Shown here one piece after another: positions 1 through 64,000 of a DNA stretch of 64,000 bases; within the stretch, counting starts at the first letter, position 1, and each line of letters opens with the position of its first letter. The position numbers were made by a program, and so were the translations under genes. The notes under the pieces are model-generated. The model saw nothing but the letters and a program-made list of their open reading frames with translations. It was not told the DNA's origin and ran no database searches. The DNA comes from Adineta vaga (Eukaryota > Animalia > Rotifera): NCBI GenBank assembly GCA_021613535.1, contig CP075497.1, forward strand, positions 372,001-436,000, given 5' to 3'.

Positions 1-501
1 TATCTTTCATAAGAAACTCAAATAAAAATACAGGCAGCTAAAATTCACTATAATTATGTATTATATGTTTAGTTCATACAAAGAAAACATTTATGTATAT
101 ATATGAAAGAATTTATGTACGCATATTTTTTCAACTATAAACTTGTTCTATGCAATATTACTCTACATGTTTTAGTAAGATAGTTTTTCTCGCAGATATC
201 AAGAGCAATGATAAATAAATTCGGGGTTAAATAATATGTCTTAAACAAAAACAGATAACTTTCATTGGAACTCGAATGAAAATCAAACAACTAAATAAAT
301 ATTAATCAATAAAAATAAATCTGAATATATATATACTATTAGCAGAGATAATCATTGAATATAATTATATCAGTAAATATTTATAGTTTGTTCTGACCTT
401 TCCAAGACTCAGAATTTATCTTTTTTTCTCGTAGTACAGTGAAACTCAATTGGTCTTCCCGTTATGTAGTTTTACATTTTATTGTTTTATTTCACCTATC
501 T

Positions 502-780
502 CCCAGGACGATGGTTCCTAGAAGCAGGATTCCGCTTATTTCCGGTGCAAACCTGCAGGATATCTATGTTTTCCGCGTTGGATTACTATGGGAAAGTGTG
601 TGGAATCCTCTTGAGGGAACCGGTGATCGTATCCGACAATCGGTTATGGCAGGTTCTTGTCGGTTCCCAACAAAACCGGATAAATCCGACGACAGGATTT
701 GGTCGCCGGAATACTGCTTTCATGAAATCTACGGAAGGTCCTGGAACTGGACGGTTCTGGACCGGATTGTTTGACCTGGG
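502..780. mobile_element. Non-autonomous DNA transposon (MITE), CCCAGG...CCTGGG termini
   Basis: Terminal inverted CCCAGG/CCTGGG, 2-bp CT on both sides, GC-richer than flanks; similar termini at about 50416-50706 and about 8940. Confidence 0.7.
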
Positions 781-1005
781 CTTTTCAATAATCACTACAT
801 CATTAGAAAGCGCATAGCTTGCTGCATTTTATGGTATATTAATTAAGAATAACAAAGAAAATCAAAAGATAAAAAATTGTATCACAAAAAAAGATGGTAT
901 TTTTTCTATCGATGTAAACATTTTCTTCGAATACTAGAGTACAAGGGAAAATTTAACAAATGAAATAATAGTGTATGATATCATGCAGATTTCTACATGT
1001 AATAC

Positions 1006-1761
1006 TAGGCCTGCCATCTGTACTATAATTGGGGATACAGTACCTCATTGCGACCCCAGGTATCCTCACAAAAACTTGTACCCTTGAGGTACGCATTTTG
1101 TATCCCATTTCGACCCTTTTCACTTTAAACCACTTATGAGTTCTCTTTTAACAGAATTTAGAAAAAGTACTTTTTCTGAGCAGATTTAGAACAGTGCATA
1201 AGTTCACGAACAGTTTCTGAGCGAGTTTTCGTTCAAGAAAATGATCTGAATCCTGGAAAGTTTATTAACTTTACCATATGACACCATTCTGTATAAAAAT
1301 CGGCTGAGAACGACAAAAATTTGATAAGTTTCAGATCACTACATAAACTACGCCAGCTCTCGTGTGAAATTGTTCCACCATATCTACAAATCTCGGCTAC
1401 CTTGAATTCTATAGCGTATAAAAAGAATTGGGCTACTTAGTCTCCATAACCCATATCGTTTTTAACAATATTTGCATTTTATTTATTGAAGAAATCTATT
1501 TCGAAAACCGTTTTACTTCTGAACTAGTAATTTGCGAAAGGAGAACAGTGTAGATCATTTTTGTATAACGAAAGGCAAATATGAAATTTTACATCAAAAG
1601 AGACGATTTTTGCAATAATATTCTACAGTATCGGCTTTGATTTTGAAAAAAAATCTATGTACCCAACCGATGTACCTCATTTGAAAACAACTTGTACCTC
1701 ACATATACTCCATCGTAAATTTTTCGTACCCTATTCCGGACCTCATGAGATGGCAGCCCTG
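1006..1761. mobile_element. hAT-type non-autonomous element
   Basis: TIRs TAGGCCTGCCATCT / AGATGGCAGCCCTG; perfect 8-bp TSD TGTAATAC at 998-1005 and 1762-1769. Confidence 0.9.
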
Positions 1762-1996
1762 TGTAATACGCAACTTTTATTAGTTTGTAATGATAACTCC
1801 CGATGTTACCGATGTTCAACTGTGCAAAATGCCAATTACTCTCATTTGACAAAACGCGTAAAGAAACACACCATTATACTATCGACCAAAACTTAGATGA
1901 TAAATACAATTTTGTCAGAAAACTCTCGAGATATATATCTCTATATGTAACTCAAAAGACCATACATGCATTATTATTTGTTAAATAATCAACTAA

Positions 1997-3267
1997 CTAT
2001 CTGAATATCTTACCCTTTTCTAATATTAATGGTTGTTTTTTTCTTCTTATAAATGTCACCACTCTTGGTATAACCAATCGCCAAATAGTTATTAATCCAC
2101 CCGCAAGTCCAATTAATGATGTAATAGTATAAATAATATTATTCCTTGTTTTATGAATATAACTACATTCTTTTGGTTGACATTCATTATAATATTTTTC
2201 ATATTTTATCGAAATATTCCATTCTTCAACCATTAACCGATCGAGAAGTTGTTGAAGTGTTGAATTTATTGAATAATTACTTGATAATGATGCATCAAGT
2301 GATGTCATATTCATTGATGTTGATGATGGTGATATAAAATAGGATTGTAATTGATTTAAACAATTTTGATTATAAAAACATTGAAGATTTGATTGTAGAA
2401 GAGCTTCGATATTAAAACATCCTCGAAACATACCAGGTACTTGATACACGGGTCTAGTATCAGGATAATTATAAATAAAATATGACGAAACACATGTTGC
2501 TTTGAAATCACAAGCGCAATCAGAGTAGATATACGCATTTCCGTATAATTTATCATCATTATCATATAAAGTCAGTCGATAATTTGTTAGTAATGCAGAA
2601 TATAAACCATTACTTTGAGTTGTACTCCGGATCGTATCAAGTGAAAGTATAAAAGTATTTGTTATTGATGATTTAAATTGATCAATGAATACTTTAATTT
2701 GTGATTCAAATAAATCTAATGATGTCACTGTTGTACTAACATATTGATTCAAAGAAAATGTTAGCAAATTATCAGAAATTGTTTTATTCACTAATTGACA
2801 AAATCTACTCAATGCTTGAAATAGATATGTACCTGAGTATCGAAAGTCCGCAGTGTATGCCAGACCAGTGCCATATGATTTAGCGAGATATTGAATCCAT
2901 TGTTGAGTAACATAAATACTTGTACATACTTGATGTAATGTATAATCAATACGAAGAAATGTTTCATAATTAGTTAATATATTTTTACATGGACATGAAA
3001 GTGTTTGTGAATATAATGAATAATGTTGTAAATATTGATCATATGTTGGGTTTGGAATAGTTGATGTTTGTGAAATTGTAATCAATGAATTATATAAGAA
3101 TAGAATAAATAATGAACTCATGAGAAAGAAAATAAATAATCTTGTTGATATGCGTTGATTTCGAAGTTCATGTTCATTTGTCGAAGGTGGTATCGATTCA
3201 AATAAATTTAATGTTATGGTATATTGTTTTAGTTTTTGAATTAGAGTGTGATTAGATTCATTGACAA
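1997..3267 (-). CDS. Orphan 2-TM protein module with large Cys-rich ectodomain (copy A); exon 5' end interrupted by a transposon
   Basis: ORF 1997..3457: TM1 (STRLFIFFLMSSLFILFLY), CPC, CQPKECSY, TM2 (ITSLIGLAGGL). The ORF's first ~60 aa lie inside the 3268-5332 element. Removing the element rejoins the exon in phase to an acceptor near 5340. Confidence 0.75.
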
Positions 3268-5332
3268 CACTGTCTAAAATAGAGATATCGTCAGATAATG
3301 AATAGGAAGTGGCCATGTGCACCCAGGGTGCACATAGCCACTCTGTAACAAATTGGTATTTTACCGAACCTGAAAGGTTCGTCTGTTGGCAACAAAAACT
3401 ATCTGAAAGTTGTCTATACGGTTCAAGAAACCATTGATAGTTCTGTAACATGTCCACAGAACCATCAGCGGTTTTGAGTTTCGTATAACATACACGAATC
3501 TTTAGAAGTTTCGCAAATTGACTAGAAGTTCAGCGTGTTCACTACTGAACTCGTCATGGCTCTGTATATATCATAATGTACCAAAGACAGATGATTCACC
3601 TTTCAAAAGGTTCAGTATAGTTAATACGAAACGTTTTATCACCCGACTGCGTTTATGGCGATTCGGCTCATGTACAAAGAATGATTCATAGTTTCGTATA
3701 AATCCACAAAGGTAAAGTACAACTTATACAGAACGATTAGTAGTTCAGTAGGAACAACCAAGGTTTCACACACATAATACCGAACATTCTTCGGTTTCGT
3801 GAAGCTAGTATTGGTTTTGTACGTTTTATACTGAACCTGAGCTAGGTCTGCCAGTTTCAAAACGGATTCTTACTTCTCGCACAAAACCTTTTAGAATTCA
3901 GTAATTCGTCCAAAGGTTTCGTTTTCATTACACAGAATGATATTTAGTTTCGTATACTTGAAAATGGTTCGGTATAGCTCCTGCGGAACTATCAATAGCT
4001 TCGTCATGTGAGTTAGAGTTGTGCAGATTTATTACGAAAGAGCCCAAGATTTCGTAATCTCACTCATCATTTGGTAAAATTTATACAAAATTATTAAGGG
4101 TTCAGTGCAGTTTCAGCGGAACTACCAATTGCTTCGTATAATAACCTAAGGTTCGGTAGGATTTATTAAAAAACTGTCAAGGTATCCGTGTAGAGAGTAA
4201 AGATTTGGCAGAGGTTCTTCGAAAATATCAATGATTCCGTACACTCACTCATGGTTTAGTAAAATTTCTACTAAACTGCCACTGGTTTCATATCATCGTC
4301 CAGTGTTTGGTAGAGTTTTTGCCAAACTGTCGCTAGCTTTGTACATTGGCCAAAGGTTTGAAAAATTCTACACTATACTATGTTGAGTTCTGTATGCTTG
4401 TTACTGTTTCAGTATAGCTTTTAAGAAGTGATTGACAGTTTCGTAGAATGAATAGAGGCTTGCGAGAATTTTCACCAAACTATCAATTCTTTCATGCGAC
4501 GATTCAAGGTTCTATAGGATATATTCAAATATATGAATATATTCCTATACTTTAAAGTGGTTCGGTATAAGTTATACGAAACGATCAATGGCATCATAAA
4601 GATTGTTATAGTTCAGCGAACTTTCTACCAAACCATTGACACTTGTCACTAGTTCATTTAACAGACGAAGAGGACTCAGTGAAAGATATGTCTATTTATA
4701 TCGGCGGACGACCACTTATCAATAGATCGTCAGGTGAGACCCTATAGATATATATGAATTTCTCATCTGATATTCATTTCTTATATTTTTCACTAGTCTG
4801 TTACTAATGTCTGTACATATCGACCGACGTTCAGTTTACAATAGACCGACATAGAATTAGGTAAGTCGTAATATGTGATAAACTACATCTTATCTTCTTT
4901 CCTGTTTAGAATCAATGTCAATGAATTTAGTAGAATGGCCAACACTCACCCTTAACAGTATTTGTGAGAGTGTGAGGGGACTTTCGAAACAAATCTTCGA
5001 AGGATGTGTTCTGAAATAGCGCAATACGGAGCCTGTAAGATGTTGATTAAAAGAGAGTGTTTTACTGAACCAAAAGGAAGATAAATGTAGAGAAGGTTTC
5101 GTAGCTATAGATTATTAGGAAACCTTTTATAAGATAGACTCAGAAGGTTTTGTACGGTACCTATGGTACGGAACTTTCATTCCTTGCAGAAAAAAAAGTT
5201 TTGTACTAAACCTTTACTACGAAACCTCTGTTCTAAAATGTTCCAGTAAGGTTCTATGTGGAACATATTTACTAATAAAACAAAAAAATGATCATCCCGT
5301 GCATCGGCGGGAAGATACTTTTTTTTACAGTG
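3268..5332. mobile_element. Non-autonomous CACTG-ended DNA transposon (CMC/CACTA-like) with internal degenerate tandem repeats
   Basis: Ends CACTGTCTAAAAT / TTTTTTTACAGTG; no long ORF; no clean TSD. Confidence 0.65.
3590..4640. repeat. Degenerate ~51-52 bp tandem array inside the transposon
   Basis: GGTTCRGTA-like anchors at about 4099, 4150, 4202, 4253, 4305, 4354. Confidence 0.65.
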
Positions 5333-6374
5333 CACTTCCTAATAAATATCGGTTGTGAAAACGAGCAAGATAATCTTTGAGCAGTTGTTCTTTGTCTACC
5401 ACTAGTGAATGAACCGAGTGTTGATTAGAAAACATCCTCATAAAAACTGCGCATAGTGGAAAACGGCAGAAAGAGTAGACAGATATGACCTTGGAAGCGA
5501 TACTGTTAGTGTCATTAGTTGTTGCTTCATAAAACTAACTTCTATATATGTGTTTTCTTTCCTTCCTATATATATATATATATATATATATGTTTCTTCT
5601 CATTACGATCTTTTGTTGTTACGCCTCTTCTTTTCTATTACATCGTTCTATTTTCTTTTCTTCTATTTTTTTCAGATAATATCTTTGATCTGTATTTATG
5701 TTCTTGTTTTCTATCTTTTCCACCAGTCTAGTGTTATTTTATCGTGTGTTTTATTCGATTTCATCCAATAAAACACATATTTCCATCAACTATTACTATT
5801 TTCTTCATTTACATTCATCTTCAGTCAGTATTTACTGTCCGTTTCAGGTAGGACTTTTGACGTGAGTCTCGCCATATATATCAGATTGATCTCTCGATCA
5901 TCTATTCAGATTACGGTTCATTCGATAGCCGTAGTTGTCATCATCCCCTCGTATTAGAGACTTACAGATACATCTCTTCTAGACACATACTCCGCCGTGC
6001 ATATAAGAAATCGATCACTCCAGATATCCATCTTTCTAAAGCCTGTCCCTCTGTGTACATATCGCTGAAATCGATTTTCAATACCAACCTCACTCTGTCT
6101 TATAACAGCGTCTATACTCTAAAGTAAGAATTGTGCTTATCTCTCTACAGCTATATCTATTTTTCTGTTTCTTGGTACGATTCAGAAATGCACATAGTTC
6201 GAATTTCTCAAAGATTAAATCTGCGTCAGAACCGAGATTTCCTCTTTAGATTCGGAACGAGCCATATATGTTAAGAGAGTCTCTATCAATAAGACACAAG
6301 ATATATTGATGTTATTTGTAGTTCATTCGTATAAACAATTCCTTTCATGAGAAGTATATTAATCGAAGTAATGA

Positions 6375-6444
6375 TGGATGTGAAGGTGAGGGGTGAGGAT
6401 GTGGGTCTACATCTATCCAACAAACACACACCCTCAAGATGGTT
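6375..6444. repeat. Telomere-like palindromic linker S1 (spacer family B)
   Basis: GGTGAGGGGTGAGGATGTGGGT-CTACATCTATCCAAC-AAACACACACCCTCAAGATGG. Confidence 0.85.
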
Positions 6445-6928
6445 GCCCTATTTATCGCATATACATATACATATATATTGCGGGATATGTTATGGTAATG
6501 TATCTAAATTTTTAAGTGCATCCGTCTCGGCATCTCCTGTCGTTGTTCTGACGCATGAAGTTTTCGGCTCGGAAGGTTCTGAATCAGCGTTGGCTACCTC
6601 CGCTTGTACTTTATATTTGATGACCTAAAGAAATTATTCTCTATTATTCTTTTCAAACAAATAAGAATCAGAGTTTATAAAAAAAGTCAGTGAATCAATC
6701 AGTTATAACTGTCTCTTTATTCCTATATAATTTATGTCGATGCTTCTCTATCAGTGAATCTCACAAGAAAAATCTTAACGAATTAGTTAATTCTATTACC
6801 TTCTTCAGTAATTATTGATTCTCAATCTACAAACACGCCGGGTTAGTTCTCTACTACATATTGTGTAGTCATTCTATAAATTGTTAAGTCATCATGTGCT
6901 TCTCCCACATCTAGCTTATTATTATCTT

Positions 6929-8135
6929 CTAAAATGTCTTACCGTTTTCTAATTTTAATGGTTGTTTTTTTCTTCTTATAAATGTCACCACTCTTGGTAT
7001 AACCAATCGCCAAATAGTTATTAATCCACCCGCAAGTCCAATTAATGATGTAATAATATAAATAATATTATTCCTTGTTTCATTAATATAACTACATTCT
7101 TTTGGCTGACATTCATTATAATATTTTTCATATTTTATCGAAATATTCCATTCTTCAACCATTAACCGATCAAGAAGTTGTTGAATTGTTGAATTTATTG
7201 AATAATTACTTGATAATGATGCATCAAGTGATGTCATATTCATTGATGTTGATGATGGTGATATAAAATAGGATTGTAATTGAGTTAAACAGTTTTGATT
7301 ATAAAAACATTGAAGATTTGATTGAAGAAGAGCTTCGACAATAAAACATCCTCGAAACATACCAGGAACATTATATATGGGCGTATTGTCCGGATAATTA
7401 AACATTGAATATGGTCTAAGACATTTTGCTGAAGCACCGCAGCTGCAATTGGAATATGTATACGAGCCAGTTCTCACAATATTGGAATCATATGGTATTA
7501 CAAGTTGATAATTTGTTACTAATGCGGAATATAAACCATTACTTTGAGTTGTACTCCGGATCGTATCAAGTGAAAGAATAAAAGTATTTGTTATTGATGA
7601 TTTAAATTGATCAATGGATACTTTAATTTGTGATTCAAATAAATCTAATGATGTTACTGTTGTACTAACGTATTGATTCAAAAAAAATGTTAGCAAATTA
7701 TCAGAAATTGTTTTATTCACTAATTGACAAAATCCACTCAATGCTTGAAACGTATTTGCGCCTGACCATCGAAAGTCTGATGAAAAGAACTCGCCAGATT
7801 GAAAATAATTAGAAATATACTGAATCCATTGTTGAGTAACATAAATACTTGTACATACTTGATGTAATGTATAATCAATATGAAGAAATGTTTCATAATT
7901 AGTTAATATATTTTTACATGGACATAAAAGTGTTTGTGAATATAATGAATAATGTTGTAAATATTGATCATATGTTGGGTTTGGAATAGTTGATGTTTGT
8001 GAAATTGTAATCAATGAATTATATAAGAATAGAATAAATAATGAACTCATGAGAAAGAAAATAAATAATCTTGTTGATATGCGTTGATTACGAAGTTCAT
8101 GTTCATTTGTCGAAGGTGGTATAGATTCGAAAAAA
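6929..8135 (-). CDS. Orphan 2-TM Cys-rich module (copy B), close paralog of 1997-3267
   Basis: ORF 6929..8203 nearly identical to copy A outside two blocks; similarity stops near 8135, upstream of which the sequence looks like a TE end; donor GTAAG after ENG. Confidence 0.75.
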
Positions 8136-8511
8136 TTGAGAGCTCTGGCGAATTGCGAAAATTTTCCGCAAATTTCTCGAATTAACCGAACAATGGTGGC
8201 CATACTAAATGCATGAAAATATTACAATTACGTTAAATAAAACATACTGGAACGGTTTCATATATTATTGACAAATTTTGAGAAACGTAAATGACATCGA
8301 TATGTGAATGTTACGAGAACTCATCGTACACAGTAGATATGTAGGTAGGAATTATAAGACTTAAAAATTATTTTCTCGACTAGAAATGCGTACGACGACA
8401 CTACTGTTATTGGCGGCAGAGTAGTGGAGCAGTACGTCGTGTTCTGAGAGTAATAGACATCAATGTGTAGGAATGTATCAATACCAATACTATTGGTATT
8501 GGTACTGGCAC

Positions 8512-8664
8512 ACTCTAAAAAAAAGGTAATGTGACCGAATCCATCAAAAGGGTTTCGAAGATTTCAACAGCTTCAGAATGCGCCGACAAATCGAAAGAAA
8601 TGGTTTTCAAAATATACGACACGCTTTTGATGGGTTCGGTCACATTACCTTTTTTATTTAGAGT
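8512..8664. mobile_element. Small nested foldback MITE
   Basis: ~40-bp inverted ends ACTCTAAAAAAAAGGTAATGTGACCGAATCCATCAAAAG / CTTTTGATGGGTTCGGTCACATTACCTTTTTTATTTAGAGT. Confidence 0.8.
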
Positions 8665-8683
8665 AATTTTGATGCTGGTATTG

Positions 8684-8746
8684 GCTGTGAGTGAGGATGG
8701 GTGTACATGAGGCTATGCTCTTAACACATACCCGCACTCACACGCA
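8684..8746. repeat. Telomere-like palindromic linker S2 (spacer family C)
   Basis: TGTGAGTGAGGATGGGTG-TACATGAGGCTATGCTCTTAA-CACATACCCGCACTCACAC. Confidence 0.8.
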
Positions 8747-9522
8747 ATATCGGATTTCAAGGGTTCCGACAGATGGATCCGATAGTGAACTAAAGCCATC
8801 ACAGAATATAACTAAAAACACTGCTAATAAAATTTGAAGCAAGTGGCTGACTTTTTGTCGTTGGAAGCCAATGTAAATCCGACACCAGGAACCCTATAGG
8901 ATTATGTAGGATGATTGGATCCGTTGTCGGATTTGTCAACCTGAGTACCGATACCAGCACTAATACTAATACCAATACTCCAATACCGTATTGGTATTGT
9001 TACATCCCTACCAATGTGATTAAGAGCTTTTGAGCAAATAATCTCACTTACAGGACCAAAAAATCGTAAGATTCGGACAAAAAATGCTCTTAAGCATATT
9101 GTTAATAGAATGTTTCATGGACATATTTTTTCGCACCCAAAATCGAATCAGACGGGGTATCGATGATATGCTTTTCAAACAACATAAAAAAGCGGGAAAA
9201 CTACATTTCGTCCCACTTTTCCATTTCGAACAACAAATAGTGAAGGTGTTCGGAACACACTTCATCATGAAAAACAGGATGTTCAGAAAGGGTGAGACAA
9301 AACGTAGTTCAACTAAAGACCCTTTCGCTTGTGGTTGGTGATGCTAAGTTTGATAACTCTATAAAGATAGTGGTATCTTTCTTCTAGTTAACGATCACCA
9401 GATCGGATCCTAGTTCATACTCGGTATCCGGTCGGTTTTCAAGACTTTAACTGTTTATCATGGAAGTAAATTTGAAATTCTGTCGACAAAACACTTTGAT
9501 AAAAAGTCCTTTCGAATCTCGG

Positions 9523-9588
9523 TCTTGAGGGTGTGGGTGATGGTGTGGGTGAGGCTTATGAGTGAAGTCTAACCCACACCCACACCCT
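9523..9588. repeat. Telomere-like palindromic linker S3 (spacer family A)
   Basis: TCTTGAGGGTGTGGGTGATGGTGTGGGT-GAGGCTTATGAGTGAAGTCTAA-CCCACACCCACACCC. Confidence 0.9.
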
Positions 9589-11961
9589 TTCAAAACTTAA
9601 TCAAGGAAATGTCGCGTTACGTGGACAAGCCGTAATGAAAACATGATTTAAGTGGGATGTAAAGAAGAGCACTGAGATTATAAGTTGCATAAAGATACTA
9701 TAGTGATGAATCAAGCGGCTAACTGTACTCAGTTCGAGGGTATTCGTAGCATCTTACTAATTTGATTGCGTCACTGAAGTATCTAAGCTACTACAATACT
9801 GTGAAGGTTGTTAACTATGCTGATACTACGGAACGTAATTAGGTGATTAACTGAAAAGTTGCATTCCGACTTTATACTGTAGGAGAATATAGCAAAGAAC
9901 TATGAATGATAATATATTATATACTCTGATTTCTTATTTGTGAAAGGTTTAAATCCAATAAATATTCACTTATTGAAACTTGTATAATACCAGATCAGAA
10001 ATAGTTATATGGATTTTTCGAAACGTTGTGATGGTAAGGAATAACTGTTATAGTAAGTTGAATATAAATATAATGTTTCTTGATGAGTTTTTTATTATAA
10101 AATAAAATGAATTTGCTACATAAAAACTAGTTGAGAGAAAATTCAAATATTAATGAATAATACTGCGTTTTTTTTCTACAAAGTTAGAATATGATAGATA
10201 TGGAGAAAAAAAATGTATTGAAATATTTCAACGAGAGAAAGACAATTATCTCAAGAAAAAGAACAATATTCATTGACATGAAATGAAATACTTTTTCTTT
10301 ATGTTATATTGTCAATAGTTTTAAATAGTTTGTATTTTCAACATATGACTGTAGCATATTAGATCATAAGATGGTTTTGTGCAGTCAGAATAATCTATTG
10401 AAAATAGAAAGATAAAACTAAAGAAGATATATTCATTTTAAATAAATATACAACAATACAAAATAGTTTTTTATGAAAATAATTGTAAAAAAAATAAGAA
10501 AAATACTTGTTTGCGATAATAGTTATTATCATATGTTAAAATATTAGTTTTATGGTAAAATCCTTGGACTTTTTCATTTTAGTATGTCACAATAAACGTT
10601 TCTCTAGGTATTTATATACTTTAAAAATAAGTCAAATAATAATTATCTGTTAAGTTCAATAAATAATTTTGGATTTTCAATTATTTCTACATTGTTAATA
10701 TGAAATTACTTTTTTTTTCAATTTATTCAGGAAGTATTTAAATAACTAATTAATTCAATTTTGATTCATTTTTTTATTTTCAAATCATTCATACTTTCTT
10801 TTGTTCTATTTATTATTAAAATAGAGTCATCATGCCCAATGAAATACAATGAAGTGCAAAAACAAAATTATCGTTTTACCAGTATTTTGTACGTTCTTTG
10901 AACTATTATTCTATGGAGTTATTTATAAATTTTAGATTCTACCTTTTCAGATTGATATTGCTTGAAAATTTTGATACCGTTTCGTAAAAATAGTTCATAT
11001 TTCAACCATCAATTTCACATGACTGACCTAATAAATCATATTACATTATTGAAGTAATGATTATATATGGAAGAATTTTAAAGCTGCAGTATACGAATGA
11101 TATTTACTTATATTAGTTATGAGAAAAACTTTTAGATTGAGAAGTGTAGCATCGGTGGTGTAGTGAAACTATTGATCTACTAACGATATTAATATCAAAT
11201 TAGCTGAATTCTACTCTCATAGATGATACAAATGAAAAACAACGAAGAGCAGAATGAATTGACAAGATTTTATCATAGAAAGTGTATTACAAAATGTCTT
11301 AATGTCTCATATTTGTATAAGAAGAACTCTGAAAAATTAATTAACAATAATTTTTTATATTCCTATTAATTTAATTTGTCATACTATTAACGTTCTGTTT
11401 ATTGGGAGCGATTCTCAAATTGATCAATCCAATGTTGGATTCAATAAGTGACGATCAGTATACTCCTATAAAAAAGAAACACTCATAAAATTTGCAACAA
11501 TTAACATTTTTTTCGACCGAAATCTGGTAAGATTTGTAAACCCTGAGTGTAGTAGAAAATATTTTTGAAATTTCTCGAATGGAGTATTTATTTGATTATT
11601 AGAAAGTATATTACTATTCTATCTAATTCAAAATATCTCTCTTTGTGATTAATCGTGTGATATCGAAGAATATGATGTAAGTTGTTTGGAAGAATCTCTG
11701 AGTTGTATTTCATGACAATCACGAATATATATAAATATTATGTTATAAATTATTTTTGAATATCCTATATACAATGCCAGTTTAAATAAAACATTTCGTC
11801 AAAGTTTCCATTTATTCAACGTAAATTTGTTTTTCTGAACGAAAAGTTCTCGTAAATTCCTCTTGTTAGATAAAAAGGAAATAAATTACTCAAAGTCATC
11901 ATCACGAAAAATATTCTCGATTTATTTATGGAAAGTTTGACAATTGGAATCTTTGTGAGAA

Positions 11962-12057
11962 GAGTGGGTGTGGGTTAGACTTTACTCATAAGCCTCATCC
12001 ACACCCTCAAGATTAACTATGGGTGAGGATCTCATTATCAATCATTCATACCCACAC
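11962..12057. repeat. Telomere-like palindromic linker S4 (family A, inverted) plus a second degenerate unit
   Basis: GTGGGTGTGGG-TTAGACTTTACTCATAAGCCTC-ATCCACACCCTCAAGA, then ATGGGTGAGGAT...CATACCCACAC. Confidence 0.9.
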
Positions 12058-12188
12058 TTTCGTTCAAATCTCTTGAATCTAATTAATCAGTTTGAATTTA
12101 AGATACAATCCACTTGAAAAGCATAAAGAGTTATGAATATTTCTACGACATATTTTTAAAAAATGACAATAAATTTCATCTTATTAAT

Positions 12189-13955
12189 CTAAATAGTTGA
12201 ATTGATTTTCGTATTTCTCGGAATAAAATTTGTTTGAAAATCAGTGAGATCACTTATTTGATAAATTCGCCAATCATTTGAATATTGAAATTCATTAATA
12301 ACATCATTTGAATTCTGATCTATTTCGATAATTCTTGAATGATTAGCATCAGTTAGAATAATATTTCCATTTTGAATTTGTGTTGCATCTTGAAGCCAAT
12401 TAATATCTTCTAAAATCATATTTTGAATAATTTGAAAATCTTTATTTAAAAAAAGAAGTTCATTTTGTTTTGTATTACATAACATCCATTCAATTTCATT
12501 TTTTATCATTGATTTATATCGTTTAATTCCATGTGGACAATGAAGTCCTGAAAGTAAAACTTCAGATTTACCATTTTTTCGATTAATTTTTATTAATAAA
12601 CCTTGATGAAATAATGTAGCTAGAAAATAATCCGAATCAAGTATAATAGCTGAATTAATATGTGTTGTTTGATAAAGTGTTGGATAAATATAATGATGAT
12701 GATGAAAATCTCTTTGAACAAATCGTTTTTCACCTTTGGGTGTTAAGTTATATCCATGTTCAGTTGCATACCAATCATTTATTGTGTCACCATTAAAATT
12801 GATTTGTATAATTGCATCAATACCAGTACTGGTTATCAGAATACTTTCATTTTCTGCACGTTGAAGACTGTGTAAACAATTGAATGATGAATTTTCTATA
12901 CGTCTTATTTCTTTTCGACTGATTAAATTAATAATACTTATATAATGTAAACGATTATTTGCGATATATAAAATATTATTTTCGATAAAAAATCCTGCTG
13001 GAGCATCGAGATCTAATTCATAAACAATTTCGTTCGTATTCCAATTTATAATGATGAATTTTCCACCTAATGATGGTTCAAATCCTTCTTGATTTGTTTG
13101 AAGATCATTGATTCCTTTTCCCGTACCAGTAAATTTGTCGTTTTTGTTCGTGTTCTTTTTCCAATGATTTCTTAGTACATGAAATTGATCAGTAAGAAAA
13201 CTCACCGCAATATAAGTATGAAGATTATTTTTTCGTTTTAACTCATCGAATATGTCAGAAATATCATTTGAAAATTTCTCTTCATTTGGATATAATGTAT
13301 TCAACATGAATTGTATATATTTAGATATTCTTAGCTTTTGTTCAGATGTTAATTCTTCATGAATTTGATTGATCGAATGATGATAAGGTAATGAAGGAAT
13401 TTCTAAGATTTTTAAAATTTTCCCATACTGATTTAATAGGAAAGAACTTATAAATTGATACAATATAGTTTCATATTCATTGATTAATACATGTGTTATG
13501 TTAAAATATATAATATTATTTAATAGAAAAAGGATTGACATTAAATCTGATGCTCGAAATATGTTGACGACTTCTTCAATATTAACTAAACGAGATAAGT
13601 GAAAAAGACTTTTCTGATAATCTTTTGTGTAATATATATTATCAGATTTCATTATATCACCAATATCAAATTGATTGAAAAACTCATAGTATAATTGCAT
13701 TTGATCGTCATGTATTGATAAATCATTATTTAAATCATTGAAATAACCATGTACAGATGAAATGATTACCGATGTCTTATGGAATTTATTTAATTTATTC
13801 AGTATCAATAAATAAGGTAAGTGACCTAGATGAAGAGATTTATCAGTGCCAATACACCATAATACATTCGACTCTTCTGATTCTATGGGAAATTGAAGTT
13901 TGATTTTATTAAATTTTTCTTCGAAATTTATTTCACAATGATCAGAATTATCCAT
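12189..13955 (-). CDS. Intronless fusion: degenerate class Ic (TyrRS-like) Rossmann domain plus C-terminal beta-propeller
   Basis: 588-aa ORF; SLHLGH (HIGH motif), IISSVHGYFND, YTKDYQKSLFHL resemble archaeal/eukaryotic TyrRS; C-half has propeller-like blades (LHSLQ, THINSA, LHCPHGI, TDANHSRIIEID). Confidence 0.7.
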   Translation of the reverse strand: MDNSDHCEINFEEKFNKIKLQFPIESEESNVLWCIGTDKSLHLGHLPYLLILNKLNKFHKTSVIISSVHGYFNDLNNDLSIHDDQMQLYYEFFNQFDIGDIMKSDNIYYTKDYQKSLFHLSRLVNIEEVVNIFRASDLMSILFLLNNIIYFNITHVLINEYETILYQFISSFLLNQYGKILKILEIPSLPYHHSINQIHEELTSEQKLRISKYIQFMLNTLYPNEEKFSNDISDIFDELKRKNNLHTYIAVSFLTDQFHVLRNHWKKNTNKNDKFTGTGKGINDLQTNQEGFEPSLGGKFIIINWNTNEIVYELDLDAPAGFFIENNILYIANNRLHYISIINLISRKEIRRIENSSFNCLHSLQRAENESILITSTGIDAIIQINFNGDTINDWYATEHGYNLTPKGEKRFVQRDFHHHHYIYPTLYQTTHINSAIILDSDYFLATLFHQGLLIKINRKNGKSEVLLSGLHCPHGIKRYKSMIKNEIEWMLCNTKQNELLFLNKDFQIIQNMILEDINWLQDATQIQNGNIILTDANHSRIIEIDQNSNDVINEFQYSNDWRIYQISDLTDFQTNFIPRNTKINSTI

Positions 13956-14411
13956 TTAGGTTACTAAATATTGCGAGATTTTTTTAGGCAATATGAAGTC
14001 TATGAGAATCTAAGAGAGTACGAATACAATAGAGAAAACAAATATTCACATCTCTCAGCTTAAAATCATTCTTACTTGCATTTGAATAACATTTTATTTC
14101 AGAAAAGAAAGAATAGAGAAAAATTACCTTGGTAACTTCCAACTTCAAATATAACAAAATGTTTTTGTGTATTTTCTTTAAGAAAAATTCGTTGTTTTTT
14201 CTTTCTTCTCAGATGCATCGAAAAGAAGGGGATGAAACCTTCATTTCTCATACATTTCTTGTAGAAGGAGTTGAAATTATTAGAGTGTGGATGCAAGCAT
14301 AAAACATAATTATAGTATTTCTATCAACATCTATAATCGAAAAATAATTTTGATCTCTTCAATTTTTTTAGTGATATAATTCTTGTGTAATTTAGATATT
14401 CGTATATCGTT

Positions 14412-15662
14412 ATGTATTCTACTAGAAATTGCGATAGATGTAATCAATCAAATAAACAACGTAAAAGTAGTGTTATATGTTCTGGATGTCAAATTAGTTT
14501 TTGCAAGGAACATCATGAAGAACATCGAAAATCAATCAATAAAGATTTTGAAGATTTAATTCAACAGCATAATATTATAAGACAAGAACTATTCAATGGA
14601 AATAATGATGAATCTACTTCAATGCCGAACCTTTTGAAAAAAATCGATGATTGGGAAAAACAAATGATTACAAACATCAAAGCAACCGCTGCATCAAATA
14701 AAAGACGCATTACACAGATGATGAATGAGGAGAAGGATGAATTAAAAGATAAATTCAAATTAATAGCAACTGAACTGAAAACAAATCAATCAGATAATGA
14801 TTATGTAGAGCCAGATATTCAAAATTGGCAGAAACAGATAAATGAATGTAAACAAAAATTAGAACAGTTGCAGAAAGGAAATAATAATTTTATTGAAGTT
14901 GATATTAAGCCTCTAGATTGGAAAAATATCTTTACCATCTGTAAGAGGAGAGAAGTAAAAGTAATGACCAGAGTTCGTGAGGAGAAATCAACCGTACCGT
15001 TAACAAACCAGAGACGGGGTGCGATGCGAAACTACGAAATACCAATCGTTGTCGGTTCAAGATCGAACTTGAATGAAACCGAGAATTCAGATTATGATGC
15101 AAATGTTTGTTTTCATGGGGATTGTGATGTGTTACTGGCAAGCGGAATGACTAAACTGGTAAAAGATATTCGTAAAGGTGATCTTCTTGCAACTCCCACT
15201 GGATTAAAAGCTTCTGTTAATTATGTAGTCAAATCTTTGAGTACAAATACAAATGCTCTCATGGTTCGTTTTGACAACGGTTTAGTTATTACACCATGGC
15301 ATCCGATACGAATCAATAGTATTTGGAAATTTCCGAATGATATCGAGAAATTAAGTATAGTTGAATGTAAAGAAGTATACAATTTTGTTCTTGATAGTGG
15401 TCATATTGTATTTATTAATGGTATACAATGCGTCACATTAGCACATGGTTTTAAAGGAGATGTAATTGAACATCCATATTATGGAACTGAGAAAGTTCTA
15501 AAAGATCTTCTCGCTTTACCTATAGCCAAGGATGGTTTAATTGAAATCTTACCTAACTCAACTGTTCGAGATAGCGAAACAGGCCTTGTCATGGGAATAT
15601 CTCAAAGTATCAAAAGACCTTCTTGGAAACAACATTCTCATTTGGATATTTTCGTACAGTGA
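14412..15662 (+). CDS. B-box-like zinc finger, coiled coil and Vint-type Hint domain
   Basis: CSGCQISFCKEHHEEH; heptad region; CFHGDCDVLL, ITPWHPI, VYNFVLDSGH...CVTLAHG, HPYYGT. Confidence 0.85.
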   Translation: MYSTRNCDRCNQSNKQRKSSVICSGCQISFCKEHHEEHRKSINKDFEDLIQQHNIIRQELFNGNNDESTSMPNLLKKIDDWEKQMITNIKATAASNKRRITQMMNEEKDELKDKFKLIATELKTNQSDNDYVEPDIQNWQKQINECKQKLEQLQKGNNNFIEVDIKPLDWKNIFTICKRREVKVMTRVREEKSTVPLTNQRRGAMRNYEIPIVVGSRSNLNETENSDYDANVCFHGDCDVLLASGMTKLVKDIRKGDLLATPTGLKASVNYVVKSLSTNTNALMVRFDNGLVITPWHPIRINSIWKFPNDIEKLSIVECKEVYNFVLDSGHIVFINGIQCVTLAHGFKGDVIEHPYYGTEKVLKDLLALPIAKDGLIEILPNSTVRDSETGLVMGISQSIKRPSWKQHSHLDIFVQ

Positions 15663-16031
15663 ACATTCTTAATTTTATTCGGAATAAAGTTTTGAATACA
15701 TTGATTTCTATTTTTCTTTTATCTATATATTGTCTTTTTGTTATATCGTTTCCTAATAACATTTGTGTAACACTTGACTTATTTCATTATAAAAGGAATT
15801 AATTGATCGAAACTACGAATGTGAGAATAAAACATTTGCCTTACACCAATATTCCTAGATCAGTATATAGTTTTTATTTCTATATACTTCTTTTGCTTCG
15901 GTTTTCATGAAGAAGGACACGAGAAATAAAACTTATTTGTATTGTTTTTCTCCTTCTATGGAGTAATAAGTTTGAGACTATTCATCTTTTATCAGCTCTT
16001 CAAAGAACTCAATCTACTTTTTCTCGTACAA

Positions 16032-16084
16032 ATCTTGAGGGTGTGGGCGTACGTGTCGGATAGATATAGTACCCACACCCTCAA
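16032..16084. repeat. Telomere-like palindromic linker S5 (family B, inverted)
   Basis: ATCTTGAGGGTGTGGGCGTAC-GTGTCGGATAGATATAGTAC-CCACACCCTCAA. Confidence 0.9.
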
Positions 16085-16341
16085 TTCAGTTGAATAAAAG
16101 TTAAACTAAATCATAATAATATATGAATGAATAAATAATCGCAAAACATTATCTATGGCTCATCAGTATGAGAATATCATAGATCAATGTTTTATTATGA
16201 AAGAAAAATTAGAAAATCATATGAACGTGATAATAAAATACGCACGTATTTCTATTTCCTCTTTCATCACTGCACACAATGATGTCAATGATATTTTATG
16301 GTAGTAAAGAATATTAATTGTATGAAGAAGATACTAAAGAG

Positions 16342-19300
16342 ATGTTAACAATCGTAATAACTACTTTGGCATCAGTTTTTACCTTAATATATGGACACGT
16401 TTTACTTTACGATACTGAAAATATTCAATCAATGGAGAAATTTGATTGTGTGTATCATACATATAATCCTGGAGAAGAAATTTCATATTGTCGTCGTTTA
16501 AATGAAGCTCGAAAAGTCAATAGAAATAAAAAAGAGTGTGAAAATCAAGGAGTGAAATTATTATTTCTTGATTTACTTCATGAAAATATTAATCCCAGTG
16601 ATGTTCTTCATTGGAGTTCCAGCGTAGAGATGGCTGATATGTATGCTCGATTTTTTCTTAATCGATCTTTAATTGAACATGATGACAATCAATTTCTATG
16701 TAATTGTACACAACCGGGAACATTTGGCAAATATTGTGAATATCAATTGACTCATCAAACAACATTATTCAGTGAAGCAATATACAATCAATTTACTCAA
16801 AAACGAAACGGTGATTCTTGGAATACTCAACGATATGGACAAATTCTCTGTTATGAAACTCTACCGTGTAATACAAGTAATCTTTGTCTCGATTGGCGTG
16901 AGATATGTGATGGTGTTCAGAGATGTGTTAGTGGGATTGATGAAGAAAATTGGGATAAATTAGAATTTAATGAATGTGAAGAAGATGAATTTCGATGTAC
17001 AAATGGAATGTGTATTTCAGAAAAATTTTGGCTTAATGGTGAGTATTCTAAAATAATACTTGAATATGACTGGTGATAATATTCATTTGTTTAGGCGACT
17101 ATGATTGTATGGATTGGAGTGATGAGATCTTTCAAGGAGGTGGAACATCATGTTCTTTTGAGCCAAACACAATTCAATGTGATGAACATGTGTGTCCACC
17201 AAACACGTATTCATGTGGTGATGAACAATGTGTGGCTTGGTCAGATCGAATGGCATTCCAACGTTCAAAACAAAGATTTGTCGAGTGTTTCAACAAGCGT
17301 AATTTGAACTATATGTGTGAAGTAAGTCTACGACAACCAGCATGGACACTTCAAAATGGATTATGTTGGCCAGATCCAAGTCACAATGATCTTCGATATC
17401 CTCCATGGAATCAAATGAATTTTACACGATTAACAAGTAATGAAAAATGTGAATATTTACTTCGATGTTTTTTATCAAATGGTTTTGAACGTGATTGTTC
17501 TTGCAACAATCAAAACTGTTCACTAATGATGAGAAATGAATGTCCACGAAGTGATCGTCTCGTTCTTTATCCACCAATAGGTTTAATTGATGCAAATATG
17601 GCATTTTTTTATAGCTTCACTCGATCTATTACAGATTTAACTGTGGAATTGGTCGCACTTGGTGGAAATCTGAAATGTCGTGGATGCCATTTGATCACTG
17701 AAAATTATTTTTCGATAAGCTATTCATATGTCATAGTTATGTATCCACGAATAAATTATTTTCTTTGTAATTCATATGCATCTCAAGTAAGTTATAAAGA
17801 TGTTTTATCACCTTTTCAATATGATAAATTTTGTTGGAATGAATCATTAACATTTAATGGTCGCCCATATGCTGTTTTTCCTGATGCATGTCCATATAAA
17901 CAAGAATGCATTTCACAATATCGAATTCGAGATGGTTTTAATGATTGTTTCAATAATCTGGACGAATTATCGACTTTTGAACACGATTATTGTAATGGAA
18001 ATATTAAACTATATCGTTTTCACTGCTTTAATAATGAACATTATTGCCTTCCATTGGTATGGTTAGGTACGGGAATTTCTCAATGTTCAAATAGTTACGA
18101 TGAAAAATGGTATGGTGTTAGCCAATTTGACCTGAAAAGTATTAAATGTTTTCAAAACCACATTGACGATTGTCAACGCATCAAAGAATATATTGAAGCA
18201 TCGTCGAAAATATATTCAGAAAATAAGACATCACAACAATATGCGTTAGGTGTCGATAAAATATCATTTCAATCATATTGTGATAGTGTTTGGGACTCAA
18301 GCGATCACACCGATGAAATATTTTCTAATTGTGTACATTGGGTATGTCCAAAGGATCAGTATCAATGTAAAACAGGACAGTGTATTTATCTCGAATGGGT
18401 ATGTGATGGAGAATGGGATTGTTCCGATGCATCTGATGAGGAAGGATACATACTCAATAAAGAGTGGTCAACTCATAATATACATCTACCCGATTTAAAC
18501 AAACGAATAAATGAATGTCGAACACGGTATAATGAAACACCATTTTCTAAAATATGTTCTACTACTTTTCAATTCGGTTGTTACCTATCTAAAGTATCAA
18601 GTCCATTAAATATTCAACAAAATCCTCCATGTATAAATATTACTCAAATTGGTGATGGTATTGAAGATTGTTTCAATGCTTATGATGAAAAGAATACTTT
18701 TTCTGTAGATTCAGATTTAGATAATATGTGGGGTTTCAATTTTCGTTGTGGAAATCTTACTAAACTTTACACACAAGTTTGCAATTCGGATTTGAAAAAT
18801 AATTGTACAGAGATTGTTTGCTCTAATCATCGTGATCAAGATGGATTCTGTTCTAATCCTCGAGATGTCATTTGTCTTATAAGTAATAAATGTGAAAAAA
18901 ATGCAAGATGTGATGGTAAACCACAATGTTTACATGGAGAAGATGAATATTGGTGTCCTTCGAATTCATCTATTGATGGAATTTTCTATAGAGGCTTAAA
19001 AAGAGCGACAATTTATGACGTTCGTAAAAAAACTAGTTTTATCTCACGATATCCACTCTTACCTCCACAACCAGTTATTCAACGGTGAAATAGAAACAAA
19101 ATTAATCATCGTATTTCATTGTCAACGTCTACTCTTACTCAACATTCTTTTCAATGTAATCGTGGTGTAGCTGTTTTTGAAGATAATAATATCATTTGTT
19201 TCTGTCCACCAGCTTATTATGGTCGTTGGTGTGAATTTTTCAGTGATCGTATTAGTTTTATTGTAAATATCGATCGAAAAACATTTCCTCAAATCTTATC

Positions 19301-21613
19301 TAAAACAACTCTCAAAGTAAGAAGTACACTTCTATTTAATAAGATGATAATTGATGCTCATGAATTACTATTATTTCTCAAATGGAGAATCTCAATACGA
19401 TAAAACGTAAATTTTATCTTCTCTATTCACGATCAAAACAAATGCTTATACATAAACGACGACGTTATTTTAATCAAAGTGATGTGAATAAAAATCATCC
19501 GTATTCAGTACATTTTGATATATTTGTTCTTGAAAAGAATAATTTTATTAAAGAAATTGGTTCTTGGCATTATCCAATATATTTTGATTATCTACCAGCT
19601 TTTCGTTTAGCTCTTGTATTACAAATTCCATCATGGTTTCAAAACATTACATTAGATCCTTGTTCACAAGTAAACTGTGGTAGAAATGCTTTATGTATGC
19701 CAATTTTTAATCAAAATTATTCTTACTATTGTTCATGTAAACATGGTTATTACGGAAAAAAATGTATGTTATATGAATCTAATTGTGATCAATATTGTTC
19801 AAAAGATTCATTTTGTCGAATTGATGATAATGGTTTGAATTTAATTCGTTCAAATCTTTCTTGTATTTGTCCATTGGATCGTTTTGGACCACGGTGTAAT
19901 TTAATCTACGATATTTGTGTATCAAAACCATGCTCTAATAATGGTGATTGTTTTCCTACATATGATTGAAGTGGAGAAATGTCTTACATATGCAATTGTT
20001 TAAAGCAATTCTATGGAAATCATTGTGAGAAAAGAAAAGCATTTGTTAATATTACACTGAACATTACAACAACATCGTCTGTTCTTGCAACAGTTATTCA
20101 ACTTTATGATATTGAAACATATTCTTTTCGACTTCTTCTTCAACATGCACAGGTGTATCATAGGTTACCATTAACAATAACTTATGATCATTCTGATTTT
20201 TATGCACCTTATCTAGGAATTCTCAAACTTTATCATGAAGATCTAGCACATCCACAATATTTTATCATGTACGTTTTACACCGAATAGTAATCACTATCA
20301 CTGAATCTCCAAAACATTGTCCAAACATTCTGTCATCATTATCCGAAAGTAAGTTTTAATTATGTATTGAAAAATTTTACTTAATTTCAATGGTTCGCTT
20401 TGTAGTTGCAAATCATTCTGAACTAATGATTTTTGGATATCATCATATTTGTCAAAAGTATCCCAATCTATTTTGTTTCCATGATGATCATTATCTATGT
20501 ATATGTGAATCAGATAATTATCGTGTCGAATGTTATAATTACGATCCTAACATTGATCATTGTGATGTTTGTCTTGCAGGTGGAAAATGTATTCACGGTA
20601 ATCAAATAGATTCCAATGATTTTCTTTGTCTTTGTCCTTCATGTTATCAAGGACATCGTTGTGAATTCAGTCTTCAGCCATTCGGTTTCACATTCGATTC
20701 ACTTGTTATTATATTTCCTTACAAAATTAAAGTCGTTTATTTCATTTTTGTCATTTTTATTTTTATTATTGGATTCTTTAATAATTTTTGTTCTCTCGTA
20801 ACATTTCAAAGACCTACTCCTCGAAAATTTACCGTCGGCAACTATTTGTTTGTAGTTACATGTCTAAATCAGATCGCTTTACTTTTTCTACTCATCAAAA
20901 TTATTCAAATAACTTTCAACATAACGGATATTATGTCTTGTAAAATAATTTCTTATCTTTCATCTGTCTCTACGCGTTTGACTTATTGGTTGACTAGTTG
21001 GATAACCATTGATCGTCTTCTCATTATTGTTTATCCAACTTCAATTGTTGTTAAAAATCCTAATCGAGCTATTGTTATAAGTGCGACTACGATGATCGTT
21101 CTTCTTGGTATGCATGTGCATGAAATAATCTATTATACAACTATTGAACATCTTTCCACCGATTCATCTGCTATGTGCGTGACAAATTTCAACTCATCTA
21201 CAATCTCAACTTACAATCGAATCGCTACTCTTACTCATTATCTCTTGCCATTTGTCATTCAAGTTATATCTATTACTTTTTTAATCATACTCGTTGCTCG
21301 TAGTCGAGCAAAGACAACCGGACAAGCAACGAGTTTTATCCAAGTATTCAAGAAACAGTTTCAAACACAAAAGGAACTCTATATTACACCGGTAATCATT
21401 GTTCTATCTGCTTTACCACAAATAATTCTTACTTTTACATTTGCATGTACTCAATTAACCGATTGGCAACAATATATTTTAATAGGAGCTTATTTATTAT
21501 CATATGCACCGCATATGCTTGGTTTTATTCTTTACGTTTTACCATCGACCGTTTACAAGAAAGAATTCAATAAAACATTATTCGGAAAAAGATTTTTTTC
21601 AAAAAATAACTAA
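16342..21613 (+). pseudogene. LDLa/EGF-repeat rhodopsin-class GPCR, disrupted
   Basis: Signal peptide, LDLa (CDGEWDCSDASDE) and EGF repeats, 7TM with IDR motif; introns about 17039-17094 and 20349-20405; in-frame TGA at 19086 and 19967; frameshift near 19367. Confidence 0.85.
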
Positions 21614-22265
21614 TGAAAAGAATAGCAAAGCGATCAAAATTCTAACGATAATCGAATAACAGAAATAACACTGATAACTTTTGTTGAATAAAGAATGATT
21701 TAAACTTTGTTTATTCGAAAATTTGAGTATAGTTAAAACAACGAAATGATCAACAAGAAAAAATTGTAGATCGTCATACTATAAGAAAATTGAAAGATGA
21801 CATTTTTAAAAGGATTTAAATGCATTTTTTTAATATTCTTTTTAAAATAATATATATTTTAAATGGTTGAAATGGATTATTTTATTTTCTATTTTTTTAT
21901 CTATATAGATGTAAGTATACACTGAAAGTATATCAAGATTTTGAATATTTCATACTGCAACTTTCCTTCAATCTGGAGAATATGCTGGTTAATATTCATT
22001 TAGTTTTACATTGTGTGATCGTTCTAATTTTCAAGAGTTGGAAGTTTCATTCGAAAATTTCGATGAGTCATTACTATATAGAAGAACAACGCATATTTGT
22101 TGGTAAAGTTTCTGAAGAAAAAAACTTCATTTCTTTTACGTAGAGAATATTTACTCATATAAAAGCGTCGCTTATAAATGTGTATGAAAACAGGACATAA
22201 AATCAATCAACTATACTTTATCGTTACATTTTACGCACTTTTTCTAAGTCAGCATCTATATAATA

Positions 22266-23656
22266 ATGGCGTCTCATGTTAAGCTTATATGGCTCGATAA
22301 TAATCTCGATTTGCATGTAAAAGCCCGTCTTACAGATGTAGAACCTAATTTGAGTGTTTTTCTCGATAGTGAGACTTGTATCGACCATATTTTCTCGACA
22401 TTATCAGAATCCGACAATGTATTTCTGATAGTTTCGGGCATACTTGGTCAACAAATAGCACCAATAATTGACGCTCTATCACAACTACATGCTATTTATG
22501 TCTTCTGTTATGACACAAGCAAACATATGTTATGGGCAGCACAATATAATAAAATTGGAGCCAACCGAGTCTTGAAACACGAGAACGATTTGATCACCCA
22601 GCTTACAGCTGATATAAAGAAAGCAGTAAACAAGGTAAGTTTCTGCCAACTAAAATATAAAACTCACATATCCCATGTAAATTAAAAAAACTTGATGTAA
22701 CCAATTGCTAAAGGAGAAGTATTCATTTCATCAGTTTACCCGAAACCATCAATTCTAAATATAATAAGTAATAAGTCAATAAAGTTTTGTTATCGAATTT
22801 ATTCAAAACATGTTGTTACGACTGTAGCATGACATACGATTAGTATCATTATTGATACTTATAAAAAGGAATGAAATTCTATGCCAATGAATACTTGCAA
22901 GCAGATTTGAGAAACGATGTATATTATAGAAATATTTTCTATATAGGAAAATTCATAGAAAACAATTCATGATGAAATGGAAAGTATCGAACGAGAGGAA
23001 ACGATATCATTTAGTGTATTTGCTGCAAACTCGGAAAACATGACTACACGTGATTTGTCAAAAGAAAAGTTATGTTTACGTGGCTTCAAGTTTTCATACA
23101 CATTTTGATTCATATGCCTCAACTAGAAATAGAAGCACGTAAAGAATTGATTGATGTATGTCATCAAGAATACAAAAACGATCAAAAAGAACTGCAATTC
23201 ATCGAAGAGTTTCGTTCTCAATATGTCCCTGACAAAGCAATTCATTGGTACACACGAAATACATTTCTGTTTCGGTTGCTCAATCAAGCATTAAGAACAC
23301 AAAATATTGATATTATTTTCAAGTTGCGATTAATTATTGTTGATATTTATAAGGAACTCAATCAATTGTTTCAATCGAATATTCATAATCCGTCTATTAT
23401 TCATGTGTATCGTTGTCAACCAATGATACTTGTTGAGAAGTTAGAAAGATTACGTAACAATTTGAACGGACTAATTTCAATAAATAGTTTCTTGTCAACA
23501 TCAACTAATAAGAACATTGCAAATCGGTTTGTGAAAAAAATGAGTTTAAAACCAGGAGAAACAGTTGGTGTATTGTTTGAAATGACAATTGATGCACGAA
23601 TTGCTAAAACAGCAGATACACCATTTGCCGACATCAAAGCATTCAGTGCTTATCAA
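22266..23656 (+). pseudogene. Receiver-like plus ADP-ribosyltransferase (R-S-E type) gene, truncated at linker S6
   Basis: LIWLD N-terminus, WYT..FLFRLLNQALR, VYR, FLSTS, PFADI; ends before the ExE motif; apparent frameshift near 23070; intron after about 22634. Confidence 0.8.
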
Positions 23657-23853
23657 CGTGTGGGTGTGGATGGAGTGGTTATGGGCGCGTCTGTGGGTGT
23701 GAGTATCCGCTGAGAGAAGAGATGTCCACACCCGCACCGACCCTCAAGATGGACATCTCTCAGGTACACTCACCCACATTCACACCCACACCCAGATCAT
23801 CAATACCCTCACCCATATCCATCCACCGAGAAAGCTACCACCCACTCTCATAC
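23657..23853. repeat. Compound telomere-like palindromic linker S6 (family D)
   Basis: G-rich arm 23657-23704, spacer GAGAGAAGAGATGT, CCACACCC...CCCTCAAGATGG, followed by further C-rich tracts. Confidence 0.9.
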
Positions 23854-24218
23854 TTACGAACAGTAAACTATCGAAGCATTTTTAACGACGTCATAAATCT
23901 TTGAAGACCATCTTATCGAAGTTAGAAATTCTTTGATTTATTGTTGTGTTCTTTTTACTGTGATAATGCACATGATTTTATTGTGCTTCAAGAGCACAAA
24001 AGTGACAACCCTATGAAAATGTATAGTCATGTTAGGTTATCAGTTAAAAGTGCTTGGAGATTTCCAAGCTCCATGTCATTCTGCTTGAGCTAAAAAATTG
24101 TATGCAGGAGATAGTATGCTTGTGCTCTCATAACACTTAGTAGTAACTGCAGAAACCATCCTGTCAATTAGTTACCCGTTTTGATAGCAACATCACCGAT
24201 AGTCTCTCAAATTAGAGG

Positions 24219-27200
24219 ATGAACTGTCGGGTAAGTGAGGAAGATGCTGTGCTAACATGGTTAGTCGACAACAACGAACAACGCCCGCCGATAGACAGAG
24301 ACATCCTGCAAACTGTCATAGCTGACGTTCGTGTGTTTTCTGATCCGAAGGAATTTATTCAATGTCTTGCTGCCCTGTACGACGAACAAGTATTTGTCGT
24401 CCTCGACCAATGGCGCACATCAGTCTTGAATGAATTGAATGACTTCAGTTGGATTTTGTGCATCTATCTACAAGGTCCGTATGATGAGTGTGCGAATGAT
24501 AAGGTGCGTGGTTCGAACCTTGATCTGTCTGAGCTGTTTCTTCTACTGGCTCGCGATGTAACTATTTTTCGTCGTCCGTCTACTCATTTAACATATCGCG
24601 TGTCTAATAAAGAAGCTTCTTCACATTTTATTCGAGAACAAGAAGCTCGTCTTGTATGGTCTCAATTGTTGTTGCAAGCGATTCTAACTATCCCAGCACC
24701 TGAATCCAAATCAGCATATGACAATCATAAGGATGCTATCGATGAATGCTTTCGTTTTTACCAAGGCGATACGACTGAGCAGAATCGAATTCGACAGTTT
24801 GGTAGCTCCTACACTCCACCTCAAGCTATCTACTGGTACACACTCGATGCCTTTCTCTACCGCGTATTGAACCGCGCATTGAGAACACAAAATATTCTCG
24901 TCATTTATAAGTTTCGGTACATTCTTCAAGATGTCTATCGGCAATTAAAACAACTCTGGCTAGCTCAACAGGCAACGCACACCAAAGGTCAGTCGATTTG
25001 TTGGATAGACATCATTATAAGACAGTTCTTCTTCATGGCTGTCAAAAACAAAGAGTACCCATAATTTCCTACAGCCCAAGCAGACAAGGCACGCTGGAAA
25101 AGGCGTTTAAACGCTCAGTCGGGAACGCCGATTGTGACTCATTCACGCTCAAAATAAAAACGGCATTTTTAGCGTGTTTCCCGTTTTCAGCCTGACAAAT
25201 TTTCACTTTTAGAGCGTGTAAACGGCGAAAAATACAGTTTTTGAACGTAAAAATGTGCTTTTACATATGACGTTGTTCACGTTTAAAAATGATGCGTTAT
25301 ATCGCTCGAAAACTCTTTTTTTCGTCGTTTACACGCTCTAAAAGTGAAAATTTGTCAGAGTGAAAACGGAAAACACGCTAAAAACGCCGTGTTTATTTTG
25401 AGCGTGAATGGGTCACAATCGGCGTTCCCGACTGAGCATTTGAACGCCTTTTTCAACGTGCCCTGTCTGCTTGGGAGGTGGCGGCGAACGGTAATCTACC
25501 AAAACAAAAGTCTAAGACTAGGCACCGAAGCACTTTTCTGCAACTGGTCCTTCGAAGGATTTGAAGCGTTTTCGAAAGCCGTCTCTGGCGTCCAGAACTT
25601 TCTCAAGATCAACAAATGGTAGTCTTTTCAGTGATAAACGATGAGGCTTTTCAAGCGACCTTCCACCGATAGAAGCGCTGTACTGTGTTTTTTTCTCGGA
25701 ATTTCTTCAGAGGTCTCTCGAATGGTCTGTTGTTTCTGAGGGATGCGTCCCAGGTCATTCTTGCTCGGTTGAAAACAGCCCGAGTGGTTTATTTTCCGAC
25801 CCCTTCTTTGTACCCCACATCCGGCCGGATTTCACCGTGCAAATTCAGTGAATTTCCTGTCGGTTCCTGAGTGTTCCAGCATCGACCGAGACAAAACTGA
25901 TTCGAAAGTGACGGGAGTTTACCGTTGACATACGGCCGGATTTCGGTGACAAGGAAAGTACTGAAACATTACGAAACTAGCCGGGGGTGACTGAGGCCGG
26001 AAAAGGTGGACACCCAAACCTTAAGCCAATCCCCATCTCACCTTTACTCCAAACTAGAAGATGCGTTTTCAGTCACTCGACAAGTATCTGTGGAAAGAAA
26101 GCAGTTAAGAAAAACAATTGAATGGACGAAGTTCCATTGTTGCTCTCGTCGAATATTAAGAACAAAATATAAAGTAGCTGAACATGAGTTCATCTTTTCT
26201 CACAAATATGACACGCTCTAGTTAAGGGTCCGACTGATAATTCTTTGCGAGTAACAACGTGAAATGCAAAATTAGTTTCAAAAGATTTTCAGTAGAACTT
26301 TACCAAAAGGCCCTATTGGAACATCCTCTTATAACAGGACACTAGTGAGAAGTTGCATGTCAGGAGGCGCGAGAAAACGCCAGGTTTTCCCCTGCCGAGC
26401 AGCATTCCACGTGCAACAGTTCAGAGTCGAAAGAATATCAATGTGTGTATTCTGTTGAAGCAAAGATCTTTCATCGGACATCATGACTTTAACATACATC
26501 AGCCAAAAGCAATTTCACTCGCTGGTGTTATCAAACCTTCGTAGGAATTGTGAATAGCTGTCTTTTTTCGAGTCTAGATTCAACGGTTACAGTGTACCGT
26601 GGTCAACTGATTACATCCGAAGAACTAATGAATTTCAAGCAGAATATCAATGATGTGGTCTCATTAAATACGTTTTTCTCTACAACATTCGATCGTGCGC
26701 TTGCCGTCGCTTTCTCCGGACAAGGTCAACAACGGCCTCAGTTGGAATCGGTTGTATTCGAGATCATCTTGGGCAATTCGTCGGTCGAATCCAATGATGA
26801 AAGTCCGTTTGCTGATATCTCTCATTTGAGCTCGATGGCATCAGAAGGAGAAGTGCTATTATCCATGGGTAGTATCATGCGTATAGAATCGGTGCACAGC
26901 GACGTGATTAACCATGTCGAATGGATTCGTTTGCGTTCCTGCTCCTATAGCAATCCTCGCTTGGCTGGTCTGAAAGGGTTCGCCCAACAGTACGTGTCAG
27001 GTTTACAGAATCATGAACTGGGATTAATCATCCTCCTGGCTTTGCTTCTCGACGCGATGGGCGAGCGTGAGAAATATGTTAGCATGGTTGAGTTGGCTAA
27101 GAGACGAAAAGCAGAAATAGGCATTATAGATCCAGCTTTCGATGTTTTGCTTAGTTGCGTTCAGTTGAAAATCTCCTCGAGTGCATTGGACGAGTATCAA

Positions 27201-28025
27201 CGTTGGGATGAAATAATTGACAACTCAAGCGTCTGGCAAAGACAGCAGTTTCCTGGGTCATCAACCATCGATATGATTGATTTTACGAAAAAAGCGCAAT
27301 CTTTTTTCATGAAATATAACCAACTCATGGATTCAATTCGATTATCGCCAGGTCAAGACCGGGATACAGCAGATTTTACTCGTGACATCAGCAGTTTTCT
27401 AGAGAAAACCCTCCCAACAGTTCTCAATTTCCCCGACGGTCATCCGCTGCGCGTACAATTCATAGCACTTTCGGGTATGCTCAGATTAATAACTGACCAA
27501 ATATCAGGACGAAATGAAGAGCTCGAAGCAGCGTTAAATCTTTTGAATATTGACGGAAGTCCTCATCATCCTTTACGCCACGACATCTTGAGGGGTCTGG
27601 CTTTGCAAGCAGAAAAGGTCGGCGATGAAGAGAAAGCACTCGACTTGTACATACAGGCGCTTGATATTCCCAATCCGTCGGTACTGAAAAACGCCGAGAA
27701 TCGCGCGGAGACGAGTTTACAAATCGCACATTTGCTGGAAAAACGAGGTAACATCGAGTGTGCTGAAGAGTTCTGTACAAACGTCATAAACATGCCTGAA
27801 CTTCCTCCATCTTCTTGGTACATAAGGAGAGCACTTTCTCAACGCATTTGTCTGTATAACGACCAAAAGCGGTGGAGTGCAGCGTTAGCTGATTGTTTTT
27901 CTTTGAAGGATTTCTTAGAGAAATATCCTCAGTCTACGAATGAACACGCTCTACCGCACATAAATAACTATAATATTATGCTACTCATGCAGAAAATGTC
28001 ACGAGAATCAGAAGACGACACATAA
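24219..28025 (+). CDS. ADP-ribosyltransferase-TPR protein, two exons
   Basis: Exon 1 24219-~24988 (WYTLDAFLYRVLNRALR); exon 2 ~26579-28025 with VYRGQ, FFSTT, SEGE and TPR-like helices; AATAAA near 28061. Confidence 0.85.
25075..25475. mobile_element. Foldback MITE in intron
   Basis: ~155-bp near-perfect inverted arms starting CCCAAGCAGACA and ending TGTCTGCTTGGG; 2-bp AG on both sides. Confidence 0.9.
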
Positions 28026-28090
28026 TTGTACGTTATTTCATCCTCCTAATATCTTCGTTCAATAAATATATGCCAACTCAGCCGCTGGAA

Positions 28091-28157
28091 TGAGGGGTGG
28101 GGTGGGTCTGGATTAATATGCAAAAGGAACACAATTCTCTTACCCCACACCCTCGAG
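28091..28157. repeat. Telomere-like palindromic linker S7
   Basis: TGAGGGGTGGGGTGGGTCT...CTCTTACCCCACACCCTCGAG between two convergent 3' ends. Confidence 0.8.
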
Positions 28158-28598
28158 CCTACCCAGGCCTCGTGGCTCCATCGTCGACAAAATGAAATTG
28201 TTTGATTTTGCTAGAAATAGACTTCTGACACCTGACATGATAAAATTGAAAGTGCAAAATCAGATTTTAGCAGGGCGCCGTTTTTTACTCTTAATGCCCT
28301 CTTCCCTCCTATATATTTTGACTCCAGTATCATCGATCAATTATTAGCAATATAGTTGATCTAAAATATGTCGATAAAGTTTATTGTCGAAGTTATAAGT
28401 TTCTCAAAATTGTTCATGATGCTATAACTTCGTTGAACAGTGTAACTTTACCACGACATATACATATTAGTTCAATAGTAGTTTTTAAAATACGGTTTTG
28501 TTAAAGTAATCGATAATGAGCAGATCAAATTCAGTCGAGCATCAAGCGAGTTCTATCTCAACGAACGTCACTTATTATTAATACATCGTATATAAACA

Positions 28599-31500
28599 TC
28601 AATTGTTATGAATATTTGGAAAAAGTTCGATTTCTAATTGAAATGCCTTCTTGGTATTTCTTATCCATCTTCCACATAGAAATATCCATGTTTGATCACG
28701 TTTCGATATATAAATTTCTACACGATCCAACAACCAATCTGATAACAAATCTAAATTAGCATAACCAATTCTGAATTTAAAAAAACAAAAAATAAATATT
28801 TAATTATTTGAAAAAAAAAGATTCTTCATACTTAATCTTTGTTGGTTGACCAATATCGATAGTTTCAATTTCAAAAATATCTGTCTGACCTTTTTTGAAT
28901 GGATTTTCATACGTTTTTGATATTGTTAATGAAATTTGATCTATTATTTAAAAAAAAATCTTGGTTTTAAATAAAATAAAATAAATCAATCGAACTTGTA
29001 TGACTACTTTCACCAAATATAACAATAGAAACATCGGTATTTGTATCACCATCGAATTTATCATCCGAAGTGACAACACGAATTTGATAAGTAGTATATA
29101 ATGCTAAATTGAAATAAAATGAAGAATAAAAAAGTATGGAAATAAAAAATTTACTTTTCATTTGTTCATCATAATTAAATGATAACTGAGATATGATTGG
29201 TAAATCTAATTTTCTATTTCCAAAAGGATATATCTCTCGGCAAATCTTAGAATCTCCTTTGTCTTTTGATAACCATCTGTCATGTGGAAAATAATATCTT
29301 AAAAAGAAAAAGAAATTAAATCTATTAAATAATTATTTCTAATTCTTATCTTTACTTTTGATGTGCATTATAATCATAGATTTCAACACTGAAAAGATAC
29401 CATCCAGGACCAAACTAAAACAACAAATCAAAATATGTATATATATGCGAAAGATTTTATGTAAGAATAAACATGAAGGTTTTACTTCATTTTAGCAATG
29501 ATTTTTCAATATTTTATAATCATAAAAATTTGTCATATCGATTTTAGAAAAGTGTGAATGACGCCAAGGGAGAAACAGCGGAGATTTTATATTCGACATC
29601 TCGATTGTTTTTCCCTTGATTGACACACATAAATGTTAATCCGATAATCAGAGATTTCAGCAATTACATCACTGTGTCGTAGATTATTATAAGAAAGATA
29701 ATATAAATGAGAATCTAATAATCTTACTCCTGAATTATCATGTCGAATTTGAATTTTTCTTAATGTTCCTAATGAATTAATATGCATGTGGAAAACATCT
29801 GTCTATAAAAAATTAATAAGAAAAGAAATTTTTAAGACAATTAAATAAACTTCTGTTTGTTCAAATTTATTTTTATTTGTTTCCGATTTAACTAATTGGT
29901 GTTCGCCTAGAACAAAAAAAATAATTTGATCAATTATTATTAATTGATATTCTGTTCTCTACCTGAATTTTCTTTGTCACCATAAATTATTAAAAATACC
30001 CTCGCATCTGTACCAGATCTGTCTTTGTCACCAGTGACAACTGTTATTTTATATAAAGTCACTAAAACAAAAATGTTTCACGATTAATTTCATTAAAATA
30101 TGAAATGACTAGCGGAAGTATCCGATGTTATGATCTCCTATAAGCTACTGATCTTGGACGTCGTAAAATGCGCTCGAATTTCACTTAATGATCATCTTTT
30201 TTTTTTGTTTTGCTATTTTGGTATTACCACTCTGAAAAATCCTTTAAGTGTGCGGTTTCAATCAAGATATGCGTGAGATCGGTCTTTCCCGGTTCCGATT
30301 CCGATCCTGTTTCTAATCTAGTCCTGAATTTATCCAGGATAGACTATTACGATACCATCTCACATTCATCTCGGTCCTAATTACATCCTGATTTCATAAT
30401 CTTGTCCCAGTCCTATTCCGATCCCGCTACTGTCGTGGTTCTATGTACGTTCTAGTCAAAGAGAGAGCTTGGTCCCATTTCAGGTCCCGGATGCATTTTG
30501 ACTATCTCTATTTGAATCATTTCTACATTGTTTTAAAAGGAAAAAATCTCTGTGTAAAACTTTGTTAAAAACTTGACTAAAGAAATATCACTAAGTATTA
30601 AACTATATGCTAGAATTCGATCGATCAACACATAGAAAAGTCAATCTTGGATGCACTTCCATACCGTGGGATATCTTGTATGCAATCGTGAGAATCTCAG
30701 TTTTTTTTCTCCGTTCGTTCTCGACTTACTGACAAAACAAATGCCTGCTCGGACTTTTCGGATAGGAAATATATTTTGATACTTCCATAATGAGATCACA
30801 TAGCATGTCGGTCGTAGAAACTTTCAACCAGGCAGTAGCTCTTGATCCAAGGATAGCACAATAAAAAAAGTGGTGAAAATTGCAGTATATTGTAATCTGG
30901 GTGGAATTTCACCGAACCCTCTCCCCATTCTTCTCTGACTCGCCAATCCTGTCTCAATTTCCCTCTAGACCAAGGATTATGTCATGGAAAGTTTAGTGGC
31001 GCTAGCCATCACCGAGACCAAATGCACAAAAAACAGACGACAAACATTCTTATTTATATCTTCTATATATATATATAGATTAATTTGAATTGAAGATTTA
31101 TTCTGTAATTTTTCTATTTACTAGTAACAGGTGCTCCAGTAACACCAGAAAGCGTTAGTTGACGTACGATTTCACCATCATCTTTATCTCTATCTAACCA
31201 ACGATAACAAGGAAATCTGTAAAAGAAAAGAAAATCATTCGAAATAATAAAAACTTTTCCGAATAAATCTAACCTATAAATTTCATTACGCATTGATATA
31301 TCAATTTCTATCCAATCTAAAAACCATCCTGCACCGGGATTCTCTTCATTATGCCCAATAATTGCAGATGTAATCTATAGAAATAATTTATAAATAATTT
31401 GAAGAAGAAGAAAAAAAACAAACGTTGCCAAGGTAATCAAATTCATATGTAAATTCATTGATTCGTCCTTTTTGAAATTTGTTTGGTGTATAATCAACTG

Positions 31501-33031
31501 ATTCAAGTTGAATTTTATCTGTAGAATTGTTTCCACCAAAAATTTGTAAATATACATCAGCATCAGTTCCTGCTTGAAATTCATCACCAGTTTGTATTCG
31601 AATATTATAAATTGTTTTGTTTGAATGTTGTCCCTGTGGACCAAGATTTACTTGAAGAGTTCCATTATATAATGTTGATCCAAAAAGATCAGTTGCTTCA
31701 TCTAATTGGCTCGTATTAATAATACAATTAATAAATTTCGAATAACGTAATGATGCGTTGTTAAAAATAGTATCGTCTAATTTAACATTTATAAAAATAC
31801 AATAAACACATTTAATAAAACTCAAATTTGCATTGATCATATCGGAATTATTAAATGTAACGTTGTATAATATAGCATTACTAAAATCAATTGTATTTAA
31901 TGTTGTATTTTGAAATATTGATTCTTGAATGATACTTTTTATAAAAGAACAATTTTTCATTGTTGCTTTAGTAAATATACTGTTTCTGATAGTTACTTGT
32001 GATAATTGAGCTTTAGATAAATCGGAATTTTGAAAGTTTATTGATCGAAAATATGATCCATAAAAAATTGCTTGTTTTAATTTTATAGCAGTGAAGTCAA
32101 GAAGTGATTGATCAAGATGAAAACTATGATAAAAGTAAGAAAAACTTAAATCAGCTTGAAATAATATTGCATGAGAAAATGTACACATTTCACAAGAGAG
32201 TCTGCGCATATTGGCAAATGTTGAATTAGCATGAGAAAAATCAGTATAACGGAATTTAGCATTGTGCATATTAGCTTTAACTAATGAAGCACTGGTAAAA
32301 TCTGTTCCAGCATCACGAAAACCATCGAAACATGCTGACACTGGTTGAATAGCAAAGCTGAGATCCACTAAATCCATATGAGCTCGAGTAAAAGTAGAAC
32401 ATTCTAATTTTGTATGACGAAATGATACATTTGTTAGAATAGCATCTGGTAACCAAAGATATTTCCAATGAATGTAATGATGCAATGGATATTCATCTGA
32501 TGAATTGAATGGTGAACCGAGCATAATGTCTTTTAAATCGACGGATGCAAGTGTTAAAGCACTTGGATAATTTTTGTTGGTATTTTGTTTAAAATTAATT
32601 AATTCTGCATCATGAAGACTTCGAATAAGTATACTTTTGCGTCTTATATCCAATTGATGTAATGCAGTAAGTGTCTTAAAGCGTAAAACGACTTTTGTAT
32701 TTGACGATTCCTCTAAATTCTTACCATGTCCAAGTATTAAACTGGAAAGAAAAGTTTGATATTTGACAAGAATATCTTCTTGTTGTTGATCAGTAGCAAG
32801 ATCACGATCTTTCTGTTGACTTTGTTGTGCTAAGTCAAGTTCAGATCTTCGATTATTATTAGCGATTTCGATGTCTTTACGACTGTTATCAGCAGCAATT
32901 GATACATTACTATTATTTTCAATAATTGTATATATCGCAATTATAATTGGAATACTTATTGTTGCGATCAACTGAGTCCATTCAAACCAAGAATGTCCTC
33001 TTTTTCTAATAATATCTGGACGATCAGTCAT
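28599..33031 (-). CDS. N-terminal TM, pentapeptide repeats and about three PLAT/LH2 domains, multi-exon
   Basis: Exon 1 ORF 31388..33031 with A(D/N)LS/FxxA pentapeptides, then YNIRIQTGD...GTDADVY; later small exons with VTGDKDRSGTDARVF, IRHDNSG, RVVTSD; stop at 28599. Confidence 0.8.
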
Positions 33032-33326
33032 TTTCGTTATTGTAGACTAAAATGAACTTTGATCAAATTCGATTGATATAATCTCAAAAATACTCTTATT
33101 TTATCTTCTATGTTTAACTAATAACTGATAATAAATGTTAAATATATATATATATATATATGACATATCGTTTTGTTTTCGAACATCTGTGACTCTGTCA
33201 AACTGTCAAACATTCTATTTCGACAAGATAAACTCAAATATGATCACGCTGTAATTCATTCATTGGCCGTTTTAGTTTTACCTGATATATTATTTAAAAT
33301 TTTTATTTTTAAATTAATTCAATCCT

Positions 33327-33370
33327 AGGGTGTGAGTGTGAACAGCTACCATAATCCGGATTTCATCCCA
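33327..33370. repeat. Degenerate or half linker S8
   Basis: AGGGTGTGAGTGTGA with only a weak C-rich partner, about 300 bp upstream of the PLAT gene start. Confidence 0.4.
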
Positions 33371-34589
33371 ATTATAGAAAGAATCATTGGGTGGTAAGGG
33401 TAAATATGCATAATAGATAAAAATTAAAACTAAATTGAAAAGATTGTAATCGATGAAATCAAGGTTACAAAAGGAGAAACTATAAATGATATAGTATTAA
33501 TGCGAAAATAGAATTAAGTCAACTAAATAGAAAGTGAAACAAAGAATATTTTGAATAAACTTTACATTGTTAAGTGTTGGATCAGTAGTATATGGTATAT
33601 CATATTAATGTTTAGAAGAATATGTTATTCAGAAGTACTTTTTTTTATTAGACAGTGAAAACTATGGAAGTCATTTAGAATAAATGATTCGTGTTCTCAT
33701 TTGATTTGTTAAGTACATTTTGTGCTATGTTAGTTTTCTCCTGGATAACAAAGAAATCTAATAAGAAAGACTGAATGATAATAATACGAACAAAACGAAA
33801 GTTGGATGGTTTCGAGGGTGAGTGCGACGACTGTTTCTGTATGTTGTTTATGAGTGATGACCATATTGAAGTATATCTTCAACTTTTGATCACTCATATA
33901 TTCGACACGTTTTATCATGTGCACTCATCTAGTTTCAATGGTATTCATTACTATGATCTTATGTTTTCGGATGAATCATTGTCATTGTTCTCATTAAACG
34001 CATATTTTTGTTTCTCATCATGTAATTACAAGTTTCATAAAGTTGTTGGTCATTTCGCGACCAGTTATGAAACTCTGATTAATAATATTATGTTTTAGTT
34101 GCTTCATTTTCTGAAGTTGAGAAGAGTAAGAATTAGGTAATGTATTTGCTAGTGGTAATTGTTTTGATGTAAGGCGACGCTCTAATATTGCAATTTCTTT
34201 ATCCGTTATTGTTTGCTCTGTTGTAACTTTCCATATGTGTCTTGCTGAGATAATCTAACAGAAAAATTTCATTTGATATAAATAACGATAGCAGAAGAAA
34301 AGGACAATAGAATCTATTCGAACCTGTGTTTTTCTTGGCTTTAAATCGAAAAATGCTTTGACTAAATGATGATCAGTTGCATCTAATATATTTAAATTAA
34401 TTAATAAAACTTTACGAACAGAAGATGTTGAAGTAATTAAATACATTTCGTGTTTATCTTATTGATTTATGTTCTCAATTAGAAGTTAATCATTTACTTT
34501 TTTATTGAGAAATAAAATATAGAAAAGTTGAAATTCAACATTTCAACAATAGTATTATGGTCATCTTATATTAGCAAATAGATTTCTTT

Positions 34590-35300
34590 TGTAGCTGATA
34601 TTTCAGACGAAAGTTATTATCCAATAGAAGAAGAAGAAGAAGAATGGTTATTTGATTTTGAAACAGTTTTTTTTAAGTTTAAAATATGTTGGATATGTGA
34701 AATAATTTCATAAAATAAAGATTCAGAAATAACAAAAGAATATGTTGAATTTCAAATAAATAAATAAATAAATATATTCATTTGATTTATGTATTAAAAT
34801 TGGATCTTCTTCTAAAAAATCTTCTCAAATATTGGCTGATATGGATTACATAGATGATTGTCAAGGAAAATTTCATATTATTTTAGATTATTATTATTTC
34901 AGAAGGATTAAAACGAATTAAAAATCTATTTTTGATCTTTTAAACAAAGTTGATCTTCTAGATTATAGCAAAGAACAAGATAATCTATCTCTTGAATATT
35001 ATAATAATATGTGTATGATTCATTATTATAGATTTATTAAATTTTGATTTAGCTTTAAATTATTTCAATCAAACACTTCTTATATATAAAAAAAAGCGTT
35101 TAAAAATAAGCGACACCGTGATATAGCGAAATGTTTAGATCATTATTAGACAAGTTTATTATAAGAAGGATATGATGATATATGTTTAAATTATTATTAT
35201 GAAATATTATATATATGAAAGAATGTTTTTACCACATACTCATCCAGATTTTTCAAAAGATGCTGCGCTCATTTTACTCAAGTGCTTTGGAAAGATAGTA
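34590..35300 (+). pseudogene. Decayed ART-TPR remnant
   Basis: Reads ADISDESYYPIEEEEEEWLFDFETVF, then frameshifted TPR-like text and LPHTHPD. Confidence 0.55.
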
Positions 35301-35517
35301 AAAAAATACATGTTGTTGCACATTTTTTACTTTCGGAAAATGATCGAAGTCAATTTGAAGATAATGCTCTCCTTGCTAAATACTAATTTCTTGTAACGCA
35401 AATCACTTCTGTTTCTCATGAAGTCAGTTTATATTCGAGTAATCGTTTCTATCAGTCTAAACTCAGTAATACATGTGTCGTCATCCGTTACACTCATTTA
35501 ACTTGTATGCAATTAAA

Positions 35518-35772
35518 CGTTCTGTATCTATTTTAAACCCTCATGATGAAAAACTTTTGTTTTGAATGCATATTGTAATCGATAATACAATGGATAGTGA
35601 AAACAAATGGTTGAATATTGCGTATGATGGTGATTCTTATTATGTGCACCCTCGCGTTCTGTATCTATTTTAGACCATCATGATGAAAAACTTTTGTTTT
35701 GAATGCATATTGTAATCGATAATACAATGGATAGTAAAAACAAATGAATGACACAATTGGTTGAATATTGAG
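35518..35772. repeat. Tandem duplication, period about 137 bp
   Basis: CGTTCTGTATCTATTTTA...CAATGGATAGT at 35518 and 35655. Confidence 0.85.
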
Positions 35773-35867
35773 TGTAATACTTCAAGTATGGCTGTGCGAC
35801 GAAAGTAAGAGCGTATATATATATATATACGGATTGATGGTAAGATAACGAAGTTATTATTCGAAAT

Positions 35868-36279
35868 AACTTCTGTTATTTATATATCTCTGCAATCACG
35901 TAAGTAATATTAACAAGTAAATAGTCATTTTAAAGAACATTCAAAACTATGCTTAGAGTATAATAGTGAAGGTGATATCTGAAGAAATAAGAGAGTTATG
36001 AAAGTGAGAATATTATGCATCTTCTTTTAGAGAAATTTGTTACATTTTTTGCAGCAATCTTTGCAATACATGTTTAGACTTTTTTCTGATCTATAGTTTT
36101 TCTACAAAAATTTCTCCTAAGAGAAGATGTATAATATTCTCACGTTCACATCTTTCTTATTTCTTCAGATATCACCTTCACTTTTATACTATAAGCATAG
36201 TTTTGAATGCTCTTTAAAATGACTATTTACTTGTTGATATTACTTACGTGATTGCAGAGATATATAAATAACAAAAGTT
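35868..36279. repeat. Long AT-rich inverted repeat (~170-bp arms)
   Basis: TATATATCTCTGCAATCACGTAAGTAATAT... mirrored by ...ATATTACTTACGTGATTGCAGAGATATATA. Confidence 0.9.
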
Positions 36280-36432
36280 CTGTGAATATTTGTACATACA
36301 TTATAATTGTAAGACAGAATGATAATATGTAAAAGCTATCCTTCCTTATAAATATCGACAGATATGAGTGTTCATACAAAATAAAATTCATTATTTTTTC
36401 AGATAGTATAATATACAAAGCAAACTTCGACC

Positions 36433-36795
36433 ATGAAAGTACAGTGTTTTTTGATCGTGATGATTGCAATGGCTTTTCTTTTTGGAAGTCTGGTTGACGC
36501 TCGTAGTAAGTCTAATAGATCGTAGGATTTTACATCGATGTCGAATGTTTTTATTTGTCTAGGTGCTGAGTTTATGAAAAGATCGATTGCTGACGAACAT
36601 GTTGATGGTGCTGGAAAGGATTTGACTAGTTTTAAGCAAGCTTTGATGGAATCAAGCAAAGTTCGTCGTAAACGAGATTGTCAAGCAGACATAGCAGCTT
36701 GTTACGATAGATGTGATTATCCATGTCTATGGATAGGCTGTACTGCAGCTGGTCTCGGATGTCAACTAGGCTGTCAAAGTGCTTATCACTGTTAG
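36433..36795 (+). CDS. Secreted prepropeptide with 39-aa, 8-Cys mature peptide
   Basis: Exon 1 36433-36505 signal peptide MKVQCFLIVMIAMAFLFGSLVDA; GT-AG intron 36506-36562; RRKR site, then DCQADIAACYDRCDYPCLWIGCTAAGLGCQLGCQSAYHC. Confidence 0.85.
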
Positions 36796-37324
36796 ATGAA
36801 AGACATTTTCGTAGCTATAGTGTTTAAAAGGTTTCATATTTTTTTATGTAGCTAGCTATATTTCTACACAATAAGGCCCTTTCCATATTTATACATGATG
36901 TATGTGTGTTCCTTTTTCATCTTGTTATTTTCCTTTATATGCATATATATATACTTATACACGCGTTTCTTTTCTCTCTCTTTTAATTTACCTTGTTGAT
37001 TTCTTTCAATAAAAACTTCATCTAAATAAATAACATTTACTTATTTATTCACGACAATCACGTACCGTGATAGCTTTTTATAATAAAATATGATTCATCA
37101 TTCTTACTGATAAATCAGAAGATATTGAGAGTAATTAACTTGACATAGAAATCAAATAAAATCAAAATAAAGTATTCCCATATATCGGAAATGAGATTCG
37201 GTTTAAATAATAGAAAAGAAGTTTTTGAAACGGCATGCACGATTCTCTCTTGAATTCTATGTTATTAGAAATCAATTTTATATAACTATTTCTTGCGACA
37301 ATTGTATTGACAATATTCAACACA

Positions 37325-37366
37325 AGGGTGTGGGTACTACATCTATCCAACACCCACACCCACCCT
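37325..37366. repeat. Telomere-like palindromic linker S9 (family B)
   Basis: AGGGTGTGG-GTACTACATCTATCCAACAC-CCACACCCACCCT. Confidence 0.9.
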
Positions 37367-37810
37367 GATATATCTTTAATTATAGTTGAACTTTCAAAGC
37401 ACACATTGTATAAATTCAAATGTTTGATATTTGACCAATTGATCATTTTTAAAAGACATTTTACATGTACATTTGTCATTTCGTATTTTTTTCCAATCCA
37501 TGATCCGTCGTCATTGCTGAAAATTCTTAATGAAATGACATTAGGAAAATAAAAGTGATTGTTCTGTTTCAATCCATCGTCGGAACAATCGTTAAATCTG
37601 TTATATTATTAAATGGAATTACGTGTTTTATTGACTCATTATCATGGTTCCTGGTCTCTCCTGTGCATATAAATGTATGAAATGGATATGGTATTGTACA
37701 AATTGATTTTGATTTTGATTTTGGGAAGATAAAATAATCTTTGCACCAAAAATCACTTTGAAATCCTTTGAATATTTCAATAATTTTATCAAAATTTTGT
37801 TCATATAGGA
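37367..37810 (-). pseudogene. Fragment of F-box/LRR-like orphan family, ends at S9
   Basis: FQSDFW...ICTIPYPF...NITDL, then frameshifted YFPNVISL...NIKHLNL. Confidence 0.55.
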
Positions 37811-38457
37811 TTCCGAAAAAAAGGTCGAGAAATCTGGCAGATGATTGAGAAAGCAAGAAAACAGTTTTTCTAAAGTGTAATTAAAATCGATTATTTCCAA
37901 TCACGTCGATTAAAATTCATTATTTTTTTCACAAAATCGATCTTGACAAATTAAAGACAAAAAAATCTATTAAAACTGATTATTTTCCGTGTTATAATGA
38001 ATTAAAATGAATGAAAACTTGAAAAATCCGTTAAAATCAATTATTGGATCAAATTTAATCGCACAATGACATACCAAATCAGATTTTATTAATTTTCTTG
38101 AAAAAATCGATTTTAATCATATTCTCCATTAGTTTTTTTCTACATGGGTAAACTCAATATAAAAAGATTTCTATAATACCATTATTTGACGAATTACATT
38201 GATTAAAGGTCGTTTGAAAACACAAGAATTAGATTCGTTAATAGAAAATATTAATTTCATGAGTGTCTGTATATGAAATATTCGAATACATATGTCAATC
38301 AAAAAATAAATAATAAAGCATTTACTTCGTTATATTGAAGAGCATTTATCAGATGAAAATGATCTTGATAAGTAATATTATTTGATTTAAGACTTAATTC
38401 AATCAGCTTCTAAAAAGGAATCATACAAATAGAACATAATGAAGAGTTAATCAAGGA

Positions 38458-38512
38458 TGAGGTTGTGGGTGTGAGTATTTCATTTCTCTTCACACACACA
38501 CACACACCCTCA
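38458..38512. repeat. Telomere-like palindromic linker S10 (family D, inverted)
   Basis: TGAGGTTGTGGGTGTGAGTA-TTTCATTTCTCTT-CACACACACACACACACCCTCA. Confidence 0.85.
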
Positions 38513-38587
38513 CATGACAATTGAAAATCTAACTGGACGAAAGTTACAACACGAAAACGATACGTATTCTGTTGAAATAAATCTCGT

Positions 38588-39210
38588 TCATCCACGTGCA
38601 AACGTTGAGGCTATTTCGAAATTCGTTCTTGCAAATGGATAGAACGATATTTCATCGATGCAGCCAGAGAAGTAAAGAGAACCGTACTGTGCGCTATTTC
38701 CTATCTCCAATGGGTTTGCTACTCCCTGATAGGGTCCATGATTACCATTCGATACTTGGAGAGTTCCATTAATATAGAGCGACATTGTTAGCCCTGTCAA
38801 ATTATAGACATAAGCAACATGTGACCAGACATCGATAGGTATAAGTCGTGAATCTGTTAGGGTGTCTCCACGAAAAAGGAAACTCACAGCTCCACGTTTG
38901 CCGATTGAAGTTCGCATACAGTTACGATTGCGCAGTTTTGCACATTGACCGAAAATGACATGCTCAAAACCGTCGGTGACGAGAATTGTTGGTTTGATCC
39001 AACTTTCGACAGAAAACGAGATAGAGCGCAGATCAATATATGGCGTAACGTTTACAAGGACTGACTGCTGAAGTGACTTCGTTAGATTCAAACATTTTCC
39101 ACAACCATTGCGACCTACTTCATATGGTGGATTGTTCTGACTAGTACCGTTATAAATGCCAAAACGGTCATTCAGATTGCCCTAAAAATACCATGCAATT
39201 GTTGGAGCTA
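38588..39210 (-). pseudogene. LamG/concanavalin-A-like domain exon (gene fragment)
   Basis: SFSVESWI, WSHVAYVY, LYING, FSGCIDE. Confidence 0.7.
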
Positions 39211-39695
39211 CAAGTCAAAAAGAAGTTTCGTCTAGACGGTAGAAAAATAGAATAAGCTCATCAATACCTCGTCCAGCTGGCGATGTTTCTGAATTGATAC
39301 AAGCACTGGTAGGCGATACTATTGTTTGTTTTGTCGTTTTTGAAACTAAATCCAAGAGTGATTTCATAAAATATAGGTCCAATTCAGACACTTTCATATC
39401 AAATAGTTTTTTTTACATTTATTCAGTTACTGGTGTTGAAATGGGAATAAACGAAAAGCAGAAAGCTGGTAAATGAAAGGTAGCTTCCACTTACGACTCA
39501 TACTTCTGTTTGTATAGCGGAAAATACTTGCTTTCATTGTAGTTACTACTAATTGCGACCACTTTTTTCTCAGTGATACAGAGAAGTGCTACTCGTATAA
39601 ACGTTATGTCACTGATGTCTCTTTCGAGCATATTCATTTTTATATCAGTTTTCCACTTCTGAATGTCATGCTAACATTAAATAAACTTCGGCACA

Positions 39696-39754
39696 TGAGG
39701 GTGTGGGTGCCAGAAAGAGAAAGTATCCACACCCACACCCACCCACACCCTCAA
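39696..39754. repeat. Telomere-like palindromic linker S11 (family D)
   Basis: TGAGGGTGTGGGTGCC-AGAAAGAGAAAGTAT-CCACACCCACACCCACCCACACCCTCAA. Confidence 0.9.
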
Positions 39755-40734
39755 CAACACTTGTTGGTCTATTCAATGGGATAGCAACTGGCGCTCCAAA
39801 ACCTACTATTGTCATTGCATTTAGTTGGCCAGGTTGAAAGAGCTGAATTCGGTTATTATGACTATCCGCTACGAACAAATTAAAGTTCTCATCGACAAAA
39901 ATTCCATGCGGATGATCAAGCATATTGGGTACTGGCCCAGGACATCCAGTACCAGCCACAACCATTGATATGCTTGTATTACTGTTATGCTTTAGCTTGA
40001 ATATTTTATATTCATTTGCGGATGAACAGTAGAGATCATTAATGATATCAATGAAGAGTCCTGTGCATGAACTATTGATGTGCATTACTGATGTACCATT
40101 TGTACGATTCAATGTCTATCTATCGACTCGACTATGGTTATAGCCATTGTCGATAAAGATATCACCATTGCATGCGACAAAAAGGCTCCGTGGTCTGATT
40201 AAATTTTCCGAAATAGTTTTCTTTAGAATCAGCGATCCATTATATCCTATTACTATATGATTATTCAGTAGAACGCTCACATAGATGTTGTTTTGAGTAT
40301 TGACAAAAATGCCAGTGGGCTGATGGCCAATCAAACTTTTGTTAGCTAATTTTGTTGCATTTGTATTCCATACTGTACATGAACTAAATTTAGGCTGATT
40401 GAATGAAATACCTGATAAATTTTAAAAAAATTCTCCTCATTTTTACAGACAAAATATGACTGAGGTACATTTGAATATCTTAGCGATAGCAAAGACCAAA
40501 AATTTTTCAGACTTAAAGATGTGTTTATTTTATTAATATGAATATTGCGAAACGATCTAAGTGGTGTATCTTATCTCACAGCTAAAATTTTAAATTGATG
40601 TACTCTTCTGTATAGGAGTAAACCAATTAAACGAAAATCTAAAAATTTTATTTACTTCAATCAGCAAAAGAATGTCTACCTGAACTATTTTCAATGAGTA
40701 ATGCCATTGTCACTATCCAAATTGTAGACGACAT
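39755..40734 (-). pseudogene. Secreted NHL-repeat protein, premature stop, truncated at S11
   Basis: Short signal exon from 40734; SFNQPKFSSCTVWN; LDHPHGIFVD..VADSHNNRIQ; in-frame TAG at 40116-40118; breaks at LNRPTSVV. Confidence 0.8.
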
Positions 40735-40969
40735 ACTTTAACGTCAATGTCTGATAGCGTCTTCTCATCAGAGTATATTTTAGCGGGAAAACCAACTGCA
40801 CAAAACTCGTTATTTGATAACGTTACATATTTGAATGTTGTCATGAACCAGTTTAAAGTAATATAATCTTCAAAATAAATTCATCACGCGTTCTTTGTTA
40901 TTTCTGATATTTGAAAATCAGCAATGATACATTAGACATTAATTTAAAAAAGTCACGTTAGATAATTAA

Positions 40970-41213
40970 CTTTTTCGGGACCGGTGACATTTTAAAGCGT
41001 CATTGAAAATTTATATGATCTGGCGCAAGTGCATTCGAATTTTTCCTGAATCTCTTCGAAGTAAGAGATAAAGATGCGGATCATAACACAAACGTGTAAA
41101 ATAAAGCAACCGGAACATTTACTTCGAAGATACTCACCATAGATTCAAATTCACTTGCGGCAGATCATATAAAATTTCAATGACGCTTTAAGACGTCACC
41201 GGTCCCAAAAGGG
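40970..41213. mobile_element. piggyBac-like MITE
   Basis: TTAA on both sides; ~70-bp inverted arms (GGGACCGGTGAC...AAAGCGTCATTGAAA). Confidence 0.85.
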
Positions 41214-41333
41214 TTAACAATGCAGTTTTTTGGTATTAGAATAATCATAACGCTATGTTATTTTATTTTTCTACAAAAAAGGGCATTGATCGGATTGTCG
41301 CTCCGCAATCCACATAAACTGAGATTAGGTTTA

Positions 41334-41349
41334 TTGAGGGTGTGGGTGC
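41334..41349 (+). repeat. Half linker S12 (G arm only)
   Basis: TTGAGGGTGTGGGTGC. Confidence 0.6.
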
Positions 41350-41700
41350 TACGAAAGCTCGATACTAAAGTAATAACTAAAAGTTGCACTCATGTTCAGA
41401 TTTGGTATCTTCTTTGAAAAAAACATTATTTATGGTTCGCTAAAGCTTCTTGAAATCTTTAAGACATTGATATCATTCATTATCGTGGTATTAACGATTA
41501 AATTCACAAAAACTCCTCCACAGTATCGAAAGATCTATTTGTGCAATATATATTGAAGTGGTCAATAGGGCTTGTCCAAACGTAACGTTGTGACATTTTT
41601 GACATATTTTCATAGGATTTTCTCGAGCACCATAAATGCTAGAAAGTTCATTTAAATATTGTTAGATACAACTCATTAAGTTCTACCAACGTTAGAAAAA

Positions 41701-41772
41701 TGAGGGTGGGTGTGGGTGATCTGGGTGAAATTTCTCCCACGTGGTTCCGTGGGTTATAATGCCACACCCTCT
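41701..41772. repeat. Linker S13
   Basis: TGAGGGTGGGTGTGGGTG...CCACACCCTC; may overlap a TE fragment. Confidence 0.6.
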
Positions 41773-43467
41773 TTTTATAGTGCTTACCTAGGTCTAGAAA
41801 ATAGGTCACAATGTGATCGGCATCATCAGGGTGAGTGTGAGGAATCAGTAAAAAAACGTCACACGCTTATATTTTTCCTACCTTTGCACTTTGGCCTTAT
41901 GCTGTATTTTATTATTATTCTTATAATCCTTTGTTCTTTTCTCTTTCGAAAGGGTATATAAGTGACTATTTTGTGTGAGAACGATACGATATATGATATG
42001 AAGAAATATAGGGAAGCGTAGCTCCATCAGCGCTAAAGCCTCTTTTATCACAAATTATCACAGTGCGGGTCAGCAGAGAGATCTTGGTGACTTTCAGCTA
42101 AGTCTTCTTTGAATTTGAAGGCCTCAGATGAACATAATCCAGGCATCAGCAATATGCTATCGAGAACAGATTTGGAATCTTGTACTTTTTCAAGTGTAAG
42201 GAAAAAGTGAGCGCATAACTAGAATCAATCGATATGTGTGCATCCATACGTTCATTCGCAAGACAAATCCTAAAAGGCTAATCCGATTACGATGAAATTT
42301 CTGCAGAGTCTTGTTTCATCAATATCTCACTGTAGTTCGAAGATGAGCTTGATTGGGTGAGCCGATGCTGGGTTATTGGAAAAATACTGATATTTTCTTA
42401 TATCATCTATCCAATACACTTTTTGCAGTACACATAACTTTCGGATAAAATCCGAAGTTTCCGCGTTTATTCTTTTTATTCTATCTTTCTTTTTCTATTT
42501 TTATATTTCGCGCATTCTAAAATCAACTGTGACATATATATTCTAGATGTTTTTTTATATTAAAAATTTGGTTACAACCTGACTAAAAAAAGATCATGAT
42601 AATTCGAGCTGATGTATCTGTCTTATAGTAAGAGCTAGAAGCATAGAAAACAACAAATTTTTCTATGAAGTACCAAGACTTTTGGATCACCCTGTATATA
42701 TGTGTGGTATCGAACCGCACATAAGACATATATATATAACAGAACATAATAAAAGAAAAGTTAATGATAACAAAGAGTTAACTGTTATCGCTAACATTTT
42801 CCTAATCTTATTACGGACTCAGCATGTAACAGAGTTTACCATCAAATTCAACAATATTCAAAACTGCTCGTGATCAATTCTTGAACAATCTTCAAACAAA
42901 AATTATAATAAGTTTTTAATTGAGATTTAATGGCATGACTTAACCGGACTCAGTTTTTGCGAGAAAACGGCTTGACTTGTGAGAACGTCTGATTTACCTA
43001 TCACAGTCTGTGAGATAAGCGTTATTTATTAAGTTATCCTTTGATAAATTCAAAGTATTGTCGTTCTATTTTTGTTTATTCTGATTTTGTGGTATCTGAA
43101 CAAAAATAAACTTTTTATTCCAGTCACGAGAATCGTATTGAGTGCGTAAATGATGGCAGTGAAAAATGATGTTATCGAATATCAACTTTAACTTTAACTT
43201 TTACAGCAAAGTTAAAGTACCATTCCAATTAGAATCAGTTATCTACACAACTAACATCTCCAATGAAAATTATTTGAAACAGATAATCCTATGCATTGAT
43301 AAATGACACATAAAATCAATATGAACACATGAACTATATTCAGACTTTAAATCATAAAACGGTCTTAACCTTTCACTATGCTTAAATTTGATTGGTTTAG
43401 ATTAGATTTAGGTATTAAACCATCTCATGAGAACTGTAATAGGTTCGAAACCACTCATAGCAGCTGG

Positions 43468-43484
43468 TACTCACCCTCACCCTA
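43468..43484 (-). repeat. Half linker S14 (C arm only)
   Basis: TACTCACCCTCACCCT about 480 bp upstream of the TIR-NACHT start. Confidence 0.45.
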
Positions 43485-43958
43485 TTAGTCTACTGTTTTA
43501 CTAATCAGCAATTCTCACTCAAATAAATTCATATGCAAATACAAAAATTTGCAGTTTTATTCCTCACATGGCCAATTTATTTTTTGCTCGTTCTGTTCAG
43601 TTGTGTCGCAACAGTCTAACTATTTTTTTTCTCATCGCTTTCTGTTACTATATCGACGTGTGTTATGTTTAGTTTTAAATCACTTTTTATTTGCAGCTTT
43701 TTTCTATTGGTATGAGTTATAAGATAGAAATTTTTAAAAATAACTGAGCTCAGAATTATCTATATATAAGGACAGTGGAACAGACTAATAAATAGTAAAC
43801 AAGTAAACATTTCTCCGTTAGTTAATTCTATAAAAAAAAGGATATTTTATCCGTACATCACGTTCTATTTATTATAAATCAGGGACATCTGTATAAAAAG
43901 AAGAAACGATTATTATACTATTGTTCTCATTCTTATACATTTTCAGTTATTTGACAGT

Positions 43959-46900
43959 ATGGAACCCAATGGCGATAGTGAGCGGGTGATGCTTAATGGA
44001 GGAAAACATGTCATGCTTTCCTACAATTGGAACAGTCAAACTATCGTATCTCAGATATACCAAATTCTAAAAGATGAACATATTCCAATCTGGTTTGATA
44101 TACAAGGAGACATGAAACAGAATATATACGAAAGGTATGAAAATTAACACAAGCATTGTTTGTTTTGATGTAATGATTTATACTGTACTTTTGTTTAGTA
44201 TGGCTGATGGGATAGAAAATGCTGCAGTCGTTTGTTGTTTTTTAACACCAGATTATCAGAAATCTGAAAACTGTAAACTCGAATTACAATATGCAAAAAA
44301 ACGAGGCAAACGCATCATTCCATGTATGCTTGGTGATAAATCTTGGAAGCCTTCAAGTTGGCTAGGATTGATAACTTCTGGAGATCAATATATAAACTTC
44401 CGAGATCAGTCTTCAGAGAACATTCATTTAAAAACCAAACAGCTGATCGATCGAATAAAAGAAGAATCCTCTACTGTGCAACCAGTAGATGAACCAAGTT
44501 ATCTTTTTGAATTAATTAAACTTGATTATAAACGAAATAATTGTATTGAACAAATAATGAATCCAACAAAATCTTTTTCTGTCGAACACAGTTATATTAA
44601 TTTAGCCATTGTTGAAATCAAAGAACAACAAGAAACAGAAAAAAAACTTCGGAAAGCTCAGTATAATGATGCGATTATCGGCACCTTTGAACAGATCTAT
44701 GGTATGAAGACTGTTATAGATGTCAAGGATATTTTTAATAAATGCAAAGAACAAACGAAAAATGTACTTGTACTTGGACGAGCCGGAATTGGTAAATCAA
44801 TATTTTGTCAATATATTGCTTACAAGTGGGCTACAGGTGCAATGTGGCTTCAGTATGATCTACTTATTTTGTTTCCATTACGGTCTTTAAATGAGAGTCG
44901 CTATCCTCCATTATTACCTGGAATGAATTATTCTCTAATTGATCTAGTAAAAAAAGAATATTTTGGTCATGATCTTTCTGAAAATGACGACAAACTCTTG
45001 AGAGAACAGTTTGATAAAAGTAAAATTTTATGGCTTTTGGATGGCTATGATGAAATTGTGCAAAATGTGCCAGAACATCTACGTTACTTATTTGAACAGT
45101 TACTTAAGACGCCATATCATATCGTAACATCTCGTCCCTACTTGAACACTTTATCGTACACAGTGCAACTGGAAATTACAGGCTTTACAGATGATAATAT
45201 TGTGGAATATGTGAAGCAATTCTTTGACCAAACTGATGATATACTGCACGATGAAACAACGACAAGTCAAAAATTGTTAAGCTTTTTAAAACTGAATCCT
45301 AGCATCTGGGGTATTGCACATATACCAATTAGTCTAGAATTAATTTGCAGTATTTGGAGCGATACTGATTGGTCTGAAACAAAGACCTTAACAATCACAG
45401 CATTGTATGATTACATTACAGAATGGTTATGCCGACGATATTTGATTAAACAAAATACTGATATTCAGATGACTAAAGAAGATGTTTACATAGATTGTCA
45501 AAAAGAATTAGTATTTTTGGAAACATTAGCATTTAGAGGAATGGAAAACAATACTATTATTTTACGAAAAGAACTGCTCCAAAAAGTTTTAAAGGAGACT
45601 GAATATTCATCGAAAAACTATGCACGCTTACTCAATATCGGTATTCTAAAATCGATTAATGACAAGTCATTTGGAAATCAAATTGAAGTACAGAAAGATC
45701 ATTATTTTATTCATCTAAGTTTTCAAGAACATTTTGCAGCACGATATTTGATCAAAGCTCTGAATGGTCCAGGACGTCAAGCAGCTATTGATTTTATTAA
45801 TACTCATAAGTACAGCCAACGTTTTCAGTTGGTATTTACTTTTACATCCGGTCTACTTCTTCAGTCTGATCATGAATCATCTACTGACTCATTCTGGGAC
45901 GCCGTATTAGGAGAGCCGTTGGATTTAGTTGGACTACGACAGGTACAATTAATTATGTCTTGCATGGAAGAGACCACTCCTAATAGTAACTCACAGCTTC
46001 GCCGACATGCCGAGCTAATGTATATTATAACAGATGCGATAATAATTGCCCTATCCATGAAGTACATTACTATTTATAATCAGCTTCTACAATCAATGGA
46101 AAGAAGTATTTCATTAGTAAATGACTCAACAATACAAGATACACTTATCAAACTGTTAGAAAATGGTGAGTCAAATACAACAAAAAGTGTCCTTTCATTG
46201 ATTGCACAATTATCTCTTTCAAATCCATCACCTCAACTCATTCAACTACTACTATTGCAGCTTAGTAATACCGAATGGCATACCAGACAGATTGTATGTG
46301 AAGCTTTCGAAAAAATGGGCGCTAAAGCAGCAACGAATGATGTAATAAATAAGTTGGTATATGCAGTTAACGATGAGAATGCTTCTGTCAGAATAAATGC
46401 ATGCTGTGCTCTAGGAAAAATGGGTAAAAATACAGCAACGGATACTGTTACGAGTAGGTTAATAGCTGCGCTCGAAGATGAGAATGAATATGTTCGACGA
46501 AGAGTATGTGAAGCGTTGGGAGAGATTGGTGAACAAGCGGCAATAAATAAGCTATTGAGTGCCGTCGAAGATAAAAGTGGAGACGTGAGATGGAGAGCAT
46601 GCGAAGCTCTAGGAAAAATGGGTGAAAAAGCCGCAATCGATACTGTTCTGAATAAGTTGATAATCGCACTTGGAGACCAGAATGTAAATGTCAGAAAGAA
46701 AGCACGTGAAGCTCTCGGAAAAATGGGTGAAAAAGCAACAATCAATATTATTATGAATAGATTGGTGGTCGCAGTTGGAGATCAGGACGCAAATATCAGG
46801 CGGAGTGCATGTATAGCGTTAGGTGAAGTGGGTGAAAAAACAGCGACAAACGATGTGATCCATAGGTTGCTGAGTGCACTACAAGATGAGAATGGAGATG

Positions 46901-48462
46901 TCAGAAAGAATGCATGCAAAGCCCTTGGCCGAATGCATGAAAAAGCAGTGGACGATGATGTTATTAGTGGACTAGTGACTGCACTTCAAGATGAAAATGA
47001 CAATGTTAGATGGTATGCGTGTCAGGTCCTTAGAGGAATGGGCGAAAAGGCGCCTATCAATGAGATAATCGATGGGCTCGTCAGTGTGCTTCGGCATAAA
47101 GATTGGAGCATTAGACAGAATGCATGTAAAGCACTTGGAGAAATAGGTGAAAAAGCAGCAACTCACACTGTGATTGCTGGACTAGTGGCTGCAATTGGAG
47201 ATGAGTATGGAAATGTACAAGAGACAGCGTGCAAAGTACTGGGAGAGATGGGTGATAAAGTAGCCACGGTAGAGGTCATCAACGGGCTAATCATTGCACT
47301 TGGAAATACGTGGTCAGATGTCAGAGAAAATGCCTGGGAAGCGCTCAGAAAAATGGGTGAAAAGATAATAATCGATGATGTGATAAATCGACTATTGGTT
47401 GCGCTTGGGGACGAGAAGTATAACGTCAGGTCCACGGCTTGTCGAGCTCTTGGGCAAATTGGTAAAACAGTATCGACTAATAATGTGATTGGCGGACTGT
47501 TGAATGCATTGGGAGATACAAATCCATATGTTAGGCGAACGGCATGTGAAACTCTCGGTCATATGGGTGAAAAAGCAGCAACTAATGATGTTACGAATAG
47601 ACTGATATGTATCTTGAAAGATGAGAATATAGATAACAGATGCCGAGCATGTGAAGCTCTTGGCCAAATGGGTGGAAAAGCAGCAACTAATGACGTTCTG
47701 ACTGGATTAGTGACTGCAATTGAAGATGAGAATTGGAATGTCAGTATGAGTGCATGTAATGCTTTCGAAAAAATGGGTGAAAAAGCAGCAACTGATATCG
47801 TGATCAGTGCATTAGTGACTGCGCTTGGGAATAAAATGAACCATGTGAGAAGAAAAGCATGTGAAGCTCTCGGAAAAATTGGTGAAAAAATACTAACAGA
47901 TGAGATGATTAATGGACTGGTGGCCGCTCTATGGGATAAGGATACGAGTGTCAGGGAGAGTGCGTGTCAAGTTTTCGAAAGAATTGGTGACAAAGCAGCT
48001 ACTAATGAAGTGATTAATGGATTAATAAATGCACGTCGTGGTGTCTTTGGATGTAGTGCAGCCGATGAAGCACTTGAAAAGATTTTCCTTTCGTTTTCAG
48101 CCTTAACACAGTTATCCTCAGATACAGTTTCGAAACTTGCCGAAAACATGAAGCAAGGCTATTTGGGGGACTTACGAACTATTCCTCCAGATCAATTTAT
48201 GAAGGTTTTTCTGCATACAAAAAATACTATGTGGTTACCTGTCGTAACTATCAGTGCACTTTTGCAAGGAAATGCAGTCACCGTTACTAATAGTACTATT
48301 GTAATATATGGACGTCAAGAACCAATTCAAATAACTGTTCTTGATGAAATTCTGCTCAAAGAATTAACTAATGCTTTTAATCATCAAAAAGAAGAACTTC
48401 AGTTATCTTTGAAACTTTTCATGAGATCAAGAGCAGTCTCTACCGTATGTGTTCTAATGTAA
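43959..48462 (+). CDS. TIR-NACHT-HEAT repeat NLR-like protein with C-terminal CaaX
   Basis: HVMLSYNW...WFDI; intron 44135-44198; NCKLELQYA; Walker A GRAGIGKS; Walker B LLDGYDE; FIHLSFQEHFAA; about 15 repeats of ~39 aa (VRxxACEALGKMG); ends CVLM-stop. Confidence 0.92.
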
Positions 48463-48927
48463 TACAGAATAGCCCGTAAATAACACGACGATAAGAAATT
48501 CAAATATTTCCTTCGTTTGTCAACCAATCGCGATAAAACTTTTAGTCGTGACAGAGGCTTATTTAAAGTTTTTTTTTCCATACGATAAATATCAATACGA
48601 ACTTATCACTTGTAACGGGTTCAAAAAATGTTAAAAAAGTGATTTTAGGATATTATTACAAAGGTTTTCTCGTCTGTTTTTTTTTCAACTGTTACGTACA
48701 CATGATAAGATTCTAGTATCACTAAAATGTGTGCCTTAGTAATTTTCAGATTCAGAATTAAATATGGCACGACGTCAGTCGAGTGTGCACGAGAAAACGT
48801 GAATTATCAAACGCGTGTATCATGTTGAATATCTAATCAATGTGCAAAGATTATGGTGTAAGGAAATAAATAAGAATCCTACACATTGAGATACTATAAA
48901 ATTATTGATGAACAAATTTGAACAGAC

Positions 48928-48997
48928 TGGGTGCGGGTGTGGGTGAGGGTTAGAGGTAAGAGTATAGTCAGACCCACGCACACACACACCCACCCCT
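48928..48997. repeat. Telomere-like palindromic linker S15 (family C-related, inverted)
   Basis: TGGGTGCGGGTGTGGGTGAGGGTTAGAGG-TAAGAGTATAGTCAGA-CCCACGCACACACACACCCACCC. Confidence 0.85.
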
Positions 48998-49141
48998 AGA
49001 ATAATCGAAGTATAAAGGATATATGAAAACAAAGAGCACAAACAACACATTGTCTTATGATCGCCTGTATATATACGTCCGTCGGTTTCAGATGTTTGTA
49101 TATATTATTTTCTATCTTCTTCACTAAATCTTCGTTGTACG

Positions 49142-49740
49142 ATGTCTGCTGCTGATAGTACCATGTCTTTTACTTCTTCTAATAAAGGTAAACGTATGTT
49201 AGTAAAGGAAGGTTTTATTTATAAATTCATGCAATCAAATGGTAAACACAACCATCTTATTAAACCAGAAGAAATTGAAGTAAGACACTTCCGAGAAGCT
49301 CTGAAAGAACGTGTTATCAATGAAACAACACCGATTTCAAAGATATACGATGAAGAAATGGTTAAAGCTCATTTCTTACCAGAAACTCTTGCAAGTGTAC
49401 CAGTAGTTTCCAATATAAGTAATATTGCGTTGTTATATTCTTTATATACTTTTTATTATGATGTTTTCTAGATTCTGCATTAAATCGAACACGACGAAAA
49501 CGCACACCAGTTCTTCTAACTTGTTCTTCGTTCGACATTCCAGATTCCAGATTCGTATCAGTTTACATCTAATGGAGAAAAGTTTTTATTTTGACGTGCT
49601 ATTGGGTCGCAAAAAAAGAATGATGTTATTTGGTAGTCCAAAACAACTTGAAGTATTATTTGATAGTTCGATAATCTTCATGGACGGAACGTTTTTGGCG
49701 ACGTCACCCATGTTCGACCAGGTTTTCACTATACACTTTC
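49142..49740 (+). mobile_element. MULE/Mutator (FLYWCH-type) transposase remnant
   Basis: SNKGKRMLVKEGFIY, HNH, PISKIYDEE, IFMDGTF...FDQVFTIH; deleted and frameshifted. Confidence 0.75.
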
Positions 49741-50415
49741 TTCTAACTCACTCATTTTGCTTCGACATCAGCTTTTCGACATTTCTCCTTTCGATCATTT
49801 TCTCTTCGACATTTTGTTTCGACGTTTTTCAATCATACCTTTCAATCAGTATCTCAAGCGAAAATTGCTTGATGAAAAACTATCATTTTTACTTTTTTTT
49901 GATTTAATGTCCTTTGCAACAACATAAGATAACTCTTTTGGGATTTAATGAAAGAAATCATATTAAACGTTGTAGATAATAATTTTCAAATAATAAAACA
50001 ATAATCCTTATCTGTTTTATTATTAGGGATTTTTTTCTCAAAATCTTGAATAAAGTGTAGTTAGGGTGGGTGGATGGGTGGGTGTGACGATTTTTTCTCT
50101 CGGGGACTCTCTTGAAAAACTACATCATTTGATAGATAATTAAATTCTGCATCCAACACAATCATTCTCAGACACAGTACAAGTTCTCAAGCGAATCCGG
50201 GCAAGGAATACAAAAGTTTCAAGTCCAAAAAATGGGTGAAAACACCGGTTTTTTGTCGAAAACTTCAGTTTTTGGACGGTGACCACTATTAAAACTGGCA
50301 TCATTCGGTAGATAATTAAATTCTGCATCTCACACAACCTTTTCGAAGACCAGCACAAGTTTACGGGCGAATCCTGACAAAAAAATACTCGAATATGGTG
50401 CTAACTTTACCTACG

Positions 50416-50706
50416 TCCAGGTCAATCATTCCGAAGGTCGGAAACGACACCTCAGACGACCAGAAACGGTCAGAAAACGGCAATTTACTGCCTTAATTTT
50501 CACCTTATTTCATCGTAATCCGTTATTCCGAATTACCACTGCCGTTTTCGGCCGTTTCTTTCTACGAAACGACTATCTTTTTACACTGTATTTCTATACA
50601 TTTCTGAGTTAACGGATTACGGCAAAGTATTAGCCCCGATTTTCGCCGTTTTCACCGTTTTTCTACCGTTTAAAACAGTTTATGACCACGCTTTGTTGGA
50701 CCTGGG
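50416..50706. mobile_element. MITE with CCAGGTC/GACCTGGG ends
   Basis: Termini resemble the 502-780 element; internal CCGTT/AACGG repeats. Confidence 0.6.
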
Positions 50707-50756
50707 TTCTCCTTCTTTTCTTTAATCAATTATATATTCGACATTTTTCCTTTCGG

Positions 50757-50800
50757 TCTTTTGAGGGTGTGGGTGTGGGTGAACTTACATTCACACTCTG
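50757..50800. repeat. Linker S16
   Basis: TCTTTTGAGGGTGTGGGTGTGGGTGAAC-TTAC-ATTCACACTCT. Confidence 0.8.
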
Positions 50801-50890
50801 CGAAAGAAATATCCATTTACGAGAAATTTATTTATTTTAATGAAGAAGAAATGAATATTTTGGGATTTCTATGATTAATAATTAAGTGCG

Positions 50891-51550
50891 CTATTTTTGT
50901 TTACACTTAAAAAAAATTTTAGAATCTTTACAGAATGCTGACCAAAATGAGTGGAAGAAATCGCGATAATTAGTGCAAACATCATTTTTAACAGCATAGA
51001 GAAGCGTTTGCTTCGCTCTTTCTGCTACACTCGAATAAGAGCAAAGTCCTGTTATTCGATGTTCATTATAACATCCAACTAGATGTCCTGTCGCATCACC
51101 AGTAACAGGATTTTTTGGATAACCTGAATGTCCTACAGAACCATACATTCCTTCGACCCAAAATGTAGGCATTCCTCGCACTATTCCAACTACACAAGTT
51201 CCATACTTGCTCCCTCCTGCAATGGGACGAGAGAGTAAACCAGTATAAACTACATGAGCCGATTGATTTTCAATTTTCGAAATTAACTGCCGTTTTTCTT
51301 CTTCAGAAATCTCAATGCCTCTCCATGATTGTCTATAATTATGAGCAGCATTATTACTTGTCCCTATACCATTCCATTTTACAGCCCATTGAGCAGGAGT
51401 TTCTAAAATAATTATTACAAAGAGTACAATCGTAAAAGACTAAGAAAAATATATTTTACCTCCCTTAGATACATAGGAGGAAGCTTCAGAATAATAAATT
51501 GCAATTAACACCATGATTATTACACCCAGAAGATTGAAAACGTTTACCAT
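50891..51550 (-). CDS. Secreted ~200-aa protein of unknown function, two exons
   Basis: Signal exon MVNVFNLLGVIIMVLIAIYYSEA (51550-~51460); short intron; open frame ETPAQWAVKWNG... to stop at 50891. Confidence 0.75.
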
Positions 51551-52124
51551 CGTTATTCTTGCCCAAATAAAAAAACAAATAGTTCTAATACTTCAAATCA
51601 CGACGATAATAGTTTCTTATTTCGCACATCCTTTATATAGGCACGTATGAATGTACTATGGTTTCGATGATCTTCATAACTATCGATGAGAAAGATAAGG
51701 AAAAACAAGGCACATCTATTATTGTACGCAATACTGAATTATACTTTAGTTCCTTATTGGATGACATTTAAAGAAAAGGGAAGTGTAAATATAATATAGT
51801 TTATCTTATGAGGATGGATACCGATCATTTTTCATGATCTATACAACGATTTTTAAAAAAGAACTGCTGGATGGAATAAAAGGGAATGATCGAAAATCAT
51901 CGATTTTTACTCACACTGCAAACAGTATATAGTGAGAGTACTCAACGAGTATATTACAAATTCGACATCCATTTTTCCAAGATCTTTTCACTTTCTTGTT
52001 ACTATCTTCTCTCATTTACAGATATTTTTCTATTGTGAAATGCTTAGATCTGAGTTAAAAGTTAGATGAAATCTTATGAATAACACTTCTACTTGTTGTT
52101 CATGAGCCAAAAAGATACTCAAAT

Positions 52125-52192
52125 TCTTGAGGATGAGGGTGGATGCGGATGTGCATGTCTATCATATACTCTCACCCACACCCACACTCAAG
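52125..52192. repeat. Telomere-like palindromic linker S17
   Basis: TCTTGAGGATGAGGGTGGATGCGGATGTG-CATGTCTATCATATACTCT-CACCCACACCCACACTCAAG. Confidence 0.85.
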
Positions 52193-52271
52193 TTGTTTAT
52201 TCTGTCATATTAAAAGTTATTGAGGATGAGTGAAAAAATGCCAATATGATGGTATTTTCATAGTCAGACAT

Positions 52272-53039
52272 TTACTGTTTCCGTAAATGTTGAGCAGCGC
52301 GATTTGCTGGTATAATTAATAAAGGAAATATCCATTTGAGCAATCGGTTAGTTAATGGATCTTGAATTCCATGTTGATCAGCTGCTGTATAAAAAGCTCC
52401 AATATCGGTGAAATATCCATATACATGTTTCGACAATGGTCGTTCGAGTTTTTGATTCAATGCACTATCTGTGACATACTGAATAAACGTGTTGTCAACA
52501 CCATTCCATTCACTTTGACCATCTCGATGAATACCATAACCAATGACTTTATTTTCCTGTACTAATTTTTCTTTAGCCGCAGATACAAGTGCATTATCAA
52601 CAATATAACTGTCGACATGACACCAACGATTTTGTTCAGTGTTAAAAACATCTGTATAGGTATGTAACACATATGTTGTTCTTGGATCTAACAATCCATC
52701 TAATATTTGCGAATTGATATCGACAAATTGTACTCGACAAGGAATATTAACAGCTCGCAACAGTGCGGCGAACAAAGATGACTTAGTATGACAATACCCG
52801 CGTCTTGAATTCAGTAGTTCCGACGCAGTTTCATTCCAGAATCGACCATTCCATCCAAATAGAATCGAATCACGAACGTAATTATGAATAAGAATAGCAT
52901 GTTCAGTTGATGAGTTGCTCTTCGATTGTTTGATAATTTCTTTTGCTAACGAAACAATATCCGGATGATGATGATCAATGTAATGTGTTGCTAACAGATC
53001 AGCTTCACTCGGAGGTAAATCATTGTTTTTTTCTGCCAT
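52272..53039 (-). CDS. Transglutaminase-like Cys-His-Asp protein, prokaryotic type
   Basis: IHNYVRDSI, GYCHTKSSLFAALLRAVNIPCR, HTYTDV, WCHVD; probable ATG at MAEKNND. Confidence 0.85.
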   Translation of the reverse strand: MAEKNNDLPPSEADLLATHYIDHHHPDIVSLAKEIIKQSKSNSSTEHAILIHNYVRDSILFGWNGRFWNETASELLNSRRGYCHTKSSLFAALLRAVNIPCRVQFVDINSQILDGLLDPRTTYVLHTYTDVFNTEQNRWCHVDSYIVDNALVSAAKEKLVQENKVIGYGIHRDGQSEWNGVDNTFIQYVTDSALNQKLERPLSKHVYGYFTDIGAFYTAADQHGIQDPLTNRLLKWIFPLLIIPANRAAQHLRKQ

Positions 53040-53539
53040 CTGACATAAATAAATATAAATGAAAAGAAAATGTAAAGAAACAAAACTCAACTCTCGATTT
53101 TATTTACGTAGGGTTTCTTAGAGCATTGGAAATATACTTTTAAAATAATAACACTTCGTTTTTCATACACAATGTCCTAAATTTCTTCTATTCTTTTTTC
53201 ATAGTCGTTGAATAATACAGTGTTATGTAATCATCGAAGCAAACAAGTTAGATTTGCCTATATTTAAGCCAATCATAAGTTTTTCATTGTTGAATTTCAT
53301 ATACATACATTTTTAGGATTTACAAATTAATTCGCATATTTCAATCAATTGGATCGTCTTATATCTTTTTCTGTTCATTGCTTGATTATTTAACTGTCGT
53401 TTTTAGTGAACAAGTACTCCAGCAAGGAAGTTTTTTGCGTGTATTTTTATAACAAATGTATGCGCAAATGACAGATGTCACTTTCAGTTACTCTTCATAT
53501 AGTACGATCATTCTGCATAACACATACACAATGACAAAA

Positions 53540-53592
53540 GAAAGAGAAAAAGTCGCACACTAACCATCTTGAAGGTATGGGTGTGGATCATG
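53540..53592. repeat. Degenerate linker S18
   Basis: AGAAAGAGAAAAAGTCGCACAC (family D-like), then AACCATCTTGAAGGTATGGGTGTGG. Confidence 0.7.
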
Positions 53593-53628
53593 CTATTCAA
53601 TATTTTTTTTATTTAGCTGATAATAATC

Positions 53629-54862
53629 TTAGATGATTAGAAATGAAATTAAAATAATTAAAACATGAAAATTATGTTTTATTTTTATTGATAAATTGTT
53701 GTATTTTTCTTCTTTTATTTGACCAGCGATGAAAACAATAGAAATTGATCGCGTATTTATAACTTCATAATTATGTTCAAGTTCTGCAATAAAACTATTG
53801 GTCAATAGTTCTTGATAATAAGTATCTTTCGTTATGTTTGATTTTTTATTATCAGATGTTGTTGTTAATATTTTACGATTGAATGTAACGATACTTTTAT
53901 ATTTCCCATGATGTTCATCTATAATTTGAATACGAATACCAGGAATACTGGCAAGAGGATATTTATCTGTTTTTCGACGCCATATTAATGTTGGTTCAGG
54001 GTTTCCTGCATATGTACATTCAATGCTTGCTTCTTCTTTCATCATATTAATCAGTTGTCTATTATGACAGCTGAGAAAACGTGAAGTAAATAAGACTTCA
54101 AGTACTTTTATAGCATGCATTTCATGATTACCTATTAAATTAGATAAAGAAAAGAGAAATCATTTTCTGTTGATTTTTCGAAAATTAACCTTCTGTAACA
54201 GTGCAACGTAATGTTGTATTATGCCAATCAGCTGATGGTATTACAGTTGCTTCCCAAGAAAGTTTTTGTGGATATATATTTGTAATTGGTATCAATGATT
54301 TTCCTTCAGAAGTAATGTCATAATGATTACGAAGAATTTTATGATTGACATATGGATAAAAATCATCAATAGTACATTCTATTATTGATTTTATATGTTC
54401 TTGCAATGGCCAACTAGGTTCAATATGCCACTTAGGTTCAGCTAATTTCATAACATGTAATTCTTTTGTTTGTTTTCCGATGACTTCTTCACAATCTGGA
54501 CAATTACATTCATATTGAGCTGTATCTTCTGTTAGTAAAGATCTTATACGTATATGATTTTTTTTAACAAATTGCAAACGTTGATGTTTATTATGTTTAA
54601 ATATATCTGGTGAATCATCAGTTGGATTTATAAGTACTCCTCGACTCATTGGCGTATGTTTACCAGTTTTACGATCAATATACCACAATTGTGGTGATTC
54701 GGTATGGTCAGTTGGATTGATTATTTCACAAAGAATTTCAAGTGTGTTATAGGGTGAATAATATTTTTCATCGGGAATAAATGTTAACTTTAATTCTGGC
54801 TTTGTTGTTTGTGCTGTATAGTTAACAATAATCGATAATAAAATAATCAATAAGAGAAACAT
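53629..54862 (-). CDS. Secreted or GPI-type immunoglobulin-domain protein, two exons
   Basis: Signal peptide; EDTAQYEC; LRCTV; CTYAGNPEPTLIW; hydrophobic C-terminus; intron about 54132-54189. Confidence 0.8.
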
Positions 54863-57019
54863 TTTTGATTATAAAATTACAACAAAGTCATCGAACATAT
54901 ATATAAATGAAGAAAGGAGAATCAAGATTTACGATATCGATGAGATAATGTAAGATTTTTTATCATTATATTTTTGTAATTGAATCCATGAGTTCTAATT
55001 ACATGGTTAAATGACAATAGCAATTGTTTTTTTTAATATTTTATCTCCAATGATGAATAATTGAGATAAAGAAAGTAAAAAAATTTAAAACAAAAACAAC
55101 ACTACCAACATACATACTAGATTCATAGATAGATGCATCTATGATCACTCTCTTCGCTTATGTAAACAAAGTTTTAGTAAAATCTGCCAAATCAGCAGAA
55201 AACTATATTAAAAGTATTGTAATTTGGTGAATAGAAACAATGTAATTTATATATGTTATTCTTTATTCGAATAAAAATTGATAATCTTTAATTATATCGC
55301 CATAAATCAACATTATTTGATTTAATTATTCGTTTCTTGGAAATGAATGATATTTTCAATTTGGACTTGTACAAGTTGAATAACTTAGAAAGATTTTATA
55401 GGTGCAAAATTGTTCATCATCATCAAAAGAACAATCCTTCTTTAAATTACATAATATAGCAGAATCAATACAAAATGACGCATTGAAATATTGCCAACGA
55501 AAAAGAACAAATGTAATAAATGATACTCGACATAATTTTCTTTCATCTGTTTCACCTAAAAAATCTACAATTCCATCACCTGCTCGTGACATTAGTAAAC
55601 ATGGTAATTTCGGTGAACTATCAGGAAAAACACAAGAATGATGAAAATCAGAACATATTGAATTAGGACAACTGATTTCATCAACATCATCTTTATATGC
55701 CCAAAGGTTGACAATTTGCTAAGTTCGTTCGTCCGTCCAATCGGATTATTCAAAGATAGTGTATATATAATGACAACAAGAATCTTCAACAAAACTAAGT
55801 TAAAGAATACGAATCTGTTATTGAAAAAAAAACAAGAAGAGAAAAATATAATTTCATCGTAAAATGTATTTCTGCTGACAAAATTAGTCGATCGTTTCTT
55901 TTGCAATATGATCACATAAGAACAAGAAAAGATCATCTCGAAAATATTAATATTAAAAAAAAACAATAAAGAATATTAGGACTTCGAATTGATTTAAAAC
56001 AATGTCATTTATTCATATATTTAGTTTCATAAAGAAATATTCAAAATAAAATTTTTTCAACATAGTTTTTTATTTTTATCTTTCAAATATTTATTATGAT
56101 CATCATAACTTTATTAAGATGTTTTTATATAAAAATATAAATTTATGACAAAATAGTATCTAAATCTTCATCATCAACAAATATTTCTTCGACATTTGCA
56201 GCTTTTTGTGTAATAAGATACTCTTTTATATTTATGTTTTATAATAAAAGAAAACGATGTTATTAACATTAAACATTTTTCTTTTTCTTTTCTATTAAAC
56301 TTGAAAGATAATCAAAACTTTTCCATAAATGAAATGAAATTTAAATAAGAATTAATATTAGGCATTAAGAAATGTTCGTTGAAAAAAATTCTCAAAAGAC
56401 AAGTAGTTTCTATCTAATATATATTATTGGGAGATCGTCGCAATCAATCAAATTATTATTTAACTCTTCCTTTATAATATCAATCTGTTCGGTTGATAAA
56501 TTATTCAACAACTAACGGATGGGCCATAAAGAACTGCCCTCTCAGTATTTTTGAATCAGGAGGTTTGACCGCCCTGCACCCAGCATCATTCAGGATTAGA
56601 TGCTTTTTACCAATATATATCTCATCATCTGCATATAAAGAAATTTAAAGGAATAAGATCGTAGCTACTTTGTGTTAGTGAACAGTGGAGGGATCCACAC
56701 ATTTTCTTGGACCCAGACTCAAATCTGATCTCTAAACCACATTTTCAGGATCAATGTAAACGCATTATATTCTTGATTAAAACACGTTCTTCATTTTGAG
56801 AGAGAAGATTTAGAGAAGGAAAATTTTGAATAAAATCTATTTGATAATAAGACAAACAAACGTGATGAAAACAGAAGTATGAATATTGACAAGAGAATAA
56901 ATGATATTTAATTTGACTTAAAAGCACATTCTAACATAAATATATCAATGTTTCTTATCAAATGAAATGATCGCTTCTTGTTCGACATTTAAATAAGAAA
57001 ATTAAATTAAACTTTTTTA

Positions 57020-57077
57020 TTGAGTGTGGGTGTGGGTATACATGAGACTATGCTCTAAATCCACACCCTCAAGATGG
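57020..57077. repeat. Telomere-like palindromic linker S19 (family C)
   Basis: TTGAGTGTGGGTGTGGGTA-TACATGAGACTATGCTCTAAA-TCCACACCCTCAAGATGG. Confidence 0.9.
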
Positions 57078-57114
57078 TATTGCCATGTAATATGATGTCG
57101 TAGATTAAAGCTAC

Positions 57115-57178
57115 GAGAGGGGTGCGTGAGGGTATCTTCCCTTCGCCTACACTGCACACTCACACCCCATCCTCATCT
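57115..57178. repeat. Degenerate linker S20
   Basis: GAGAGGGGTGCGTGAGGGTA...CACACTCACACCCCATCCTCA. Confidence 0.7.
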
Positions 57179-57414
57179 TCACGTAAAAATTCGAAATAAC
57201 ACTCGGTCTATTGGGATTTCTGTATGGTATTATCTATTTCAGAAAATAATTCATATTGACATTTAATATTCTATTTGCTTATAGAATGCATCAGATAAAG
57301 AATTAAAGACACGTTCTTTATGATTACTTACATTTAATATATTTTGTATATGTGATCATTTTAATTTATTCATTTAATGTAAAAGAACATCATCCTACAA
57401 TATATTAATTAAGA

Positions 57415-58128
57415 ATGATTCTATATATTTTAGTTATTGAAATGTTTATAAGTATGAATGCATTGTTTCATTTATATCATACGGATATGAAAATCAATTC
57501 TTCTGATGATAAACATTGTTTATATTCATTTACAATCGACAATACTTTAAGAGAATGGCAGTTAATACCATATTGTATCCGAAATAATCTTTTCAATTCT
57601 GACGATCGTGATGATCTTTGTTATGGAGATGCATATCTTGCATTTGACGAACTGAAATTGAAAGGTGTGAATAGTCATAATTTATATAACTGGAATGCAC
57701 CTATTGATATAATCAATAATTATCAGAAATATCTTAGTAATACTGATTCATCAGTTGGTATTCATTGGTATTGTAATTGTTCAGGTGAGATAATTGTGAG
57801 ACTTTTGACATTGAGGATATCAAAAAGAGAATATGTATAGATAATTGGTTTGTTATAGTCGATGTAAATATTCATTTGATCAATTTAGTGGATCAACTAC
57901 ATTCGATGAAATACTTCTATTTCAATTCGAAGAAAAACAACCCATAGGAGATAACTATGATAGTATCAATGATGTATCTCTATTGACATGTTATGAAGGA
58001 ATTCAATGTCATTCAACAATTTGTCTTGATTGGCGAGAAATTTGTAATGGAATTTTCAATTGTGAAAATGGTGAAGATGAGCCCGAAGAATGTCCTTTAC
58101 TTGAATTAAATGAATGTCAAAATAATGA
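57415..58128 (+). pseudogene. 5' fragment of LDLa-GPCR family gene, truncated at S21
   Basis: Homologous to the 16342 gene N-terminus (PYC, CNCS, CLDWREICNG, ELNEC); stops at ECQNNE. Confidence 0.8.
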
Positions 58129-58209
58129 GAGTGGTGTGGGTGAAAATGAGTTGGGTGTGTGGGCGTGGGTAGTGATCTCTTCTCTATGCACACCCATACT
58201 CACACCCTG
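58127..58209. repeat. Telomere-like palindromic linker S21 (family D, inverted)
   Basis: GTGGTGTGGGTG...GGGTGTGTGGGCGTGGGTAGTG-ATCTCTTCTCTATG-CACACCCATACTCACACCC. Confidence 0.9.
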
Positions 58210-58388
58210 CGGACGGTCAGTCCAGACAGAGTTATTTTATTTTGTCTGTAAAAACGTATACTGTAATAGGGTTCTCAAAAATAAGTGATTATTTATCAGC
58301 ACTGTAAGCGAAATATGATAGGCAAATATCGAACTCAATACGTAGAAGACAAAAAGCAGAGCGAGAGAAAAAGCGGCATGATATCTGT

Positions 58389-61300
58389 TCAAGGTATGGT
58401 TGGAACATTTCGTTCGAATGGTATTATTCGATTTCCATTAATGAATCTTCGTCTGATAGTTGGAATAAGAAATTGAAGAATAACAGTCACCATTAGTGGG
58501 ACAATAAACTTGTAAACCTTTGTCAATCCACCAATTAATCCGATCACTTCTGTTATAATATAAATGAGACTACCGCGAGCAATATACGTAGCAATGCAAC
58601 TAGTCGGCTCACATTGATTAAAATAACTTTCGTACGATGTTTGATTATCCCATATTTCAACCATCAAGTTTGAAACGATTTCCAATAGTGGACTGGTTGA
58701 TTGATAACGTGTTGAATTTGGATCTAAGACAATACTAGATGCATGAACGTTGAGATCTAGATTGTCGCTTAGCTCTTTTAAACATTCAACATCAAAGAAA
58801 CATCTCAGATCACTTCGCAATACAGCTGCGACCATGTAACAGCCAACATACACTCCTGTTAAAAGACAAAAATTATTTCCTCAATGAAGTCTATTCACAG
58901 ATACACAAATATACCTGGTATACGGAAAAGCGCAGTCTTCGCACGTATATCATAGACTATTGCCTGTTGCACACACCACGCTGCTTGCTGACAATCACAT
59001 TTAACTCCAGTAATAGACGAATTGTAAATTTGATCTTGTCTGTCATAGGCATAAACATAATCATAATAAAGTGTTTCATAAGTGTACTCTGGAAATTGAG
59101 TCAGGATTGAATCAGTGGACAATGCTGACATTAACATATTTCCATGTGTCATATTATTATTCAGAAGAAGTGTACTAGTGAATGATCGAGCTGTATTTTC
59201 AATGAATTGAGTGATGAATTGATTTATTTGAACGTTGAACTGCTGTTTGAAAATCAAATTTGGTGTTATAAAAGCTGTCGATTTAAATGTCAACAGTTTT
59301 GTGTTGATTGTTTGTACGGATAGCTGACAAAAGTCATTGATCACTTGAAAAAAAGGACTTGCAATATTCCGAAAATCGTCGACATTAGTATCGACATAAG
59401 TAAAAAAGCCATAAGTGCCTTTTACACTTGGATAATCGACTGTTACCCATGGCGAGCTAGAATTGATAAAATCACTTGAGCAAACTGAATGTAGACTTGT
59501 TGGCTGTAATGAAATGAAGTTTTGATATTCGACTGATAGCCTTTTACATGGGCATTGAACTGATTGTTGATACTGTTGGTAGAGTGAGTTGAATTGAGCT
59601 ATGTTGGGGTTGTTGATTGTAACAGTATATGTTATATTCTGAAGAGAATCATAGCCAATCAACACGATGAGTGTAAGAAAAAGTAAAAGAACGAAGACAC
59701 GCGTTGAAATACGTTGCAGTTTCAGTTGATCTCTGGACCGTCTGTGTGGATTTTTAAATAAGTTGAAATCAAAAATAATTGTTTTAACCAACGTTAATAA
59801 GTGTTGAAAACGGTTAGCCCTTATGTTGACTGTGGTAGTTGCTAGAATGAAGCAGAAAATGTTAGCATCGGGTGCACATTTTGACAGTATCTTTCAAATC
59901 AACATGATGGCGCAGAGAAATAAACTCCCCACATCATTCAAGCTTTTTCGATTCGGATTCTCTCTACGAATTGTCCTCTATGTATAAGTGACTGGGCTAG
60001 GTGAAAAATTGAATTTGCCGTCGATCGTTGTTATTTTGAACGTATGTCATTTATAAAAGTGAAAATTTTTCGAGATATTCGGATTCTTGTGTTCTGTGAC
60101 ATGCATCTTTTGCCCTATGTTTGGTCTCTGGAAAGTTCTCTTTGGGCAAAATGCGACTATAGAAAATCCAATCCAGGACTTGTGGACTTATTGGAATCAT
60201 TTTCGTCATTGAGTTAACAATGACAGTAAGGGCGTAGATACAATTGCTTTTCATGATTTAAACAAGTGTACTTCGTCGCATACACGGAGCAGTCTTCATG
60301 ACTTACTGACATCATGTGTGCTTGAAAGAGAGAGAGAGAGAGCTATTCGGAAATTTTGAAGAAGTGTCGCATAGAATTTTCTTGGTTGGCTTAATGGCAC
60401 TACTGATTGAAGAAGACGATTTCGAAAGCTTTCAGATACTTTAAACTGTTCGAAATTATAACAAGCTGCTTCAACCACATCCTCAAGATGGTTTTAGTGC
60501 TGATCTATACCCGCGAAAATTCTAGTATATCGAAGGAAACAACCTACCATTGATGGATGACCTTTGACGGAACGAATACTTATCAATGCAGAATCAAATT
60601 ATGTATTTGATTCGATCATGTAGCACGACAGCACAAGTCACAACAGTTGTCCCGGAATAAATGTTCCTCTCACTATTTAACAGATCTCTAGCTCAAATGA
60701 AACGTATACTCGAAATTTTTCGAAATATGTCCCATAAAAGTTTTTACAGAGCCTTGGGAGACGAGTTTCTGTCACGCATGAGTTTGAGATGATATCGAGT
60801 CAACACTACAATGCTAAATTTGTGGACCTGATCATGTCACTTCTTGTCGCTAGACAGATACGAGACCTCACTGTAATGCCGTTTTTCCATGTCTTGAGCG
60901 TTCTCTTCCGATGAAAACGACAAAGAATATCATTACCCTTCAACTCGGTAAAATATTTGAATCTGTACTAATTTTCGTTTAAATATAACAAAATTTAACA
61001 AATGCAAACTATCTCAGAGAAAGGCCTTAGAAAGTCGAAATGGGGACCAATTAACAGGCTTTCTTCAGGTAAACTCACTATGTGTCTTCAGAAAAAATCC
61101 GCTTACTTAACAAAGCTCTTCACGGGTTACACACCGGCCTGTGAATTATTTCGTAGCGTGGGCTCGATGTAACTCCATATTCATTTATGGGAGAAACAGT
61201 TATTCTGGGACAACCGTTAGAGCGAATCGATTGGTAATGAACCATACATCTCGTACTTACCATTTTCTTGTTCAAAATGGATTGGTGGTCGCTTCTTTCG

Positions 61301-64000
61301 TCTCACATACTTGACAAGAGGCGGTAAAAGTATTCGAAATATAGTTGTCAATCCGCCAATGAGCCCAAAGATTGTTTCTATTATGTAACGCATGTCAGCT
61401 TGTTTATCGTAAGTGTATGTACAGATCTTTGGATTGCACTGTTTAAAATAGGAGTCGAACGATGTTTGATTATTCCATTCTTCGATCATCAAATTGTTTA
61501 CGATGTCGTGTATCTTTGTCGTCACATTATATCGACTTTGTGTCGAATTATAAATCATAGCCGTCGCATTGAGCGGACCAACTGACGAGGAAGAAATAAA
61601 ACCATAGATTGTGTCTAAACATGGTTGTTGGAAAAGGCATTCCAACGATGATGAAAACATTTCTTCAATAATAGAACATCCAATACGAAAACCAGGCACG
61701 TTATACAAAAGGATACGCTAAAAAGAACAGTGTAAAGTGAGCGTGTTTCTTCATTGAACAAAGTGCGGAAGAAATAATTATCTACTCAGAATTAGTCGGA
61801 TTCACAGCCAGACAGCCGAATTAGTTTTCTTTGATTTGCACATTCATTTCGCGCAAGAATCTTAGGATTATGGACTGATTAGCTTCATTCACTGTTGAAA
61901 CACGAAAACAATTTTTACTTCAAAGCACGTTGAGAGAGACACGTTCTGGATGAAAACTAAACAATGAGTACAAGTGAGATTCTCAGAAAAACAAGCCGCC
62001 TGTCTTGTCAAGAGCCCGATCCGAATTCAGAATGTGTGATTATCTGTGCGAAATTATGTTGAATGAACAAGCAAGCTTATCTTACCCTTCCCTGTACAAA
62101 ATTGTAGATCCCAGATGACTGATCGCATGTGTTAGGAGTAAATTTGCAGGAACAAGTAGTATCAGGATCATTCTGGTCTGGTATATAGAAAGAAGGATGA
62201 AAGATGAAATTGAGTGAATTAGTCACATTTGAAAGTCCATAAAAATAATTTGTTAACCACGCAGAGAACAATGCATTGCTACTCATTGTCTGTTGAAAGA
62301 TGGCTAACTGTAGTAAAAATGAACTTCTAGCTGTTTGTTGAAATAAACTTGTAATTTGTTGTGCTTCCGATTGAAAGAGGGCGCGTGATTGTAAACTTTT
62401 TGTAGCGTATTTTGTTGAATTAAAGTTAAGCAGTTCAGTGTTAATTATTTCTAATGATAGATTGCAAAATACTCCGAGAAGTGGAAAGAATGCCAAACCG
62501 TTAGCACGAAAATCTTTTATGTATACATTAACAGTCGAATTCAGATAATCTATCCATCTTTGAGTTATAAAAATGCTGGAGCAAAGTTGATGAAATATTG
62601 GTCGAAACGACATGAAACTTTTGTAATCATTTAAAATTGATGTACATGGGCAGATGAGTGTTTTTGCGTACGATTGTGTTTCCAATCGACTGTAAACATC
62701 GATTGATGGCTGGTTCACAATTACGGTTTGTGTTGTGTAAGACAATGAAGTAAAGAGAATGAGAAATGAAAGAACCATGATCATTGAAACGAGAAAGATT
62801 CTAGTTGAGAGACGTTGATTGTCGAAATGCCAGACAGTTTCTTGTTCAGGATCTTTAAAGAAATTGAGATTTATAATGAATCTCTTAGCTCTGATGATCG
62901 GATTTGTTCGCTCTTTGTCTAATGGTCGTCTTTCTAAAAAATTAAAGTTGCACACAGTGCTAAAGATCAAAAGTAAAGCTGGAATGCAGAACTGATTTAC
63001 CGGAATCATTGTTAGCAATAGTCGCAATTCTGGAACGCATGGCTTGTGATGTGGTCATTGATTTTCGAAGAAATGTAACCACTGGTAATATTGCCAATAA
63101 GAAAATAGTGACGATCCCTCCAAGAAAGACAGATGTCGTCTTAATGATGTAGATCGTGTCAAATTGCCGGGTGTACGTATAAATACAGGAGCGCGGATTG
63201 CATTCCTTAAAGTATGATTCAAATGACAAAGCAAGGTGCCATTCGTCAACCATCAAATGATCAACTAATTCTTCCACTGTTGGCAGAGAAGGAGAAGAAG
63301 AAGGAATGTTGAGTGCTGTTATGTTGCCCGTAGCCATTGGATACGGTGAGTCATGAAGATAGCTGTATAGCTGGGTTAAACATGAAGCATTGTACAAACA
63401 AGATAAATTCGATTGCAGTACAGCATCTAGAATAAGACAACCGACGTTAATTCCTTCAACTTCGAATTCACGATGCCCTGGTATTAGTTTCCCAGAAGGC
63501 TCCCAATATTCAGGAATGTCGGTCATATTCGACCGGTAAACTTGGTAGATACCAGTTGTTGTTTTGCATCGAGAATTAGACATACAAGAACAGCCACCAT
63601 ATACAGAAGATATTCGAGGACTCAGTAAATTAATAAGTCGTCCAGAACTTTCAAAAGTTACTATTTGCCAGTTTGTTTGTAATCTATTCACAATATTATT
63701 ACCTTGTATTGTCGTTTTCAATGAATTCAGTAATGTTACAAATGTATTTGCTATGGTAATCAAAAACTGATCACTTGATGCATTGATGATTGCATTCCAT
63801 GCTGTTCTTGAAATGACATATTCTGTAACTAAACTGGTTGAATAGAATTTGATCAACTCATCATCGATCGTTGAAGAAACTAATTGACACAGTAGGTTCA
63901 ACATGTTGAAAAATGAATAGGCTGAATGACGAAAATCATAGAACAAATGATACTTTATATCGGGTAATGAACGATAATTGACGTAGTTGAGCCAGTCGTT
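58389..64000 (-). CDS. Large multi-exon protein of at least three tandem 2-TM Cys-rich modules; 5' end outside window
   Basis: ORFs 62960-63946, 62077-63027, 61217-61708, 58895-59791 and 58389-58853 join through phase-compatible GT-AG introns; each module repeats STR-TM1, CPC, LMxExW, YFxxCxPxxCxxTY, GLIGGL. Confidence 0.85.
60472..60494 (-). repeat. Half linker S22 within an intron
   Basis: CCACATCCTCAAGATGGTT. Confidence 0.6.

Follow-up and report, generated by a model that had tools for sequence, protein, structure and literature searches.

Telomerase-mediated de novo telomere addition is the basis of chromosome healing, and short interstitial telomeric repeats arise at repaired double-strand breaks. 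Two telomeres may also meet head-to-head, as in the ancestral fusion preserved at human 2q13, and telomeric repeats are found in the inverted ends of the ciliate Tec/TBE transposons. At telomeres or double-strand breaks, EN-deficient PLEs use exposed 3' ends as primers and are subsequently capped (PMC3846280, PMC6431247). In bdelloids, 'short stretches of telomeric repeats' have been mentioned (PMC2861651, PMC8494291, PMC13564844), and breakpoints in lines of Adineta vaga bear signatures of neotelomeres and Athena (PMC13564844). We found no description of the palindromes reported here in the searchable literature, a scope outside which the primary Athena/Terminon papers fall.

Anatomy and distribution of the palindromes

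The window, a subtelomeric 64,000-nt stretch that lies 372-436 kb from the end of the contig of A. vaga chromosome 6, contains 17 clear hairpins consisting of a G-rich arm, a spacer and a C-rich arm, along with degenerate and single-arm sites (Table 1). Tracts were present at all 22 coordinates listed in the original prediction, and additional ones were detected at 12017-12061, 23765-23850 (a C-rich run) and 41826-41843. A tract scan of the window returned 32 G-rich tracts and 25 C-rich ones, almost every one of them paired as G-arm, spacer and C-arm, with a spacer length of 1-38 nt, limits set by the tract caller. The sequence TGAGGGTGTGGG, with at most one mismatch, had 20 matches in the window against 0.02 expected. 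The proposed order of the arms, G-rich before C-rich, was borne out, since tracts adjacent within 60 nt in 282 kb of A. vaga sequence were G-then-C in 35 cases and C-then-G in 8, and the strict pattern TGAGGGTGTGGG-N10-40-CCCACACCCTCA was found at 48 sites genome-wide compared to 0 for the reversed control. All 48 strict-form sites lie in distal parts of chromosomes. The predicted folds are stable (z -2.1 to -9.4), and arms occur singly about as often as in pairs (54 single tracts and 38 hairpins).

Table 1. Telomere-repeat palindromes, related tracts and associated features in the window
Feature	Position	Strand	Remarks
Hairpin, spacer F1 (TACATCTATCCAACA)	6375..6444	.	right arm closes with full outer motif CCCTCAAGATGGTT
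Degenerate hairpin	8682..8746	.	F3-type spacer, reverse orientation
Hairpin	9524..9591	.	spacer F3b (TAGACTTCACTCATAAGCCTCA), reverse orientation
Hairpin	11961..12011	.	F3b spacer as at 9524, orientation opposite to that copy
Second, degenerate hairpin	12017..12061	.	adjoins hairpin 11961..12011; ~130 nt downstream of stop of ORF 12192-13955(-)
Hairpin	16034..16085	.	F1 spacer, reverse orientation; DNA fold z = -5.5; 315 nt upstream of LDLa-GPCR paralog block
Compound site	23655..23850	.	two G tracts, purine-rich spacer, C arm ending CCCTCAAGATGG, then extra C-rich run (57+12 nt); left edge of GC-rich block
Example module	23851..28098	.	GC 0.39-0.49 vs ~0.30 background; ART/TPR-family ORFs inside; C arm at left side, G arm at right side
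Degenerate hairpin	28099..28156	.	right edge of GC-rich block; 77 nt past stop of ORF 26493-28022(+)
Half site, lone G-rich tract	33326..33341	+	
Hairpin, F1 spacer	37323..37366	.	contigs from 4 runs cover hairpin and flank
Hairpin	38454..38515	.	contig 38437-39753 covers it in 4 runs; 76 nt downstream of Laminin_G_3 ORF 38591-39181(-)
Hairpin	39694..39760	.	F2-type purine/pyrimidine spacer; arms unequal; NHL-repeat ORF (39669-40115, -) extends into it
Half site, lone G-rich tract	41333..41350	+	
Dispersed-sequence copy	41565..41700	+	97% identical to C5:16.50 Mb
Hairpin-like start of ~770-bp dispersed repeat (41702-42471)	41701..41773	.	
Penelope-like/Athena-type 3' end	43410..43485	+	mutated hammerhead core (CTCATGAG..CGAAAC), 18-nt tail, C-rich tail
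Hairpin, F3 spacer (GTAAGAGTATAGTCAGAC)	48927..48998	.	
G arm at dispersed-repeat end, then short spacer and vestigial C arm	50760..50800	.	
Hairpin	52127..52191	.	84 nt downstream of transglutaminase-like ORF 52275-53099(-)
Single G arm	53562..53590	+	full outer motif AACCATCT precedes arm; 42 nt from stop of ORF 53632-54159(-)
Hairpin, F3-type spacer, reverse orientation	57020..57079	.	right arm closes with CCCTCAAGATGGT
Degenerate hairpin	57119..57182	.	46 nt beyond hairpin 57020..57079
Hairpin, F2-type spacer	58131..58209	.	between convergent ORFs; LDLa ORF 57845-58285(+) reads across it
Half site, lone C arm closing with CCTCAAGATGGTT	60471..60494	-	

Arm lengths range from 12 to 153 nt. 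Arms of ~150 and ~130 nt flank a 9-nt spacer in the L016 hairpin, the hairpin at L026:305 has arms of 20 and 107 nt, and pairs can be up to 5-fold unequal. Within pairs the lengths correlate (rho 0.43), with a usual difference of only ~5 nt, and such a correlation is also expected from a copied unit. At L016:8344, the TGAGGG variants in the two arms are not mirror images, and in detail the arms are unlike terminal inverted repeats (TIRs). On both sides the arms end raggedly, in nested, truncated forms of AACCATCTTGAGGG; the outer motif (AACCATCT / AGATGGTT) is present but mostly truncated, and a near-complete symmetric copy lies at L040:630-720. The CCCTCAAGAT end also terminates several single tracts, as well as the C-rich tail of an Athena-type 3' end with a hammerhead (L044), indicating that it is a general feature of telomeric-tract starts. 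No target-site duplications (TSDs) were found at the hairpins, where flanking direct matches averaged 3.9 nt, compared to 4.2 nt at random. The ragged ends and, at three sites checked, the lack of TSDs had been noted earlier.

The spacers are non-random and group into recurrent families (F1, F2, F3 and F3b). The F2 22-mer was present in 66 copies, 18 of them identical (control, 0), and the F1 and F3 spacers recur on several chromosomes. The C-arm junction of the F2 spacer is invariant, and the opposite junction shifts by 1-2 nt. Since spacers are contiguous with one arm and fall into recurrent families, we infer a templated extension of one DNA end, and the families fit the earlier idea of a dedicated linker insofar as some templated step supplies it. 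About 40 Athena-type ends (hammerhead, tail of 12-25 nt, C tail of ~20-28 nt) were found in the genome, and the half site at 43468 is explained by the one in the window, which ends in a C-rich tail. Among the tails of these hammerhead-bearing ends there was no match to the F1, F2 or F3 spacers, no hammerhead-bearing parent was found for F2 or F3b, and an Rfam search of the hairpins returned no ribozyme.

Flanking homology and neighbouring genes

The dispersed-sequence copy stops exactly at the start of the G arm at 41701, and its paralog continues for ~110 nt to a hairpin of its own. Copies of the ~770-bp repeat have the G tract, inner palindrome and C tract in common; in L006 and L003 the repeat is cut and capped at differing points, with a motif overlap of 1-3 nt. 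None of the 38 hairpins in 318 kb was spanned by any paralogous alignment, and four alignments end at the left boundary. At 41700 and L006:545, the flanks are not contiguous in the paralogs, with truncation of the left one and an unrelated sequence on the right. Arms are still near-perfect beside paralogs that have diverged by 30%. Two paralogs of 68-70% identity carry hairpins of different spacer families at a similar place upstream of the same gene, so that either recurrent events or selection would be needed. Paralogs of modules have neither boundaries nor spacers in common, and no empty or pre-junction allele was seen in the comparisons made. The GC-rich block is flanked by hairpins, with a right-hand limit good to ~200 nt. 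The sites behave as junctions, as the original prediction held, and not as ordinary transposon insertions, in line with the missing TSDs, the ragged ends, the stops in homology and the block of distinct composition between hairpins.

The same architecture is carried by three Rotaria species in independent assemblies, and by one ENA metagenome contig. Positions of hairpins differ between Rotaria species at 83-90% identity. Rotaria sp. Silwood1 and Silwood2 differ by a 2.6-kb indel, and the Silwood1 hairpin L046:12488-12536 lies in the sequence left unaligned there; homology restarts 31 nt past its C arm. Homologous genes in Adineta and Rotaria have a hairpin downstream in both genera.

None of the 17 hairpins lies inside an ORF of at least 150 aa, compared to 42% coverage by such ORFs; three ORFs of 147-149 aa run through hairpins. 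Five of the 17 have an ORF 3' end no more than 200 nt away (11.5% expected), and none has a 5' end that close. This avoidance of long ORFs and lean to gene 3' ends are not expected from random breakage alone. The description of the intervals as 'gene-sized modules' holds only loosely, as gaps between hairpins in the window can be as short as 56 nt or as long as 9.2 kb and some of them contain two or three genes, such as the three between 16085 and 23655 that have no intervening hairpin. Genes between sites are found on both strands, each with its own upstream region, and Pfam scans of 20 of the longer ORFs detected no recombinase.

Origin of the palindromes

The best explanation, to which we give about an even chance, is that the palindromes are scars of end joining between two telomere-capped DNA ends. 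Each site would mark the meeting of the top-strand 3' end of a left fragment and the bottom-strand 3' end of a right fragment, both of which would first have been extended with bdelloid telomeric repeats by telomerase or an Athena-type reverse transcriptase. The extension would begin at a variable point in AACCATCTTGAGGG and go on as TGTGGG-type repeats, and head-to-head fusion of the capped ends would place G arm, spacer and C arm in this order on either strand. One end may have been extended further by copying a short region of an RNA template, just 5' of a C-rich tract complementary to the telomere, and the product would then have been attached to the other telomeric end by ligation or a template jump. 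Such a template would have the architecture of Athena/Terminon 3' ends. The anatomy, the read support at three hairpins, the distal location, the lack of TSDs, the homology breaks, the spacer families and the occurrence in Rotaria are observed; the acting polymerase (telomerase or an EN-deficient Penelope-like RT), the RNA origin of the spacer and the order of steps are proposed. The outcome would be a subtelomere pieced together from fragments, and the junctions may record how bdelloid rotifers rebuild and patch chromosome ends. Of the original prediction, the head-to-head joining of capped ends is supported by the geometry of the sites, and integron-like recombination is not supported.

An unlikely though appreciable alternative is a self-contained small mobile element that inserts in intergenic DNA and is often truncated at both ends. 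It could be a hairpin-shaped non-autonomous retroelement, whose hairpin RNA of ~60-80 nt is copied by an Athena/PLE or LINE reverse transcriptase, or a DNA element of foldback or MITE-like type whose inverted ends resemble telomeres. The near-identical spacer copies dispersed over several chromosomes, the mostly similar arm lengths, the strictly intergenic placement with respect to ORFs of at least 150 aa, the different-family hairpins at a similar place in two paralogs, and a defined maximal unit with symmetric ends (CCATCTTGAGGG...CCCTCAAGATGG, L040) are all consistent with such an element. However, TSDs are absent and both ends are ragged, arms reach 150 nt and can be 5-fold unequal, the outer motif also ends single tracts and Athena tails, the paralogous flanks at 41700 and L006:545 are not contiguous, no alignment spans a hairpin, and neither an autonomous partner nor a unit-length source was found. 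The MITE reading fails on TSDs and termini. It is improbable that the hairpins are, whatever their origin, selected cis-acting elements kept between subtelomeric genes, as strand-symmetric hairpins for 3'-end formation or termination, insulators or telomere-protein binding sites, or sources or targets of small RNA. The stable folds, near-perfect arms beside diverged paralogs, exclusion from long ORFs, position near 3' rather than 5' ends, and occurrence in two genera, downstream of homologous genes, would suit this role, but many genes have no hairpin, many copies are degenerate, positions are not conserved across Rotaria, the region appears in no RNA run, and the 3'-end bias is weak and expected of any intergenic element in a compact genome.

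Integron-like sites, that is, attC-like palindromes where gene cassettes are cut out and inserted by a dedicated recombinase, were part of the original prediction and are very improbable, this reading being already refuted, if weakly. The resemblance is superficial (the palindromes are imperfect, have conserved outer boxes around a variable centre and often lie just 3' of an ORF), and against it stand the lack of a recombinase in the ORFs scanned, genes on both strands with their own upstream regions, sites that are not one per gene, arms of telomeric repeats with widely varying length, module paralogs without common boundaries or spacers, and single arms roughly as frequent as pairs. Chimeric joining at telomere-containing reads is scarcely credible. 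Telomere-like k-mers are repetitive, and arms are where Logan contigs break, but the hairpins at 37323, 38454 and 39694 are contained with both flanks in Logan contigs from four DNA runs, one in each of four studies dated 2013-2022 (e.g. 38437-39753 and 37332-37776), indicating that these three are not assembly artefacts, and the independent Rotaria assemblies and the ENA contig repeat the architecture.

Comparison with known systems

Like integron attC sites and bacterial REP palindromes, the hairpins are imperfect intergenic palindromes with conserved ends and variable centres; unlike these, they have telomeric arms, adjoin genes of mixed orientation, are not one per gene and have no recombinase among 20 of the longer ORFs. 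They share with MITEs and foldback transposons the form of short, dispersed, intergenic inverted-repeat units in recognisable families, but are without TSDs, fixed termini or an autonomous partner, and some arms are very unequal or long. Athena/Terminon ends, as summarised in PMC6431247, PMC8557442 and PMC3846280, have, like the hairpins, a short C-rich, telomere-complementary tract of ~20-28 nt after a short family-specific tail, and the two are alike in the outer end CCCTCAAGAT, in being subtelomeric and in their priming on 3' ends that are exposed. Athena copies carry repeats in a single orientation, capping the 5' truncation and tailing the 3' end, and have a hammerhead and a reverse transcriptase, whereas in the hairpins two tracts face each other, a ribozyme and a coding part are absent, and the spacers are unlike the ~40 hammerhead-linked tails.

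In chromosome healing, as at the hairpins, telomeric repeats start at a truncated sequence end in the orientation of 3' extension, with an overlap of 1-3 nt. Known healing scars are single tracts in one orientation, whereas the A. vaga arms are mostly facing pairs with a family-specific spacer. Fusions of the 2q13 type and the hairpins are alike in running from the G-rich into the C-rich strand. Telomere fusion sites are rare, carry long degenerate arrays and lack a recurrent spacer, whereas the A. vaga sites number in the hundreds, are short, lie a few kb apart and contain spacers that fall into families.

Occurrence and reality of paired telomere-repeat tracts

Bdelloids survive massive DNA breakage, and their subtelomeres are rich in genes and in foreign genes. 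Short telomeric repeats interspersed in bdelloid subtelomeres are already known (PMC2861651, PMC8494291, PMC13564844). The paired form studied here, a hairpin or palindrome made up of a G-rich telomere-repeat arm, a spacer and a C-rich arm, has no description in the searchable literature; the primary Athena/Terminon papers lie outside that literature, and an earlier description is possible.

The described tract was present in the window at every coordinate listed in the original prediction. The 12-mer TGAGGGTGTGGG, allowing at most one mismatch, matched 20 times in the window against 0.02 expected, and an independent scan detected 32 G-rich and 25 C-rich telomere-like tracts, nearly all of them paired in the order G arm, short spacer, C arm. 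Seventeen hairpins were clear; besides these, there were degenerate ones, half sites with a single arm, and a few sites absent from the earlier list. Across 282 kb of A. vaga sequence the order G-then-C occurred 35 times and C-then-G 8 times, the second arm being inverted and not direct, and the proposed geometry of a head-to-head telomere fusion was borne out. Contigs from four DNA runs belonging to four studies (2013-2022) covered three of the hairpins together with their flanks; this argues against an assembly artefact, a reading that is poorly supported. Predicted single-stranded DNA folds of the hairpins had z-scores of -2.1 to -9.4.

A strict hairpin pattern matched 48 sites genome-wide (100.8 Mb, six contigs), and its reversed control none. 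No site was more than about 4.1 Mb away from a contig end, leaving the genome's central half without any; the window itself is 0.37-0.44 Mb from the end of chromosome 6. In 10-kb samples of this chromosome, hairpin density was low over the first ~270 kb and high from ~280 kb on. The A. vaga contig ends that we examined carried no telomere arrays at their termini. At the very end of chromosome 6 (C6:1-10000), an ORF at 1869-3248 of that stretch resembled a Penelope-like reverse transcriptase, as judged by eye from translated motifs; its sense strand points inwards, and no telomeric tract follows the ORF.

By Pfam-type domain calls, the window encodes a TIR-NACHT-HEAT protein, a pentapeptide-PLAT protein and a Vint-domain protein, along with LDLa, GPCR, ART/TPR, Laminin_G_3, NHL and transglutaminase-like proteins, which is a gene set typical of bdelloid subtelomeres; an exact-protein look-up for the window's own gene gave no record. 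None of the 17 hairpins lay within an ORF of at least 150 aa, despite 42% coverage of the window by such ORFs (P ~9e-5). Five of the 17 were less than 200 nt from the 3' end of an ORF, against 11.5% expected, whereas no hairpin came within this distance of a 5' end. Hairpins were nevertheless traversed by three ORFs of 147-149 aa, which encode an NHL fragment, an LDLa fragment and a product of unknown type, as is expected of genes cut by a junction; tblastn with homologs of the truncated NHL gene gave no match. The number of genes between successive hairpins ranged from zero to three, and both strands were used. A 5-kb LDLa-GPCR block had four collinear paralogs, one of which carried a hairpin at a nearly equal upstream distance, with a different spacer family and long perfect arms, and this hairpin therefore represents a separate, younger event.

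Coordinates and sequences of features (bare numbers are window positions; C1-C6 are the A. vaga chromosomes)
Feature	Location	Description
Hairpins covered by contigs of four DNA runs	37323, 38454, 39694	
Long-armed sites, examples	C6:105.5 kb, C6:108.3 kb	
Half site	43468	Athena-type end, mutated hammerhead core (43410-43470)
Dispersed sequence	41565-41700	97% identity to C5:16.50 Mb
GC-rich block	between sites 23655-23850 and 28099-28156	GC 0.39-0.49, background ~0.30
~770-bp dispersed repeat	41702-42471	dozens of copies, 75-95% identity, all six chromosomes
MITE-like repeat	40963-41217	many loci, both orientations
MITE-like repeat	50063-50416	many loci, both orientations, chromosome interiors too
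MITE-like repeat	50417-50707	many loci, chromosome interiors too
~2-kb dispersed repeat	3374-5332	89% identity to C1:684101-685942, many partial copies
AT-rich segment	9600-11950	2.3 kb, GC 24%, no ORFs of at least 70 aa
Vint-domain gene and 588-aa gene	12192-15662	
Spacer family F1		TACATCTATCCAACA
Spacer family F2		TATCTCCTCTTCTTTC and related pyrimidine-rich forms
Spacer family F2, reverse orientation		GAAAGAAGAGGAGATA
Spacer family F3		TTAAGAGTATAGYCTGAC
Spacer family F3b		TAGACTTYACTCATAAGCCTCA

Structure of arms and spacers

Arms had a median length of ~20 nt and ranged from 12 to 153 nt. Two sites at 100-110 kb of chromosome 6 had arms of 76-153 nt and spacers of 9-15 nt, and a site elsewhere in A. 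vaga (L026:305) combined a G arm of 20 nt with a C arm of 107 nt. Variant repeats (TGAGGG, TGGG) in the long-armed sites were not mirrored between the two arms, indicating that neither arm was copied from the other. Paired arm lengths were correlated (rho 0.43; median difference 5.5 nt), and in a comparison of fold-back copying with independent synthesis, arm similarity was 0.69 when anchored at the inner end and 0.71 when anchored at the outer end.

The outer ends of arms were nested truncations of AACCATCTTGAGGG. Most arms started at T(T)GAGGG, about a quarter kept at least four further letters, and a nearly complete symmetric unit was present at L040:630-720, in another A. vaga stretch. Single tracts terminated in the same outer end, as did the C-rich tail of L044, an Athena-type 3' end with a hammerhead; this outer end is therefore a property of where telomeric tracts start in this genome and not of the palindrome. 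The lead-in AACCATCT could be derived from the telomerase template or from another RNA. In one Athena-type family, the 5' strand of hammerhead helix I and the start of the core read AA(A/G)CCATCTGA (window 43410-43418), resembling the hairpin lead-in AACCATCTTGA; this may be a coincidence or a clue to the origin of the lead-in.

Spacers fell into recurrent families, with copies in one orientation or the other. A 22-mer comprising the F2 spacer and the start of the C arm occurred in 66 copies genome-wide, 18 of them identical, and the control gave none. The junction of the F2 spacer with the C arm was invariant, and that with the other arm shifted by one or two letters. Matches to the strict hairpin pattern and the F2 22-mer were many on chromosomes 1, 3, 5 and 6 and few on chromosome 4, and chromosome 2 had none for either. 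The AT-rich segment is flanked by two hairpins that share the F3b spacer in opposite orientations.

Athena/Terminon elements end in a hammerhead, a tail and a C-rich tract (PMC6431247, PMC8557442), and the A. vaga genome contained ~40 ends with a hammerhead, a tail of 12-25 nt and a C-rich tract. Several spacers shared the boundary ...ACTCAY with Athena-type tails. The tails of the ~40 ends all differed from F1, F2 and F3, no hammerhead core was found 20-50 nt upstream of the F2 spacer in the one orientation tested, and no hammerhead-bearing parent was found for F3b, the sole match being the window's own hairpin. An origin of the spacer as the hammerhead-cleavage tail of an Athena RNA was not supported by these searches. 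Rfam, at gathering as well as permissive thresholds, detected neither a ribozyme nor any other family in the hairpins, and no hammerhead across the window; the window's only hammerhead trace was the mutated core at half site 43468.

Junction versus insertion in A. vaga and Rotaria

A dispersed sequence ended exactly at the start of the G arm at 41700, and its paralog on chromosome 5 continued for ~110 nt further before reaching a hairpin of its own. In two other A. vaga stretches (L006 and L003), the ~770-bp repeat was cut at different internal points, each followed by a G arm and overlapping the lead-in motif by 1-3 nt, and in L006 the sequence past the hairpin was unrelated to the remainder of the repeat. 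When 318 kb were compared all against all, none of the 38 hairpins was spanned by an alignment, and four alignments ended at the left boundary. The GC-rich block was bounded by hairpin sites, at its right edge to within ~200 nt. Taken together, the cut at 41700, the cuts in the ~770-bp repeat, the lack of spanning alignments and the hairpin-bounded block favour a junction over an insertion. A foreign origin of the block was unsupported, its homologs being members of the bdelloid ART/TPR family with 28-45% identity.

Empty sites with continuous flanks were not found in paralogs or orthologs, the 318 kb offering few close paralogs for comparison. Paralogs of hairpin flanks were mostly repeats that ended at the identical place, the LDLa-GPCR paralogs differed too much in their noncoding parts to be aligned, Rotaria intergenic regions aligned only in part, and assemblies from one and the same species were identical.

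At its 5' end the ~770-bp repeat has two sub-units in tandem, each combining a G-rich tract with a small perfect palindrome (TGGGTGAAATTTCACCCA) and a C-rich tract, and some copies have ~72 extra nt near 42105-42115. Two of the three MITE-like repeats are nested beside the G arm at 50760. The ~2-kb repeat sits between paralogous genes at 2000-3529 and 6932-8221, whose paralogs at C1:14.52 Mb are less widely spaced and stand in tandem with a third copy.

Homologs of a 588-aa ORF identified syntenic loci (Vint, 588-aa gene, TRAF-MATH, Ras) in three Rotaria species, sp. Silwood1, sp. Silwood2 and R. magnacalcarata, and also pointed to bdelloid-like metagenome contigs, two of which were scanned. 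Palindromes of the A. vaga type, some with arms of more than 100 nt, were present at all three Rotaria loci and in one of the two contigs (L045), and the spacers of Rotaria formed a separate family, CATGTAAAAGATCACTCA, seen in both orientations. Hairpin positions differed among Rotaria species that are 83-90% identical. A Silwood1 hairpin (L046:12488-12536) lay within 366 nt that replace 2.6 kb, including a gene, of Silwood2, and homology to Silwood2 restarted 31 nt past its C arm. In A. vaga and in all three Rotaria species, the 588-aa gene is adjacent to the Vint-domain gene, which is inverted in A. vaga; the A. vaga protein as annotated (424 aa) spans only 71% of the open frame.

Interpretation and comparison with known systems

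The evidence best supports a reading in which every arm arose by telomeric extension of a DNA 3' end, two ends extended in this way then being joined head-to-head to give the palindrome. A candidate polymerase for the arms is telomerase, whose RNA template region would in that case read CCCACACCCUCAAGAUGGUU. The spacer was probably copied from an RNA template, from the region just 5' of the telomere-complementary tract, and a junction that is fixed at one arm and variable at the other is compatible with run-off or template-jumping and subsequent ligation. The main rival, a self-contained hairpin-shaped mobile unit, would account for the family structure of the spacers, for arms of similar length and for placement between genes, but it leaves unexplained why target-site duplications (TSDs) are absent, why ends are ragged and some arms very long or unequal, and why homology breaks off. 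Such a small mobile element would be out of the ordinary in having arms of telomere repeats and lacking TSDs. If the palindromes are instead joined telomere-extended ends, they provide an abundant, sequence-readable signature of one fragment-joining route in bdelloid subtelomeres, with built-in markers (arm start point, spacer family and spacer orientation) that could reveal the acting enzyme and the end that was extended first.

A broader proposal, which we regard as rather unlikely, is that bdelloids regularly stitch DNA ends in an RNA-templated manner, with capped ends bridged by a reverse transcriptase through a spacer template to give chained subtelomeres. Broken or incoming fragments would receive telomeric repeats on both ends, and a telomerase-related reverse transcriptase would link two capped ends by copying a short dedicated template, seen as the spacer families, and then jumping onto the other capped end. 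Subtelomeres would in that case be growing chains of capped fragments, foreign genes and shattered chromosomes would by this physical route be assembled after desiccation, and each hairpin would be a latent pair of telomere seeds where chromosomes can break and re-heal.

Integron-like recombination, as offered in the original prediction, is poorly supported. Integrons have one site per promoterless cassette in a single orientation, unlike the window, where genes lie on both strands between sites, with divergent pairs and multi-gene intervals, and where scanning of the 20 longer ORFs revealed neither a recombinase nor an integrase domain. Ciliate-like nanochromosomes, gene-sized and telomere-capped, exist as free linear molecules; the material compared here consisted of contigs. 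No TSDs were present at the hairpins, the longest direct match between flanks averaging 3.9 nt, compared with 4.2 nt for random positions, in contrast to MITEs and other DNA transposons with inverted terminal repeats, which leave a TSD of fixed length. These transposons also have fixed termini and matching inverted ends, whereas the hairpins end in truncated forms of AACCATCTTGAGGG and have variable arms, with pairs such as 20 and 107 nt.

Likenesses were found to the 3' ends of Athena/Terminon elements, where a short reverse-complement telomeric tract is joined to host DNA, as in the hairpins. The C arms agree in size and outer end with the C tails of two such ends (L043 and L044) and ~40 others, and spacer plus C arm match an Athena tail plus C tract in layout and size. 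However, the cap at a 5' truncation of Athena/Terminon has the same orientation as the 3' tract, whereas the second hairpin arm is inverted, and full copies carry a reverse transcriptase ORF, which was not found among the 20 longer window ORFs scanned. The hairpins also resemble scars of de novo telomere addition, in that the repeats begin where recognisable sequence is cut and are oriented as a 3' extension; starts of this healing-scar type are seen at 41700, compared with the A. vaga stretch L001, and in the ~770-bp repeat at L006:545 and L003:420.
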